From positions 1-64,000 of the IMG/VR virus record IMGVR_UViG_3300042305_001986: DNA of 64,000 nucleotides. The stretch is one strand, 5' to 3'. Shown here one piece after another: positions 1 through 64,000 of this stretch. Every line of letters starts with the position of its first letter. The stretch's first letter is position 1. The notes beneath the pieces are model-generated. The model worked only from the letters and a program-made list of their open reading frames with translations, did no database searches and was not told where the DNA came from. This DNA is from a virus. The position numbers were made by a program, and so were the translations under genes.

Positions 1-2561
1 AGTTTACATTGTGTTTTTGTGAACACATACTTATCTTTTGGATCATCAATCAAAAGGTTGTCACGGACAATTTCATCAAACACCACCAAAAGAGGTTCAA
101 TTCGTTTGTTGATCGTATTGATTGCTCGGGGGACATTATATTCTCCCACCTTATCGGGGTTGTTTTCAATATCTTGTGGATCTAAACGATAACAGTTAAT
201 AGTCAACTCATCCTTTTTCTTTTGGACATCTCCGTGAGATTGACGGGTTCCGTTATTTACGTAATAAATTACATCACCAAGATCTACCTTCAGGTTTTCT
301 TTAATCGCAAGTTCCATATGTGCCATCCGTGACATCGGATTTCCTGCGGTGGTTTTCATTCCACACCTTTTGATATAATCTTCAATAGATAGTTTTACTT
401 TTGCTCTGTTTGCAATTTTTAACAAAGGAATTTGACGGTTATAAATCCGATCTATGTATTCGTAGTAATACGCAACGAAACCTTCACCATCACCTGCGAG
501 AAGCATTGTCAATCCCTTGTCAATAAATTCCTCAATATAGATCGGAAGTTTTTTTGATTTAATGGTATTTCCCACAAGTTTAATTTTTCCTTTTGCCGTT
601 ACAAGAGCATAGTTCTTTCTTGCCACATTGATACAAGAAGGCCAAACCCCGTCGGTATCCAAAGCCATCTCTCCCCTCATATAGATGTCATTATACTCGG
701 CTACGTGAGCTTCAGTACCCTTATATACCTTTCCCTTCTGAACTTTCCAATTCAATCCCTTTCCGATATATTCATAATCTTCTACATCGGATGGAGAAGA
801 GAAGTTAACACCATCAGTATCCATAACGAGTGGGTCAAATCCCTTGTCCATAAAGAACTTGATCATCTGACGCAAATATTGTCTTCCCGTACAAGTGATC
901 TGTTCGCCCATATACATATCACCCCAATGGAATACTTGAGGGGCGGACAACGCACCGAACATAGAGTTAATAAAGATCTTAATCGGAAGCTGTTTTCTGT
1001 TATATTGTGATGACAACTTAGGATTGGTGGAATAATGCTCTTCGGCAAGTTCTTTATATTGAATCCTTGCGTCACGGAAAAACTTAAGCATACCCTTCAT
1101 CGCATTGGTCACATCACATTCAGGAAAAACATCGTGAACAAGTTGAATGGAAGGATAAAGAGAAGAGAAGTCAAGTTTCAAAACATTTTCAGAATAACCC
1201 ACCTTAATTAGTCGTGACAATCCTCCCACGAAGTTGGTTTTTTCTTCTTTTGCGGGAATGGCAAGTTTATGTTTATAAGACCATGCGAGCATAAGCATCT
1301 TCCACAGGGTTGCCGTTCCCATCGTTGAAACCCTTTCATAGGTGGTGGGAAGCATGGATGCAAGAAGGAATGATGCTTGGTTATATTCTTCATCCACAAC
1401 CATCGTTTCCTCCAAGTCACCATCAAGGTATTTCTCCACAAGTTCCATACCCGTCACCTTTTGGTAAATACCGGGAAACCGAACATCCAAATCCTTAAAC
1501 TCTTCCTTATCTTTTCTCCAATTTCCGTTTTGGATATTTAACCAAAAGTTTTCATTATCCCGATAAAAAGGACCGATGTCTGTGTGATCAATATAAACAC
1601 GATTTTCCTTGTTTGCTCCGATATATTTGGTGATATACTTAAGACCCGCCGATTTAATATCGGAGTTGATGGCTTGGGCTCTCCTCACCGCATGGATAAT
1701 ATCAATCACATTATAACCCCAAATGGAGGTTTGAACATATTTCTCCACCTCGTTGGCGAGTTTCAACATATTTTCCCTTTGAGAAATCTTTCTCTCAGGA
1801 TTAAGGGATATACAGATTTGTTTGATATCCAATCCCAAGATTTTGCACCTTTCAAAGATCCAAAACCAGTCAAAGTTGAATCCGTTATATGATCCAATGA
1901 TGGAGGGTTTGAGTTCATTGATTACCTTGAAGAATTCAATAATACCATTCTTCTCGGTTTCATCGTCATGACATTCAATAACCCGATGATAACCTTTGTT
2001 GGTTTTCATACCGATCATAAAGATACGACCGTCCTTTGGTTCCAAAGAGGTCGTCTCCAAGTCAAATACAAAACGGGTGATCTCATTATATTCAGAAAAA
2101 CCTTTGAACAACCTTTTTTCCCTTTGAATAAGATATTGTTCAACAGGTGGAAGGATCATAATCTTATCCTTTCCCTTTTCACCATAAGGATCAATCCCCC
2201 CGTCACGGAAGAATTTAATCAAACTACGATAACCGTTGAGACACTTAACCATAAAGGTCAAACCCTTCTCCAATCGCTCGTTGTCGTGGGTTTCAAGTTT
2301 TTCAATAACGATTTTGTGTTCACTGATGGCCTTTTGTTGGAGTTCTTTGGATCCATTATAGAACTTCAGAGTTCTCAAATCTCCAACCCAAGCGAAGGGA
2401 ATAAATGTGTCCCTTTGGATTGTTTTACCTTTACCAGGAATTTCTTTGATTTTATATATACAATCGTTTACGAAATCAAATTCAACGGAAACGATATGTT
2501 CTTCAGGGTCACTTCCCTCAAGGAACGACTTAATAACGTCGGGTGATGGTGCTTCTTTCAT
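1..2561 (-). CDS. polB: Family B DNA polymerase (3' end beyond the left window edge)
   Basis: Not in the ORF track (no stop in window). Manual translation from ATG 2561 (MKEAPSPDVIKSFLEG) gives, in one frame, ExoI FVFDLETTSL, motif A LKLDFSSLYPSIQ (~1172), motif B KQLPIKIFINSMFG and motif C VMDTDG (~824); still open at position 1. Confidence 0.95.
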   Translation of the reverse strand, partial: MKEAPSPDVIKSFLEGSDPEEHIVSVEFDFVNDCIYKIKEIPGKGKTIQRDTFIPFAWVGDLRTLKFYNGSKELQQKAISEHKIVIEKLETHDNERLEKGLTFMVKCLNGYRSLIKFFRDGGIDPYGEKGKDKIMILPPVEQYLIQREKRLFKGFSEYNEITRFVFDLETTSLEPKDGRIFMIGMKTNKGYHRVIECHDDETEKNGIIEFFKVINELKPSIIGSYNGFNFDWFWIFERCKILGLDIKQICISLNPERKISQRENMLKLANEVEKYVQTSIWGYNVIDIIHAVRRAQAINSDIKSAGLKYITKYIGANKENRVYIDHTDIGPFYRDNENFWLNIQNGNWRKDKEEFKDLDVRFPGIYQKVTGMELVEKYLDGDLEETMVVDEEYNQASFLLASMLPTTYERVSTMGTATLWKMLMLAWSYKHKLAIPAKEEKTNFVGGLSRLIKVGYSENVLKLDFSSLYPSIQLVHDVFPECDVTNAMKGMLKFFRDARIQYKELAEEHYSTNPKLSSQYNRKQLPIKIFINSMFGALSAPQVFHWGDMYMGEQITCTGRQYLRQMIKFFMDKGFDPLVMDTDGVNFSSPSDVEDYEYIGKGLNWKVQKGKVYKGTEAHVAEYNDIYMRGEMALDTDGVWPSCINVARKNYALVTAKGKIKLVGNTIKSKKLPIYIEEFIDKGLTMLLAGDGEGFVAYYYEYIDRIYNRQIPLLKIANRAKVKLSIEDYIKRCGMKTTAGNPMSRMAHMELAIKENLKVDLGDVIYYVNNGTRQSHGDVQKKKDELTINCYRLDPQDIENNPDKVGEYNVPRAINTINKRIEPLLVVFDEIVRDNLLIDDPKDKYVFTKTQCK

Positions 2562-2627
2562 AGTTTTTCAAATGGTTTATTAGCTGTCGGGTCATCCGAC
2601 ATTTACCTTTTGAAAAACATAAAACAA

Positions 2628-3002
2628 TTAGATCGTTAAATCAATTGAGTCCTTGACATTAATATACAAAGGTTCACGGATTGGAGTTTTTAACACACCT
2701 TTTCCAGGTATTGAAATAAAAAATTCACCTTCATATCTTCCAACCCTGTTTGTATCCTGAGATCTGAATTTATAAAAAATATAATATTCGGTATTTGTTT
2801 CAGGTTCAGAAAATTCTTTTGCCGTTATAAATGCTCTTTGATTTACGACTTTCTTGGTTCCCGTAGCAACATCATTCATAGAAAAAAAGATGGTCGCCTT
2901 TTCAAGATCATCCATAAAGTCAGTAAACATCGTTACCCCATCCTTAGTAAGTTCTACTTTAAGGAGGGGTAACGTGCTTTTTTTACTGATATTAAATTCC
3001 AT
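2628..3002 (-). CDS. Putative virion protein, stand-alone BppU-N-like beta domain; paralogue of the N-terminus of 10021..12138
   Basis: FNISKKSTLPLLKVEL..TIFFSM..YKFRSQDT..GRYEGEF aligns by eye with [37 protein letters not shown]; TATTTAT motif upstream (3044-3050). Confidence 0.55.
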   Translation of the reverse strand: MEFNISKKSTLPLLKVELTKDGVTMFTDFMDDLEKATIFFSMNDVATGTKKVVNQRAFITAKEFSEPETNTEYYIFYKFRSQDTNRVGRYEGEFFISIPGKGVLKTPIREPLYINVKDSIDLTI

Positions 3003-3011
3003 TTACTTTTA

Positions 3012-4838
3012 TTATTGACAATCTTGACAACTTTGTTGTGATGATAAATAAGTATATGATACATTACCTGGATTAGTAACTACCGCTTGTACGGTCCAAC
3101 ACTGTCCATTAGTGGTACGAACTACCTGACCTATATTCAACCCTGATGGTCCGATCATTGCCGAGGTAGTTAAATCACCACACAAACCAATTCTGTAATA
3201 AGTATCTAAAATTACATCATCACAACAAGTCCCTTCATATTCTATGTTCAAATTTTGACTTGGTAATAGTTGACTTGTTGGGACAATTGATCCCTCAATA
3301 ACACATCTAGCCAATGAAACCGATTCACCCTGTTGTAGAGTAACAGTGTTACCCGAGCTACCATCTTCACAACTTGTATAGGATATAGTAATAGAAGGTG
3401 GACATAATTGACCCGAAACACATGCGTAACTTATTTGTGATCCATAATAACATTCACATTGTGGTGATGGTGTAGGTTCAGGAGCACATTGTTCATACGC
3501 ATAACCACTTGCGAATGCTTGTTGACATGAGGTATAGATTCCGTTTGTACCTGTTGATTGACTTGGTGTATAACTAGCCGATCCTAATTGCGGTCCTTGA
3601 ATCTGATAAACAACTCCATCCAAAATAGCATAAGATCCATCAACCCACGAATTAAAACCACCCAGAAGATTAGCTTCTGTGTATATAGTAACACTCTCAG
3701 GATATCCAAATTCACAACACTGATTCAGTAACTTCCATTTGTAGACCGGTGTGTTTGTAGGTGTAACTGTAGGTGTTGGTGTTGGTGTTGATTGACAAGG
3801 ATACTCTTGAGTACACGCGTCACAATCACCAATACTTGCGGTAGAGTAACCGCTAAATGCAATGGTCTGTGGTTGATTTATCGATGCAACACCTAGTTGA
3901 TAACATTGTCCATCAACACCCACAACCATAGTTCCAACAGGATCACCCCCTAACATAGTCATATATTCAAATTGACCTGTAAAATTACAACAAGGTGTTA
4001 CTCTTCTAACAACAGCCCCATCTGTTGGTGTGTTGCTTGGTGAAGGAGTGACAGTTGCAGTAACAGTCTTAGTTGGTGTAACTGTTGGTGTTACTGTCTG
4101 TGTCGGAGTAGGTGTGACACATTGTGTAACAGTGGTACAATCAGTACATGAAGAGTATACTGTTGAAATAGTTGCAAGTGGTGTACCGGCAATTGATCCA
4201 TTCAATGCGGTTACAATATAACACTGAGCGGGATTCTGTTGGTTACCCGCCCAATAAAATGTTGATCCTATATTGATGGTATTAGTGTCAAAATCAAACA
4301 ATGTACTAATGGAGTGGTCAATACAACATCCTGAAATAGTAACCCAAAGAACTCTTTGTGTTGGAGTAACCGTAGGAGTTACGGTGTTTGTTGGTGTAAT
4401 AGTGGGTGTTTGAGTAGGTGATAAATTAGGTGTTGGTGTTATAGTTGAAGTAACTGTTTGTGTTGGTGTAATAGTATTTGTTATCGTAGGTGTTTGAGTA
4501 GAGGTTCTAGTAACTGTAGGTGTTACAGTTTTTGTTGGTGTAATAGTAGGAGTTACCGTATTCGTAGGTGTTATAGTTGGTGTAACCGTACTTGTCGGTG
4601 TTGGTGTTGGAGTAATAGTACTCACAGTTCCTTCACATACACATCCTGTGTCCCCTGAAATAACGTAACAATATTGGCCATCATAATTAATATATAATGA
4701 ACTATCAAATGTATACGGAAAATCATTGAATGTAATTCCAGTTACATAAACATATTCACTAAGACAATCAGATATATAAACATCATAATTTGTTACTCCG
4801 ATCGTTTCATTTTCTAAACCTACGACTATATTTGGCAT
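3012..4838 (-). CDS. Thr/Pro-repeat, Cys-rich mucin-like putative virion fibre/decoration protein (608 aa)
   Basis: Three TPT(V/I/N/Q)T tracts separating CC..CY..CxxC modules; no signal peptide; in an operon with similar genes. Confidence 0.7.
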   Translation of the reverse strand: MPNIVVGLENETIGVTNYDVYISDCLSEYVYVTGITFNDFPYTFDSSLYINYDGQYCYVISGDTGCVCEGTVSTITPTPTPTSTVTPTITPTNTVTPTITPTKTVTPTVTRTSTQTPTITNTITPTQTVTSTITPTPNLSPTQTPTITPTNTVTPTVTPTQRVLWVTISGCCIDHSISTLFDFDTNTINIGSTFYWAGNQQNPAQCYIVTALNGSIAGTPLATISTVYSSCTDCTTVTQCVTPTPTQTVTPTVTPTKTVTATVTPSPSNTPTDGAVVRRVTPCCNFTGQFEYMTMLGGDPVGTMVVGVDGQCYQLGVASINQPQTIAFSGYSTASIGDCDACTQEYPCQSTPTPTPTVTPTNTPVYKWKLLNQCCEFGYPESVTIYTEANLLGGFNSWVDGSYAILDGVVYQIQGPQLGSASYTPSQSTGTNGIYTSCQQAFASGYAYEQCAPEPTPSPQCECYYGSQISYACVSGQLCPPSITISYTSCEDGSSGNTVTLQQGESVSLARCVIEGSIVPTSQLLPSQNLNIEYEGTCCDDVILDTYYRIGLCGDLTTSAMIGPSGLNIGQVVRTTNGQCWTVQAVVTNPGNVSYTYLSSQQSCQDCQ

Positions 4839-4862
4839 TTTAGTATTTTTTTTAATTATTAA

Positions 4863-6437
4863 TTATCCCTGTAAATCTATGAATCCATACATCGGGAAGG
4901 TTGGGTAATTTGTAATGTTTGTTCCATTTACAGAATAAGCAACATAATACAAATCAAGATTTCCGTAATCACTATTTGGTGTAAATGTGATCGTTCCAAG
5001 ATCAATATTATTACTAGCTATTACCGAAGGATCTACAATCGGTAATGCACCGTCTCCATCTAAGAAACCTGGTCTACCTTCACAAATTGCAAATCTATAA
5101 CCTTCAGCACAAATGTGGAATCTATATGTTTGACCTCTAGTAAGTGTTACTGTTGGATTAATCGTGACATTGAAATTCGCAAAATTCCAATAACTACTTT
5201 GAACATTAGTAATACTATAATCTCTAGTTGTTGAAGCGGGTCCTGTACAACAGTTAATTAACAGAGCCTTCATGGGTGTTGAAGCAACTGGGTTAGTATT
5301 ACCCACAAAACCGGCAACAAATTGATATATACAATCATTCAATGAGAAATACATTGTGTTGAGAGACGGAGAAGGATACTGTTGAATTTGTCCCAACATA
5401 CCATAAGTCAATGGTACATAACTACCGGCACTGAAAACATAAATTTGTGAATCATCTCCAGCAACAGTTGGTCTAGGATCATTAGATCTAAAACAAATGT
5501 TAGTAGTGATATAGTTTGAATTTGATTTGAAGCTTTCAATATCTTCACAATTCAAAAAGTCACAAATATGAATTTCTTCATCATTCGGTTCACCATAAAC
5601 TGAAGAAAACGCGTTAGCGATAAATCCAACAAACTGATTATATTTACTTTCAGCACTAAAACAAGTGAACCCTAGTGGTGATACCGTTGGTGTTACCGTT
5701 CTTGTTGGTGTAACTGTAGGTGTTTTTGTTGGTGTAGAGGTCTTTGTAAGAGTTGGTGTTGGTGTAAGTGTATTGTTAGGTGTTTGTGTGACAGTGGGTG
5801 TTGTTGTATTCGTTGGTGTTTGAGTTGGTGTTACCGGTGCCCCACAACAAATCTCATCTCGAAGATCAATATTTAATATACCATCACCTGATGGTGTTGC
5901 TTGACTGATAAGGATACTATTCAAATAAACACAACCAAGAATTTCATAAGGTTCGTTTAGTCCCAAACTTACCTCCGTAGAAGTTTGATCACATAAAGTA
6001 TAATTTACTTTTATAGTGTCAGGACAAAATGATCCAAACTGTACATCAGGACAATTATATAATAGTTCAATATCTTCATAACACAAACACTGTCCACTTG
6101 GTGTTACTGTAGGTGTTGTTGTTTTTGTTGGTGTTGTTGTTTTTGTTGGTGTTATTGTTGGTGTTACAGTATTGGTAGGTGTTGGTGTTGGCGTTACAGT
6201 ACCAACAACATTTTCACAGATACATCCAGTATCTGCTGAAATTATGTATTCATAACATGTTACATTCGGTAAACCAATCTCGTCAGAACTAAGGTCTACG
6301 TAAATTGGAAAGTCGGATGAAGTGATATCGTTGGCAACCAAAATGTTACCACCACCTGTACAGTTACTAACATATACATCATATAAAGTAGCTCCTACGG
6401 CCGCTTCAGTTAAATTTATTTCAATTGTTGTTGGCAT
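4863..6437 (-). CDS. Thr/Pro-repeat, Cys-rich putative virion protein (524 aa) with C-terminal NPTVTLTRGQTYRF beta domain
   Basis: N-terminal ~75 aa paralogous to 3012..4838 (YDVYvSxC..DFP..ISxDTGCxCE); two TP tracts; the NPTxTLxRGxTYxF motif is typical of phage fibre/baseplate proteins. Confidence 0.7.
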   Translation of the reverse strand: MPTTIEINLTEAAVGATLYDVYVSNCTGGGNILVANDITSSDFPIYVDLSSDEIGLPNVTCYEYIISADTGCICENVVGTVTPTPTPTNTVTPTITPTKTTTPTKTTTPTVTPSGQCLCYEDIELLYNCPDVQFGSFCPDTIKVNYTLCDQTSTEVSLGLNEPYEILGCVYLNSILISQATPSGDGILNIDLRDEICCGAPVTPTQTPTNTTTPTVTQTPNNTLTPTPTLTKTSTPTKTPTVTPTRTVTPTVSPLGFTCFSAESKYNQFVGFIANAFSSVYGEPNDEEIHICDFLNCEDIESFKSNSNYITTNICFRSNDPRPTVAGDDSQIYVFSAGSYVPLTYGMLGQIQQYPSPSLNTMYFSLNDCIYQFVAGFVGNTNPVASTPMKALLINCCTGPASTTRDYSITNVQSSYWNFANFNVTINPTVTLTRGQTYRFHICAEGYRFAICEGRPGFLDGDGALPIVDPSVIASNNIDLGTITFTPNSDYGNLDLYYVAYSVNGTNITNYPTFPMYGFIDLQG

Positions 6438-6449
6438 CTCTTTTATTTT

Positions 6450-8759
6450 TTATTCTAAAACATATGTTGTGTTTATGTTATTAAAGGTAGCTGGATCTCC
6501 ACTATATACCAAAACTGTTACTGGTTCGGGAATGAATCGTTCGACTTTAAACCAATCAGGATTATTTTCATCAATTAAACTTACTCTATGTGTGGCATAG
6601 TTTTTATAATACATTTGATTGGATGTTGTTCCTGTAGGTGTTAATGTTGTGTAAATATTAGGACAAGTAACAGAACTATATTCAGGGAAAAGTTGACTTG
6701 TGTTATTATAATTACGTGGGACCACTTCATTCAATTTCTTATGTGTCACCCAATAATGAGATACCAAATTAAAAATATTTGGGAGAAGAGTATAACCATC
6801 AGAAATAAACGGTATTGTTACCCTTGAACCGGTTGTTGAACTTGCGTTCAAGGTCAAAGTTAATCCATTGTTTATACTGTTTATTCTATTTTGAATACAT
6901 TGGTAAAAACAACTACTTGGTAAAATTCCGTTAGATAAATTATTATAGCTAATTTGTAAAGTATACCCATTTGTCTGTGTTAGACCGGTTGTAATTAAGG
7001 ACTGCTTTGGTAAAACATATTGTTTCAACGGTGTGTTATCACCACAAGGTACTGCGGGGTTACTTTCACTAAATCTTATTGAGAATGTATAGGTTTCATA
7101 ATAAGTCTGTAAAGAAGAATCAGTGAAATTTGGATTAAACGAATTCCGAGCACTTATATATGACTGATAATAGAAATCGAATAACTCGAAATTACTAAAA
7201 GTCATTAAAATTGTTGAACTTAAATTTCCCGAGTTATATGTTTTCGAAAAAGTTGTGGTACCCGTCATAGGATTTGCGCAACTGGTATTGGGAAGTTGTC
7301 CTAAAGGTGTTGAATTACATGAACCCGAAAAAGTTAAACTCGGAGGAAAAGTTTGTAAATTCCAACTATTGAATGGTGGTTGCCCAATAATAGAATTTGT
7401 ATTATTGATTGTTGGTCTAAAATTAAACGAATAACTCGATGATCCACCTGAAAATATAAAATTCAAAGGTTGGGGGCTTGTCCTCAACTCGGATGTATTA
7501 AAATAAGTTAATATATCATCATTCAATATTTCAGATAGAGAACATCCTGTCAAATTAAATGTAAGACCTTTTTTAGGTGAACATCCTGTATTATTTGTTG
7601 TTTGAGTAACGCTAGATAAAATAATTTTTGTTTGAGCTGATAAGTAACAAGACTCACAATCAAAATCTTCCAAACAAGTAAAGTTCAAATACCAATCAGT
7701 GTTAAAGTTTGATTGATTAGGTATAATTTCGAAAATTATGTGATCATTTGCATAATCAATATTAGTAAATCCTGTCATACAGATGACCTTTTTAAACGTG
7801 CGACTTTTAAAATTATCGTAATATAGAGTATTATCCAAGGGTACAGGATCTATCAATATAGGAAGTGTTGTAAAATTAGATGATGGTGAGTTATTTGTAC
7901 CCACTTTAAACCAATCCAATAAAAACGCGTTGTCATAATTCACACCAGAGTAAACAACTTTTATGTCATCGACAACGTCAACCCCGTTGAATGAGAATGC
8001 GATATAATTAGTACTTGGAGTAAGTTCCAACCAAACTTGTTGTACTTCGGGTATTGATTGAATATTACTTGCCGCTCCGGAAAATACCAAACAATGAGTA
8101 TATGCGGTCGCATATGGAGGACAATCTCCTGTTCCACCATCGTCACACGCATAAGCCTCAACCAACACCTCAATTGCTGGTAAACAATCTAACAAAGACA
8201 CTACCTGTACGCCATACAATTCATCGTCACTTGTAAATGTTATACCACTCAGAGAAATTGAATTAATTACAGGATAGTAAATTCCCGGTGGAACGAATAT
8301 ACCCGCAGCACCAAGTGCTGGTTGTTGATATTCGTAATCAAAAACAGGTGAACCAATTCCTGAAGTGAATTGAATTTCACCATTTTCATTATACCAATCA
8401 ATTGTGTAACCTGTTAAGTTGTTTTCACAAGATGCAGACAAAAGGCCAACATAAAGTCTACCTATACTTTGAGCGGAATATTGTGTAAACCCAAAAGAAC
8501 AATTTTCACACAAATCGCTACTTTGAACCGGAAGATAAGTACACACATCTTCATCAGTATTAATGATGTAAAGTTGTGTGGTTCCATCAGGGACACCCAC
8601 CAATGTAAATGGGCAACCATCTCCCGTCATATAAGAGATCAGTATTGGTTCCGTATTGATAGGATTGGCATATCCGTCTACGTTAGAATAAACATTAACT
8701 AAATCAGAAGTTGAAAAATCTCCTAAATCTGTTAAACAAAATTGTCCGATGAATGGCAT
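6450..8759 (-). CDS. Large Ser/Thr/Asn/Cys-rich putative virion structural protein (769 aa)
   Basis: Long ORF in the same operon; beta-rich composition; many (S/T)GxT motifs. Confidence 0.6.
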   Translation of the reverse strand: MPFIGQFCLTDLGDFSTSDLVNVYSNVDGYANPINTEPILISYMTGDGCPFTLVGVPDGTTQLYIINTDEDVCTYLPVQSSDLCENCSFGFTQYSAQSIGRLYVGLLSASCENNLTGYTIDWYNENGEIQFTSGIGSPVFDYEYQQPALGAAGIFVPPGIYYPVINSISLSGITFTSDDELYGVQVVSLLDCLPAIEVLVEAYACDDGGTGDCPPYATAYTHCLVFSGAASNIQSIPEVQQVWLELTPSTNYIAFSFNGVDVVDDIKVVYSGVNYDNAFLLDWFKVGTNNSPSSNFTTLPILIDPVPLDNTLYYDNFKSRTFKKVICMTGFTNIDYANDHIIFEIIPNQSNFNTDWYLNFTCLEDFDCESCYLSAQTKIILSSVTQTTNNTGCSPKKGLTFNLTGCSLSEILNDDILTYFNTSELRTSPQPLNFIFSGGSSSYSFNFRPTINNTNSIIGQPPFNSWNLQTFPPSLTFSGSCNSTPLGQLPNTSCANPMTGTTTFSKTYNSGNLSSTILMTFSNFELFDFYYQSYISARNSFNPNFTDSSLQTYYETYTFSIRFSESNPAVPCGDNTPLKQYVLPKQSLITTGLTQTNGYTLQISYNNLSNGILPSSCFYQCIQNRINSINNGLTLTLNASSTTGSRVTIPFISDGYTLLPNIFNLVSHYWVTHKKLNEVVPRNYNNTSQLFPEYSSVTCPNIYTTLTPTGTTSNQMYYKNYATHRVSLIDENNPDWFKVERFIPEPVTVLVYSGDPATFNNINTTYVLE

Positions 8760-8779
8760 ATCTTAATTATTTTTTTTTA

Positions 8780-9964
8780 TTATTGTGGTGAATCAAACGA
8801 ATAACCTTCAACATCAGGATCCAAACAAGGTAAAGTGGTTGGAGTGACAGTTGGCGTCGGAGTTTGAGTCGGTGTAAGACTTATTGTTGGAGTAATTGTC
8901 GGTGTGACACTTGGACTTGGAGTCGGAGTTGCCTCTGCAATATATGAATAACAACCCATCGCTTCAGCACAATCTATGAAGTCTGATGTACAATCAGAAC
9001 ATGGGATTGTTGGTGTTGATGTTGGAGTTGGAGTTTGAGTACTTGTTCTTGTAACAGTCGGTGTTGGTGTTGGTGTTGTGGTACATGCGGGACATATAGA
9101 GTCACTACACAACAAAGCGTCAGGTCCTGAATAGAAACCATTTAGACCGTCACCACCTGGACCAAATGGTCTATAACAATTTCCTTCATATAAAATTATA
9201 CCACCATTAGCAACCCAACCACCTTGTTGTGTTGCAGTCAATGGTACTTGAATTCCAATGTTGGGTAATCCATCACAACAAGGTCTGTAAATCCACAATG
9301 CATTTGGTATTACACTACCTTCAAATTTAACAATACCATATCTGTCAACAACAAATGGTATACCATCAGAAACAAAGTTTGAAATTACTGAGTAATTCTT
9401 TTCTACATCAGAATAATTTTTGGTCGGTAACCTTAAACTTGTTGATCCTGAGGTAAATCCTGCTGGTATACTTATGTTTGCGTATAAATCAAACTCAGTT
9501 CCCGCGGTTGATTTGAGCGTATTAACAAATTCAAAATAAGTATCACCCGTAACAACACTATTACTATAAATTGTATAAATAGCATTTGTTGATCCTGACG
9601 TATATTCAGATCTAAGAGTTAGAGTAAGACCTGTAGTTACACTACTTGGTGTTGGTGTATTTGTTGGTGCCGGTGTTCTTGTTGGTGTTGAAGTTTGAGT
9701 AGGTGTTGGTGTAGGTGTTGTAATATAAACTTGTCCTGTACATTGTGCTAATGTCGTTGGCTCTTCAACCAAATATTCAAAACAATCAACAGATCCACTA
9801 AGTACCTGTTCAACATTGAAGAAATATGGAAAACCACTATAGGGTATTGTGTCAATCGGAGACCCCCAACTTCCTGAACCACACTCTCGGACGTAAATCT
9901 CAAAATTGTAAGATCCACCCGATAGGTTTGTGTTGGTTATAGATATTTGTCCTTGTGTTGCCAT
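8780..9964 (-). CDS. Thr/Pro-repeat, Cys-rich putative virion protein (394 aa)
   Basis: Three TP tracts; central domain and CC..CY module shared with 10021..12138; TATTTAT motif at 9978-9984. Confidence 0.7.
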   Translation of the reverse strand: MATQGQISITNTNLSGGSYNFEIYVRECGSGSWGSPIDTIPYSGFPYFFNVEQVLSGSVDCFEYLVEEPTTLAQCTGQVYITTPTPTPTQTSTPTRTPAPTNTPTPSSVTTGLTLTLRSEYTSGSTNAIYTIYSNSVVTGDTYFEFVNTLKSTAGTEFDLYANISIPAGFTSGSTSLRLPTKNYSDVEKNYSVISNFVSDGIPFVVDRYGIVKFEGSVIPNALWIYRPCCDGLPNIGIQVPLTATQQGGWVANGGIILYEGNCYRPFGPGGDGLNGFYSGPDALLCSDSICPACTTTPTPTPTVTRTSTQTPTPTSTPTIPCSDCTSDFIDCAEAMGCYSYIAEATPTPSPSVTPTITPTISLTPTQTPTPTVTPTTLPCLDPDVEGYSFDSPQ

Positions 9965-10020
9965 TTAATTTTTTTTTATAAATAGATTAATTTAGGTAAA
10001 ATTTTGATTAATTTAAAAAT

Positions 10021-12138
10021 TTATCTACGAGGAGTTGGTGTTGGGGTTGTAGTTGGTGTTACAGTGATTTTATCAGATGAACTAGATACCGACGGAGTTG
10101 GTGTTTTTGTTCTAGTGACTGTAGGTGTGGGAGTTTTGGTTTTAGTAACAGTTGGAGTAACTGTGCTGGTAATTGTTGGAGTTACCGTTTGTGTTGGTGT
10201 AACAGTTGAAGTCGTTGTTGGTGTTGGTGTCAAATATTGGAATCCACCAGAACATTCAATAATATATTCTTGGAATGAAGATTCACACTCTAAGAAATAT
10301 GGTGTTGTATTTGACTCACACTCCAAATAAAAATTTTGAGTGGTAACTTCACATTCAATAATAAATTCTTCAGTAGAACCCTCGCATTCTAAAAAGAAAG
10401 TTTGTGATGTACCCGAACAAGTCAAAAAATAATCAGATGTTGTACCAACACAGTCTATGAAAAATTCTGAAACAGTAGATGAACACTCCAAAAAGTTAGG
10501 ATTTGTAATAGATGGTGTTATTGTATTGGTAACCGTAGGCGTAATCGTACTTGTGAGTGTAGGTGTTGGAGTTGATGTTTTGGTTGGTGTTGTTGTTGGA
10601 GTTGGTGTTGGTGGAATATAACATGAACAAAATCTTTGTTCAGTACAATCACCAAAAAAGTCAGCACCGTATCTTAATCCAATGTAGGTAGATGTAATAG
10701 GTCCTTGGATTGGTGAATAACAGGTTCCTTCATAAACAATACCTCCACCCAAAGAATGCCATTCAAACGTAGTAACTTCTACCTCAATGTAATCAGGACC
10801 TGGATCACTTCTATCACAACATTTTTCAAAATATACAAATCCTGTTATTGGTGTATAATCTTCAAAACTAACCTTAACATATTTGTTGAAACTAGTGTTT
10901 GGTCTTGTTGATTCTACATTTACAAATGATGTAGATCCCTTCTCAATTTCGGTATTATAATCCACATCCCTCAAAAGAACTTCAGTTCGACCCGTAAGTG
11001 AACCGGCATTTATAGTAACACCTGTTGAAACTACAATTTGCTGGTCTGTTTGTTTATTATAAAGAATATTATCAAATGTAACTGTTATATTTACATCAGA
11101 TATTGATGATGCGGTAAAAGTATAAATAATTCTTGTTGATCCGGAACCATAATCTGAACCAAAATCTATTGTTATCTCACTTAATGGCGTTGATGAAGGT
11201 GTTGTTGTTGGTGTTAATGTATTCGTAGGTGTTATAGTATTTGTAGGTGTAACACTATTCGTGAGTGTTGTTGTTGGTGTTAATGTATTCGTAGGTGTAA
11301 CAGTACTTGTTGGTGTGACAGTACTTGTTGGTGTGACAGTATTTGTTGGTGTTAATGTATTCGTAGGTGTAACAGTATTCGTTGATGTTGTCGTTGGTGT
11401 TACACTTGGTGAAAGGCCTGGTGTAACAGTATTTGTTGGTGTTATTGTAACAGTATTTGTTGGTGTAACAGTATTTGTTGGTGTTATTGTAACAGTATTT
11501 GTTGGTGTCCTTGTAACGGTATTACTAGGTGTATTTGTAGGTGTTTTTGTATTTGTGGGTGTAATAGTTGGTGTAACACTACTCGTTGGAGTTATTGTAG
11601 GTGTGACCGTTCTTGTTGGAGTGTTAGTTGGGGTAGTGGTTGGAGTAGTTGTTGGTGTTCTTGTAGGTGTTCTTGTTGGTAATGGTGTTCTTGTTGGTAA
11701 TGGTGTTGCTGTACTTGTTGGTGTAAGAGTTGGAGTTTGTGATGGTATTATTACAATCGGATTATCTGTGGAACAACAATCAACAGAAGATTGATCATAA
11801 ATCGATTCAATTATACCTATCTTTATTTTTTCCGTAATAGGGAGAATTTGTAATCCGTAATCACTAGATATATTAAATTGTCCGAGATAAGATCCTATTT
11901 TTTTTGTGTAATGTGAAGTAAATTGGTAAGATAGTATAATTTTTGAATCAGTTATTTCATAACTGGCAACATCTTTCAAAATTCTTTTAACACCTGTGTT
12001 TTCCTCTTCCATTGAAAAGAAAATGGTAGAACCTGTAATATTGGTTAATAAACCGTTATACAGATTTCTACCATCAACAAGTAATTCAACCTTGAGAATT
12101 GGTAAACTAGAGGATTTTTTTATAAAAAAATTTATCAT
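10021..12138 (-). CDS. BppU-N-like domain + long Thr/Pro stalk + Cys-repeat putative virion protein (705 aa)
   Basis: ~180-aa TPTNTV-type tract; 8x 11-aa FLEC repeat; TATTTAT motif at 12147-12153. Confidence 0.7.
10234..10494 (-). repeat. Eight degenerate 33-nt (11-aa) coding repeats, consensus (F/I/Y)(L/I)ECxxxxxx(F/Y)
   Basis: [87 protein letters not shown]. Confidence 0.9.
11190..11745 (-). repeat. Coding tandem repeat, mostly 18-nt period ([18 protein letters not shown])
   Basis: Recurrent ggtgt(a/g)acagta(t/c)ttgtt units on the + strand; boundaries approximate. Confidence 0.9.
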
Positions 12139-12155
12139 AATATATTATAAATATA

Positions 12156-13838
12156 CTATGATTCTTTTCTTAATTTTCCGTCGTAATGATCAAATCGATT
12201 ATGTTCTGTTGGTGTCAAAAGGAGGATTCCCGGTGTAATTCTGTCTTTAAGAGTTTCTTGGTAAATGTAAGACATCCATGTTTGCTCATGAGGATGCGCC
12301 CAAGTAGTTTCTAAAAACATTTTTTTATTTCCTTCTCTCGTCACAATTTGTGGCCAATTTGAATAATAAATTTCTCCGCTGGCATACGGTATACCTTTGT
12401 AACTCTTGATGTTTTTGAATGAAGTTTTGGGTGCATTTGGATCTAAACCATGAGTAGGTAATTTATTATATTCGGGCCATTTTTGGTTTCTAAAGTCTTG
12501 AGGTACATTATACCAAGACCACTGTGTTGAATTATCTCCGTAAAATTCCGTAAAGTTGAGTTTTAAGAAATCAAATCCTTCATTTTTTGTAATTTCCAAT
12601 GATTTGGAATATATTTGTGAAACTTTCCTACCAAAACCATTTTTACAAAAATCCTCTACACCACCATAAAAAAACATATCATCTTCAAAGAAAAACATAA
12701 AATCTGAATCACTCTCTTCAAAATGTTCAGCAATATATTGTCTTCCCCCACAAATACCTAAGTTTTCAGGAAATTTAATTTGTGTAAACTCATACTCTTC
12801 ACAAAGTTCATCATAATAATTATCAGTGCTTCTATCTGTCGAGTTATTCAATAAATATTTTTTTGGTTTTTCAATGAAATCGTCATCATAATGAATAAAT
12901 GAATTTATTAATTTTTCAAATTGTTTTGGACTATTGAAGGTAATAACGTAAACTGAAGTTTTATTTAAGTCTAAACTTATATTCTTATTTAATATTGTTG
13001 TTTCGTTTTTCACTTTGAGACTGGAATTTTTTAAATCCTCAAAAAATTTACTTAGTAATCCATTTGATTCAATTTCAAAATAATCAAACTGGTGAGGGTG
13101 TTTGTAAACCATTATTGAAAAAATACTCTCTTCAGTACCCATGAAACCTCTACTAAGTGTGTCATTGGTAAGACCATAGTAAATGTTCATAGCTTCAGAT
13201 ATTTGATCTTTCGGACCTCCAAAAAACCCACCTCGACCAACTTTATTGACATGACTTCCTGATATTTTACAAATTTCTTCGAAATTAAATCCGTGAATTT
13301 CACCCTCTGCGTGATATGGGAAACAAACAAAAGAAAATTTGTTTATATATTTTTGTAATTTTTCTAAAACTTTGTCATGCGTAAAATAACCAAGGTGAAC
13401 AGTATTAGTAATGCCGGCATCTAACCAAAACATATATTTCGAATCAAACTGATCCATTATTTTGGCGTCATTTAATAAAAACATTTTTTGCATAACCAAA
13501 GGATTATACATTTCCAATTTAGCTTGAGTAGATTCACTTAACCACCCTTTTTGATTGAACCAGTTAGGATCCGTTCTGATTGATTGTATTTTTTCATAAA
13601 AATTACCTTTGAACCAATCCAAGTTTCTTTCAATAAATTGAATTTCGTTATGTGTTTTGTGTACATTAACAAACTCCCTCAACTCTGAATCACCAAATAT
13701 GATCAAATTGGTAGGTATTTTGAGAATATCCTTGAACTTACTCAAATAGTGTGATTCAAAATCACGTCCCCATCCTTCAGATAAAGCACCTCTACCTAAA
13801 TCCCATAAACCTGTTACTAAAGTTACGTTACTCATCAT
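12156..13838 (-). CDS. Bifunctional glycosyltransferase: HtrL/YibB-like N-domain + GT-A (GT2-like) C-domain
   Basis: TLVTGLWDLGR..YLSKF..WLDAG (HtrL-like); second domain VYVITFN..NLGICGGRQ..FFEDD. Confidence 0.7.
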   Translation of the reverse strand: MMSNVTLVTGLWDLGRGALSEGWGRDFESHYLSKFKDILKIPTNLIIFGDSELREFVNVHKTHNEIQFIERNLDWFKGNFYEKIQSIRTDPNWFNQKGWLSESTQAKLEMYNPLVMQKMFLLNDAKIMDQFDSKYMFWLDAGITNTVHLGYFTHDKVLEKLQKYINKFSFVCFPYHAEGEIHGFNFEEICKISGSHVNKVGRGGFFGGPKDQISEAMNIYYGLTNDTLSRGFMGTEESIFSIMVYKHPHQFDYFEIESNGLLSKFFEDLKNSSLKVKNETTILNKNISLDLNKTSVYVITFNSPKQFEKLINSFIHYDDDFIEKPKKYLLNNSTDRSTDNYYDELCEEYEFTQIKFPENLGICGGRQYIAEHFEESDSDFMFFFEDDMFFYGGVEDFCKNGFGRKVSQIYSKSLEITKNEGFDFLKLNFTEFYGDNSTQWSWYNVPQDFRNQKWPEYNKLPTHGLDPNAPKTSFKNIKSYKGIPYASGEIYYSNWPQIVTREGNKKMFLETTWAHPHEQTWMSYIYQETLKDRITPGILLLTPTEHNRFDHYDGKLRKES

Positions 13839-14464
13839 TCTTTAACTTTACAAACCCAAGCTGCTTTTTTAAATAAATCATAATCATAGAAAGACAGATT
13901 GTTTTTTTGAGATTTACTTACTATGTCAGATTCTTTAATTTCACACCAATTCCAAATTTTATTTTTCATTTCATTTTCAAATACCTCGTCATTTAAGCAA
14001 AAATCATGTGCCAATATAAAGTCACCGACCTTTAAAAAATCAGATAATAAATTAAATTCTCCGATTTTATACCCTCCGTCACAAAGTACTATAGTTATAC
14101 CATCTTCCCTTATGAAGTCAATGACCTCCTGATTAACATTAGTCCAATCATCTGAAAAAATGTTTTCAACACGAACGTCAATACCTTTTTCAATCATTTC
14201 TCTATACCAAGGTCTTTCGGAAATATCATATGATAGTATTTTGACATCTAATTTGAGTTCTTTAGTAATTATATCTAAAAATTCAGTGAAACCACCCAAA
14301 GCAGTTCCTATTTCTAAAATCCTCTTGGGTTTTACTCTTGAAATAAAGTCATAGAATACTTGGTACGCCTCGTGAGTTTGTTGTGCCGAATGATAGTCAA
14401 AGGCCGATAGACTGTCATTATCTATCAAGTTTGTAAATTTAGTAATTCTTGTTTGTATATTCAT
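13835..14464 (-). CDS. Class I SAM-dependent methyltransferase (CmcI/Methyltransf_24-like, probable sugar O-methyltransferase)
   Basis: ILEIGTALGG motif I; LCDGG and ILAHD downstream motifs. Confidence 0.75.
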   Translation of the reverse strand: MNIQTRITKFTNLIDNDSLSAFDYHSAQQTHEAYQVFYDFISRVKPKRILEIGTALGGFTEFLDIITKELKLDVKILSYDISERPWYREMIEKGIDVRVENIFSDDWTNVNQEVIDFIREDGITIVLCDGGYKIGEFNLLSDFLKVGDFILAHDFCLNDEVFENEMKNKIWNWCEIKESDIVSKSQKNNLSFYDYDLFKKAAWVCKVKE

Positions 14465-14466
14465 AT

Positions 14467-15180
14467 TTAAAACTTTTTATGTAAGTTATTAGATTTATCA
14501 TAAAATTTAAAACAATTTGGTAACAAGTATCTAAAAGCTTCGTAATCCCATTTCATATCAGACTCCAAAGCAGAAACACCTATTTCGAATCCGTCAGGGT
14601 AATTCCTTATATTATTTTTTATAGAGTACCACAAAAACTCCTCCCATCTCCTAACGAAAAATCTGAATTTCCAATTATTTTTAAACACTAAAAATTGTTC
14701 ATTAACTACATGAGCTTCATCCCATTTATTATGATCGAAGACGTTATAATCAAATAATTTCCTGTCAAAAAAACAATTTTGTAAATCTTTTTTGTGGTCA
14801 CCAATTTTGGCAGGTCTTTCAAATAATAAATCTAAATTATTTTTTTCCATATAATTGAACATGTTAATAATTTTTTGTTCACTAAAACCTTCCGAAGTCA
14901 TCCAATCGGCGTCGTTAAAAATGATGTAGTCAAATTCCTTATCTAAACAATATTTGAGGGATAATACTTTTAAATTCAAGTAAAATGAAAATCCAGCACC
15001 GTCATCGTGATATTTGTCTAACTTAAATAAATCTAAATTGATTCTATCACTTACATCCATCGATTCGTTTGTTGTAATATTAAAACTTGCTGAACATTTT
15101 TCACTTAATTGATTATAACAATTGATTGCATTTTCCAAGTACGAATTACCAACAGCCAACGTTGTAAAAATGTATTTCAT
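14467..15180 (-). CDS. GT-A fold glycosyltransferase, family uncertain
   Basis: N-terminal beta strand YIFTTLAVG; DYIIFNDADW DxD motif; operon context. Confidence 0.6.
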   Translation of the reverse strand: MKYIFTTLAVGNSYLENAINCYNQLSEKCSASFNITTNESMDVSDRINLDLFKLDKYHDDGAGFSFYLNLKVLSLKYCLDKEFDYIIFNDADWMTSEGFSEQKIINMFNYMEKNNLDLLFERPAKIGDHKKDLQNCFFDRKLFDYNVFDHNKWDEAHVVNEQFLVFKNNWKFRFFVRRWEEFLWYSIKNNIRNYPDGFEIGVSALESDMKWDYEAFRYLLPNCFKFYDKSNNLHKKF

Positions 15181-16160
15181 GATTCAACAATTTTCTCTAG
15201 AAAATTAAGTGTGTAATCAAAATCATAGTAAATTGGTAATTCATTATTCAAAAAAATAGGGGCTTCAATATATTTTTTATACAAATTGTCGTCATTATCT
15301 ATTCTCTTGATTAACACCAAAAAATCATTCAAATCCGAAAAATTATGCAAATTTACGAAACTATCAGGGTTAAATCCCTCCTCTAAAATATATTGATTCC
15401 CGTAGAAAATAGGAATAGCACCCGAAAAAAAAGCATGATATAACTTTTCCTGCAATATATAATCAGTATTTGTGTAGTGTATTGCGATATTAAATTTATA
15501 CTTTTGAAAAAACTGTATTTTTTCTCTGTAAGTCAATCCATCGTTTCTTCCAATATAAACTTGATTCAACCATTGATATTTGTTCAGTTCATCTTTTGGA
15601 TCTATATTTTGTCTCCAAGGGCCTGATGACGTAACCATCTTATATTCATTTAATTTGTCAAAGACTAAACCTCTAAATTTATTATCTGATGCCTGTGTTA
15701 TTGAACAAAATCCTGTGTTTCTATTCTTAATTTGATCAATATTCCTCTTTTGAGTCAACCAAGATAATGGACTATCAACCAATCTTGATTCGTCATATAA
15801 TGTCCACACATCGAACACACCAGATGGTTGTCTCAAATATCTTTCGTGTTCAAATTTATTGTAACCTATCGCCCACTGATTGTCATTTGCAAATATAGGT
15901 CCTGAAAAATCGGCGACTTCACCTGAAACATAAATAAATTTTTTATTCTTATCATTCTGTCTATATTCTGTAGGTAAATGATTGGTATATGTATCGATTT
16001 GTTCTCTATTATAGTGTAGATCCGAGTGTATTATAATGTCAGGATTAATTGGATCAATAAGTACATTATATTTTTTGGATAGTACAAATTTAAAGTAACT
16101 CATCCAACTGTGTTGACCGTGATTTGGAAACCCTTGTCTAGTTATTCTGATAGTTTTCAT
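15177..16160 (-). CDS. GT10-like (alpha-1,3-fucosyltransferase-type) glycosyltransferase
   Basis: FIYVSGE, FCSIT..FRGLVFDKLNEYK, KIQFFQKYKFNIAI..DYILQEKLYHAFFSGAIPIFYG..FNPDSFVN. Confidence 0.8.
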   Translation of the reverse strand: MKTIRITRQGFPNHGQHSWMSYFKFVLSKKYNVLIDPINPDIIIHSDLHYNREQIDTYTNHLPTEYRQNDKNKKFIYVSGEVADFSGPIFANDNQWAIGYNKFEHERYLRQPSGVFDVWTLYDESRLVDSPLSWLTQKRNIDQIKNRNTGFCSITQASDNKFRGLVFDKLNEYKMVTSSGPWRQNIDPKDELNKYQWLNQVYIGRNDGLTYREKIQFFQKYKFNIAIHYTNTDYILQEKLYHAFFSGAIPIFYGNQYILEEGFNPDSFVNLHNFSDLNDFLVLIKRIDNDDNLYKKYIEAPIFLNNELPIYYDFDYTLNFLEKIVES

Positions 16161-16857
16161 TAATAAATTGAGTTAATTTTATGGTATTATCGTTGAAGGG
16201 TCCATTATCATGAATTATAAACGCATTTAAATTTAACAATGTTACTTTATTATTTTCGATTTCTACATAGTCTTTATTATCTAACGTACTGAAAAAGAAG
16301 TTTTTTTCTTGATCGATGATAATATCATCATTCAATAGATATTGAATTGTCCATCTTCCTTGATCATCAATACCCGTTTGATATTCTTTAGTAATAATAT
16401 CCTCTAAATGATAGATTATTTTTTCAGTGTATCCGAAATATGTACCTGAGTTAAGATATTTGGAATCGTTTATAGACCTTTTTTTTTCATATAAGTGAGT
16501 ATAGTTAGTCGGTGGCCACAAACCCTTCTCAGCTCCCATAACTATACTACAATTCAATGAATGAAAATCTTCAACTATATTTTTTGGTGAACCGATAAAA
16601 TTTGTGTCCGTGGCATCTATAAATAGTATATATTTATACTTCCCAAGAATTTGAGATTTAATGTATTCTAAAAGATTTACTATTTTATAGTAATACAGTT
16701 TGTCATAGTAAGATCCATTCTTAACCAAACCAGAATTTCTGACTATGTGAATATCCTCAGATGAAAAATATTTCAACGCGTTTTTATAAAAAGATGGCTC
16801 GTAATAATCAGGATAGTCAAATAATACTGTAATCAGGCAAATTTTTTCATTTTCCAT
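16138..16857 (-). CDS. PLOD/LH3 glycosyltransferase-domain-like protein
   Basis: ILFIDATD, IVMGAEKGLWP, KYLNSGTYFG, DDQGRWT match the PLOD GT-domain pattern; start taken at MENEK (16857), next to the upstream stop, rather than 16887. Confidence 0.75.
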   Translation of the reverse strand: MENEKICLITVLFDYPDYYEPSFYKNALKYFSSEDIHIVRNSGLVKNGSYYDKLYYYKIVNLLEYIKSQILGKYKYILFIDATDTNFIGSPKNIVEDFHSLNCSIVMGAEKGLWPPTNYTHLYEKKRSINDSKYLNSGTYFGYTEKIIYHLEDIITKEYQTGIDDQGRWTIQYLLNDDIIIDQEKNFFFSTLDNKDYVEIENNKVTLLNLNAFIIHDNGPFNDNTIKLTQFINENYQNN

Positions 16858-16858
16858 A

Positions 16859-17491
16859 TTAATTATCCAATTGTCTATAGTATTCATTAATTAAGTTACT
16901 ATCTGATTGAAACGGTATACCATTTCCGAATACTTTTATAGGTATTTCCTTTTCCCAAAAAAAAGAAATTTCCTTACCTTTATTTTTCATCAAGATTTCA
17001 TCACTTCTAACATCATTTTCAATCCAAGAAAATTTTGGAAAAATAACAACTTCATTGTTAATAATTTCTAAAAATTGTTTATGATGGGCATTACCACGAT
17101 ATTTATTTTGGTATAAAAACGAAAATTCATCATATTTTGATGGTGACGCAATAAACCCCGCAAGTGATATTTTAGTCAACAAGTCTGTTAATTCCAAAGG
17201 ATTAAATACATCTTCAATTGTGTGTGAGCAAATAGAGAAATCAAATTTTCCATAGGTTTCGACATATGATAATATCTCACCCCATGTGGTTTTATCTTCC
17301 AAATTCAAATTAAAAAAAGTAACATCATCCTTATTGACAACAATCGAATCGGCAACAAATTTACACTCAGGATAAGACCAAAACATGTAAGATGCACCAA
17401 CATCAACTGTTTTCAAATTGTTGTCGGATATATATTTTTTTATGTCTTCCCTTTTACCACCGGTGGTGTTATATGTCCAACTTTTTATCAT
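16859..17491 (-). CDS. SAM-dependent methyltransferase-like protein
   Basis: TVDVGAS motif I; KFDFSICSHTIED. Confidence 0.65.
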   Translation of the reverse strand: MIKSWTYNTTGGKREDIKKYISDNNLKTVDVGASYMFWSYPECKFVADSIVVNKDDVTFFNLNLEDKTTWGEILSYVETYGKFDFSICSHTIEDVFNPLELTDLLTKISLAGFIASPSKYDEFSFLYQNKYRGNAHHKQFLEIINNEVVIFPKFSWIENDVRSDEILMKNKGKEISFFWEKEIPIKVFGNGIPFQSDSNLINEYYRQLDN

Positions 17492-17493
17492 CT

Positions 17494-18054
17494 TTAATCA
17501 AAAAAAACAACACCAGTCCCTGATACATGACCCAAGTTGGTGATTTCCATTTTATCTTCATTTATTGTCTCCCAAAACTGAGACATTTCATTATTCAAAC
17601 GTATGTCGTCTAATATCAATATTCCATTATAATTAATTTTTTTCAAATAGTTCAAAAAAATAAGTTCAAAATCTCCTGTATGGAAAGTATCTAACAGAAT
17701 TATTTTGGAATCTAATATGATTTCTTTGTATTTATCACTCATTACGTCATCGACTATAAACTCAACATTTTGCGGTTTTTCTTTCAATTGTAATTGATCT
17801 GTCAAATTAAATGAGTAAACTTTATTTGTTTTATTTGCGGCCAAAGCCAATGCTGAACAACCTAATAAAGTACCGACATCAACAAATGATACACCATCAA
17901 AATAATTGGATAAAAAAGTTAGTAGTCGATAGTGTTCCTGAGATGATTTTTGTAAAAAATAATTCTGATATTCTTCATTATTGATTAAAGAATAAGATTC
18001 CATTTTCAACTCATCCAAGTCTTCATTTTTTAAATTGAGAAATAAATCTTTCAT
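17494..18054 (-). CDS. SAM-dependent methyltransferase (Methyltransf_24-like)
   Basis: FVDVGTLLGCSA, LLDTFH, ILILDDI. Confidence 0.75.
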   Translation of the reverse strand: MKDLFLNLKNEDLDELKMESYSLINNEEYQNYFLQKSSQEHYRLLTFLSNYFDGVSFVDVGTLLGCSALALAANKTNKVYSFNLTDQLQLKEKPQNVEFIVDDVMSDKYKEIILDSKIILLDTFHTGDFELIFLNYLKKINYNGILILDDIRLNNEMSQFWETINEDKMEITNLGHVSGTGVVFFD

Positions 18055-18058
18055 TTTT

Positions 18059-19303
18059 TCATAAATTTCCTGTCATTCTTTCACCCCACCCCTTAGATTC
18101 AGAGTGTGGCCAAACAACCCAATATGCTGGTTTTTCTTCAGCATTGAAAGTTCTCCAAACTTTACAATACCCGTCAGGATCTCTAAAAAACCCTTGAATT
18201 TCGTGTTTATCCGCGTCCTTACGGTATATTGTTTCATCCTTGTGATCATGGAATGCAACAACCCAAAAATCATAATCTCTTTCGGGAACCTGATCATAAG
18301 CCACATCAATACAATGTTTGAATTGTTTTGTGAATGAGTTGATCCAGTCTTCCTCCGTTTCGTAATTATTTGGATTTGGTGGATATTCCTTATCTAAAGT
18401 GTATTTTTGAACCGCTCTTTTACTGAAAAGAAGCCCTGAATACTTTTCATAATCCCTCAAAGTTCTGACGGGACCAAATCCAAACTGACCTAAGTCAACC
18501 ATTTCTTCACCATCCATACCGAAGAGTTGTCTGTTTCTTTTATGTGAATGATTGTTCTTTTCAACCCACTTCTTATCGTCATCCCACTGTTTGGTTCGTC
18601 CTTTTCTGGTGTATTCGTGATATACAACTACCTTGTGAGGGTGGAATAAATCATATCCATGAGTGTATGCTCTTGCCGCGATACTGATTTCTTCTCCGTG
18701 AAAATAATATTCAGGATCGTGTTGAACTTCTTTTGAGAATATCCCGAGGGTAAAACAAAAATGTGCTGAGTAGAATCTCGCAGGAACTGGTTTTGTTAAT
18801 TCAGACCAACCAGGTATTGTTTCAGGTAGGAAGAAAACTGCACCTTCGGGAATAAATCTGTCGAATGCCATTCTCCAAGGATCCCTTGCTCTTCCAGCAG
18901 GATCATTATCGGGATCAAATGAACTTACATATCCTGTTAGAAGTGGTTTTTCATGTCCATCTTCTTGGAGTTGATCAATCATATCAATCAAAGTGGTGTC
19001 CCACCCCTTTTCAAATCTCATATGTGAATCGATTTGCAGGGTGTAGGTTTCGTTTTTATAAAGTTGTTGGATAAGGTGTCTCGCCCAACAAGCTCCGTTG
19101 GATTCTGTGTGAGGAATATCTAAAATTCTGAATCTGTCGTCTCCTCTGAATTCTTGTAATTTATCAAAACCATCCTCTTCACTGTATTGTTTTGCAATAC
19201 CGAATCTTAATTTTTCTGGCCTGTCGGCATTTGCGATCATGTCTCGAACTGTATTCTCTAATTCGGGATCTCTGTATGAAGCTATTTGGACAAATATGGT
19301 CAC
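18059..19303 (-). CDS. GT60-like polypeptide alpha-N-acetylglucosaminyltransferase (Gnt1/modB/TcOGNT family)
   Basis: TIFVQIASYRDPEL, SNGACWARH, LQIDSHMRFEKGWD (DxH), FHGEEISIAARAYTHGYDLF, VYHEY; GTG start. Confidence 0.85.
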   Translation of the reverse strand: MTIFVQIASYRDPELENTVRDMIANADRPEKLRFGIAKQYSEEDGFDKLQEFRGDDRFRILDIPHTESNGACWARHLIQQLYKNETYTLQIDSHMRFEKGWDTTLIDMIDQLQEDGHEKPLLTGYVSSFDPDNDPAGRARDPWRMAFDRFIPEGAVFFLPETIPGWSELTKPVPARFYSAHFCFTLGIFSKEVQHDPEYYFHGEEISIAARAYTHGYDLFHPHKVVVYHEYTRKGRTKQWDDDKKWVEKNNHSHKRNRQLFGMDGEEMVDLGQFGFGPVRTLRDYEKYSGLLFSKRAVQKYTLDKEYPPNPNNYETEEDWINSFTKQFKHCIDVAYDQVPERDYDFWVVAFHDHKDETIYRKDADKHEIQGFFRDPDGYCKVWRTFNAEEKPAYWVVWPHSESKGWGERMTGNL

Positions 19304-19365
19304 TTTGATTATGTTTGAAAATTTATTTTATTCAAATCATAAATTAAGTTTTGAAGAGGTAAATA

Positions 19366-20586
19366 TTAACTATTAACTAATCCAGATTGCCAATAAGTAG
19401 AACCATCAACAGTTATTGTGTTGCTGGAGTTGAAACCTTGAACTTGATATGTACTGAAATTATTCAGGTCTATAAAATTCAATTGAGATCCATCCCACGC
19501 TTCAATTCCCATTAAGGTCGCAACTCTATCGATTCTATTGAATATTCCTATATCAATGCCAGAACTCATAGTTCCACCGGCAAAGTTCAGACCAACAACT
19601 TTCCAAGTTCCTCCAAAATTTCCAAAAACCGCGGAACCCGAATCACCGGGTATTGATGGGTCAGGACAATCTTGATCTACTCTAGTATAGGCAATTTGAT
19701 TTGCAAATCTCTTACCCCAAACGTATCCGTCGTTGTTTTTTTTATATCCATTAACCATAGATGAATAATTTACATATAATGCTTTTAGTCCACACAATGA
19801 ACCTTCTTTCGGTCCTGATGATCTACCTGAGGCGGCTAAAGGAATATTATTTGTTAAAATAGAATCAAGCTCAGCGGTTGTTGCAAATACAGGAGGTGTT
19901 GTGAAACTTAAACCATATTGTTTGAAAGATTCACTATTTGACAATACACTTTCTTTCAACGCTACTAAACAACAATCAATTTCAGCCGAACCACTATTAT
20001 AAAGTAAAGTACAATACATAACACGGCCTAAGTTATAAAAATCTGTTTCGTAAGATGAACTTTCTCCTGGTTGATAAATTTGTTCAATTAGGGAGTTATA
20101 ATCAAACGTACAAGGTGGTTCTTTACAAAGGTCATTTGCATTAAAATGTACTTTTAGTGCAACGTGTAAATTAGTAACACCAACCAACGCACCTGTTTCA
20201 GTGTGTTTGGCCAAAAAACCAAGAGTTCCAATACCATCAGTTGTTTTTCTTATTGAAATACCACCCTTTATTGGTCTTATATAAGATCTATTTGGTACTG
20301 GATTAAAGATACAGGTTGAATTAAATTCTGTTGGACAAGGATGAACGTTCAGTGTTGTACTTTCGACAACATCGGTCTTCAAAATAGTCCCACCAACATT
20401 TATTCTCGATGGTATTAGATCACTTTGAGTTAAATTTTCTATTGGTTTTTTTTCGTCAACAAAAAAAACTATAGATAATTCATCAGTAACCACACCATTT
20501 TTGATTTTTTTTCCCAAACAAATTGAATCATTGTTATATTCTATCTTCAAATTTTCAATTGATTGGAGTAAATTGTTCGTTTCCAT
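19366..20586 (-). CDS. Trypsin-like (S1, Nal1-type) serine protease with N-terminal pro-domain
   Basis: Triad motifs TNLHVA, IDCCLV, PGDSGS; pro-region FVDEKKP..LIPSRI..TDVVE. Confidence 0.85.
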   Translation of the reverse strand: METNNLLQSIENLKIEYNNDSICLGKKIKNGVVTDELSIVFFVDEKKPIENLTQSDLIPSRINVGGTILKTDVVESTTLNVHPCPTEFNSTCIFNPVPNRSYIRPIKGGISIRKTTDGIGTLGFLAKHTETGALVGVTNLHVALKVHFNANDLCKEPPCTFDYNSLIEQIYQPGESSSYETDFYNLGRVMYCTLLYNSGSAEIDCCLVALKESVLSNSESFKQYGLSFTTPPVFATTAELDSILTNNIPLAASGRSSGPKEGSLCGLKALYVNYSSMVNGYKKNNDGYVWGKRFANQIAYTRVDQDCPDPSIPGDSGSAVFGNFGGTWKVVGLNFAGGTMSSGIDIGIFNRIDRVATLMGIEAWDGSQLNFIDLNNFSTYQVQGFNSSNTITVDGSTYWQSGLVNS

Positions 20587-20588
20587 TT

Positions 20589-22985
20589 TTACAGCGTATT
20601 AAATCTAACAAAGACAGTTCTTATACCTGAAGCGGTAGGTGTTTCTGAAATAGAAGGCGTAATTGATGGTGTTATAGTAGTTGTCGGTGATACGGTTGGA
20701 GTTTGAGTCTGAGTTGAAGTTTGAGTTGGTGTTGGAGTAGTTGTCACCGTTGGTGTCGTCGTAACTGTTGGTGTCTGTGTTGGAGTTTGAGTGGGGGTTA
20801 CACTTGGTGTTTGTGTTGGAGTAAGTCCGGGTGTAACTGTTTGACTTGGAGTTAAAGATATTGTTGGTGTGATACTCGGAGTAATAGATGGTGTAGGGGT
20901 TTGTGTAGGTGTTTCTGTGGGTGTTACTGTTGCCGTGGGTGTAGGTGTTTCTGTGGGTGTGGGAGTAATTGTTTGAGTAGGTGTTATTGTTTGGGTAATT
21001 GAAGGTGTAAGTGTTGGTGTTACTGTTGGCGTATTTGTTGGAGTTTTGGTTACCGTTGGTGTAACTGTAGGTGTTGGGGTTGGTGATGGTGTTGGTAAAG
21101 GTTCGAAATTTTCACAATCCAAACAGAAATAATCAAAGAGATCATAAGTATTTCTTAAAATTCTGTTATTGTGTTGAACTTGTCCACCATTCAATGGTTC
21201 GGCATAGAATCTAAATTCTGAAATTGCACCATCAAAAGTTCCCCCAAAGTACTTTTCTAATAAAATACCCGTCTCTAATTGCGAAAGTGATGTTCCTGAC
21301 AAAACTGTATCGGGAAATAACTCAGGATCCTGTTGGTAAGTGGTTCCTGTACAACTATTAAATGTTAGATTTTCCCTTAATCCTTGAGTACCACCACCCC
21401 ACGACATTGAATAACTAACACCGATTTGTTTTTCTTTTTCGGTATTCAAAGGTCTTGGAATAATTTCCTCGAAGTTTTCTACGATCATAAACAAATAACC
21501 ATTGAGATATACTTTCAAAGATCCAAGTCTCTTATCTTTTGAGTCAATGAAATCTCTATTCATAACAACTCTTTGGACGGGGTATTCTTTTTCTTGGTCG
21601 TGAGTATAAGGTGGTTGAATTAAACTTAAAGTGTCACCTCTTTCAGTTGCAGGGTAAATCAAGGAACTCATTTCCCCAATTCCACCTTCATAGAATAAGT
21701 CACACCCCTCGTAGAAAGTATATCGTTTGAATACCACATCAACCTGTAACCATTTTTCTGTGTTTAAGAAGTCGGTCTGATTGGTACTTCCCGAACAAAA
21801 ATCGTAAATTCCAATATCGGAATAAATGTTGTTGATTGTATATCCTGTTAAGTAATATTCGTGTGTTTCACAATCCGCAGTTGTTTGACATGCTCCCGTG
21901 ATGGTAATTGTTCTAATATTAATTTTTGGGTTTTTTGGGTCACCCGATAATCGTATGGCAAATGAATTTGATAATACATCTATCGTTGGATCTTTGGGTG
22001 GTATGGCAACCACTTTGTGTTCACAAGCATTTCCACATACAGTACAATCCGTTCCTTGATAGGTATCACCTGATATTGGATAAACATTGTAACAATCTGA
22101 AGTGAATGCAGTCAAAGTACAAGAACAAGTTTTCAAACAACTTAATTCTTCGGTTACTCGTGTGTACGCTGTGTAACTTTCAGGATGACCTGTAGCATAA
22201 TGATAGAATTTATCTTCCGCCCTTGTCCCCATATAGAAGAAAATTCCTGCGTTATTTGGATAAATTTCGTTTAGAGTGGTCTCACCAGCACCCGGTTCAA
22301 ATTCATCATATATTCTTGGTTTTATTACCGTCTCCATAGACCATCCAAGCTCATATCTTTCTGGTAATATTTCCCAATCATATTCGTATAGTTTGTAAAA
22401 ACCTTGATAAAAACCACCATATAATTCTTGGTAGTATCCTATACCCGCCTCTTGTTTTGAAACTATATTATATAGGGTGTTTGCCGTTATACCTGAAAAT
22501 CTTGAGTTGGGTGATCTTACATTTGATGTGACCGAAATTAATTTAAGATGTCTATCGTATGTTAATCTGTCAAATTTGTTAATTGAATCTAATAATCCTC
22601 TTGTGTAATAGAGTGTTTCACCACTCATTCTGTCTGTGAGTCCATTGTCAATTCCTGTTAATCCAACATCACAAATTCCACTCAACGAGTAACAAGATGC
22701 GTCAACCAAATCAGGGAAGGGATAAAATTTATCTGATATTATATTGTTGTCACTTTCAAAATCATCGTAATATAATTCAAATTGGGGTGAACAATCGGGA
22801 TCCCACAATCTTATATTAACAGGTAATACATTTCCGTCATCAAAACCGATTAAATTTGTGGAAAATACGGTCTCCTGATCGTACTCAATCTCATCGTTAG
22901 ACAGATAAAAATCATAGTACTCAGAAGTATCCAATCTCAATTTAATGGAGTTGTTGGAATGATTTCGGATATTTTGTATTCCCAC
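20589..22985 (-). CDS. Virion structural protein with LamG/concanavalin-like elements and C-terminal Thr/Pro tract
   Basis: LKVYLNG and FDGAISEFRFYAEPL (LamG-like); ~155-aa TP tract; start placed at GTG 22985 downstream of the TATTTAT motif (ORF track start 23015). Confidence 0.65.
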   Translation of the reverse strand: MGIQNIRNHSNNSIKLRLDTSEYYDFYLSNDEIEYDQETVFSTNLIGFDDGNVLPVNIRLWDPDCSPQFELYYDDFESDNNIISDKFYPFPDLVDASCYSLSGICDVGLTGIDNGLTDRMSGETLYYTRGLLDSINKFDRLTYDRHLKLISVTSNVRSPNSRFSGITANTLYNIVSKQEAGIGYYQELYGGFYQGFYKLYEYDWEILPERYELGWSMETVIKPRIYDEFEPGAGETTLNEIYPNNAGIFFYMGTRAEDKFYHYATGHPESYTAYTRVTEELSCLKTCSCTLTAFTSDCYNVYPISGDTYQGTDCTVCGNACEHKVVAIPPKDPTIDVLSNSFAIRLSGDPKNPKINIRTITITGACQTTADCETHEYYLTGYTINNIYSDIGIYDFCSGSTNQTDFLNTEKWLQVDVVFKRYTFYEGCDLFYEGGIGEMSSLIYPATERGDTLSLIQPPYTHDQEKEYPVQRVVMNRDFIDSKDKRLGSLKVYLNGYLFMIVENFEEIIPRPLNTEKEKQIGVSYSMSWGGGTQGLRENLTFNSCTGTTYQQDPELFPDTVLSGTSLSQLETGILLEKYFGGTFDGAISEFRFYAEPLNGGQVQHNNRILRNTYDLFDYFCLDCENFEPLPTPSPTPTPTVTPTVTKTPTNTPTVTPTLTPSITQTITPTQTITPTPTETPTPTATVTPTETPTQTPTPSITPSITPTISLTPSQTVTPGLTPTQTPSVTPTQTPTQTPTVTTTPTVTTTPTPTQTSTQTQTPTVSPTTTITPSITPSISETPTASGIRTVFVRFNTL

Positions 22986-23000
22986 GGCTTCTTTTTTAAA

Positions 23001-23026
23001 ATAAATACATCTCACCTTGTATTTAT
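23001..23026. promoter_or_regulatory. Back-to-back putative late promoters (TATTTAT on each strand)
   Basis: ATAAATACA-tctcacct-TGTATTTAT inverted repeat between divergent genes 22985(-) and 23042(+). Confidence 0.65.
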
Positions 23027-23041
23027 AGATAAAAAAACTTA

Positions 23042-23785
23042 ATGAAACTTAAGGGATATAAGTCAGTAACAACAGCCGAAAAAAAGGCAAAAGAACTCGG
23101 TTGTGAAGGAACTCACAAACACGGTGAGGTCTTTATGCCTTGCAAAAGTCACAAACAATATGTTTCAAAATCGAAGGAACCCAAAAAAGAATTGGATGAA
23201 TTAATTGATTTTGATGGAACTATGAACAGTTCCAAAATACCATTTGGACTGAACCCAAAACTTCATCCAAGAAAAACGATGGATCAAACCATCCCAAGTG
23301 CAAGGATTACCAACGATCCTTTATCAAGAGGTTTCAGAGCGTTTGGAGCTTATTTTTCACCTTCATTGAATGAAGTAAATTTTGAAGATGCGTTCGGTTA
23401 TGAAGAAACAAAGTTTATGAATGCTAAAGAAACTATCGAATACTTAAAAAATGAACTTGGAATGGAGGAGGAGGACGCTAAGGAAAGAGCAGAACAATTC
23501 GGTAAAAAAGAACCTATGGATAAAAAATCACCATACAAAGACGATAAAAATTTTGTATCAAGAAGTGTTTTAAAAGAAAGAGAAATTCAAGAAGAACAAA
23601 GACAAAAGGCGATAAAGATGGTGGAAGATATCTTGGTTAAAAAATCATCAAAAGATAATGATGTTAATGATAAAGAACCAAAAACATCAAAAATCTTACA
23701 AAGAAATATAAAATCCATCAAAAAATTGGCAGACAAAGAAGGATTAACAATGTCTGAATTATTGAAATTAATAAAGAACCTATGA
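23042..23785 (+). CDS. Hypothetical head-associated protein with N-terminal GCxGxHxH..MPC (DUF3721-like) motif
   Basis: AEKKAKELGCEGTHKHGEVFMPCKSH; charged remainder; late motif upstream. Confidence 0.55.
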   Translation: MKLKGYKSVTTAEKKAKELGCEGTHKHGEVFMPCKSHKQYVSKSKEPKKELDELIDFDGTMNSSKIPFGLNPKLHPRKTMDQTIPSARITNDPLSRGFRAFGAYFSPSLNEVNFEDAFGYEETKFMNAKETIEYLKNELGMEEEDAKERAEQFGKKEPMDKKSPYKDDKNFVSRSVLKEREIQEEQRQKAIKMVEDILVKKSSKDNDVNDKEPKTSKILQRNIKSIKKLADKEGLTMSELLKLIKNL

Positions 23786-24243
23786 ATAGTTCACTCTACG
23801 GAAAACAAATAAAGGTTCCACAAGAACTTATAAGTCTTCTAAAAGAGAAACAAAAACTCGGTGCGGGAAAATCCAAAGAGGAATTATCTCAAACTCAAGG
23901 GTGGAAAAGAAATTTGGACTTGGTAAAGAAGGGTATGTTGACATTTCAAAACTTGGAGAGAATTCAAAATTGGTTCAAAACAAACCCGAAAGAAGGATTA
24001 TCTTATGAACTTCACGGAGGAAAAGATATGGAGAGGTGGGTTATTGATACACTTCAGTCTATGAGAAAAAAAGATAAGAAGTCATCCGATATTCAAAAAG
24101 ATACAAGACCCGATACCGATCTTAATCCTGAGATTGGAAATGCATCTGACAATACCCATCAGAGTATTTCAAAACAACTTGGTCCGGCCAAAATAAATGA
24201 GGAAATAAACAGAATAAAAAAATTAATAAATTATGGAAGCTAA
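23782..24243 (+). CDS. Hypothetical protein
   Basis: Coupled ORF (ATGA overlap); C-terminal INEEINRIKKLI typical of large-phage head proteins. Confidence 0.6.
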   Translation: MNSSLYGKQIKVPQELISLLKEKQKLGAGKSKEELSQTQGWKRNLDLVKKGMLTFQNLERIQNWFKTNPKEGLSYELHGGKDMERWVIDTLQSMRKKDKKSSDIQKDTRPDTDLNPEIGNASDNTHQSISKQLGPAKINEEINRIKKLINYGS

Positions 24244-24526
24244 CGATAGATTAGATTTTGCACAACCAGCAAATGAATTGAGTAAAATCGCTGAACAACA
24301 AAGAGGTATATTATTCCCAAGAAATGATTTCTCACCTCGTTCACAGAGTTATTCATCCGTTCACCCTGATGCTCTTGCTGATGGTGATGATATCGGAAGA
24401 GGAACTGGATTTTATTTGGATGTTTATAATGTTCAAGCAGGTACTTCATTAGACACTGCTGAAAGAACAAATAACATCAAGATCAATAAGTATAACAAGG
24501 ACAAAGGTTATACTATTCCTGAATAA
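24233..24526 (+). CDS. Hypothetical protein
   Basis: Coupled to neighbouring ORFs. Confidence 0.6.
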   Translation: MEANDRLDFAQPANELSKIAEQQRGILFPRNDFSPRSQSYSSVHPDALADGDDIGRGTGFYLDVYNVQAGTSLDTAERTNNIKINKYNKDKGYTIPE

Positions 24527-24909
24527 TGAAGTTATTAGAGATATTAAAAAAACAAATTATTCTTGAGGTCGCGTCCCAAAAAGACCTTATGGACGCAATA
24601 CGCAATAAAAATATTATTGTCATCAACTATGATGGTGATGAACCGGGAGGTAAAGGATTGAGAGAACTTGAACCGGTATGTTTAGGAATATCAAAAAAAG
24701 GAAATTTGGTGTTGAGAGCTTGGGAAAGAGAAGGTGCGTCACATACATCTACAATAGGTAAACAGCCCTTACCAGGTTGGCGTTTATTTCTTGTACCTAA
24801 AACATTTTCTTTTAATCTAACCGGTGATAAATTTACTGAGGCTCGTCCAGGTTATAACCCAAACGGGGACAAATCTATGACGAGAGTATATATAAATGCG
24901 AAATTTTAA
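24526..24909 (+). CDS. Stand-alone WYL-domain protein
   Basis: AIRNKNIIVINY..RELEPVCLG..LVLRAW..GWRLF. Confidence 0.75.
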   Translation: MKLLEILKKQIILEVASQKDLMDAIRNKNIIVINYDGDEPGGKGLRELEPVCLGISKKGNLVLRAWEREGASHTSTIGKQPLPGWRLFLVPKTFSFNLTGDKFTEARPGYNPNGDKSMTRVYINAKF

Positions 24910-24914
24910 TTAAG

Positions 24915-25469
24915 ATGTCAAACGATATGAATTCCCTGATGCAGAAATTGGCTGTTTCCAAAAAAATAATGGAGAGACACGACAATATGGGTCGTGGTGA
25001 GGTTAGACAATCTCCAAACATCAATATTCCTTCAGAATATCAGGAACCTGTATATAACATTCCTGCACAATCTCAGGTATCTGCACCACAGATCAACGAA
25101 CAAAGAATTATGAGTTCAAATCTTCCCGATGAAATCAAAAGATTGATGATTGAAAATCCTATCGCAAAACCTGACTCATATAGTGCCACATTACCCAACG
25201 AAGTTATTGAAGGCGCGGCAAAGTTAATTCAAAGTCAATCAGGTGTTCAACCCAAAAAACAATCATCACAAAGTCCAATTGTTGATGAAAGTTTCAAGAC
25301 CATGATCAGAAATTTAGTAAGAGACACTGTTAGAGATGTCATTAAAGAAGAATTTGGTGATATTAAAGGAATGATCTCTGAATCCAAAGCAACCAACGAA
25401 ACAATGAAGCTTTCGGTAGGTAAACATATTTTTGAAGGTAAGATTACAAGTATTAAAAAACTTAAGTAA
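24915..25469 (+). CDS. Hypothetical protein
   Basis: Clean ORF in operon; INE and ISE motifs. Confidence 0.6.
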   Translation: MSNDMNSLMQKLAVSKKIMERHDNMGRGEVRQSPNINIPSEYQEPVYNIPAQSQVSAPQINEQRIMSSNLPDEIKRLMIENPIAKPDSYSATLPNEVIEGAAKLIQSQSGVQPKKQSSQSPIVDESFKTMIRNLVRDTVRDVIKEEFGDIKGMISESKATNETMKLSVGKHIFEGKITSIKKLK

Positions 25470-25515
25470 CCCTTTTTTTATTGAGAGTTTTTAATTATAC
25501 TTTCAATAAAAAAAT

Positions 25516-26730
25516 ATGTCAAAAAAACGAATTTTAGTATTACCGAGTGACAGAACAGGTGTTGGTAAGTTTCGTTCTGTTCAACCCCACACTTATCTAC
25601 AACAACAATATCCCGACGAATTTCATATTGATATTATGTATGATATCAATATTGATGATTTGAATTTCTTCAAGAATTATGATATTGTATCATTTCATAG
25701 GTCACTTAACACAAACTATGAAAAATCGATAGAAGTAATTGGAAAACTCAAACAGATGGGTATTAAAACTGTCTGTGATATTGATGACTATTGGATGCCA
25801 GGTATGGAACATCCTGCACATGCGATGGTTGTGGAAAGAAAGTTTGATAAGATTATTATTAACAACCTACGAGCTGCCGAATGGGTAACTACAACTACAG
25901 ATATTTTTGCCAAAGAAATCAAAAAAAATGTCAACAAGAATGTTCACGTCATCCCAAACGGAATTGATCCTGAAGAACCCCAATTCAAAGAAAAAACAAT
26001 TCCATCCGATAAAGTCAGATTTGGATGGTTGGGTGGGTCATCTCACTTACATGACCTCATGATTTTGGATGGTACATTTGATAAAATTTCTGACTTGAAA
26101 GACAAATATCGTCTATACATTTGTGGTTTTGATACTCGTGGAACAGTAACTGAGATTGATAAAGCAACGGGTACACAAAAACAAAGACCCATCCTTCCCG
26201 AAGAAACTGTTTGGGCTAAATATGAAAAGATTTTTACATCAAACTACAAATATGTTTCTGAAAAACAAAAAGAATTTTTGATGAAATGGAAACAGGAAGA
26301 ATATATGGATGAACCCGATCCTTTCTATACAAGGGTTTGGACCGCACCTGTCACTTCATATGCCAAGAACTACAGTAAATTTGACGTATCACTTGCACCG
26401 ATTAAGAATACGATGTTCAATCGGATGAAGTCACAACTCAAAGTCATTGAAGCGGGGTTCTACAAGAAGGCAATTATCGCATCCAATATCGGTCCTTATA
26501 CAATTGACATTAAACACGGATTGAATAACGGTGAATTTGTCAAAGGCGCAAATGGACTCTTGGTTGATGAATACAAGAACCACAAAGATTGGAGTAAGTT
26601 CATGAAAAAACTGATCGAAAATCCGAGTTGGGTTGAGGATTTGGGTGAGCAACTCTATGAAACTGTAAATGAAAAATATCATTTGAAAGTACTTTCCGAA
26701 AACAGAAGAAATTTCTATAATTCATTATGA
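25516..26730 (+). CDS. GT-B (GT4-like) glycosyltransferase
   Basis: VCDIDDYW, VHVIPNGID, FGWLGGSSHLHDL, DVSLAP..FNRMKSQLKVIEAG. Confidence 0.85.
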   Translation: MSKKRILVLPSDRTGVGKFRSVQPHTYLQQQYPDEFHIDIMYDINIDDLNFFKNYDIVSFHRSLNTNYEKSIEVIGKLKQMGIKTVCDIDDYWMPGMEHPAHAMVVERKFDKIIINNLRAAEWVTTTTDIFAKEIKKNVNKNVHVIPNGIDPEEPQFKEKTIPSDKVRFGWLGGSSHLHDLMILDGTFDKISDLKDKYRLYICGFDTRGTVTEIDKATGTQKQRPILPEETVWAKYEKIFTSNYKYVSEKQKEFLMKWKQEEYMDEPDPFYTRVWTAPVTSYAKNYSKFDVSLAPIKNTMFNRMKSQLKVIEAGFYKKAIIASNIGPYTIDIKHGLNNGEFVKGANGLLVDEYKNHKDWSKFMKKLIENPSWVEDLGEQLYETVNEKYHLKVLSENRRNFYNSL

Positions 26731-27431
26731 CATTAGATAAACCACTTGACAAGATCCTGTTTTTTGATATTGAAACAGTATCTGAATTTGAAACTTTGGC
26801 CGAGTTAAAGAAACAAAAACCAAAGTTACATAAAGTTTTTTTGGATTATATTGATTTCTTCAAACGAAGGTACCCTGAAGATGGCGATATTTCACCCGAA
26901 GAAACCTACTTCAAACGTGCAGCCCTTGTTCCTGAATTTTCAAGAGTTGTTGCGGCCTCTTTTTGTTTTTACGATACTAAAAAAGAACTTCACAGAACAA
27001 CCTTTACTAACCACAACGAGGTTGAACTGTTGACTGAAATTAGAAATCTTTTTAATCGTATTGAAAGATTGGATTTTTACATGTGTGGTCATAATATCAA
27101 ACTTTTTGATATCCCAACACTTGGTAAAAGATTCGTAATAAACGATATGAAACCACCAAAAATATTTCCAATTTACAATACGAAGCCGTGGGAAGTAAAA
27201 GCAATAGATACTAAAGATTTGTGGAATTATAACAATCCTTATTCGATTGGTTCTTTGGATCTTTTGTGTGTAAGTATGGGAATTGAATCTCCTAAAGACA
27301 GTGAAGTAACGGGTGAAAACCTTAATGAATATTATTACAAAACCAAAAATCTTGAAACGATTGGAGAATATTGTGAAAAAGATACAGTGGCACTTGCTCA
27401 CATAATTAAAAAAATATTCGATTTAAAATGA
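26727..27431 (+). CDS. Stand-alone DnaQ/PolB-type 3'-5' exonuclease
   Basis: FFDIETV (ExoI), GHNIKLFDIP (ExoII), YCEKDT (ExoIII). Confidence 0.85.
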   Translation: MTLDKPLDKILFFDIETVSEFETLAELKKQKPKLHKVFLDYIDFFKRRYPEDGDISPEETYFKRAALVPEFSRVVAASFCFYDTKKELHRTTFTNHNEVELLTEIRNLFNRIERLDFYMCGHNIKLFDIPTLGKRFVINDMKPPKIFPIYNTKPWEVKAIDTKDLWNYNNPYSIGSLDLLCVSMGIESPKDSEVTGENLNEYYYKTKNLETIGEYCEKDTVALAHIIKKIFDLK

Positions 27432-27997
27432 TTAAAGAAATTAAAAATTTTACAAACACAATGTCGGCACTCAAAGAGTTGATGGAAATGTCTGCCGATC
27501 AGTCAAAAATGCAAGAAACTATGTCCTTGTTGGAACAACAGATAAAGGATTACAAACCTAAAATCGCTTTGTCTTTTGTAAATAAATCAGAAAACCCTGA
27601 CCCTTTTTACAATTATGGAAGTGATTCAGGTTTTGATCTACTATCAAATGTTGAAGTAACCATATCTGCCAAATCGTGGTCTATTGTTCCAACAGGACTA
27701 TATTTTGATATTCCTTATGGATATGAAATTCAAGTAAGGTCCAAAAGTGGTCTTGCCCTTAATAAAGGTATTTCCGTCTTAAATTCTCCAGGAACCGTCG
27801 ATTCTGGTTACAATGGTGAAATAAAGGTTATATTAATGAATAACAGTACAATGGACATTACAATACACAAAGGAATGAAAGTTGCTCAAGCAGTAATGGC
27901 ACCTGTATTGAATGGTGATTCAGTTAATCTAACTAAGATTAACGAAATAAACGACAAAGATAGAAATGCTAATGGATTCGGGTCAACAGGAGTATAA
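27428..27997 (+). CDS. dut: Trimeric dUTPase
   Basis: SGFDL, RSKSGLA, GTVDSGYNGE, VAQAV, RNANGFGSTG. Confidence 0.95.
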   Translation: MIKEIKNFTNTMSALKELMEMSADQSKMQETMSLLEQQIKDYKPKIALSFVNKSENPDPFYNYGSDSGFDLLSNVEVTISAKSWSIVPTGLYFDIPYGYEIQVRSKSGLALNKGISVLNSPGTVDSGYNGEIKVILMNNSTMDITIHKGMKVAQAVMAPVLNGDSVNLTKINEINDKDRNANGFGSTGV

Positions 27998-28724
27998 AAA
28001 AACAAGAACACAAAGAAAAAAAGAAGATACTAAACCAAGAGAGGTTTATGTAAACAAGAAAGAATTAATAAATTCTATAGTCACTAAAAGACCGAGAAAA
28101 AAGTTTTTGACTGATTCACAAAAAGATTATTATGATATTCTTTGTAACAATCAGATCACGATTTGTTCAGGTCCGGCTGGAGTTGGGAAATCTTTTGTTG
28201 CTATGAGAGCGGCTATTGATTTACTTTGTGACCCTGAAAATGGTTATGAGAAAATTATAATAGTAAGACCAGCTGTTGAAGCGGAAGAAAAATTGGGATC
28301 ACTACCTGGTAATGTAGAGGAAAAACTCGATCCATACATCTTTCCGAGTTATTACTTAATGAATAAGATCATTGGTAAAGAAGCTAGAGAAAAATTGAAA
28401 GAAGTAGAGGTAATTGAGGTCTTTGCCTTGGCGTACATGAGGGGTATGAATATTGACAACTCAATTTTGATTTTTGAGGAGGGTCAAAACGCAACACCAA
28501 AACAAATGAAACTTCTTTTAACTCGTATTGGATTTAATAGTAAGTTCTTCATTTCAGGGGATTTGGAACAAACAGATAGATATAAAGATAAAACTCATTC
28601 AGGTTTATACGACGCATTGGTAAAATTTAAGGACGTGGAAGACATAGGAGTGTTTAGTTTTGACAATAAAGATATTATTCGTAATCCTCTCATCAATAAA
28701 ATTTTGGACAAGTACGAACAATGA
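27966..28724 (+). CDS. phoH: PhoH-like ATPase
   Basis: GPAGVGKS, RPAVEAEEKLGSLPG, YMRG, EEGQN, GDLEQTD, RNPLI. Confidence 0.95.
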   Translation: MLMDSGQQEYKKTRTQRKKEDTKPREVYVNKKELINSIVTKRPRKKFLTDSQKDYYDILCNNQITICSGPAGVGKSFVAMRAAIDLLCDPENGYEKIIIVRPAVEAEEKLGSLPGNVEEKLDPYIFPSYYLMNKIIGKEAREKLKEVEVIEVFALAYMRGMNIDNSILIFEEGQNATPKQMKLLLTRIGFNSKFFISGDLEQTDRYKDKTHSGLYDALVKFKDVEDIGVFSFDNKDIIRNPLINKILDKYEQ

Positions 28725-29329
28725 GAATTGCTTTTGAGGTGAATGGTGTTCTTCGGGACACCATTAAAAAATTGGAGTCCACATATGAGAAATATTTGAT
28801 TGATGAATTGGAAGTTGGTGAGGAAGAAGAACAATTTCAATATGAAATAGTAAGACCTATTGATACGGAAATCATTAAAGATCATTTCAGGTTTCAATCC
28901 GATGATGAACTCTATGAATTCATCTATATCGAAAATCCTATGACCATCTTCGGTCATGCACCCTCAACTGAAATGAATACATTTCAAGTTCTGAATCAAA
29001 TATATAAAGACCTAAGAGATGACAATCAAATAATTATTGTTTCAGATGAAATTGGAAGATCAAAGCCTTCCACTTTATTTTTCCTTTCAAAATTTGGATG
29101 TGAAATAGAGGAGATATTATTTTATAATGATAAAACTATCGATCGTATTTTGAAGGATGTTGATGTGTTGGTAACTTGTAATACTTCACTAATAAAGGAC
29201 TATAAAAACTGGATTCCGAATGTAGTTTTATTTAGTAACGAACAAAACTCATCTTATGATTACGATAAAAGGATTTACTCTTTAGAGGAATTTATAAATT
29301 TTTATAAAAATAATATAATTAATGTTTAA
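28721..29329 (+). CDS. HAD-like (5'-nucleotidase-type) protein with degenerate motif I
   Basis: MRIAFEVNGVLRD resembles DxDGVL. Confidence 0.5.
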   Translation: MRIAFEVNGVLRDTIKKLESTYEKYLIDELEVGEEEEQFQYEIVRPIDTEIIKDHFRFQSDDELYEFIYIENPMTIFGHAPSTEMNTFQVLNQIYKDLRDDNQIIIVSDEIGRSKPSTLFFLSKFGCEIEEILFYNDKTIDRILKDVDVLVTCNTSLIKDYKNWIPNVVLFSNEQNSSYDYDKRIYSLEEFINFYKNNIINV

Positions 29330-29630
29330 AATTTTTGGAGATGAATGGTATTTAGATTTAAATCATCTGGATGCTAAACTTCGTATTGACACAAAACCAA
29401 CACAAGTCATTACAGAAGAAGACGGAGTTGATGTTGATGAAAAAATTTCAATAAATGTTGTAAGTTATGAAGTTTACAAATTTTTGATTGAAGTTTTGTT
29501 AACAGAAAAAGAAGATATTGATGAAAATATGGGAATGAGAGGAAGTGATGTCCCCCTAGATTTTAAATTAGCATTTAATACCTTAGTTAAAGATAATATA
29601 TTGAAAAAAACAGAAGACGATGACAGATAA
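29322..29630 (+). CDS. Hypothetical protein
   Basis: Coupled ORF. Confidence 0.6.
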   Translation: MFKIFGDEWYLDLNHLDAKLRIDTKPTQVITEEDGVDVDEKISINVVSYEVYKFLIEVLLTEKEDIDENMGMRGSDVPLDFKLAFNTLVKDNILKKTEDDDR

Positions 29631-30684
29631 TATAGTAAAAATAGAAAAAACTATTTTATCACTTAAGAATGGAACCAATAAGTTTTATTTTTTTGTGCAA
29701 GATACAAAAGGAAACCCCAAAGCATCAATAAAATACATTTATGATTTGGCAAATGCTTTGAAACAAAATGGAAAAAACGCAATCATTTTGTTTGAAGAAA
29801 AAGGATATACCTCACACAAAACATGGTTGGGTGAAGGATATGAGGATCTCGAAGAGAATTATGTAAATGGTCAGAATTTACAGGTTGGAGTTGAAGATTT
29901 TTTGATCATTCCAGAACTCCTTGGATATATCATCGAACAGGTTCAAAACCTACCTTGTGGAAAAATTATTTTAACACAAGCATATGATCATGTATTTGAA
30001 ACACTTAAACCAGGTCAAAGTTGGAATGGATTTGGTGTTTATAAATGCGTAACAACATCTGAAATTTTAGCCGAAAAGGTTAGAGATATTTTCAGGAGCG
30101 TTTCCGTTGATGTTTTACCTATCCCTCTTTCAAAATACGCAACCGAAAAGGATAAACCAGCAAAACCAATTATTGCAATTCATTCAAGAGAACAGAGGGA
30201 TTCATTGAATTTGATTAAAATTTTCTATCAGAAATATCCTCAATATCGTTGGTTTACATTCCGTGATATGAGATCCATGAACCAAGATGAATTTTATGAA
30301 CCTCTTAAAGACGCATGTGTTTCGGTTTGGATAGATGAGAAATCATCTTTCGGAACATTCCCATTGGAATCCATGGCGGCGGGAACACCTGTGATTGGAA
30401 GAATTCCATACATCGAACCTGAATGGATTAATGAAAAGAATGGTATTTGGACCACAAATAACTTTGAGTTGGTTGATATTTTGGCCGAGTATATTAAAAA
30501 TTGGTTAGAAGATAATGTATCCGAAACTTTAATTCAAGAGGGTTTGGATACCGTAAAGAAATATCAAAATAACCAAGAGTTTGTAACTCTTTCAAATCAA
30601 TTGTTTGAAGAATATGTTTCTAATCGAGTTGAATCATTGGAACAACAATTAGATAAACTTAAACCAGTAGAAGCTGAACTATGA
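29620..30684 (+). CDS. GT-B (GT4-like) glycosyltransferase
   Basis: DFLIIPE; SSFGTFPLESMAAGTPVIG. Confidence 0.75.
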   Translation: MTDNIVKIEKTILSLKNGTNKFYFFVQDTKGNPKASIKYIYDLANALKQNGKNAIILFEEKGYTSHKTWLGEGYEDLEENYVNGQNLQVGVEDFLIIPELLGYIIEQVQNLPCGKIILTQAYDHVFETLKPGQSWNGFGVYKCVTTSEILAEKVRDIFRSVSVDVLPIPLSKYATEKDKPAKPIIAIHSREQRDSLNLIKIFYQKYPQYRWFTFRDMRSMNQDEFYEPLKDACVSVWIDEKSSFGTFPLESMAAGTPVIGRIPYIEPEWINEKNGIWTTNNFELVDILAEYIKNWLEDNVSETLIQEGLDTVKKYQNNQEFVTLSNQLFEEYVSNRVESLEQQLDKLKPVEAEL

Positions 30685-31520
30685 TCACATCAAATACAAC
30701 AATAATTTTACCAATTAAATCATCAAAGTCTTTGGATTTTTCGGATTTTTTTTCTAAACTAATCGAATCAATTCAAAAACAAAAAGTATTACCAACAGAA
30801 TTAATCATTGTACCTACCGCCGAAGAATCACTTCAGCTATTCTTGACAGATTATGATTTTGGTGATTTACAAAATATAGTTAAAATTGATACTTACGAAG
30901 GAGAACCTTCGTTTCAATCCCAAGTAAACTATGGTGTATCAAAAGCAACCAACGAGTGGGTTTCTTTTTGTGAATTTGATGATGAATACTCAGCTATTTG
31001 GTTCAAAAATGTAGAAATCTATAAACAAGCGTATCCCGACTCTCAGGCGTTTTTACCTGTAGTTGTTGATGTTGATGATAAAAACCAATTTGCAGGTTTC
31101 ACCAACGAAGCAACCTTTGCTGCAAACTTCAACTTGGATTATGGTATAGTTACAAACGAGTTACTTGCTCGTTTTCAGAATTTCCAAAGTAGTGGAATGG
31201 TTATCAAGAAAGAAACATTCTTAGACTATGGAGGTTTTAAAGAGTCAATGAAGTTAACATTTGTGTATGAATTCTTAATGAGAATGACATATAATTCCGC
31301 AATTATAAGAACCATCCCTAAGATTGGTTACAAACATACGAATATGAGGTTAGGATCCATTTTTTGGAATTATAAGTTCGGTGAAAGTCCTTTAAGTCCT
31401 GATGAGGCTAAGTTTTGGTTAGAAGTAGCTAAAAAAGAATATTTCTTTATTCAGGATAGGGAAATAAAATACGAACCTGAATTAGTGGATGAATCCAACA
31501 TCAGCAGTAACGGAAACTGA
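30681..31520 (+). CDS. GT2-like glycosyltransferase
   Basis: TIILPI, QVNYGV, WVSFCEFDDEY, FLDYGGF. Confidence 0.75.
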   Translation: MITSNTTIILPIKSSKSLDFSDFFSKLIESIQKQKVLPTELIIVPTAEESLQLFLTDYDFGDLQNIVKIDTYEGEPSFQSQVNYGVSKATNEWVSFCEFDDEYSAIWFKNVEIYKQAYPDSQAFLPVVVDVDDKNQFAGFTNEATFAANFNLDYGIVTNELLARFQNFQSSGMVIKKETFLDYGGFKESMKLTFVYEFLMRMTYNSAIIRTIPKIGYKHTNMRLGSIFWNYKFGESPLSPDEAKFWLEVAKKEYFFIQDREIKYEPELVDESNISSNGN

Positions 31521-32232
31521 AAAAGTTAAGAAGGGACGTAAACCCAAAGAAAAAAATTATTTCGCCGAGAGGGAGGAACATGCAGTTCGTATGTTCCTTC
31601 AGGCCGAAACGTGGGGTGAAAAAAACAAAATCTATGATGAGTTTCTCCACGCACCATTGGATAAGATGATTTCATCAATCATAAGAAGATACAAGTTATA
31701 TAGAAAAGATATGGATTTTAATGATATTCATAGTGATACACATTCTTTTTTATTAACCAAAGTAGATAAATTTCAACCTGAAAAAAACAAAAAAGCATAT
31801 TCATATTTCGGAACTATATGTAAAAACTATTTGATGGGTCAGATTATAAAAGACCAAAAAGATCAGAATAGAAGAATTTCATATGAGGATATTTCAAGTA
31901 ATTTAGAAAATAGACCAGACTTGGTGTATTATTTGGAATATGAGAACGTGGAAACGACTGAACTTATTGATATGTATGTTGAAAAACTTGAGGATTTTAT
32001 CGAAAAGTCAGATTTGAATACAAACGAAATAAAGTTGGGATATGCTCTTGTTGAATTATTAAAAAACTATGAGAGAGTTTTTTTGGGTAATGATAACAAC
32101 AAATTCAATAAAAATGTTATACTCCTTTCAATAAGAGAAATGACAAATATGTCAACCAAGGAAGTGAGGAGTTCAATCAAAAAATACCGTCATCTATACT
32201 ATGAATTTTTAAATAAATTAAATTCTGAATAA
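31489..32232 (+). CDS. Putative phage RNA polymerase sigma factor (gp55-like, late)
   Basis: KNYF..; DKFQPEKNKKAYSYFGTICKNYL resembles sigma region 2 of T4-like late sigma factors. Confidence 0.6.
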   Translation: MNPTSAVTETEKVKKGRKPKEKNYFAEREEHAVRMFLQAETWGEKNKIYDEFLHAPLDKMISSIIRRYKLYRKDMDFNDIHSDTHSFLLTKVDKFQPEKNKKAYSYFGTICKNYLMGQIIKDQKDQNRRISYEDISSNLENRPDLVYYLEYENVETTELIDMYVEKLEDFIEKSDLNTNEIKLGYALVELLKNYERVFLGNDNNKFNKNVILLSIREMTNMSTKEVRSSIKKYRHLYYEFLNKLNSE

Positions 32233-32240
32233 TTATAGAT

Positions 32241-32612
32241 ATGACAAAACCACGCAGAAAAGAAATCAAATTATCTAAAGATTCAATCTTGGGTTTGATG
32301 CAGGAAATTTACAACGAGTTGGTTGAACAAAGAAATACCGCAGTGAGACTTCAAAACAAGATGGCATCCATGATGAAGGATCCTGAAGATTTGACGGTAT
32401 TAGGTCCTATTATCAAAGAACAACAAAAAATAATAAATGATACCATTGAGAAAAAATTAAGTTTGTCAAAACTTCAATCTCAGATTTGGGAAAAATCTAA
32501 TAACCAAAGTGAAGAAAATTTCAGTTTGAGTGAAATTGATGATGATGTTCTTCAAAATTTGATCGGAAAAGACATTGACAAACTTGATGATGGTAAATAT
32601 CATCTTAAGTAA
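32241..32612 (+). CDS. Hypothetical coiled-coil protein
   Basis: Clean ORF; heptad-like pattern. Confidence 0.6.
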   Translation: MTKPRRKEIKLSKDSILGLMQEIYNELVEQRNTAVRLQNKMASMMKDPEDLTVLGPIIKEQQKIINDTIEKKLSLSKLQSQIWEKSNNQSEENFSLSEIDDDVLQNLIGKDIDKLDDGKYHLK

Positions 32613-34549
32613 TGGCTCTTGATTTAAATAGTGAATTTAGTGAGATCCAACAAAAGATCAAGAGTGGTCAGACCTACAAAAAGATATCCAAACAAATAAA
32701 GGATATTGAAAAAAAGGCTGGAGATGCTGAGACTGCGAGTAATAAATTTTTCTCAGAAACATTAAATTCAGCTAAAGATAAGGCAACACAAAAATTTAAC
32801 TCATCTCAAGTAAAAAATCAGTATGATCAATTATTAGATTTAGTAAGAAATCCTGAAACTGGTAATGAAACAATAGATATTTTACTAAAGGCAATGCTAA
32901 ACGCTTCTAGAGAAGTTAAAAATCAACTCCCTACCCTTCTCACAGATTCTACAATCAAAGCCTTAGGATGTGATCAAGAACAACAGTATGTTCCCAACGA
33001 AAAAATATACATCAAACTTGATTCGATTGATCTTTTAGATTATTTGAAGTATTCTCCCGACAATAATAAAACCAAAATATTATACGAAAAAGATCCACTT
33101 TCTGTTCAAAATAATCCATTCTCTATGAACAGAGAATTATATAATCGGACTTTAAGTAATCAAAGTTATTCTGAACAATATGGTCAGTTTTATAGAGGAA
33201 ATTCGGGACAAGATCTTTTTGATATCAAGTATGTTACTCAAGATCTAAATACCGGTAATTTTGGTGATTTTTACGAAATAACACTTCAACCAAAACTTAA
33301 TTCACCTACTACCGTTTCTGACTTTTTAGTGGATTACTATCAAAGTGTGACAATATTTGAATTTTCAGATATCTCTAAAAATATTATGAATTTACTTACG
33401 GGTAGTGTTGATATGTCTTTGGATGTAGGTCAAAAAAAGTTGGAGGATATCTCGGTTTCGTTAAAAATAATACAAAGAATTTTGGGACTTTGTTTTGATA
33501 ATACTCAAGAAATTGAGGTGGGTGGAACATCAAAAGTGTCTGTCTTAGAAGAAATTGATGACTCATTTTTTGAGTTATCTGAATTTGAACTACGAGATGT
33601 TGAAAATGAGGTAAATAATGTTATAAATCGAGTTTCAGAATTTGAGGGATGTGATAGTATCAAATTACCTGTAGACTACAATCAAATTATTAATAATGTC
33701 TCTAAAATATGGGAAAATCCGTCAAACAAAACGGACGATCAACTACAAGAGGAGCTTGTAGAATACATAAAGGAAACTTCACAAAATCCTGAATGGTCAC
33801 CAACTCTTCCAACAATTGATTTCAATACGGTTTTAAATTTAGAAGTATTAAAGCAACTTCCTAAAACAATAGTTATGTCTTTGATCAGTCCAAAAATCTT
33901 ATTACCGATCTTCATAATGTTTAAAGCTTTAAAACAAAACTTCGTTGATTTGGTTGAAGATTTCCAAAGTTTCTTGAAACATATGAGGAATATTATGGTA
34001 ACTCTGATTGCTGAAATTCAAGCCAAGTTCAAGGAAGTTTTGGTTGACATCATAAAAAAACAGATCTACAAGATCATAGTATCTTTAAACAAAGATATTA
34101 GTGAAAAAACAAAAAGTACTTATATACTGATAGTTACAAAATTACTTTCAATAGCATTTGTTTTGGTAAATTTAATTCGTGACTATAAAAGATGTCGAAG
34201 TATAGTGGATGAATTATTAACTTTATTGAGGTTATTGGGTCCCAAGTTAAAAATACCACTTCCCGCATTGGCATTTTCTTCCTTATTGGAAGGTTTTTCT
34301 ACAGTAAGAGCATTCAACAATCACGTTGAAACTTTAGATAAACTGGGTTTTCCCACTGGTGATTTACCTGACGGATCTCCCAATTTGGGATTAATTTCCA
34401 ATTTCTCTTTGATTTCGGCATATAAAAAGGAGTTAGATGAAAATTCTAAACTTCAGATTTCAACAGTGGATCTCGGAAGTCAACAACCCTTAATTCCTTT
34501 GGCAGGACCATTTTTGGGACCTGGCGTAATGTATGGTAAATTAACATGA
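32612..34549 (+). CDS. Large helical hypothetical protein, probably structural (645 aa)
   Basis: Long ORF upstream of the spike-like gene. Confidence 0.55.
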   Translation: MALDLNSEFSEIQQKIKSGQTYKKISKQIKDIEKKAGDAETASNKFFSETLNSAKDKATQKFNSSQVKNQYDQLLDLVRNPETGNETIDILLKAMLNASREVKNQLPTLLTDSTIKALGCDQEQQYVPNEKIYIKLDSIDLLDYLKYSPDNNKTKILYEKDPLSVQNNPFSMNRELYNRTLSNQSYSEQYGQFYRGNSGQDLFDIKYVTQDLNTGNFGDFYEITLQPKLNSPTTVSDFLVDYYQSVTIFEFSDISKNIMNLLTGSVDMSLDVGQKKLEDISVSLKIIQRILGLCFDNTQEIEVGGTSKVSVLEEIDDSFFELSEFELRDVENEVNNVINRVSEFEGCDSIKLPVDYNQIINNVSKIWENPSNKTDDQLQEELVEYIKETSQNPEWSPTLPTIDFNTVLNLEVLKQLPKTIVMSLISPKILLPIFIMFKALKQNFVDLVEDFQSFLKHMRNIMVTLIAEIQAKFKEVLVDIIKKQIYKIIVSLNKDISEKTKSTYILIVTKLLSIAFVLVNLIRDYKRCRSIVDELLTLLRLLGPKLKIPLPALAFSSLLEGFSTVRAFNNHVETLDKLGFPTGDLPDGSPNLGLISNFSLISAYKKELDENSKLQISTVDLGSQQPLIPLAGPFLGPGVMYGKLT

Positions 34550-34758
34550 TTACAGAAAATGAACAAAAATTTATCAAACAGGTAATTTCTGATTTTGATA
34601 ATACACCAAACAAAAAAATCACAGAGGTTTTGGATATCCTCCGTAGAGATTTTGACGACTCAAAAAAAATCATCGAAAGAGTTTCAGAGCATATGAAAAT
34701 AACTGAAACTGTTTATAATGAACTTTTGGTAAAATATAAAAATAGAACAAATTCATAA
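34546..34758 (+). CDS. Hypothetical protein
   Basis: ATGA overlap with upstream gene. Confidence 0.6.
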   Translation: MITENEQKFIKQVISDFDNTPNKKITEVLDILRRDFDDSKKIIERVSEHMKITETVYNELLVKYKNRTNS

Positions 34759-34761
34759 CGA

Positions 34762-36306
34762 ATGATTGATGCAAGTAGTTCGAGTACAAAGATAATTCAT
34801 CCTGGTGTATGTATATCGGTTGATGACCCTTTGGTCATTGGTAGAATTCGTGCCCATCCGTCCACACGATATATCAATGATATTGTCAAAGCAAGTTTTC
34901 CAAATGAAGTGTTCGATATACCAGGTGATATCCCATCTAAATATTTTTGGACAAAAAGAGATCCATTTGTTTTTAACTCACTTATTCCTTACTTTTTTAG
35001 ACAAGTCCCTCGTGTTGGTGAGTATGTTCATATCATTTATTCAAATCCAAGTTTTCAGGATGATAAGAACAAATTTTATGTTCAAGGTCCGATTTCATCA
35101 CCTACTCTTCAATACAAAGATGTTGCTGCAAATGCAGAACAATTGTTAACTTTGGGTGATAGAGTAAAATCTATGCCCAACCTTAAAAATTCTGACGGTT
35201 CATATAAAAACCCCAAAACCCAATCTATTTTCCCTGACCCTAATGACGTGGCAATTTTGGGAAGATACAACACGGACATAATATTAAAGGATGAAGATGT
35301 TATATTGAGGGCTGGAAAAGCAAAATCTATTGGTTTAAAGAATGCCAACGGATCAACATTTCCTTATGAGAACCCAAGAAGATCTTTTATTCAATTAAGT
35401 AACTTAGAAACTACGACTTCAGAAAAAACAATCAAGAAAGTTTTTAAAGCCGAGCAAACAGATGCTAATTTAACATACTTGGTTGAATGGGATATAATAA
35501 ATCTTAATAGTGGTGCTAATTTTACGGGTTCAATTTATTTTTATAGAATTGATGCTGGTCAAAATACAAAAACAAAAGATGTTTTACCTGACACCGTTAT
35601 TGAAGGAAAAACTTTAGCTTATAAAGAAGATTTTCAGGGTTTGTCTATGAGTGCAGCAACTGAATTTATCAATACCACAATGGCTAAGTTTAAAAATTCT
35701 ACCCTTACCATTTCCCCCTCTTTAGGGAATGTTTTTCCTTTTTATTATAGACCTAGTCAAAATGTTTTAAATACCACAACTCAAACCTCAGATCCCCTTT
35801 CTTTGGTCAATGCGTTGTCTTTTCAAAGTCAGATAGGTTTATCTTTGAGTTCAACAGAATCATCAGGTTTTGGGGGGTTCGGTTTAATCTTCTCGAAAGA
35901 TAAAAAAGGTAATCCAATTCAAATTAAACAGATTAATTTGGAGGACAGTAAAACCTCATCCGATAATTCTACAGTTCAAATATTTGGTGCAGATAAATTC
36001 TACTTTATATCACATCAATCTACAATACCCGGAAAAAAGAAAATCAATTTAGAAGGAACCAATTATGGAGTTTCGGGTGATTTTATAAATGAAAATGTTA
36101 TTGAAAACGTTTCATCTATGGTCAGAGGTGAGGAGTTATTAGAGTTATTGAATTATATCATTCAGTATTTGATAACTCACGTTCACTCATATCATGGATT
36201 ACCACCAGTACCAACCACAACAAACGGATCAACAACAACTGAATTGATGAAAAAGATGATGGACGCTTACCAAAAAGTTTTGAGTCAAAACTTTAAGTTG
36301 AATTGA
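34762..36306 (+). CDS. Putative baseplate central spike (gp5/VgrG OB-fold-like)
   Basis: GVCISVDDPLVIGRIRA..VPRVGEYVHI OB-fold pattern; ILGRYNTDI; C-terminal VRGEEL..THVH (HxH). Confidence 0.6.
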   Translation: MIDASSSSTKIIHPGVCISVDDPLVIGRIRAHPSTRYINDIVKASFPNEVFDIPGDIPSKYFWTKRDPFVFNSLIPYFFRQVPRVGEYVHIIYSNPSFQDDKNKFYVQGPISSPTLQYKDVAANAEQLLTLGDRVKSMPNLKNSDGSYKNPKTQSIFPDPNDVAILGRYNTDIILKDEDVILRAGKAKSIGLKNANGSTFPYENPRRSFIQLSNLETTTSEKTIKKVFKAEQTDANLTYLVEWDIINLNSGANFTGSIYFYRIDAGQNTKTKDVLPDTVIEGKTLAYKEDFQGLSMSAATEFINTTMAKFKNSTLTISPSLGNVFPFYYRPSQNVLNTTTQTSDPLSLVNALSFQSQIGLSLSSTESSGFGGFGLIFSKDKKGNPIQIKQINLEDSKTSSDNSTVQIFGADKFYFISHQSTIPGKKKINLEGTNYGVSGDFINENVIENVSSMVRGEELLELLNYIIQYLITHVHSYHGLPPVPTTTNGSTTTELMKKMMDAYQKVLSQNFKLN

Positions 36307-36328
36307 TATTTATAGATAAAATATCAAT

Positions 36329-37828
36329 ATGTCTGACCATCGTTCGTATTTTAGTAGAAACAATACCATAGTTTTTAATTCTGAGGTAAACACGGGGAGA
36401 AACCCTGTTACAGAATTATTTTTTGGATCAAACTTTCCAGCCATAGGAACAAAATCTTTCTCAAGATTTATTTTTGATCTTGATTTAGAACCCCTCCAAC
36501 AGAAAATTACTGAAGGATATCTTAATTTATCCTGTAATACAAATATCACTCACGAATTAAGAATGACCAATTCCTCGGCCTTTGAGGATCTATTGAATGA
36601 AACGAATAGTGATGGTAGAAGAAGGTCAACTTCATTTGATTTGATTCTTTTTAGAATACCAAAATCGGGTGGTGCAACAGGAACAACACAGAGTTGGGAT
36701 GAAGGTGTTGGATATGATTTCAACGAAACCTCAGTAGATAATGTTGACAGTCAATATTATAGAAACATTATTGAAACTGATAAATCCTATTCATTGAGAC
36801 CATCAAATTACTTTGACAGACAACTTATTTACGATTGGAGCACAAACGGAATTTATATAAATGACAATAGTGGAACAAGTGGTAAGGTCAATTATTCTGC
36901 ACTCACCATTGTAGATACACAACATTTTGAGTTTGGTGATGAGGACATTTCATTTGACATGACGAGTGAAATTAACTCTATTTTAAACGGATCTTTAACC
37001 AATAATGTAGGGTGGGGTATTGCTTATGTACCACAAGTAGAAAACTTAACAGGTTTGAGTGAATCATATTTTGTAGGATTCTTCACAAGACACACTCAAA
37101 CATTTTATGAACCCTACCTTTACTCCACATGGAATGATGTAATCGATGATTCAAGAACCAATTTCACCGAAGGTACATCCAATGATCTTTATCTCTACAT
37201 ATCAAGGAACGGATCTCCAATAAATTTGGATTCAAGTCCTACGGTGGACATCTTGGATCCAAACGGAGATGAAATTGCGGGATTGACAGGTATTTCAACC
37301 TGTAGAGTTAGTAAAGGGATATATAAGGTTTCAGTACCTGCCATTACGGGGGGAAGTTTGAATTGTTTATATACCGATAGATGGAAAAATCTTGTGTTAA
37401 ATAGTGTTGCTTTATCCAATATTGATAATGAATTTGAACTCAAATCATATAGTGATAGTTTACAATATGACACCTCATTACCCGACACTCAAGAGTACGG
37501 ATTTACATTCTATGGAATTCAATACGCTGAGAAAATATTGAACACCGATCAAAGAAAAATATCGGTTATACCTAAAAAAGCATATACAAAGTCACATATT
37601 GTGGAAGATATTGATGTTCAATATAGAATATATGTAAAGGAGGGTCAAACAGAGGTTCAAGTTACAGATTGGACTGAACTTAATAGAACCCCACAAGAAT
37701 ACTTCTTCATATTAGATCTAAAAGACAAGATTCCAAATGAATATTTTATTGATTTACAACTAAATCAAAATAACAATGTTGTCACATACAAAAACGAAAT
37801 AAATTTCCAAGTCGTAAATAAAAAATGA
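36329..37828 (+). CDS. Virion structural protein (499 aa)
   Basis: SRFIFDLD, QSWDEGVG, THTF-like RHTQTFYEPYL patterns seen in large-phage baseplate-region proteins; TATTTAT at 36307-36313. Confidence 0.55.
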   Translation: MSDHRSYFSRNNTIVFNSEVNTGRNPVTELFFGSNFPAIGTKSFSRFIFDLDLEPLQQKITEGYLNLSCNTNITHELRMTNSSAFEDLLNETNSDGRRRSTSFDLILFRIPKSGGATGTTQSWDEGVGYDFNETSVDNVDSQYYRNIIETDKSYSLRPSNYFDRQLIYDWSTNGIYINDNSGTSGKVNYSALTIVDTQHFEFGDEDISFDMTSEINSILNGSLTNNVGWGIAYVPQVENLTGLSESYFVGFFTRHTQTFYEPYLYSTWNDVIDDSRTNFTEGTSNDLYLYISRNGSPINLDSSPTVDILDPNGDEIAGLTGISTCRVSKGIYKVSVPAITGGSLNCLYTDRWKNLVLNSVALSNIDNEFELKSYSDSLQYDTSLPDTQEYGFTFYGIQYAEKILNTDQRKISVIPKKAYTKSHIVEDIDVQYRIYVKEGQTEVQVTDWTELNRTPQEYFFILDLKDKIPNEYFIDLQLNQNNNVVTYKNEINFQVVNKK

Positions 37829-38079
37829 GTAAAATTATTTTAAATAATGAAGATATGAAAGAAATCTTGAGAAGATTCCTTATTGAAGCTTACATTACCG
37901 AGAAGAAGAAAAAATCAAATAAGTTATGTTCTCGTGGTATATCAGCAGCTAAAGCAAAATATGATGTATATCCAAGTGCATATGCTAATGGATATGCGGT
38001 TCAAGTGTGTAAAGGAAGGATGCCAGGTCTTGATGGTAAGAAAAGATGTTCAGGATCCTACTGTAAAGGTAAAAAATAA
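37825..38079 (+). CDS. Small basic Cys-containing protein (YPSAYA motif)
   Basis: CSRGISAAKAKYDVYPSAYANGYAVQVCKG, a motif recurrent in large-phage small proteins. Confidence 0.6.
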   Translation: MSKIILNNEDMKEILRRFLIEAYITEKKKKSNKLCSRGISAAKAKYDVYPSAYANGYAVQVCKGRMPGLDGKKRCSGSYCKGKK

Positions 38080-38096
38080 CCCCTTATTATTATTTA

Positions 38097-38157
38097 CTTA
38101 ACTTTCTCTTAACAACCTTCTTTTGACCTATTGTAATTATAGACGTATAATTTACAA
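38097..38157 (+). promoter_or_regulatory. Candidate operator: CTTAAC direct repeat with 11-bp period plus an imperfect palindrome
   Basis: CTTAAC at 38097 and 38108; TTGTAATTATA-gacg-TATAATTTACAA at 38131-38157. Confidence 0.4.
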
Positions 38158-38172
38158 TAAATTTAAAAAAAG

Positions 38173-39765
38173 ATGATTATGAGAAAACAAATTTTGCTGA
38201 CCCTGTCACTATTTATGGGTCTTTTGACAACTAATGCTCAAGAATGGACTTGGGATTATGTAAACTACAGAGGTGCCTTCCCTGTAACTGACAACACAAC
38301 AGCAACTGATTGGACTTATGGATGGACAAATTGGGATCCACAAAACACAGAATACCCAACCCCGTCTATGATCCTTTCTTCAGATATTACGGTAAATACA
38401 ACCATCGGAGGTGTTGTTGAACTCCAAAACAAAGTATATGTCAAGAATGGTGCGGTTTTGACAATTCAACCAGGAACAATTATCAGAGGAGACGCATCCA
38501 CACAAGCAACTTTGATTGTAACAAAAGGTTCAAAAATTATTGCACAAGGGACACAAGACCAACCCATCGTTTTTACATCCAATCAACCTGTGGGTGAGAG
38601 AGCTGAGGGTGATTGGGGAGGATTAGTTATTTTGGGTAATGCGATCAACAATCAACCTGGCGGTATTGCAAATATTGAAGGTATTCCAGCCTCTTTGGAT
38701 ACTGAATACGGTGGAACTGATGATAATGACAACTCAGGTATATTAGAATATGTTAGAGTAGAATTTTGTGGTATCGCTCTTGAACCAAACAAAGAAATCA
38801 ACGGAATTACCTTTGGTTCTGTAGGTTCAGGAACTTATGTGAATAATCTTCAAGTATCTTATTCAGGTGATGATTCATTTGAATGGTTCGGTGGAACTGT
38901 AAATTGCAAACACCTCATCGCTTATAGTGGTATTGATGATGATTTTGATACCGACTTTGGTTACAGAGGAAAAGTTCAATTTGTTTTGTCCATCAGAAAC
39001 AAATATATGTATGATGCAGTCGGTGACTCCAACGCATTTGAATCAGACAACGATGGTCAAGGATCTGCTAATGAACCCCTAACCTCACCTGTTTTTTCTA
39101 ATGTAACTTTGGTTGGGCCGTTTGGTGATGATATCACCGATGACCTTCCAAACGGAGAAACTTTTGAGAAGGCTTTTAGATTAAGAAGAAACACTTCAAC
39201 TTCTGTATTCAACTCTTTGGTTACAGGTTGGGAAAAAGGTGTTTCTATTGAGGGCACTTCAACCCAAGTCAATGTAACAAACGGAGATTTGGTTTTTGCT
39301 AACAATATTTTGGCAGATCTTCCTGTTGGTTCAAATTGTGTTTCAGGAACGGAAGATTTTTACAATTCATTCTTTGGTGTAAACAACAACGACTCAACAA
39401 CAACAATTGAACAAATTGATTGGGTTAATTTGTTTGTTGATTTGGGTTTGACTCCTGATGCTAGACTTAGCGAAAGCAATTCACCAGCTTTGGGAGCGGA
39501 TTTCACACATCCACTTTTATCTAACCCTGTTGTGATCGGTGTTGAAGATGAACCCACATCCAACTTCACAATTTACCCCAACCCAACATCTGACTTTTTG
39601 AATGTTGTTTCACCAAATAGAACTCCTATCTTCGTGATGAATCAGGTGGGTCAAAGAGTTTATGAGGATTATGCACCAACCACAATCAATCTTTCAAACT
39701 TTGAAGATGGAATTTATTTCATTCAAACATCCAACGATGTTCAGAAGTTTGTAATACAAAAGTAA
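38173..39765 (+). CDS. Secreted beta-helix-like protein with T9SS type A C-terminal sorting domain
   Basis: Signal peptide ending TTNA|Q; GDWGGLVILG, DNSGILEYVRVEF, GDDSFEWFGG, DDDFDTDFGY; CTD IYPNPTSDFLNV..GIYFI..KFVIQK. Confidence 0.9.
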   Translation: MIMRKQILLTLSLFMGLLTTNAQEWTWDYVNYRGAFPVTDNTTATDWTYGWTNWDPQNTEYPTPSMILSSDITVNTTIGGVVELQNKVYVKNGAVLTIQPGTIIRGDASTQATLIVTKGSKIIAQGTQDQPIVFTSNQPVGERAEGDWGGLVILGNAINNQPGGIANIEGIPASLDTEYGGTDDNDNSGILEYVRVEFCGIALEPNKEINGITFGSVGSGTYVNNLQVSYSGDDSFEWFGGTVNCKHLIAYSGIDDDFDTDFGYRGKVQFVLSIRNKYMYDAVGDSNAFESDNDGQGSANEPLTSPVFSNVTLVGPFGDDITDDLPNGETFEKAFRLRRNTSTSVFNSLVTGWEKGVSIEGTSTQVNVTNGDLVFANNILADLPVGSNCVSGTEDFYNSFFGVNNNDSTTTIEQIDWVNLFVDLGLTPDARLSESNSPALGADFTHPLLSNPVVIGVEDEPTSNFTIYPNPTSDFLNVVSPNRTPIFVMNQVGQRVYEDYAPTTINLSNFEDGIYFIQTSNDVQKFVIQK

Positions 39766-39766
39766 A

Positions 39767-42550
39767 ATGAAATACTTCAACTTATTTATATTTTTATTCT
39801 TACCTTTTTGTTTATTTTCACAATATAATTTATCTGGCACGGTCAACGACTCTCAATCACGGGAGTCGTTGATTGGTGCAACGGTATATATTGAGGAATT
39901 AGGTAAAGGAACGATGAGTGACCTTGATGGAAACTTCTCAATTCAAAATATTCCTTCAGGGGTTTATAATGTTAGATTCAGTTTTATCGGTTATGACACT
40001 TCGGTTCAAAGTATAAATATGGTTGGAAAAAGTGGGGTTGTTGATGTATCTCTCAACCCCGTCTTTTTGGAAATAGGTGAGGCTACAGTTGTTGCTCAAG
40101 CGAATCAACAATCAACAACACAGATGATTGCTTTACAAAAAAGATCAGCATCAGTTATTGATGGTGTTTCTTCGGAGGTTTTCAGTAAAACACCCGACGC
40201 TAAAGCATCCGATGTATTCAAAAGAGTGGGGGGTGTAACGATACAAGAAAATAAATTTGTGATTATCAGAGGTTTAAACGATAGATATAACTTCGCTTAT
40301 ATCAACGGAACTCCTCTTCCTTCAACCGAATCAGATAGAAGAGCATTTTCATTTGATTTGTTTCCTTCCAATATGATTGACAACTTGTATGTTAATAAAT
40401 CGTCTTCACCTGATCTCTCTGGTGAATTCTCAGGTGGTTTAATTAACATCAATACAACAGATCCGAAGGAAGTGACATATCAGAATTTTCAGATCGGAAC
40501 ATCATTCAATACGATGACCACCTTCCAAGACTTTGGAACTTACAGAGGGAGTCCGATGGATCCAATTGGGTTGGGATCGGAATTTAGATGTTTACCCGAC
40601 AATATTCCAAACACTTCTGAGTTTGTAAATTTATCCAAACAAGAAAGGTCCGAACTTGCATCGTTGATTCAAACCGATTGGTCAACATATTCAAGAAAAG
40701 CACCTGTATCTTCTACTTTTCAATATTCAGTAGGAAAAAATTATTCATTTGGAAGTAGAACCCTTCTTTTAAGTGGAGCTTATAATTATTCAAGTCAGTT
40801 CAATACTACCACTACAACAAGAAGAGATTTTGAAGAACAAAGTTTGGAAGTTGTTCAAAAGATGGAACTTAATGATTCAGTTTTTGTTCACAATATTGCA
40901 AACAGTGGTCTTCTTAATTTTTCTTTGTTATTAAATCCTAACAATACCATAAAATTAAAGAACTTTTACACCATAAATTCTGAAGATAGAGTCAATGTAA
41001 GACAAGGTGTAAGGGAAATGGATAATGACCCAAGACAATGGGAAAAATCCACAAATTTTTGGTACACACAAAATAACTTTTTATCACAACAGTTAATTGG
41101 AACTCACAACATCATAAATTCAAAGTTGAATTGGAATTTGAGTTACAACAATGTTAAAAGAGATATTCCAAACTTAAGAAGAATAGTTTATCGAAAATAT
41201 TCTTTGAATGAAGATGATTCAAATACACAATATACCGCAGTTATACAATCAAATGGAACTATTCCCACCGCTGCGGGAAATATGTTTTGGTCTTATTCAG
41301 ATGAAGATCTATATTCAGGAAAATTAGATTGGTCAAGAAATATAACACTCGGTTCATTTGAAAATGAAGTGAAGATAGGAGGGATATATCAACACAGAGA
41401 TAGAAATTTTATCTCCCGTAACTTAGGTTATTCACAATACAAACCACAAAACGGTTATTTTGATAGTTCATTACTTCTATTGGATCCAAGTCAGATTTTT
41501 TCACAAGAAAATATGGGACTATTGGATAATGGGATGGGTGGATTCAAATTAGATGAATCAACCAACGTGGATGATAGTTATAACGCAAACTCCACATTAG
41601 GGGTGGGATATACATCATTTGATACAAAATATAGATCATTCAGATTTATATATGGGTTAAGAGTTGAAAATTACAATCAAAACTTTTTCTACACAGAATT
41701 TGGTTCAAATAAACCAATTCATATCAATAGTAATATAACTGACTTCTTACCTTCATTTAATTTTGTTTATACAATAAATGACAAGACCCAACTCAGGTCG
41801 TCCCTATATTCAAGTGTTTCAAGACCTGAATTTAGAGAACTTGCACCCTTCACCTTCTACAACTTTATTCAAGATAATATTATAACAGGAAATCCATATT
41901 TGGAGAGAACCAAAATAAATAACCAAGAAGTAAGGTTTGAGTTTTATCCCGATCTAAATGATATTTTTTCTATTTCAATATTCAACAAAAACCTGACCAA
42001 TCCAATTGAATTGATTAATAGAACTGGTGTTTCAGGAGCACCAGAGATTTATTATTCAAATGTTCAAAGTGCGTTTATCAGAGGTATTGAATTTGAAGGT
42101 AAAATAAATCTGATTGACAATCTAAATCTTACATCCAATGTTTCATTGGTTCAATCTGAAGTTGATTTGAATGGATTTGAAGGATCTGAAAATGGAAGAC
42201 CACTACAAGGTCAATCACCTTATGTTTATAACTTCGGTTTGTTATATAACACACAAAATAATTGGAATATTTCCGCAAGTTACAATATGGTTGGTCCGAG
42301 AATCTTCATCGTCGGAAATATTCAAGAACCATCGGTTTGGGAAAATGGAAGAAATTTGATTGATCTTCAGGTTTCCAAAAAATTCGGAAATGTTGAAATG
42401 AAGTTTAATGTTAGAGATTTACTCTCACAAGATTTGGTAATGTTCCAAGATCTTAACGGTAATGAAAAATTGGATGAGGGGGACAACAGATGGCAAGAAA
42501 CAAGGATGGGGTCAAATGTCAACTTTAGTTTGAAATATAATTTCAACTGA
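39767..42550 (+). CDS. TonB-dependent outer-membrane receptor with N-terminal CarboxypepD_reg-like domain
   Basis: Signal peptide FS|Q; LSGTVND..LIGATV..DLDGNF..FSFIGY; plug IIRGLNDRYN..DLFPS; barrel RPEFRELAPF, GNPYL, GQSPY; C-terminal FSLKYNF. Confidence 0.95.
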   Translation: MKYFNLFIFLFLPFCLFSQYNLSGTVNDSQSRESLIGATVYIEELGKGTMSDLDGNFSIQNIPSGVYNVRFSFIGYDTSVQSINMVGKSGVVDVSLNPVFLEIGEATVVAQANQQSTTQMIALQKRSASVIDGVSSEVFSKTPDAKASDVFKRVGGVTIQENKFVIIRGLNDRYNFAYINGTPLPSTESDRRAFSFDLFPSNMIDNLYVNKSSSPDLSGEFSGGLININTTDPKEVTYQNFQIGTSFNTMTTFQDFGTYRGSPMDPIGLGSEFRCLPDNIPNTSEFVNLSKQERSELASLIQTDWSTYSRKAPVSSTFQYSVGKNYSFGSRTLLLSGAYNYSSQFNTTTTTRRDFEEQSLEVVQKMELNDSVFVHNIANSGLLNFSLLLNPNNTIKLKNFYTINSEDRVNVRQGVREMDNDPRQWEKSTNFWYTQNNFLSQQLIGTHNIINSKLNWNLSYNNVKRDIPNLRRIVYRKYSLNEDDSNTQYTAVIQSNGTIPTAAGNMFWSYSDEDLYSGKLDWSRNITLGSFENEVKIGGIYQHRDRNFISRNLGYSQYKPQNGYFDSSLLLLDPSQIFSQENMGLLDNGMGGFKLDESTNVDDSYNANSTLGVGYTSFDTKYRSFRFIYGLRVENYNQNFFYTEFGSNKPIHINSNITDFLPSFNFVYTINDKTQLRSSLYSSVSRPEFRELAPFTFYNFIQDNIITGNPYLERTKINNQEVRFEFYPDLNDIFSISIFNKNLTNPIELINRTGVSGAPEIYYSNVQSAFIRGIEFEGKINLIDNLNLTSNVSLVQSEVDLNGFEGSENGRPLQGQSPYVYNFGLLYNTQNNWNISASYNMVGPRIFIVGNIQEPSVWENGRNLIDLQVSKKFGNVEMKFNVRDLLSQDLVMFQDLNGNEKLDEGDNRWQETRMGSNVNFSLKYNFN

Positions 42551-42597
42551 TGTAAATATTACAGATTTTTGTGTATTTATTGACAAATCCCATAACA

Positions 42598-42774
42598 ATG
42601 AATTATCGGACCTATGAACTAATTAAGGAAGGAAAAGTTATTAACCAAACAGAGGCTCAATCTGCGGATTCAGCATTAGATTATTTTAATTTATTTCACG
42701 AAGATCTAATGTCTTCATCACACTACCAAATCAAATTTCGTAAATCTTCACAATCAAATCATTTGAACCTTTGA
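42598..42774 (+). CDS. Small hypothetical protein (58 aa)
   Basis: ATG 42598 (MNYRTY) follows TATTTAT at 42574-42580. Confidence 0.5.
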   Translation: MNYRTYELIKEGKVINQTEAQSADSALDYFNLFHEDLMSSSHYQIKFRKSSQSNHLNL

Positions 42775-43000
42775 TAATTCGGTGATAACTTTCTTTGGGG
42801 ATGTTCAATACATCCCCTTTTTTCATTTCTGTTGGTAGTTGATCTTCAAATTGAAAATACCACCCGTCAGACTCCAATATCTCCACGATACGGTCGTTTC
42901 TATCACGATGCCATACCAGTTCATCACTCTCAACATTTTCTTTGAAAACACGAGTGATTATACTGTCATTTACTTCTTCCTGATAAGGATTTACCACCAT
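42731..43000 (-). CDS. Small cupin-fold protein
   Basis: WHRD..KGDVLNIPKESYHRII; start placed at ATG 43000 overlapping the upstream stop. Confidence 0.65.
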   Translation of the reverse strand: MVVNPYQEEVNDSIITRVFKENVESDELVWHRDRNDRIVEILESDGWYFQFEDQLPTEMKKGDVLNIPKESYHRIIKGSNDLIVKIYEI

Positions 43001-43893
43001 GTTCCACCACCACTTAATCCTAAAGACTTTGCATATCTTGGTAAACGACAAGCCCAATAAGATGCAGTTGTTTTGTCTTTGGTTGTATGACACTTGTGTC
43101 TTGCAGCAAATGATCTCTTAGCCGCAGGATCTTTTAATTTAACGGCCAAAGATCCACCACCTCCGGCTGCACCAAAGGAAACTTTTTTTACATTACCCGT
43201 CTTTGGATCTTTTACATAAACCTTGAACTTTTTTCCACCACTACCACCTCTCATAGGTTTATTTAATTGAACCTTTTTTCCCTGATATTCAGCTTCATAC
43301 AACATCGGGACATCCAAAGGAACCAATTCCCCTTCATAAAGTTCAAACAATCCGATATCAGTATTTTTGATTAACCATCTGTCCACTTGATTGGTGAAGT
43401 TTTCATAACCTAAACTTCTTGCCTCTCTAAATAAAGAGAAATATTTGTCAGATCCCATCCTAAAAACATTTTCGTGAATTGAAATATTATTATCTATATG
43501 ATATTTCATTTCTTCACTCAAAACAATCTTATTTTCGTTGAGAGTTTTCCACTCAAAAATTGGCTTTTTATCCATAACTGATTCTTTTTTGTATCCTTTT
43601 ATTTGAATTCTTGTTGGTTTTTGTCCCTTCCCTGATTGAGGATCTTTCTTTTCTTTTGCTCTTTTTCTTGCACAAGCGGATTTCTTTTCTTCTTCACTCA
43701 TTTTGGAAGCCACAGATCTAGCCCTACATACAGGATAACCTTTTGTTTCACCCTCATCTCTTCCACAGGGGGGATGACCACCACCTTCCTTTTTTTTACA
43801 TATATTTACCCACGGACCTTGTGGTTGTTTTGATCCTTTAGATTTTTTCTTTTTACCAAACCAAACCGCTAAATCTTCTTTTAACTGAGACAT
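42991..43893 (-). CDS. Basic two-domain head-associated protein (C-terminal DUF6321-like)
   Basis: WF..WVNIC..PCGR..YPVC N-domain; KFKVYVKDPKTGNVKKVSFG..SFAARHKC..YWACR C-domain; TATTTAT at 43905-43911. Confidence 0.65.
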   Translation of the reverse strand: MSQLKEDLAVWFGKKKKSKGSKQPQGPWVNICKKKEGGGHPPCGRDEGETKGYPVCRARSVASKMSEEEKKSACARKRAKEKKDPQSGKGQKPTRIQIKGYKKESVMDKKPIFEWKTLNENKIVLSEEMKYHIDNNISIHENVFRMGSDKYFSLFREARSLGYENFTNQVDRWLIKNTDIGLFELYEGELVPLDVPMLYEAEYQGKKVQLNKPMRGGSGGKKFKVYVKDPKTGNVKKVSFGAAGGGGSLAVKLKDPAAKRSFAARHKCHTTKDKTTASYWACRLPRYAKSLGLSGGGTWW

Positions 43894-43936
43894 CTTTTTT
43901 ATTGATAAATATAACGAAAAATTGTATTTTTTACCT

Positions 43937-44161
43937 ATGGAAAATCAAGAAGAACAAAAACCACTCGGTATTTTATTCAATACTCTGAATTATTACACAA
44001 TTGATGATTTGAATAAGTTTATAGATAATCTTACTGTTGAACAATCCATGTTCTGTTTGATGTGGTGCTGTGAATACGCACAGGGGAAGGGTATTCTGAG
44101 TTTGGAAGAGGCTGAAATTATAAGTAAATCTATAAGAAAAATCAGAAATTCTGAGGAATAA
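43937..44161 (+). CDS. Hypothetical protein
   Basis: ATG at 43937 (MENQEE); ends at the bidirectional terminator. Confidence 0.6.
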   Translation: MENQEEQKPLGILFNTLNYYTIDDLNKFIDNLTVEQSMFCLMWCCEYAQGKGILSLEEAEIISKSIRKIRNSEE

Positions 44162-44188
44162 AAAAAGGGAACCGAAGTTCCCTTTTTC
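44161..44188. terminator. Bidirectional intrinsic terminator downstream of the major capsid gene
   Basis: AAAAAAGGGAAC-CGAA-GTTCCCTTTTT. Confidence 0.85.
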
Positions 44189-44205
44189 TTTGTGTTATGA
44201 ATTAA

Positions 44206-46059
44206 TTATCTCAATTCTCTAAGGTCAAATGTTCTAACACCATCAACTGTGATTCTACCATAGAATCTGTTGTTCACCATCTTCTTAGCGTATCTAGTCA
44301 TGATACCCTTGATTGGGGTGAAGTTGAATGGGTTATACATAGTTGGTGTCAACTGAAGTGGTACGTATGGTGCGTAAACGTAACCTGTGTCAAGTAATGA
44401 CGTTCCCTTGTGACCAATCAAGATTTGGTTTGGTGGGAAGTATGGGTCACGGTAAACCTGGTATCTACCAGACAATGTACCAACTCTTTCAATACCCATG
44501 TTGTATTGATCCTGTTCAGGAGCTGCGTTTGAAACGTGGAAGTATTCCAAGTCATCAAAAATAGCTGAAACTTCGGACGAAACAACGATCCAGTTAGCAC
44601 CACCTCTCAATGTTGATTTGTGGATTTGTGCAGAAAGTTGGTTGATCGCAGTGATCAATGTTTGGTTCCAATCCTTCTGTGTGTACTGTGTCAATGGGTT
44701 AGCGGTTGTACCTCTCTTCCAACCGTTGTAGTCCCATCTCAACTGCCACGCTGCACCTTTTCTCAAGTCTCTCAAGATTTCTCTATCGATTTCAGCTGCG
44801 ACTTGTTCTGACAACAACGCTGTCAATTCAGCCTCAGCGTCAATGTTGTGGAAAGCGGCAACGTCTTGAGCGAGTTCAGGTGACCATTGTGCTCTCAACT
44901 TTCTTTCGGTTACAGAAACGGTAACTGATTCAAGATCAAATGAAACTTCACCAATCTTATCTTCAAATTCCAATTCCTGATAAACTCTGAAAGTACATTC
45001 AAATTGAGATCCTGCGGTTGCAGTACCTGCAACGGTCAAAGTGAGACCCGAGTAACCATCCAATGATGCCGCTCCGATAGCACATGGTTGTTGTAGATCA
45101 ACTTCCAAGTAGATCAATCCTGTAGCGTCACAGAGGTTGTCGTACGCACCACCGTTTCCAGGGTAAGAACCACTGTAGAAGGTTGTTGATTGTTGTGATC
45201 CGTATTGAACAATACCCTTACCATACTTCTGAGTAACAACTCTGAAAAGAAGATCACCAGATCCCATACCTGAGAACGCACCTGTTGATTTTGCATTGAC
45301 TCTCAAGTCAGAAAGGAAAGATTCGTTGTCCATTTCTTGACCATCAGGTCCGATCAATTTACCAGCACCTGCTGAAGAGAAACCTGACATAACAATCAAA
45401 GCTTTTCTGTAAACAGGACCTCCGTCCGCACCTGTTGCAGCAACTTGTCCACCTGTCAAAGTGTAAGCCCCTGGTATTAATGTACCGTTAGACCAAACAA
45501 CAGTTGTTGCGTTTTTAGTGATCGCGGAGAACGCTCCTTTTGAATAATCAAAAAGACCAGGAGGATCTAAAGCTGCCTCATTACCTTCGTAGAATCTATC
45601 GTAAAGGTTTTTTTGGTTGTTATTGTAACCAGCACTTGATTCTGCTTGAGTTGGTCCGTCAACAGCACCGATAGGTCCGTAGTGAATACCACCTCCATCA
45701 GCATTAGTTCCACCAACCTCATAAGCCTGAATCTTAGGTACGAAGTAGAAAAGTTTACCGATTGGTAAGTTCATCGCCTGAACAGAAACGATATCATTAG
45801 CCAAAAGTTTTGAGAAAACTCTTCTGATGATAGGGAATACAACAGTTTCGAATGAACCTGAAGAATCTGTTGATGCCGCTTCGTTAATTAAGTGAGATGC
45901 TTGGTTCTCATAAAGTTGAGCCATGTTTTCTTTTAGGTGTCCGCCCAATCCTTCCAAGAAACCAAGTTTGTCCCATTTGTTTATAGTGTCTTCTTTGATA
46001 ACTTTAAGGTGCTTAAGACCAATGTTACCAACTAAACCACTTTCTAATAATGCTCCCAT
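44206..46059 (-). CDS. gp23: Major capsid protein (T4 gp23-like)
   Basis: IVSVQAMNLP, RKLRAQWSPELAQD..HNIDAEAEL..EIDREIL, YAPYVPL, GIMTRYA. Confidence 0.97.
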   Translation of the reverse strand: MGALLESGLVGNIGLKHLKVIKEDTINKWDKLGFLEGLGGHLKENMAQLYENQASHLINEAASTDSSGSFETVVFPIIRRVFSKLLANDIVSVQAMNLPIGKLFYFVPKIQAYEVGGTNADGGGIHYGPIGAVDGPTQAESSAGYNNNQKNLYDRFYEGNEAALDPPGLFDYSKGAFSAITKNATTVVWSNGTLIPGAYTLTGGQVAATGADGGPVYRKALIVMSGFSSAGAGKLIGPDGQEMDNESFLSDLRVNAKSTGAFSGMGSGDLLFRVVTQKYGKGIVQYGSQQSTTFYSGSYPGNGGAYDNLCDATGLIYLEVDLQQPCAIGAASLDGYSGLTLTVAGTATAGSQFECTFRVYQELEFEDKIGEVSFDLESVTVSVTERKLRAQWSPELAQDVAAFHNIDAEAELTALLSEQVAAEIDREILRDLRKGAAWQLRWDYNGWKRGTTANPLTQYTQKDWNQTLITAINQLSAQIHKSTLRGGANWIVVSSEVSAIFDDLEYFHVSNAAPEQDQYNMGIERVGTLSGRYQVYRDPYFPPNQILIGHKGTSLLDTGYVYAPYVPLQLTPTMYNPFNFTPIKGIMTRYAKKMVNNRFYGRITVDGVRTFDLRELR

Positions 46060-46079
46060 GTTAAATTTTTTTGTTTAGT

Positions 46080-47327
46080 TTATTTGTTTATTTTACTCAT
46101 CAAATCTTTCATTCTCAAGAACTGAGCGTTCTCGTATGTTTTAGATTCAACTAAGTTTGTTGAACCTTTTTGTGGTGTTTTTTGAACTTTGTTTACCACA
46201 GATTCGGTTACAACATTTGTAGAGGAAACCAATTCATTCTTAATTGACTTATAGAGATTTTTTGATTCCTTTAATGTCTCTACGTTGTCAAATCTTTTAA
46301 GAATATTGATCTTCTCCTGTTTGGTTGTAGAATGTTCAGTGAACAATCTGGTAGCGTAAGCTAAATTCGAGTTGAAAATCGCAACCTCGTTCAATTTAGT
46401 TCTGAAAAGATCGAGAGCCTTTTTGTACTCTTCATTCTTTTCTTTGAGTTGACTTATTTGTTTCTTATAAGATTCTACCTCTAAATGACGAGGTGCTGCT
46501 TTTGGTTTTGGTAAACCTTTTCTTCCAAAAGCTCTTCCATTACCCAAGGTTCTAGCTGCTTCCTTGGCTTCTTCTTTGTGTGCCTCACCTTCGTGAGCCT
46601 CTTCGTATGTTTCTTCTAACTCAACTTCTTCCTCTTCTTCTTCGTCTTCTTCTTCGTCAAATTCAATTTCGTACATCACTTCTTCTTCATCCATGTCTTC
46701 CATTTCAGAAACTTCCATGTCCTCCATTTCAGAAACATCCATTTCTTCTTCAGATTCATCCATGTCTTCCATTTCGTCAAGGTCCATCATTTCTTCCAAT
46801 TCGTGATCTTCACCTTCCAATTGAATTTCATATTCTACATCTGCATTTTCATCTTTCAAGTGAATTTCGTCATCTTCCTTTTGGACGATAACTCCATCTT
46901 GGTCACCCATCAATTTGAAAACCTTTACGAGTTCTTCATCACTCATGTTTGTGATGTCGATTAAATCTTCGTCTTCCATTTCATCTTCAAAATCCATTTC
47001 GAGTTCTTCGTCATCCATAGATTCCAAATCCTCGTCTCCGAATTCTGCAGGAAGGTCAACGTCCATTTCCTCTTCATCATCAAGGTCGAGTTCAACTTCT
47101 TCTTCTCCCTCATCCCCCATCTCGGTGTCGAGTTCAAGATCAAGTTCATCTTCCTCTTCCTGTTCTTTAACCTCTTCAGTGTCACCACCTAAAGATTCTT
47201 TTACTAAAGACTTGATTTCTTCCTTCATAACTGAAGCAAGTATTCCTTTTGTGTTTTTTGCAATAGACTCTTCTAAGTTCTTCAACTGTAAGAGTGTATC
47301 GTCTAATAGAATTTCTTTTTTGTTCAT
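46080..47327 (-). CDS. Prohead core/scaffolding protein
   Basis: Very acidic centre and coiled-coil C-terminus, between protease and capsid genes. Confidence 0.8.
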   Translation of the reverse strand: MNKKEILLDDTLLQLKNLEESIAKNTKGILASVMKEEIKSLVKESLGGDTEEVKEQEEEDELDLELDTEMGDEGEEEVELDLDDEEEMDVDLPAEFGDEDLESMDDEELEMDFEDEMEDEDLIDITNMSDEELVKVFKLMGDQDGVIVQKEDDEIHLKDENADVEYEIQLEGEDHELEEMMDLDEMEDMDESEEEMDVSEMEDMEVSEMEDMDEEEVMYEIEFDEEEDEEEEEEVELEETYEEAHEGEAHKEEAKEAARTLGNGRAFGRKGLPKPKAAPRHLEVESYKKQISQLKEKNEEYKKALDLFRTKLNEVAIFNSNLAYATRLFTEHSTTKQEKINILKRFDNVETLKESKNLYKSIKNELVSSTNVVTESVVNKVQKTPQKGSTNLVESKTYENAQFLRMKDLMSKINK

Positions 47328-47414
47328 TTTCTATTTAAGTAGATTTATTTTTCTTAATAAATATACCTATCTATAGAAAAATTTAATTTTTTTTGTATAT
47401 TGATAAAATTAAAT

Positions 47415-47446
47415 AAAAAAAGGGGTCATTTGACCCCTCTTTTATT
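47415..47446 (-). terminator. Intrinsic terminator
   Basis: AGGGGTCA-TT-TGACCCCT flanked by A and T runs, after 47442..47654. Confidence 0.75.
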
Positions 47447-47654
47447 TTTCAATTACTTCGTTGATTTTACTTTCAATTACACTTGTGATTCTCCAATCTT
47501 CAGTGTACCTTTCAAAAATCTTTGTAACTTTTGCTTCAACATCGGTTACACTAAAACCCCTCACCAATTTCTCTTCTCTTGTTTTTTTGGTTTTACCAGT
47601 TTGAATATCTACTGTTTCAAATTGGATTTTTGCAATGAAATATTTTTCGTCCAT
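47442..47654 (-). CDS. DUF4494-like protein
   Basis: YFIAKIQFE..GKTKKTREEKLV..SVTDVEAKV..ITSVIESKINEV. Confidence 0.7.
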   Translation of the reverse strand: MDEKYFIAKIQFETVDIQTGKTKKTREEKLVRGFSVTDVEAKVTKIFERYTEDWRITSVIESKINEVIEK

Positions 47655-47664
47655 AATTAATTAT

Positions 47665-48393
47665 TTATCTTCCTAAAAAATCGGAAAGTTTGTTCATTAA
47701 ATCAAGAGACTTACCCAATCCTTTTTCAGATTCTGGTTTTCTTAAATTTCTTTCTTCTTCTATGTTTTCCTCAAAGTTGAATTTATCTTCAGGTTTGTCA
47801 AAAAGATATGCTCCTGGTGTGGATGGTGAACTAACTAAATCAAAACAGATTAACTCAAAGTCGTCTTGTACTTCATTTTGTTCTCCCTTCTTTTTTAAAG
47901 TCCCCACCCCTCTTGAAGATATACCCATCGTACATCCTTGTCTCATAAGGTTTGCTGCGATGTCACCAGGTGTAGAAACAATACCTGTTTCGTGAAACGC
48001 TGGTGAGGTTAGAAGTCTTAATTTACCCATCAAGGTATTTCCGTCCCACCATACATCATCAATAATGTGTGAAACTCTTTCCAAATCTACAATAGATGAT
48101 TCGGGGTGATTCAATTCTGAAAGGGAAGTTCCCTTTTGAATCATTCTCTTATAATTTTCTGCTTCTCTTTTTAATATTTTTTCGGGATATAATCTTCCGT
48201 TTCTATTTGGAGTATCAAACTTTTGAAGAACAGCATAGAATATAAATGGTCTGGAATGATCTCTCATTGACTTGGATTCCATGATAACCTTTTCGTTTTC
48301 AGGATGATTTGGTGAGATATATCCCGCGTCATGCTCTACCAAAATACCTTTACCGGTTTCGTGAGCCTCAAGTACTCTTAGTTGTTCTTTCAT
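47665..48393 (-). CDS. gp21: Prohead core protease (T4 gp21-like)
   Basis: NRNGRLYP, ELNHP, VSHII, GISSRGVG, FDLVSSPSTPGA. Confidence 0.95.
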   Translation of the reverse strand: MKEQLRVLEAHETGKGILVEHDAGYISPNHPENEKVIMESKSMRDHSRPFIFYAVLQKFDTPNRNGRLYPEKILKREAENYKRMIQKGTSLSELNHPESSIVDLERVSHIIDDVWWDGNTLMGKLRLLTSPAFHETGIVSTPGDIAANLMRQGCTMGISSRGVGTLKKKGEQNEVQDDFELICFDLVSSPSTPGAYLFDKPEDKFNFEENIEEERNLRKPESEKGLGKSLDLMNKLSDFLGR

Positions 48394-49213
48394 TTTTTTT
48401 ACTAGATAAATATGTTGTAATATAATTATTAATGTCTTTTGAGACTTTTCTTATCGAGTTTTCGTCAACTAATGAACCGAATTCAACCTCAATAGAGACA
48501 GTAAAACGTATTAAATAAAACATTCCGTTGTCCCAAGCAAGCTGTGTTGAATTGTCAACTTCACCATTTTCGATTAACTCTTTTGTGTCCTCAGCCAATT
48601 GAGAAATCATTTTGGTGACATTTAAAATATATCCATTTCCATCTTCACGAACACCCGATCCATCGGGGTATCCCAAATAATCACTGATTGTCTGAAATAT
48701 TTTGGAATTTATTTTATCTTTTATTGAAATTTTAATTGCTGTTTCTATGAATATACAAATTATAGATTTTTCATAATCCGAAAAATTCTTAATATTTTTT
48801 TTGTTTTCAGAAGATATTACATCATTCCAATAATCATAACAATCTATGTCCCAAAACCCTTGTGTTAACCATCTATCTTCTTTTGTCTCACGATCAAAGA
48901 ATATCTCAAAATCTCTTAACTTATCAATACGATAGAAATATTCATCACCATCCTTTGATAAACCCCTACTATGATCATCCAACACTTCGAATATAAGTTC
49001 ATTAAGTTCCTGATCACCGACAGATGTAACATATTTTAATGTTGATGCTGGATATTGGTGATATAGATCAAGTAAAATAGAGGTAGGAATTGAATCACCA
49101 CTCGATTTAATTTTTTTATAAAAAACTTCAATATTACCACCGAAAAAAGCCTCGATAAATTCTACGAGACTTTTATCGGTTTCTTGTGATAACTCAATAA
49201 ATTTTTCAATCAT
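48368..49213 (-). CDS. Hypothetical protein
   Basis: 281-aa ORF with TATTTAT immediately upstream. Confidence 0.6.
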   Translation of the reverse strand: MIEKFIELSQETDKSLVEFIEAFFGGNIEVFYKKIKSSGDSIPTSILLDLYHQYPASTLKYVTSVGDQELNELIFEVLDDHSRGLSKDGDEYFYRIDKLRDFEIFFDRETKEDRWLTQGFWDIDCYDYWNDVISSENKKNIKNFSDYEKSIICIFIETAIKISIKDKINSKIFQTISDYLGYPDGSGVREDGNGYILNVTKMISQLAEDTKELIENGEVDNSTQLAWDNGMFYLIRFTVSIEVEFGSLVDENSIRKVSKDINNYITTYLSSKKNERTTKST

Positions 49214-49228
49214 ATAAATAAATATAAT

Positions 49229-49681
49229 TTACACCAACAATTTTACGGGTGTTTCCATCTTTGAAAGATGAAATGAAAAATACCTGTTGGATTTAAAACT
49301 ATTTTTTGTAATATATTTACAGATTGTTGTTAATGATTTTTTTAATTGTTCTGATTTGAAATCAATATATTCATCCAAAAATAATGTGATTTCCAAATTC
49401 ATAAAACTCCTCTTCCCTTCCTGAATTCCTGAGGTTCTAAGATCCAAATCGACGATTGTTCTTCCGTTGAATATATTCAGATCTATTGAATCCAATAATT
49501 TGTGTTTAATGTCCCTTCTTAATGTATTGACCACCGATGACCACGATTCAAGATCCGTTATTGGCTCCACCCACGCCTGAATGACCAAATAAATTGATTT
49601 CATAGATTTAAAATCTACCGTTCCATAATTTATTTTGAAATCTTTAAATCCATTAATCTTAATTGATTTTCCCTTCTTCAT
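49229..49681 (-). CDS. Hypothetical protein
   Basis: Clean ORF (MKKGK..IVDLDLRTSGI..RSFMNLEITL). Confidence 0.65.
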   Translation of the reverse strand: MKKGKSIKINGFKDFKINYGTVDFKSMKSIYLVIQAWVEPITDLESWSSVVNTLRRDIKHKLLDSIDLNIFNGRTIVDLDLRTSGIQEGKRSFMNLEITLFLDEYIDFKSEQLKKSLTTICKYITKNSFKSNRYFSFHLSKMETPVKLLV

Positions 49682-49791
49682 AAAATTCCTTCATATGTAA
49701 AAACGTTTATTTTTCGAAAAACATAATAAAAATAAGGGTTATTGTCAAAATTTCGTAAATTCGTTTGTATTTATCGTTACAAATACAACTT

Positions 49792-49977
49792 ATGATAATA
49801 GTAGAGGTAAATAAAAAAAATATAGAGGCCGCTCTGAAAACTTATAAATATAAAGTTTATAAGACCCAAGTTCACAAAAAACTGTGGGAAAATAAAGAAT
49901 ATATTAAAGATTCAGTGAAAAACAGAGAAAAGATGAATAAGGCCATCTATGTAAACGACAAGTTTAAGAAAGATTAA
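49792..49977 (+). CDS. rpsU: Phage-encoded 30S ribosomal protein bS21
   Basis: MIIVEVNKKNIEAALKTYKYKVYKT..EYIKDSVKNR..KAIY fits the bS21 pattern (I(D/E)xALKx(F/Y)KxK..(F/Y)xKPSVxRR); ATG 49792 follows TATTTAT 49768-49774; located in the head module. Confidence 0.8.
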   Translation: MIIVEVNKKNIEAALKTYKYKVYKTQVHKKLWENKEYIKDSVKNREKMNKAIYVNDKFKKD

Positions 49978-50645
49978 ACTATCTCGTTCAAGAATTTCCT
50001 GAGTTCAAACAATGAACGGTGGGATTTATCATAGGACCCCAACTTTGATTTCAACTGATCCAATTTATCTTCTTCTATAGTATTTTTCTCAAATACAGAA
50101 ACAATTTCAGATTTAGTTTCCTCAATTAAGTTTGTCAAATCACCTTCAGTTAATTCCTTCATTTCTTTGAGTAATGAAAGTTCTTCCTCTGAAAGACTTT
50201 CTAAGATTGGTTTGATTTTGGAATTTGCAATATCCACTTGCATAGATAAAGGAAGATAAATGGTTTCGTTTACCTCATCTTTTTTTTGAAGATTTTCCAA
50301 CAAAGAAAGTTTTGTCTGAACCTTTTTTTCTATGTTTGTTGAAAAGATCAAATTATCAATAGATTCGTAGTTATTGAATCCCTCAGACAAATACTTTTGA
50401 ATATCTTTTCTTTTATATAATTCTTTTAATCTATCAATAGATTCATTAAGGAACATTTCACTGAATTCCTTGTCATATCCTTTTTTGAATGACAATTCAT
50501 AATAGATATTTGTCGCCTCTTTCAAGTTCTTATTTTTTAAGACGTGATTCTTAAATTTGGTAAATGAACTTTTGAAGGTTCCTTTTTTATAACCTTCCAC
50601 CAATTCATTTTCGAGTTGGGTGATATAACTTCCTAATGTTTTCAT
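49974..50645 (-). CDS. Hypothetical helical protein downstream of portal
   Basis: Clean ORF; TATTTAT at 50651-50657. Confidence 0.65.
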   Translation of the reverse strand: MKTLGSYITQLENELVEGYKKGTFKSSFTKFKNHVLKNKNLKEATNIYYELSFKKGYDKEFSEMFLNESIDRLKELYKRKDIQKYLSEGFNNYESIDNLIFSTNIEKKVQTKLSLLENLQKKDEVNETIYLPLSMQVDIANSKIKPILESLSEEELSLLKEMKELTEGDLTNLIEETKSEIVSVFEKNTIEEDKLDQLKSKLGSYDKSHRSLFELRKFLNEIV

Positions 50646-50657
50646 ACTAAATAAATA

Positions 50658-52535
50658 TTATGATTTTAGTAACTCGTTCAATTTTTGATCAATCTCCTCT
50701 AAAGATTTTTTAGCTTTGTTAATGTTTAGTTCAACAACACCGTTTAACATACTATCTTCAAGGATTAAATTCTCATCTCTTTCCTTGGATTCGGGAGTTA
50801 CTTCTGCGGTGGGAGTTTCTGTTTCAGCACCACCTGTTTCAGCACCACCTGTTTCAGATGCGGGTTCGGGTGTTGTGGTTCCGCCACCTAAATCACCAAA
50901 ACCACTTAAATCAGGACTTGTTGTTTCTCCACCACCGGGTGTTGTTGCCTCACCAGCACCCGCTTCACCTTCCTCCTTTGGTTTTCCATTACCGTATAAC
51001 TTGTCAATATTGTCAAATATACCTGTTTTAGTAATTACATTCGGAGTTTCCTCAAGTTCCTTAGCTACAGCTTTTTCAATTCTTTGTTGTTGAATATCCA
51101 ACTTAATTTCTTCATCACTGAATCCAAGAATGTGTTTCTTAGCCCAAGAAGCAGATACCGCTTGAATACCATTTCCAGGATCAGTAACCGCGTCTCTGTA
51201 AAGTGCAATTTTAGATTGAAGTTGTTCAATCTTCAACATATCCTGTTGTGTTGATGGGTTTGTTAGACCCAAAGTGAAGTTATTAAGTTCGTCCTCAAAT
51301 CCCAAGATATATAGATGAATAATCGCGATTTTATTCAATTCTTGAATCATCGCTTGTTGAATTCTATTAATGGTTCTTGAGAATCTAATATCCAAAAGAG
51401 AAAGATTCTTACCATCACCAACCACTTCTTCAAAACCAAGGAATGCTTTTGGTATTCTCAAAGCAGTTAACAATTTCTTTTGAATATATTCAATATCCGC
51501 AATTTCACTCAGATTTTGAGCACCCGGTAAAGTATCAATTGGATTTGGTGCGTTTGGATCACGAACAGGAATAAAATAATCTTGGTCTACAGCCATCTGA
51601 TTATATCTCATATCAACATTACCATTCTTGGGATCCACAATTTGGTCTCTCTTGAATTTGTTGGCAACTCTCTGTACATACGCTTCCACATCTTTGTCAT
51701 CCATATTTCCAACAAAAACTTTAAAAACCCTTCTTTCAGGTGCTCTTGATGTTCTATAGATCAACATCGCATCTTCAGACAAAAGAAGTTGTTTCCAAAC
51801 CCTTCTTGCTTTTTCTAACATAGAAGTTCCATAAGGTAATTTTGAGTCGTCACCCAAAAGTCTAAAGTGAGCAACCTCCCACGTATTGAATTCTATATTT
51901 TTATTTTTCCATGTGAAAGTCAAGTGAGTGTTTTCAACACCGGTATTCATTGCAACGGTATTAACAACCATACCCCTCTCAAATCTTTCGATTTCAATAT
52001 TTGGTAGTTGTTGTGCTCCGACAACACCTTGTTCAGGATCAATCTTTAAGTAGAGAAAATTATCACCATACTTACAAGTGTTTCTTGTCCACATAGGTAA
52101 GTTGGTGTTGATGTCCAACTTGTTATTGAACAAGTCGGCCAAAATACTTTTGATTCTATTAGATTCTGAATATATTTGAAGAATAAATCCATTTTCGTTC
52201 GGAGTGGTTGATTCCTCGGCATAAATGTCCAACGCTGCGGATATTTCGGGTGTAAACTCCATAGATTCATAGTCATAATATGAAGCCAACCTTGTTGGTT
52301 CATAATATACGGCTTGTGTGTAAAGATTGTTTTCAACCTTTGACCATTGGTTTGCCAAATACAAACTCTGTTGAGCTTGAAGTTTTTCCTTCTCGTATTC
52401 CCCTTTGGATTTGGTTCTTAAAATTTCTTTTTTATCAAACCTATATTGAGGAACTTGTTGATCCAATGTGGAATCTGGTCCAAAGACCCTTGAAAGTCGT
52501 TGCCAAATTGTATATTGTTGATTAGTTTGTGCCAT
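50658..52535 (-). CDS. gp20: Portal protein (T4 gp20-like)
   Basis: PEISAALDIYAEE, EDAMLIYRTSRAPERRVF, DYFIPVR..IDTLPGAQNL..DIEY. Confidence 0.95.
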   Translation of the reverse strand: MAQTNQQYTIWQRLSRVFGPDSTLDQQVPQYRFDKKEILRTKSKGEYEKEKLQAQQSLYLANQWSKVENNLYTQAVYYEPTRLASYYDYESMEFTPEISAALDIYAEESTTPNENGFILQIYSESNRIKSILADLFNNKLDINTNLPMWTRNTCKYGDNFLYLKIDPEQGVVGAQQLPNIEIERFERGMVVNTVAMNTGVENTHLTFTWKNKNIEFNTWEVAHFRLLGDDSKLPYGTSMLEKARRVWKQLLLSEDAMLIYRTSRAPERRVFKVFVGNMDDKDVEAYVQRVANKFKRDQIVDPKNGNVDMRYNQMAVDQDYFIPVRDPNAPNPIDTLPGAQNLSEIADIEYIQKKLLTALRIPKAFLGFEEVVGDGKNLSLLDIRFSRTINRIQQAMIQELNKIAIIHLYILGFEDELNNFTLGLTNPSTQQDMLKIEQLQSKIALYRDAVTDPGNGIQAVSASWAKKHILGFSDEEIKLDIQQQRIEKAVAKELEETPNVITKTGIFDNIDKLYGNGKPKEEGEAGAGEATTPGGGETTSPDLSGFGDLGGGTTTPEPASETGGAETGGAETETPTAEVTPESKERDENLILEDSMLNGVVELNINKAKKSLEEIDQKLNELLKS

Positions 52536-52575
52536 AGTAATTAAAATAGTAGTTTTTTCAATAAATACAATATTA

Positions 52576-54345
52576 TTATCTTCTCATTCCTCCGAAGAGC
52601 CATAAATATTTCTCTACGTCTTTCTGATTGTAACTTCGATTGGAATCGTTATTTGTTTGACCATAATACGATGGAACACTCGGATTCATAAAGTCAGTTT
52701 TATATTTTACACTTTCATTTACCGTCCAAGAATCAATCATTGCTTTTGCTTGTTCGGTAACCTTTGTGAGTTTGGAAAAACTACTTTCACCAACATATAA
52801 AGCCATAGCAACAGACATAATCAAGTCGTCATGTTGTCCTTTGATATGGTCGGGTCTTCCGTTTATGTAAACAAACGTCAGTAATTCATTATATAATCTT
52901 GATGATCTTATCTTAAACCCGTGTCTAATATATTCTTCAAAAGTTGCAATAATCTGAACCCTTTTGTTGTTAAAATTAATTCCCGGTATTTTCTCTTGTG
53001 CTTTTGGATCATATTTCCATATATCAGTTGATACTTGACCATCAATATAAAGGTTTTTATACCCCAACTCTTGCATCTTCCTTGCAGTTGATACACCCAT
53101 ACCACCCGTAATGTCAATAACCACAAATGCGTTGTATCTTTGTGCCCATTTTAAGGCAATTTCAGCGGCAATATCAGGTGGAACTTTGTCCAAAAATTCA
53201 ACAACCTGTTCTCTTGTATCAAAATCAACTATATTAAAGGTTGTAAAGTCCTCTGAATCACCTCTTGACACATCCACACCCATAATATATTTGTGATCCA
53301 ATATTGGATCCTCCCAAACCCATAACGCCCCTCCCATCATCTTGTCTTTGGGTTCTTTAATATCATTTTTCTTGATTTTTTCCATAGTTCCAGAGTCAAT
53401 GACATTGTCACCCGAACCAAGAAAGTTACACTCCAATTCTTGAGACACCTTTCTTCTATCGTATTTCAACTTCTTAACCATAGTTTCAAACCAAGAAGAA
53501 CAAGGTTTATAACCTTCATTGATTTTTTGAATAACAAATTCAAGATCCAAATCCCAACCCGCACCATCCAACCTAATTACGTGTTCCTCTTCAGAATATT
53601 CTTCTTTATTTAACAAATAATGAACTATATCTTTGGTTTTTACTAAATAAAGGTCTTTGGTATATCTTGGATCTCTATACCAATACATTTCAGATATTTT
53701 GAAATCATTCATACCCCGTAAAGCTTGATCGTAAATTGAATAATAAATTTGATCAAATCCGTTGGGGGTTGAAATAACTATAACTTTACCACCCGTTGAG
53801 AGTGAGGCCATACAAGCCGCCCAGAAATCATCATCAGCTTCAATATATGCCGCCTCGTCGAATACAAGAATAGTTGGGGTATAACCTCTCAATGCGTCTT
53901 TTGATGTTGCAACCGCTTTTACTTCACAACCATTTGTCAATCTGAAGTGACGTTGGGAGTTTTTTTCCGATGAAAAACTAACGCCAAACCAATCGGGCCA
54001 TTGCTCTTGGAACGATCTGATCTTATCTGCCATACCGACGGCAGTATCAAGTTTGTTTGCGATGATCAATATCTTTTCAGGTTTTCCCTTCGGAGCCGTG
54101 ATCAACTTTTTGGAAATCCAAGCTGCGGTGACAGTGGAAACTCCCGCCTGTCTATATTTTAATGCAATATTTTCCTCAAATTTTTCGAAATCCTCAATCA
54201 ATTTCACTTGGTCAGGAAACAACTTCAGGGGTACGAACCCCTGAACTGTTTGATCATAAGTTTTCAAATATGTTTTTAAGGCATATTCAGGACTTTTGAC
54301 ACATTTGGCATATTCTAATAATACCTGTTCTCTTGTTAAACCCAT
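52576..54345 (-). CDS. terL: Terminase large subunit (T4 gp17-like)
   Basis: LKYRQAGVST (Walker A), LVFDEAA (Walker B), ISTPNG, GVDVSRG nuclease motif, HDDLIM. Confidence 0.95.
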   Translation of the reverse strand: MGLTREQVLLEYAKCVKSPEYALKTYLKTYDQTVQGFVPLKLFPDQVKLIEDFEKFEENIALKYRQAGVSTVTAAWISKKLITAPKGKPEKILIIANKLDTAVGMADKIRSFQEQWPDWFGVSFSSEKNSQRHFRLTNGCEVKAVATSKDALRGYTPTILVFDEAAYIEADDDFWAACMASLSTGGKVIVISTPNGFDQIYYSIYDQALRGMNDFKISEMYWYRDPRYTKDLYLVKTKDIVHYLLNKEEYSEEEHVIRLDGAGWDLDLEFVIQKINEGYKPCSSWFETMVKKLKYDRRKVSQELECNFLGSGDNVIDSGTMEKIKKNDIKEPKDKMMGGALWVWEDPILDHKYIMGVDVSRGDSEDFTTFNIVDFDTREQVVEFLDKVPPDIAAEIALKWAQRYNAFVVIDITGGMGVSTARKMQELGYKNLYIDGQVSTDIWKYDPKAQEKIPGINFNNKRVQIIATFEEYIRHGFKIRSSRLYNELLTFVYINGRPDHIKGQHDDLIMSVAMALYVGESSFSKLTKVTEQAKAMIDSWTVNESVKYKTDFMNPSVPSYYGQTNNDSNRSYNQKDVEKYLWLFGGMRR

Positions 54346-54348
54346 CCA

Positions 54349-55638
54349 TTAATTTAAACTTATTCCGAGATTAGAGAGGAAATTATCCAAGTCTTCATCA
54401 TCATCTTCTGAACCCATAGCATCTTCATATTCTTGATCTTTAAGTTCCTGAATTATCTCTTTTACCATTTTGTCTACAATTTGCTTACCTTTTGGTGTTT
54501 CTGCGAGAATTTCTTTCATAGTCTTGAAAAACTCGTCAGTACTCAGAGAGGCAATTCTCGATTTGAGATAGAACTGAATGATTTTCTTGTCTTCGTCAAA
54601 TAGTTCATCAGGATATGCATTTACCAATTTTTCATAAATGATCGGTCCGACTCTCATATCCCAAATTTCATCTGGTAAAGTGTCTGCAACCCCCATAACC
54701 ATTTCTGCCGATCTTGGATCGTCAGGTAAACCCTGAGTCATAACCAAATCGTTCACACCTTTAAGTAATTCATGAATTAAAAGTGGAAACCATGTGGCCT
54801 GTGCTTTTACGGTTGGAGGATCTGTAGTTTCGTCAACTTCCTCTTTACCCATCATTCCTTCACCACTACCTGCCATATTCAACATTTGTTGGTTAGGCAT
54901 AATCCAATATAGATAGTCAGCATATGACATTATAACACCATATAATCTTACCAAATCAGGATTCAATCTATCTAATTCTGGAACTACAAGTTGATACATG
55001 TAGTGACCTTTTTTTGCACCACCCTGAATCAACGCATTTAAAATTCTTCTTTTTGCGGTTTCCGCGTTAAAATTCTCCATAGAATTCATAAATGACATAA
55101 AGTCATCTTGAAAATCTTCTTCTTCGTCCTCTTCACCTCCGAATTGTTTTTCAATTTCATCCTCATCGTACTCTTCTGGTTTAGAACTCATACCTTGTTT
55201 TGAAATTTCACCGGGACTAACTAAGTCCGCTTCAAAATTTACTTGATCTGTAATACCGGTCTCCTTCTTTACTAAATCAATTGCTAAATTTTCCAAATAT
55301 TCTTTGTGACTAGATTGAATCTGTAGAATTCTATTCGATGCACCCATAACCAAAGTCTGTAACTGCATCATACCATTCATTCCCGATAAATTTCTTACAC
55401 CTGTAAGACGTTTCAAGTTTTCGATAACATCCTTAAATCTTTTACTCGCAATAATTTGTTCGAAAGAATCAGGTATTCCATCGTTATTTTTATCGGGAAG
55501 TGCGGGATTTTTACTATAAGGTGTTTCCCCCCTGTTAAAAAGATCTTCCAAAGAAGGATCCATTCTTTCAGGACCATCATATCTTATCGGAGCCTCTAAT
55601 AAAGCCTTTCTTACTGTATTTTTTAAATCCTGTCTCAT
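54349..55638 (-). CDS. Hypothetical protein upstream of terL (429 aa)
   Basis: Long clean ORF; N-terminal LLE|AP. Confidence 0.65.
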   Translation of the reverse strand: MRQDLKNTVRKALLEAPIRYDGPERMDPSLEDLFNRGETPYSKNPALPDKNNDGIPDSFEQIIASKRFKDVIENLKRLTGVRNLSGMNGMMQLQTLVMGASNRILQIQSSHKEYLENLAIDLVKKETGITDQVNFEADLVSPGEISKQGMSSKPEEYDEDEIEKQFGGEEDEEEDFQDDFMSFMNSMENFNAETAKRRILNALIQGGAKKGHYMYQLVVPELDRLNPDLVRLYGVIMSYADYLYWIMPNQQMLNMAGSGEGMMGKEEVDETTDPPTVKAQATWFPLLIHELLKGVNDLVMTQGLPDDPRSAEMVMGVADTLPDEIWDMRVGPIIYEKLVNAYPDELFDEDKKIIQFYLKSRIASLSTDEFFKTMKEILAETPKGKQIVDKMVKEIIQELKDQEYEDAMGSEDDDEDLDNFLSNLGISLN

Positions 55639-56627
55639 TATTTCTCCGCCTTTGGTTTTGGTTTATGCTTTGGTTGAAATGGAGTTTTTCTTTCAGGTTT
55701 GGATGGTGCGACATCTGGTTTAACAGGCGCCGGTTTTGTAAATGGTTCAGATTCAAAAATTTCTGAATAACTCATCCAATCAGGTAATTCTTTTCCTGCC
55801 TTTGGTTTTGGTTTGTGTTTTGGTTGGAAAGGTGTTTTTCTTTCAGGTCTCGACGGAACAACACCAGGTTCCTTTACAGGTGCGGGTTTTGTTAAAGGTG
55901 CTTCATTAACTAATTTAACTAAGTCACCTTTGGTAATACTCGCAGGAATATGTTTTTTAACAATTTTCATTACACTTTCCTCCAAAGATTTGAGATTATC
56001 TTCTTTCACTTTTTCGGGTAGTTTTTTGAAGTTAGTGTGTTGAGCAAATTCGTCAGCCATATTACACCATTTATTTCTTTCTTTTTTACTTAATGATTCA
56101 TCGTTACATTTGGCAAAAAAGTATTTTTGTTGTGATTTGCTTTGAAATTTTTCTTCAATTTCACCCTTTTCACCATTTGATTTTTTTGATTTAATGATGT
56201 CTAACATAAGATCAATTTCTTCATCAGATAACTCATTCATCATTGATCTATTATTGTCCGAATCATCATCCATACCATCAGGTGCCATGTCGTCAGCATC
56301 ATGTGGTCCTTGTTGACCTGTATAATCTTGTCTTGTGAGAGCAGTCAAATCATCCTGATTTTCTTTCATTTCACCCTCACCCGAAACAACAGTCAAAGAT
56401 CCATCTTGACCTGGAACAACTTCACCATTATTCACAGCCAATCCTGTTCCTTTATTTTTCATAGCTTCAACTTCCCCTTTTGTATAAGTTGTTTTTTTCA
56501 CAACAGAAGTTTGAGCTTCATTCAATATTTTTTTTGCCAAAATATTTCTTTGGTTTTCACTTAAAGAACGAATTGTTTTGATTGAAAAACCTTCATCAAG
56601 TAAGACTTTGATATTTTTTTTGTTCAT
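55638..56627 (-). CDS. Putative internal head protein with duplicated Lys/Pro-rich tail
   Basis: Several (I/L/V)xE sites; KFQSKSQQKYFFA; two copies of TKPAPVK..PERKTPFQPKHKPKPKA. Confidence 0.65.
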   Translation of the reverse strand: MNKKNIKVLLDEGFSIKTIRSLSENQRNILAKKILNEAQTSVVKKTTYTKGEVEAMKNKGTGLAVNNGEVVPGQDGSLTVVSGEGEMKENQDDLTALTRQDYTGQQGPHDADDMAPDGMDDDSDNNRSMMNELSDEEIDLMLDIIKSKKSNGEKGEIEEKFQSKSQQKYFFAKCNDESLSKKERNKWCNMADEFAQHTNFKKLPEKVKEDNLKSLEESVMKIVKKHIPASITKGDLVKLVNEAPLTKPAPVKEPGVVPSRPERKTPFQPKHKPKPKAGKELPDWMSYSEIFESEPFTKPAPVKPDVAPSKPERKTPFQPKHKPKPKAEK

Positions 56628-57019
56628 GGTGTTTGTAATATTTTTTCCTCTGAAAGAACTATATCTCTTTCGTAAAATTTATCCTTTATTATAGAAATAT
56701 CATCTCCAAATCTAAAGACCAATCTTTGGTTTCCTTCATATCCCGAATCTTCAGATTCCCAAGCCAAAGAAATGACACCATCAACGGCATCGTACATATT
56801 GAAGTAATCAGAATTACGAACAAGTTCCAACTTGATGTCGGAACTGCTCAGTTTTAAAACACAATGAATGAACTCCAATAGGGGAGGAAATGGTCTCCCT
56901 GAGGCGGGACTTACATCCCAATCTTCACCGTAGACCTCTTCGTTTTTTGAGAAAATAAATTCGTATGTGTTATTTCCTTTATAGTCAGGTCCAAGTTCAT
57001 TCACATAAACGAGTTTCAT
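56624..57019 (-). CDS. Hypothetical protein
   Basis: Coupled ORF. Confidence 0.65.
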   Translation of the reverse strand: MKLVYVNELGPDYKGNNTYEFIFSKNEEVYGEDWDVSPASGRPFPPLLEFIHCVLKLSSSDIKLELVRNSDYFNMYDAVDGVISLAWESEDSGYEGNQRLVFRFGDDISIIKDKFYERDIVLSEEKILQTP

Positions 57020-58260
57020 TCCAAAAATCCTTTTTGATTAATTTTGAATTCTTCACCATTAATCTTGACAACGATATTTTTCTTGTTTGTTCTTCCGATT
57101 AACTCAACCTCTTTGAATTCCTTGATGATTTTTTTGGAAGCAACTTCTTGTTCATATGTTGTAGCCATTTTGTTGACTGACTCAATCATAAGTTGTTTCT
57201 TTTTTTCGTTTTTGATTTTGGTTTCCTGAATAACGGATTCACTCAAGTATTTGTTAATAGTTTTTTCAACCTTCGATTCTGCAAATATTGAATCCATAAT
57301 CTTATCTAAGTCACTTTTTGGTTTCTCCATCATATAATCACCGCCCTCACCTAGCTCCTCTGTTTTTTCAGGAGATTCTGGTGTTTCTTCAGTACCCATT
57401 TCCATATCTAATTCCATATCCATTCCACCCCCATCTTCATCCGCGGTAACGTCAACAGATGTATCCTCCAAACCATAATCAATTTCACCCTCCAATCTTT
57501 CAATAACTTCATCTTTATCTTCTTCTTTGAATTTTTCTAAATCCATCGCCGAAAGAATCGAATTAATAACATATTTCATATTCGAAGAGTCCAACCCTTG
57601 GGTAGAATCCAATTCTCTTAATTTTTGAGAGAGTTTGCCTGTAATTTTTTGAATTGTTTTGAAGTCGGTTCCTTCTTCACCTGATGGTGTTTCCATTCCC
57701 ATGTCAGGAGTTTTCTCTGTACCGGCGTCCATACCTAAATCGAAATCTAATTCGGATCCTGTGTCAGATCCTGCATCCATAGATGGTTCTGCCGGCATCT
57801 CCAAGTCAGTTTGAGCTTCTAATCCTGCGTCCATGCCAAGATCTGCAGATGGTTCATCATATGTTGGTTCAGGTGCGGATTTGGGTGTTTTTAAAACAAA
57901 TTTCTTTTGTTCACCAAAAAGATTTGTTTCTTCATTCACACCTTGAGTATAGTTAACCTCACGAGCCAACAAATTCAATCTCTTAAGTGCTTGAGAATAC
58001 GAATTATAATATCGTCTATTCTTCATAGGCTCAATGTATTCCTCAACACCTTCGTTGATAGATTTTTTTATAATATATCCAAGCTTTTCTTTGGCTATGA
58101 CATACTTTACACCATCACTTAATGTTTTGGAATATTCCACGCTAGATACTTCGTTAACTACCTGCTTTGGAACTTCTTTATATCTTGCGATCTCCAAGAT
58201 TCTTCTGATTTTTTCATCCCCTTGAAGTCTTTCGCTTCCTAATGGTCTCAAATCTGACAT
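57016..58260 (-). CDS. Acidic putative prohead/internal protein (414 aa)
   Basis: D/E/M-rich low-complexity centre resembling the scaffold. Confidence 0.6.
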   Translation of the reverse strand: MSDLRPLGSERLQGDEKIRRILEIARYKEVPKQVVNEVSSVEYSKTLSDGVKYVIAKEKLGYIIKKSINEGVEEYIEPMKNRRYYNSYSQALKRLNLLAREVNYTQGVNEETNLFGEQKKFVLKTPKSAPEPTYDEPSADLGMDAGLEAQTDLEMPAEPSMDAGSDTGSELDFDLGMDAGTEKTPDMGMETPSGEEGTDFKTIQKITGKLSQKLRELDSTQGLDSSNMKYVINSILSAMDLEKFKEEDKDEVIERLEGEIDYGLEDTSVDVTADEDGGGMDMELDMEMGTEETPESPEKTEELGEGGDYMMEKPKSDLDKIMDSIFAESKVEKTINKYLSESVIQETKIKNEKKKQLMIESVNKMATTYEQEVASKKIIKEFKEVELIGRTNKKNIVVKINGEEFKINQKGFLE

Positions 58261-58285
58261 TTGTATTTTTTGTTAATTTTTAATT

Positions 58286-58471
58286 TTATGAATTTAACCC
58301 TCGAAAACCTCCAAGAGTAACGGCGTTACATTGATATGCAATTTCTGTTGTATTATCTCCCTCTGTCCATAATGGAGTAGGAATTGAGTAGAAAGGAGCT
58401 GCGTCATTTCTTGCCACACTTATTCTGTTTACGTTAGCGTAGTTTGATTGAGTACAAGCGGTTATTGCCAT
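58286..58471 (-). CDS. Small hypothetical virion protein (61 aa)
   Basis: ORF preceded by three TATTTAT copies (58483-58505). Confidence 0.6.
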   Translation of the reverse strand: MAITACTQSNYANVNRISVARNDAAPFYSIPTPLWTEGDNTTEIAYQCNAVTLGGFRGLNS

Positions 58472-58509
58472 TATAGTTTTTTATAAATAAATATAGAGAT
58501 AAATACAAA

Positions 58510-59268
58510 TTATCTTTTTTTCCTACTATGTGATTCTAAAGAAAGTGTTTTGTCTATAATTTTATTTTTAGCATCAAATAGTTTTTGAATATATCCAGCC
58601 CTCCTCATATATTTAAAAACGAGGTTTTCATATGATTTTTCCCCACCTTTGAGTAATCCTGCGGATCTATATTTTTTCAATTTATCTTTAAAATTATCCA
58701 ATATTTCTATAGCTTTTTTGGGTTCCTCGTCATTTAAATTCAAAAATACGTCATCAAATTGTGAAATAACATTCTTAATTTTTCTCTTTAAAATATCTTT
58801 GTCAATCTGTGTTTCTTCTTTTTTGGGTATTTCAACCCAATCATTATGTAAGATACTGTATACACCAGAAGAATGATGAGGCTCCAATATATCTTGGATA
58901 TAAACTTCCACATCATGTCCATAAATTGTAATATCATGAGTGCTGTTAAATAATGTTTTTTTGAGATTAAAATATTCTTTATATAATTCTTCGTTTCCTT
59001 CCAATTGTTTAAAATCTAAAATAAAATGTAAATCAACATCTGATAAATCAGACCAGTTGAAATTTGCTAAGGATCCTGTCATTGTGATATCAGACAAAAA
59101 TATATCAAGATCTAAATATTCAAAAAACTCTTCACTAATTTTCATGAGTTGTTTTTTGATATTTTCTTTCAAAGTTGAATTATCAGGTGTTTGAGGATTG
59201 TCCCAAAACTTGGGATTCAACTCATCCTTATATAACAAGGTGTCAACAACCTGATTAATTGAATTCAT
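58510..59268 (-). CDS. Pol-beta-superfamily nucleotidyltransferase
   Basis: TGSLANFNWSDLSDVDLH (GS..DxD); VEVYIQD. Confidence 0.8.
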   Translation of the reverse strand: MNSINQVVDTLLYKDELNPKFWDNPQTPDNSTLKENIKKQLMKISEEFFEYLDLDIFLSDITMTGSLANFNWSDLSDVDLHFILDFKQLEGNEELYKEYFNLKKTLFNSTHDITIYGHDVEVYIQDILEPHHSSGVYSILHNDWVEIPKKEETQIDKDILKRKIKNVISQFDDVFLNLNDEEPKKAIEILDNFKDKLKKYRSAGLLKGGEKSYENLVFKYMRRAGYIQKLFDAKNKIIDKTLSLESHSRKKR

Positions 59269-59507
59269 TTTTTAGTATATTTGAAAGTTTTGGCGATTTC
59301 TTTATTAAAAAACGATCCTTGTGATTCTGCCATTCTAAATTTTGTATAAATTTGATGTGGAACCTCTTCATAAGAATACACCAATCCATTTTTAAATGTC
59401 ACCTCAAGGTTTTGAGTTTTGGTGTCATAAATTGTTTGATTGATGTTTGAGGATTCAATCTCATTTAAAATCCTTGTTCCTTCTATTTTTTCAGATATTA
59501 TTGCCAT
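59265..59507 (-). CDS. KTSC-domain protein
   Basis: SSNI..YD..LEVTFKNGLVYSYEEVP..Y..F..AESQGSFFNKEI. Confidence 0.9.
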   Translation of the reverse strand: MAIISEKIEGTRILNEIESSNINQTIYDTKTQNLEVTFKNGLVYSYEEVPHQIYTKFRMAESQGSFFNKEIAKTFKYTKK

Positions 59508-59793
59508 TTTTGAAAGGTATTTCTTCTTCTATTATATTGAATTTTGAATAAATATGCTCAAAAAATTTGTTATCGGAAATATCAAACCCATTATTTTGGA
59601 TAATATTTTTAAAATTTAAAATTTCGTCCTGAATTTTGTTCAGTTGATTTCTTAATACTTCAGTATTATCTGACTCGGATGTCAGATCCACACCTTTCTC
59701 ACAAAGGTCATTAAACAAAGTCCTGAAGTTTCTATATTCGGAAAGAAGGACCGAGTCGTCCGTTGTAGAAGATAAATAATCGTTAATATTCAT
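59491..59793 (-). CDS. Hypothetical protein
   Basis: First gene after TATTTAT 59798-59804. Confidence 0.55.
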   Translation of the reverse strand: MNINDYLSSTTDDSVLLSEYRNFRTLFNDLCEKGVDLTSESDNTEVLRNQLNKIQDEILNFKNIIQNNGFDISDNKFFEHIYSKFNIIEEEIPFKNGNNI

Positions 59794-59815
59794 GATTATA
59801 AATATATCAAGAATT

Positions 59816-59842
59816 AAAAACCCCTCCGTGAGGGAGGGGTTT
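59816..59842 (-). terminator. Intrinsic terminator
   Basis: AAAAACCCCTCC-GTGAG-GGAGGGGTTT downstream of 59848..60285. Confidence 0.8.
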
Positions 59843-59847
59843 CAATT

Positions 59848-60285
59848 TTACGATTTCAACTTTTTTATTTCATCCCTATATTTTATCGCCGATTCGAAAT
59901 CTTGTTTGGTTACAGAATTATTCAATTTTGTTTCTAACTCTTTGATTTTTTCTTTGTTGGATTCAATAGATTTTATTTTATCCCTCAACTTAGCCGCGGT
60001 TTCATAATCTTGTTTTTCAACAGCACTTTCAAGTTGTTTTTTGAGATCCCATCTTTCACCTGAAGGTTTACTGTTATCATCAGATGTTTTATATATTGTA
60101 GTCACCTGAAATGATCCGTCTTCTGATACAAATGATTCTTTGGTCCAAGATCCATTTTCATCATCTCCCGATTCCACGTTCCTTTTACCTCTGATCATAT
60201 AAGGTGAAGTAAATGAACCGAAATCTTCAAACAAAGAATCAAATTCAGAAAACAAATTGTTAAAGTTAATTTTTTTACGTAACAT
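59848..60285 (-). CDS. Protein with two UvrB/UvrC (UVR) coiled-coil motifs, candidate ClpC adaptor
   Basis: LESAVEKQDYETAAKLRDKIK and LNNSVTKQDFESAIKYRDEIK. Confidence 0.8.
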   Translation of the reverse strand: MLRKKINFNNLFSEFDSLFEDFGSFTSPYMIRGKRNVESGDDENGSWTKESFVSEDGSFQVTTIYKTSDDNSKPSGERWDLKKQLESAVEKQDYETAAKLRDKIKSIESNKEKIKELETKLNNSVTKQDFESAIKYRDEIKKLKS

Positions 60286-60327
60286 TTTATTATTTTTTTA
60301 TTAGTTTATTTCTGAAAATCACTACTT

Positions 60328-60397
60328 ATCAAATTTGTGCCAAACTTCACAAACTGACAAAATGTCATACAAATAAAAAAAACCTGACAAAATTACA
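60328..60397 (-). promoter_or_regulatory. Sigma-54-like -24/-12 promoter with upstream palindromic sites
   Basis: Minus strand TGGCACAAATTTGAT (60342-60328); TGACA-AAA-TGTCA at 60355-60367; partial second copy CTGACAAAATTACA at 60384-60397. Confidence 0.55.
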
Positions 60398-60443
60398 AAT
60401 ATTGATTTTTTCATGAAAAACATATATTCTTAAAATAAAAAAA

Positions 60444-62462
60444 ATGATTGAAGATATCGACCCAAGCGAATCCAAAAAGGAAAGAAAACCAAAACAAAAT
60501 CCAAACTCAAAAACCCCTGTATTAGATAATTTCTCAAGAGATTTATCCAAACTTGCGGAAGTTGGAGCCTTGGATCCTGTTGTAGGAAGAGATGAAGAAA
60601 TTTTACGGATTGCACAAATTCTTTCAAGAAGAAAGAAAAACAATCCAATTATAATTGGTGAGCCCGGTTGTGGTAAAACCGCCATAGTTGAGGGTCTTGC
60701 TCAAAAGATTTTTGAAGGGGATTGTCCAAGAAACTTATGTGACAAAAGAATCGTTTCTTTGGATATGACATCCATAGTTGCAGGAACAAAATACAGAGGA
60801 CAATTTGAAGAGAGATTAAAGGTGATCTTGGAGGAACTTCAGGAAACCAAAGAAGTTATCGTATTCATCGACGAGATACATAACATCGTGGGCGCGGGAA
60901 ATAGTTCGGGATCTTTGGATGCTTCCAATATCTTTAAACCTGCTTTAGCTCGTGGTGAAATTCAATGTATAGGAGCTACGACATTAGATGAATATAGACA
61001 AAATATTGAAAAAGACGGAGCGTTAGAAAGGAGATTCCAAAAGGTTGTTGTTGAACCACCATCAGTGAAAGAAACGATTCAGATTCTCATGAATATCAAA
61101 GACAAATATGAGGATTTCCATAAAGTAATATATCACGATGACGCAATAACCGCCTGTGTTCGTTTGGCGGACAGATATATTACAAATAGAGAATTTCCTG
61201 ATAAGGCAATTGATATTTTGGATGAACTTGGTGCTAGAAGTCAGGTAACAACAAAACTTCCCGAGTCCATTGAAAAATTAAAAGAAGAAGCTGCGGATAT
61301 CAAAAAACTAAAACTTGAAGTGGTTAAGGCTCAAAGATATGAAGAAGCCGCAAATTTGAGGGATAGAGAGAAAAAAGTCTTGAAAGAACTTGAAGACCAA
61401 AAGAACAAGTTTGAAAAAGAACAAAACACAATAAGAAAAGAGATATCTGAAGATATGGTATATGATGTCGTTGCATCAATCACCAAGATACCAGTATCAA
61501 AATTATCGGCTGATGATGTTGACGCTCTGATAAACTTGGAAAATAATCTCAACGAAAAGGTGATTGGTCAACATGATGCGGTTGAAAAGATTTCAAAAGC
61601 AATCAGAAGAAACCGTCTTGGAATCAAAGACCCAAACAGACCGATTGGTTCATTCATTTTCTTGGGGTCTACAGGGGTTGGAAAAACATATCTAGCAAAA
61701 CAACTTGCAAAACAAGTTTTTGGTGATGCAAATTCTTTGATCAGGGTTGATATGAGTGAATTCCAAGAAAAACATTCTCTCAGTAGATTGATTGGATCAC
61801 CACCGGGTTATGTCGGATACAATGAAGGTGGACAACTAACAGAACAAGTTAAAAATAAACCATATTCTGTTATTTTGTTTGATGAAGTTGAAAAGGCTAA
61901 CAAAGACATATTCTCTTTGATGTTACAAATCTTGGATGACGGATACATCACCGACTCCACAGGACGGCACATCAACTTCAAGAATACTTTGATCATTATG
62001 ACTTCCAACTTGGGTGTTAAAAAATTGATGGAATTTGGAACAGGTGTTGGTTTCAATACAGCATCAAGAGCTGCAAACACAGAGGAAATAAAAAGGGATA
62101 TTCTAAAAAAAGAAGTCAAAAATTACTTTTCACCTGAGTTTTTGAATCGTGTCGATGAGATCGTTCTCTTTAATTCTCTAAATGAAAACGACATTCACAA
62201 AATTATTGAGATCGAGTTTGTTCAACTCAAAGATAGATTAGATGAACTTGGTTATTACATCAACTTCGATGATAGTATATACAAACATATCTCAAAAATT
62301 GGATATGATGAGGAATTCGGAGCACGACCCCTAAAAAGAGCAATACAAGAACAGATTGAAGATTTTATATCCGAAAATGTGTTAAGGAAAAATATAGTTC
62401 TTGATAAAAAATACGAACTATATATGAAAGAGGACAAAGTGACCTTAAGAAAAAAGAGATAA
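60444..62462 (+). CDS. clpC: ClpC-type AAA+ ATPase lacking the N-terminal Clp-N domain
   Basis: GEPGCGKT / FIDEIH; UVR M-domain [11 protein letters not shown]; GSTGVGKT / LFDEVEKA; VGF ClpP-docking loop; GARPLKR. Confidence 0.95.
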
Positions 62463-62490
62463 AAAAAAGTGGGAGAAATCCCACTTTTTT
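62461..62490. terminator. Bidirectional intrinsic terminator
   Basis: AAAAAAAAGTGGGA-GAAA-TCCCACTTTTTT between convergent genes. Confidence 0.9.
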
Positions 62491-62492
62491 CT

Positions 62493-63278
62493 TTAGATCC
62501 TTTCACATCCTAACTTATCGTAGATTTCAATACCTGTATTAACAGCATTCTCGACTTCCTCAACAATGATATATTCATTAGGTGTATGATACCTGTGATA
62601 ACCACAAGATAGATTAATCATGTTGATGTGAGGGAATAATTCCTTAAGGGCCTTCACATCAGTATAAGGATGTTTTTGTAACTTGAATTCAGGATTGAAT
62701 GTTTCACTTAAGACGGGTTCCATACGAGTAAAGAATTCAGAGTTACGGTCAAACAATTGGACACCTGAACAATATTCACTCACCATATAGTTCGAAGGAG
62801 CGTCAAACTGAACCACATATCCGACATCGGAGAAAAAGTAATTATCCGCTTCAGAGGATCCGATACATCCGACTTCTTCGGACACAAAAAAGGCAATCTT
62901 GACGTTATCCAAAGATTCGAGTAACTTCAAACACACATAAATACCACACTTGTCATCACCACCAATACCGACATGTTGATCATTAAACATGGAGTACCCC
63001 TGCAAAGCAAGTTTCATCTCTCCATTATCATTTGGTAACATCTTTTCTACAACTCGGATAGGGGTCATAGAATGTACAGTATCGAGGTGGGATACAAAAC
63101 AAGGATAATATTCTGCAATACCTTTGGTTACATAGATATTTGATAAATCATCCGTGTAAAATTCATATCCTCTGCTATACAAAAAATCCGTGATGAAACT
63201 CACCATCAGATCTTCTTGATAAGTTTTAGATGGGACACTGAGTAGTGTTTTGAAAAAATCTAAATCTTGTTGTTTCAT
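62493..63278 (-). CDS. Zn-dependent peptidase, M20/M28/M42 clan
   Basis: SHLDTVH, GGDDKCG, SEEVGCIGS, QFD, YHTPNE. Confidence 0.85.
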   Translation of the reverse strand: MKQQDLDFFKTLLSVPSKTYQEDLMVSFITDFLYSRGYEFYTDDLSNIYVTKGIAEYYPCFVSHLDTVHSMTPIRVVEKMLPNDNGEMKLALQGYSMFNDQHVGIGGDDKCGIYVCLKLLESLDNVKIAFFVSEEVGCIGSSEADNYFFSDVGYVVQFDAPSNYMVSEYCSGVQLFDRNSEFFTRMEPVLSETFNPEFKLQKHPYTDVKALKELFPHINMINLSCGYHRYHTPNEYIIVEEVENAVNTGIEIYDKLGCERI

Positions 63279-63282
63279 TATA

Positions 63283-63372
63283 CAAATATATCAAAAAAAA
63301 TCTATTTATTAACAAACTTGTAGAATATTTTTTTGAAAATTTGATTTTATCTAAAAAGAATATGTATATTTG
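63283..63372. promoter_or_regulatory. Divergent Bacteroidota-type primary-sigma promoters (-33 TTTG / -7 TAnnTTTG)
   Basis: Plus strand: TTTG 63340-63343, 21 nt, TATATTTG 63365-63372 before the tmRNA. Minus strand: TTTG 63316-63313, 22 nt, TATATTTG 63290-63283 before the peptidase. Confidence 0.75.
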
Positions 63373-63391
63373 TAGTGTTCTTTGATATTAT

Positions 63392-63781
63392 GGGGGCGAT
63401 TTTGGATTTGACCGGTATGGTCAGGCACAGAGTGCACGTAGTGAGATGAGATCTATCACTTTAATCTACGGTTTCAAAAACAACTGGCGAAACTTTCGCA
63501 AAACTTCAGTCTATTGGTTTGATCCAAACTGAAGAGGTTTACGCAGCCTAAGGCTCCGAAAACCTACGGGTCGGTCAGGACATATACCTATGAACAGAAG
63601 TCCACTGAAGGTTGGTTACCTTAATAACCAAAGGTTGTAGTACATCTTAAAGTATTACCACCGTGGCTGAACGGTGTGAGAATTCAGATATTTCGGATTA
63701 TTGTGAATTAATAATGACCTAAACGTGTAGTACTCTCTGTTTGAGATACTAGGGACGGCGGTTCGAGTCCGCCCGCCTTCA
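63392..63781 (+). ncRNA. ssrA: tmRNA
   Basis: 5' GGGGGCGAttttggatttGAC; 3' T-arm GGCGG-TTCGAGT-CCGCC followed by CGCCTTC-A; G3:U70 alanine identity pair; tag frame 63486-63551 GETFAKLQSIGLIQTEEVYAA*; CCA not encoded. Confidence 0.93.
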
Positions 63782-63804
63782 CTAAATAAACTTAATTTTC
63801 AAAA

Positions 63805-64000
63805 ATGAAAAAAATTCTTTACATTCTCCTGTCAGTAACATTCTTAACTTCTTGCGTCGGAATTAAAAACACCGTAAATCGAGCACGTGTTGAAAAAGGT
63901 GAATCTTTTATCAAGTACGGTGTTGATGGACACCCTGATGGGATTGAGGTTTTAAAAGGAAGTGAATGTTTAAAGACAGATGCAGAGATTCGTCGATTTA
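63805..64000 (+). CDS. Putative lipoprotein (truncated by the right edge)
   Basis: MKKILYILLSVTFLTS|C lipobox; frame open to the window end. Confidence 0.65.
   Translation, partial: MKKILYILLSVTFLTSCVGIKNTVNRARVEKGESFIKYGVDGHPDGIEVLKGSECLKTDAEIRRF

Follow-up and report, generated by a model that had tools for sequence, protein, structure and literature searches.

A block of minus-strand genes in an uncultured, T4-like jumbo phage from a lake probably encodes a cytoplasmic system for mucin-type O-glycosylation as well as the proteins it acts on, which would be Thr-x repeat stalks of the phage itself. The block lies in the window analysed here (64,000 bases), which covers the start of a 118.5 kb fragment (118,536 bases). 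A homologue of the GT60-family polypeptide GlcNAc-transferases adjoins five of the phage's own Thr-Pro repeat genes (Table 1), and for this reason the phage probably sugar-coats its own proteins. No description of phage mucin-type O-glycosylation of this kind was found in the literature searched, in agreement with an earlier note on this DNA, whose author knew of none.

Table 1. Features of the putative glycosylation block and its flanks (window coordinates; related loci, number of the 82 related loci with the gene)
Feature	Coordinates	Strand	Length (aa)	Related loci	Remarks
Small domain protein	2628..3002	-	124	74/82	
Thr/Pro protein 1	3012..4838	-	608		Four tracts (130 residues), 32 Cys
Thr/Pro protein 2	4863..6437	-	524		Two tracts (98 residues)
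Cys-rich protein without Thr/Pro tract	6450..8759	-	769		Sits amid tract genes
Thr/Pro protein 3	8780..9964	-	394		Three tracts (109 residues)
Thr/Pro protein 4	10021..12138	-	705		Five tracts (231 residues), Cys-containing modules
HtrL_YibB + GT2-like fusion	12156..13838	-	560	82/82	Proposed bifunctional core-extending enzyme
CmcI/rhamnosyl O-methyltransferase-like	13835..14464	-	209	28/82	Variable cassette gene; PF04989 3.1e-9 (above cut-off)
Protein without assigned family	14467..15180	-	237	13/82	Variable cassette gene
GT10 (fucosyltransferase-family) C-terminal domain protein	15177..16160	-	327	11/82	Variable cassette gene; PF00852 2.2e-10 (above cut-off)
PLOD-type GT-domain glycosyltransferase	16138..16887	-	249	14/82	Variable cassette gene; PF25342 2.7e-16 (above cut-off)
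Candidate methyltransferase	16859..17491	-	210	9/82	Variable cassette gene
Possible methyltransferase	17494..18054	-	186	6/82	Variable cassette gene
GT60-family polypeptide GlcNAc-transferase homologue	18059..19303	-	414	82/82	Proposed initiator, soluble
Protease-like protein	19366..20586	-	406	6/82	Between Thr/Pro protein 5 and GT60
Thr/Pro protein 5	20589..23015	-	808	29/82	Globular 630-residue N-terminal part, C-terminal (Thr-x)n tract 635-787
T4-type late-promoter-like octamer TATAAATA	23020..23027	-			Just upstream of Thr/Pro protein 5

A scan of the whole record (268 ORFs of at least 60 aa; tract, at least 65% Thr plus Pro in 20 residues) recovered exactly five ORFs with tracts, all on the minus strand, on both sides of the eight-gene operon and within 11 kb of it; no tract was found outside these five among the 268 ORFs, so that the five genes located by the earlier note are the only ones of their kind in the record. 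At the DNA level, the TPTxTPT pattern matched 36 times in the window compared to 0 matches in 100 shuffles, with every match on the minus strand and within the five tract genes. Summed over the five proteins, the tracts comprise 715 residues (314 Thr, 157 Pro). As a second Thr occurs at i+2 for 261 of 308 tract Thr and an adjacent Thr for only 27 of 308, the repeat has the form (Thr-x)n, in which Pro or Val takes most of the x positions.

The composition of the tracts bears on the acceptor residue. In the passages available from PMC8724618, the GT60 family includes the cytosolic Skp1 hydroxyproline GlcNAc-transferase, after which a bifunctional GT2+GT74 enzyme acts, an arrangement that the phage GT60 and its two-domain HtrL+GT2 fusion resemble. 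The phage enzyme might likewise act as Dictyostelium Gnt1 does, after Pro hydroxylation, on hydroxyproline, the acceptor in the Skp1 pathway and in plant extensins. This is very unlikely, as Thr is the invariant alternating residue of the tracts while Val, Ile, Gln or Asn can stand in place of Pro, and the prolyl 4-hydroxylase family PF13640 was absent from the record and from 5/5 near-complete relatives in a search that was positive in three control genomes.

Outside the tracts the proteins are modular. Thr/Pro protein 5, the gene for which heads the block from one of two possible starts (GTG 23015, or GTG 22985 as chosen in the earlier note), has a possible Laminin_G_3/ConA-like fold (Atlas score 0.94, a lead only). 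The gene for Thr/Pro protein 4 immediately follows the HtrL+GT2 gene, and the N-terminal domain of its product belongs to the family of the small 2628-3002 protein (35% identity, E 1e-16). A module of 175 residues is common to proteins 3 and 4, and proteins 1 and 2 share 41% identity over the N-terminal 75 residues of protein 2. No structural match was found for the Thr/Pro proteins in Pfam or PHROG; the tract-free Cys-rich protein in their midst had no match in either and resembled none of the tract proteins significantly by BLAST. Tracts of Thr and Pro can also be plain, unmodified linkers.

Little or no space separates the eight genes between 19303 and 12156 (2-29 base gaps or overlaps), which bears out the GT60-led operon proposed from the sequence. 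Most of the labels given to its enzymes held: GT60, the PLOD-type glycosyltransferase, the GT10 C-terminal domain, one methyltransferase (CmcI-type) and HtrL exceeded the curated Pfam cut-offs, whereas the methyltransferase label at 17494-18054 and the GT2 half of the fusion fell below them and the 'GT-A' label of the 14467-15180 product found no Pfam match in the protein or in 5/5 homologues. The GT60 assignment (PF11397, 2.4e-74, 251 bits, cut-off 21; phrog_24687, 1.5e-170) is accompanied by two motifs, D92-S93-H94 and H221-P222-H223, that are invariant in 34/34 aligned homologues; no ricin domain was found in the phage enzyme by Pfam search. Within the fusion, HtrL covers residues 3-253 (PF09612, 2e-9) and the GT2-like region residues 295-391 at sub-threshold strength (0.0029, 18 bits, cut-off 23.3). 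The possible methyltransferase at 17494-18054 matched Methyltransf_24 below threshold (E 0.039, 15.3 bits, cut-off 26.3), and the candidate at 16859-17491 had no Pfam match of its own, with weak Methyltransf_23 matches (E 0.014-0.07) in 3/4 homologues. PDB sequence searches returned no matches. As the earlier note had held, no signal-peptide-like segment was seen, nor any clear membrane segment (0/8 operon proteins, crude hydropathy scan).

GT60 has HtrL+GT2 downstream of it on the same strand in 82/82 related loci, at a distance of 3 to 9,842 bases (0-10 ORFs; directly adjacent in 5 loci). The 266 ORFs found between the two genes fall into 51 families, representatives of which match methyltransferases, GT2, GT10, GT25, GT34 and GT7C, as well as UDP-galactopyranose mutase, UDP-GlcNAc 2-epimerase, and carbamoyl- and sulfotransferases. 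The intervening genes are a repertoire for building and tailoring glycans. The HtrL+GT2 fusion is the invariant partner of GT60 and the other six genes of the operon are one of many interchangeable cassettes, a distinction missed by the earlier reading.

Such variability, reminiscent of an O-antigen locus, could also mean that the target of the operon is a glycan of the host envelope, be it LPS, capsule or some other surface polysaccharide, whose remodelling might for instance prevent superinfection, with the tracts being flexible linkers that are neighbours by chance. HtrL_YibB takes its name from an LPS-core cluster gene and occurs in LOS outer-core loci, and the available passages of PMC7824862 read jumbo-phage glycosyltransferase clusters as capsular-polysaccharide modification systems. 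The window further encodes a T9SS sorting domain and a TonB-dependent receptor, which support the Bacteroidota host suggested earlier and would also suit a role at the envelope, as would a second group of GT1/GT2-type genes, encoded on the opposite strand of the phage DNA. Nevertheless, envelope remodelling is unlikely: the hydropathy scan showed no membrane segment in the eight proteins, Pfam searches of the operon gave neither a flippase nor a polymerase nor a lipid-carrier priming transferase, GT60 enzymes act on polypeptides (PMC8724618, in the passages available), and the link between GT60 and TPTxTPT in cultured phages, viral records and bacterial VgrG loci, described below, would be left unexplained.

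Among viral GT60 loci, which are not independent events since many come from a single abundant family of lake phages, a tract ORF occurred within 10 kb of GT60 in 70/80 and was lacking within that distance in 10/80, some of them because the locus is cut. TPTxTPT was present in 24/24 GT60-bearing records of at least 100 kb (2-164 matches, compared to 0-2 for a reversed-pattern control), with tracts about 60 kb away from GT60 in some records; one 94 kb GT60-bearing fragment (32% complete) had none. No GT60-less member was found within the lake phage family. All four cultured GT60 phages have the pattern (XacN1, 51 matches; Xoo-sp13, 51; CM1, 22; RAS14, 22), and the same four are the only cultured phages with full-length HtrL+GT2 matches. 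The nearest GT60-less cultured relatives, picked by capsid or polymerase (LR756508, Mel-JY01, immuto, RsoM2USA and SCTP-2), had 0 matches in 1.62 Mb (0/5 phages). In the reverse direction, a GT60 homologue occurred in 14 of 38 viral records (at least 40 kb) drawn by a TPTxTPTxTPT pattern versus 0 of 20 controls drawn by an unrelated periodic pattern (Fisher p = 0.0011), and five of the 14 homologues were divergent (29-57% identity). GT60 was absent from 5/8 near-complete tract-bearing viral records. The association of GT60 with Thr/Pro tracts, on which the earlier note had staked its proposal, thus survived among relatives with controls in place.

Bacterial GT60 loci carried TPTxTPT DNA in 32/80 cases (0-1 in shuffles, 1 with the reversed pattern), and the remaining 48/80 had none within 10 kb. 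In 5/5 loci scanned, from Ralstonia, Paraburkholderia, Achromobacter, Trinickia and Paraherbaspirillum, the tract ORF beside GT60 was a VgrG spike with a C-terminal (TP)n of 49-146 residues. VgrG, too, is assembled in the cytoplasm, as a component of a contractile injection machine.

These distributions also bear on whether phage proteins are glycosylated outside the tracts, with the tracts co-occurring by shared ancestry. The acceptors could be capsid or tail-tube subunits, as in mycobacteriophages, for which glycosylated virions are on record, and a further candidate acceptor is the 2628-3002 family, which is mostly tract-free and the gene for which lies directly after HtrL+GT2 in 74/82 loci; in most of them no more than 50 bases separate its start from the HtrL+GT2 stop. 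In relatives, members of this family occur solo or form the N-terminal part of larger proteins, which often bear Thr/Pro tracts. The tract-free GT60 loci and the tract-free 94 kb fragment point the same way. An off-tract acceptor is nonetheless improbable, as the link recurs without shared ancestry, in tract-bearing viral records with divergent GT60s and in the VgrG-(TP)n of Burkholderiaceae and relatives, and the nearest GT60-less relatives lack TPTxTPT.

Decoration of modified phage DNA bases for restriction evasion appears extremely unlikely. Phage glycosyltransferases that build glycans on 5-hydroxymethylpyrimidines are described in the available parts of bioRxiv 10.1101/2023.12.21.572611 and PMC13326640, and a thymidylate-synthase-family gene, ambiguous between ThyA and a hydroxymethylase, is present in 4/4 near-complete relatives. 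A Tet/JBP search run without a positive control, however, matched in 0/5 records, the polypeptide acceptors of GT60 enzymes (PMC8724618, passages available) argue against DNA, the operon sits amid tract genes rather than nucleotide-metabolism genes, and the repeat association would be left unexplained.

Mucin-type glycosylation by GT60 enzymes has precedents in the passages available from PMC8724618, where these enzymes are polypeptide alpha-GlcNAc-transferases and, in Dictyostelium and T. cruzi, start mucin-type chains. The same source describes the Skp1-type GT60 as a soluble enzyme of the cytosol, with a bifunctional GT2+GT74 protein acting next. On the favoured model, the soluble GT60 would place the first HexNAc on alternating tract Thr in the cytoplasm of the host, ahead of particle assembly or while it proceeds, and family precedent suggests alpha-GlcNAc from UDP-GlcNAc. 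The HtrL+GT2 fusion would then add the next one or two sugars, and the six cassette genes (PLOD-type and GT10-like glycosyltransferases, the CmcI-type methyltransferase, two weaker methyltransferase candidates and one unassigned) may finish and methylate the glycan. With interchangeable cassettes, stalks of one kind would therefore carry glycans that differ between related phages. Stalk-like products are proposed because the tracts join Cys-rich globular modules; they would be stiff, protease-resistant and sugar-coated, and probably form appendages of the particle. In XacN1, whose GT60 and HtrL+GT2 share 47.5% and 43% identity with those of the window, tract ORFs adjoin baseplate and tail genes, and virions contain at least two glycoproteins, which the available passages of PMC5852040 do not name. 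XacN1 also encodes a second glycosyltransferase.

The protease-like product matched phrog_20754 'protease' (1.2e-14), with weak Trypsin and NAL1_N matches below cut-off, and its gene is confined to few related loci. For the 2628-3002 family, an identity as BppU_N, suggested by a 10% share of one Atlas cluster, was not supported, as it was found in 1/33 members (E 0.14) and failed in 32/33. The late-promoter-like octamer is a weak hint only, since its motif is without clear enrichment in the window (14 matches, 6.9 expected; 1/100 shuffles attained 14). In one lake metagenome contig, the gene for Thr/Pro protein 3 has a 30-base in-frame deletion at 8887.

An operon of eight tightly packed genes on the minus strand (19303 down to 12156) and five genes with long Thr/Pro runs (hereafter tracts) probably constitute a cytoplasmic mucin-type O-glycosylation system that acts on the phage's own (Thr-x)n tracts. 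The first operon product has a significant, full-length match to the GT60 profile, the sole Pfam family found in the 414-aa protein, and lacks the ricin-like C-terminal domain. Two of its motifs, HPH and D92-S93-H94 (DSH), are unchanged in 34 of 34 aligned homologues, and the latter is taken here to be the DxH motif that binds metal and serves catalysis in the GT-A fold of GT27/GT60. The earlier note, made from the sequence alone, had named this protein a GT60 enzyme at the head of a tight eight-gene operon, and both statements were borne out. Its labels for the other enzymes fared unevenly: the PLOD-type and GT10 transferases, one methyltransferase, and the HtrL domain matched above the Pfam cut-offs, two methyltransferases and the GT2 half of the terminal HtrL+GT2 fusion matched weakly, and the GT-A label for 14467-15180 found no Pfam support, either in this protein or in its homologues. 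Homologues of the HtrL domain are numerous (n = 5,259 at E ≤ 0.001), and the best 120 of these carry generic labels only, with two named O-methyltransferase. Some HtrL homologues are longer (777-793 aa) and combine HtrL+GT2 with a fused methyltransferase domain of the FkbM or TylF type. Sequence and profile searches of the PDB with the GT60, its profile, the HtrL+GT2 fusion, and the 2628-3002 family (relatives of a small 124-aa domain protein) were empty.

Features of the window, ordered by coordinate
Feature	Coordinates	Strand	Evidence
Family-B DNA polymerase	3-2561		
Small domain protein	2628-3002		124 aa
Tract protein 1	3012-4838	-	
Tract protein 2	4863-6437	-	
Tract protein 3	8780-9964	-	
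Tract protein 4	10021-12138	-	
HtrL_YibB + GT2-like	12156-13838	-	HtrL_YibB above cut-off, GT2-like half below
CmcI-type methyltransferase	13835-14464	-	Pfam, above cut-off
No Pfam match	14467-15180	-	protein itself and homologues
GT10 C-terminal domain	15177-16160	-	Pfam, above cut-off
PLOD-type GT	16138-16887	-	Pfam, above cut-off
Weak methyltransferase	16859-17491	-	Pfam matches through homologues only
Weak methyltransferase	17494-18054	-	Pfam, below cut-off
GT60	18059-19303	-	PF11397 2.4e-74, 251 bits vs cut-off 21; phrog_24687 1.5e-170; 414 aa
Tract protein 5	20589-23015	-	
DUF3721 protein	23042-23785		247 aa; N-terminal DUF3721 (2e-12); divergent from first tract gene, 26 bases apart
Weak GT4/GT1	25516-26730	+	second glycosyltransferase-like set
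GT1	29620-30684	+	4.6e-7; second glycosyltransferase-like set
GT2-like	30681-31520	+	4.2e-9; second glycosyltransferase-like set
T9SS C-terminal sorting domain protein	within 38173-42550		530 aa; sorting domain 2.7e-9
TonB-dependent receptor	within 38173-42550		927 aa; CarboxypepD_reg, Plug and barrel domains
tmRNA gene	63392-63782		21-residue tag (ARAGORN)

A crude hydropathy scan across the whole block (16 proteins) revealed no signal-like or membrane segments, in agreement with the earlier claim that signal peptides are absent. This result bears on a rival explanation, in which the operon remodels host-envelope glycans and the tracts are plain linkers. Glycosyltransferase clusters of jumbo phages are read as capsular-polysaccharide modification systems in part of a comparative review (PMC7824862), in keeping with envelope remodelling, but the eight operon proteins have no membrane segment and include no Pfam family for a lipid-carrier priming transferase, flippase, or polymerase, and this explanation is considered improbable.

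All five tract genes said to bracket the operon were found, and no other long Thr/Pro tract occurs among the 268 ORFs of the 118,536-base record. Each of the five lies ≤11 kb from the GT60. The repeat pattern TPTxTPT, searched as coding DNA, occurs at 36 sites in the window, all within the five tract genes (0 in 100 shuffles). Together the tracts sum to 715 residues (314 Thr and 157 Pro), with Thr in strict alternation (a further Thr at +2 for 261 of 308 Thr, at +1 for only 27) and Pro, Val, Gln, Ile, or Asn as the residue in between. The underlying DNA repeats match one another imperfectly (59-100%), suggesting that the pattern is maintained at the protein level. The tracts join Cys-rich globular modules, some of which are common to several proteins; based on BLAST, tract proteins 1 and 2 have an N-terminal domain in common, tract proteins 3 and 4 a 175-residue module, and the N-terminus of tract protein 4 is the domain of the 2628-3002 protein. 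A candidate link between the N-terminal domain of 6450-8759 and the tract proteins was rejected, as BLAST gave no support. There was no structural Pfam or PHROG match for the tract proteins, and Atlas was the sole source of a Laminin_G_3 lead for the N-terminal region of tract protein 5. The five ORFs from 3012 to 12138 possess 32, 21, 22, 14, and 16 Cys, unusually many for proteins of a bacterial cytoplasm, and tract onset often immediately follows a Cys. An ATG at 23010 was discarded as the start of the gene at 20589-23015, as it is out of frame, and the T4-type late promoter motif TATAAATA upstream of this gene had no clear enrichment in the window.

In the proposed pathway, the GT60 would add the first HexNAc to alternating tract threonines in the infected cytoplasm, and by precedent in the family this sugar may be alpha-GlcNAc. 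The HtrL+GT2 fusion would add the next sugar or sugars, and the variable sugar-tailoring genes between the two, here termed the cassette (in this phage two more transferases and at most three methyltransferases), would finish and cap the chain. The products would be stiff glycosylated stalks between globular modules, putatively located on the virion and presumably of benefit to the phage there. Threonine is favoured over hydroxyproline as the linkage site because Thr, not Pro, is the invariant position of the repeat and because no prolyl 4-hydroxylase (PF13640) was found in the phage's own record (0/1; completeness estimated at 39%) or in five near-complete relatives (0/5), in a search for which the control matched in 3 of 14 genomes; a hydroxyproline linkage is thus very unlikely.

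A scan of viral contigs returned 188 stretches encoding GT60 relatives, from which 80 loci were kept (68-97% identity; contigs up to 322 kb), and together with XacN1, a cultured Xanthomonas jumbo phage with the same enzyme pair, and Xoo-sp13 these formed a set of 82 loci. GT60 and HtrL+GT2 were both present in 82 of 82, while the remaining six operon genes each occurred in just 6-28. The fusion was always downstream of GT60 on the same strand; five loci had the two genes touching, and overall the gap measured 3-9,842 bases and contained 0-10 ORFs. The ORFs in this gap (n = 266) group into 51 families, of which 48 representatives match methyltransferases, GT2, GT10, GT25, GT34, GT7C, UDP-galactopyranose mutase, UDP-GlcNAc 2-epimerase, carbamoyltransferase, sulfotransferases, and nucleotidyltransferase. 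Further, the gene after HtrL+GT2 in 74 of the 82 loci is a member of the 2628-3002 family, either standalone or as the N-terminus of a longer, often tract-bearing protein. The survey thus defines a core of GT60, a swappable tailoring cassette, HtrL+GT2, and a small 2628-3002-family domain. An Atlas lead to BppU_N for this last family (10% share in one cluster) was not supported by Pfam, which matched 1 of 33 members (E 0.14).

A tract ORF occurred ≤10 kb from GT60 in 70 of the 80 viral loci, nearly always on the same strand, with several of the other ten cut upstream; many of the viral loci are from one abundant lake phage family and the counts are not independent. Co-occurrence of GT60 and tract genes among relatives, which the earlier note had put forward as a check, was observed: TPTxTPT DNA was present in 24 of 24 GT60-bearing records of at least 100 kb (2-164 sites compared to 0-2 for the reversed pattern), not always close to GT60, and absent from the five nearest GT60-less cultured relatives (0/5; 1.62 Mb), selected by capsid to this phage (LR756508, Mel-JY01, and immuto) or by polymerase to XacN1 (RsoM2USA and SCTP-2). 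Among 50,697 cultured-phage records, GT60 was found only in XacN1, Xoo-sp13, CM1, and RAS14, as was full-length HtrL+GT2, and these phages have 51, 51, 22, and 22 TPTxTPT sites, respectively. For the reverse test, arbitrary viral contigs were returned by a TPTxTPTxTPT DNA scan and 38 records of at least 40 kb were searched. A GT60 homologue was present in 14 of these 38 repeat-bearing records (nine at 70-75% identity, five at 29-57%), compared to 0 of 20 control records selected with a different, unrelated periodic pattern (Fisher p = 0.0011). GT60 was absent from five of eight near-complete tract-bearing viral records, and one 94 kb GT60-bearing fragment was without any TPTxTPT. The abundant lake phage family seems to carry GT60 throughout, with no GT60-less member found among 40 polymerase-centred loci with at least 9 kb upstream; HtrL+GT2 was present in 36 of the 40, the exceptions being fragments or having the genes elsewhere. 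A terminase-based control set consisted of only 21 near-identical loci and was left out.

The association with repeats across unrelated lineages is explained by none of the four rivals, which besides envelope remodelling and hydroxyproline linkage include protein glycosylation at sites other than the tracts, an unlikely alternative in light of this association. The fourth, that the enzymes glycosylate DNA, could draw on an ambiguous thymidylate-synthase-family result (ThyA versus hydroxymethylase), but a Tet/JBP search, run with no positive control, was empty and the explanation is hardly credible.

The proposed glycosylation of the tract threonines has partial parallels in known systems. The protist GT60 enzymes (Dictyostelium Golgi pp-alphaGlcNAcT and T. 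cruzi OGNT) are from the same Pfam family, with a DxH-type motif and no ricin-like domain, and both protist and phage systems have dense Thr/Pro tracts, which in the phage are candidate acceptors. The PTVT-type repeats of Dictyostelium PsA were the example given in the earlier note. Unlike the protist enzymes, the phage GT60 is viral, is predicted to be soluble with no Golgi membrane anchor, would act in the bacterial cytoplasm, and invariably comes with an HtrL+GT2 partner and a tailoring cassette of varying content. Part of the account in PMC8724618 describes GT60 members as polypeptide alpha-GlcNAc-transferases responsible for mucin-type initiation in Dictyostelium and T. cruzi, differing from animal GT27 mainly in having no ricin-like domain, and treats mucin-type initiation by GT60/GT27 as a eukaryotic trait. 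The Skp1 pathway (Dictyostelium, Toxoplasma, and Pythium; PhyA, Gnt1, and PgtA), as covered in the same part, likewise consists of cytosolic soluble enzymes, with a GT60 relative as the initiator followed by a two-domain bifunctional GT2+GT74 protein (PMC8724618); the phage fusion, too, has a putative GT2-like half. The Skp1 pathway has a prolyl hydroxylase and one site, whereas in the phage no such enzyme was found and there are hundreds of potential sites. The non-GT2 half may also differ, being GT74 in the Skp1 enzyme and HtrL_YibB in the phage fusion, of which the GT2 half scored below cut-off. Mycobacteriophages, and giant viruses with their glycan clusters, possess virus-encoded transferases that act on their own structural proteins with no secretory pathway, but these transferases are from other families and the acceptors differ (capsid and tail-tube C-termini). 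Neither is known to have a mucin-like repeat substrate or a GT60. Secreted bacterial glycoside hydrolases have PT-box linkers, which some native hosts O-glycosylate and which resemble the phage tracts as extended Pro/Thr segments between globular modules. Membrane-bound mannosyltransferases carry out that modification outside the cytoplasm, whereas the phage enzymes and substrates are without export signals by crude hydropathy.

XacN1, though different from this phage in host phylum and GC content, has a GT60 (ORF334, 47.5% identity) and an HtrL+GT2 (ORF330, 43% identity) in the same order, with a carbamoyltransferase cassette between them, and its TPTxTPT sites fall within very large ORFs whose neighbours are genes for the baseplate wedge, tail-sheath completion, and a virion peptidase. 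Its authors report two glycosyltransferases, ORF328 and ORF334, and detected glycoproteins in virions, and the accessible part of their report draws no link from ORF334 to GT60 or Thr/Pro repeats (PMC5852040). One preprint names GT60 among viral CAZy genes with no comment, and no paper connecting phage GT60 with Thr/Pro repeats turned up in the literature searched, consistent with the earlier statement that no phage mucin-type pathway was known. As XacN1 and Xoo-sp13 are cultured and virion glycoproteins have already been seen in the former, the proposed pathway is directly testable.

A genome scan for cellular relatives of GT60 found 177, of which 80 loci were kept. The closest (62-67%) with HtrL+GT2 (48-59% identity) were in Saprospiraceae and Lewinellaceae assemblies (L350-L359 and L372), and part of this contig set may in fact be phage sequence that was binned with bacteria. 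One ORF of these loci has a sub-threshold match to a crAss muzzle protein. In a 3.0 Mb Saprospiraceae contig with 71 TPTxTPT sites, two tract ORFs (1,847 and 680 aa) lie immediately upstream of GT60, which may hint at the host lineage or at a prophage. Overall, TPTxTPT DNA was present in 32 of the 80 bacterial loci (477 sites), compared to 0-1 loci in shuffles and one with the reversed pattern, while HtrL+GT2 was present in 35 and a VgrG type VI spike occurred ≤10 kb from GT60 in 16. In Ralstonia, Paraburkholderia, Achromobacter, Trinickia, and Paraherbaspirillum (5/5 scanned; L400, L414, L394, L403, and L380), the tract ORF beside GT60 is itself VgrG, with a C-terminal 49-146 residues of pure (TP)n, and the GT60 homologue, 4-6 kb away, is shorter than the phage enzyme, missing its final ~90 residues. 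VgrG resembles a phage tail part in that it is assembled in the cytoplasm and exits the cell without the Sec pathway.

It is possible, if somewhat doubtful, that a cytoplasmic mucin-type pathway with GT60 and HtrL+GT2 as its conserved core is widespread among prokaryotes and viruses and sugar-coats the (Thr-x)n stalks of machines leaving the cell without a secretion apparatus (phage appendages and type VI VgrG spikes), with a swappable cassette giving each strain its own glycan 'serotype'. Protist GT60, and hence the initiation logic of animal mucin-type glycosylation, would then have prokaryotic or phage relatives with the same job. To our knowledge, few cases of glycosylated proteins in phage particles have been described. 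If the proposed pathway exists, cytoplasmic mucin-like glycoproteins, with glycans varying between strains, would be expected in many abundant lake phages, in four cultured Xanthomonas/Stenotrophomonas jumbo phages, and on the type VI spikes of Burkholderia-like bacteria, and would bear on phage stability, host recognition, grazing and immune recognition of phages, the shielding of injected spikes, and the origin of mucin-type glycosylation.

The window (bases 1-64000 of the 118,536-base IMG/VR record; GC ~30-40%) also encodes a T4 gp23-like major head protein, a portal, and a large terminase, and the nearest cultured or named phages by capsid (42-44% identity) are a 484 kb uncultured phage, Microcystis phage Mel-JY01, and Flavobacterium phage immuto. 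The operon had zero megablast matches among cultured phages. Two host-like envelope genes are carried within the phage DNA at 38173-42550, and their products, the T9SS sorting domain protein and the TonB-dependent receptor, point to a Bacteroidota host. The window stretch is present in 20 lake-water metagenome runs, with no RNA run among the listed runs. In four lake runs, summed contig depth was up to ~100-fold higher at the tracts and ~10-fold higher over GT60 (17686-19019) compared to neighbouring genes, suggesting that many other genomes from the same lakes carry these sequences at 90% or more. In one lake contig 30 bases are deleted in frame at 8887, and many cross-tract joints in lake contigs were taken as mapping artefacts. 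On the plus strand, a second glycosyltransferase-like set is transcribed divergently from the operon and is interspersed with exonuclease, dUTPase, and PhoH genes.
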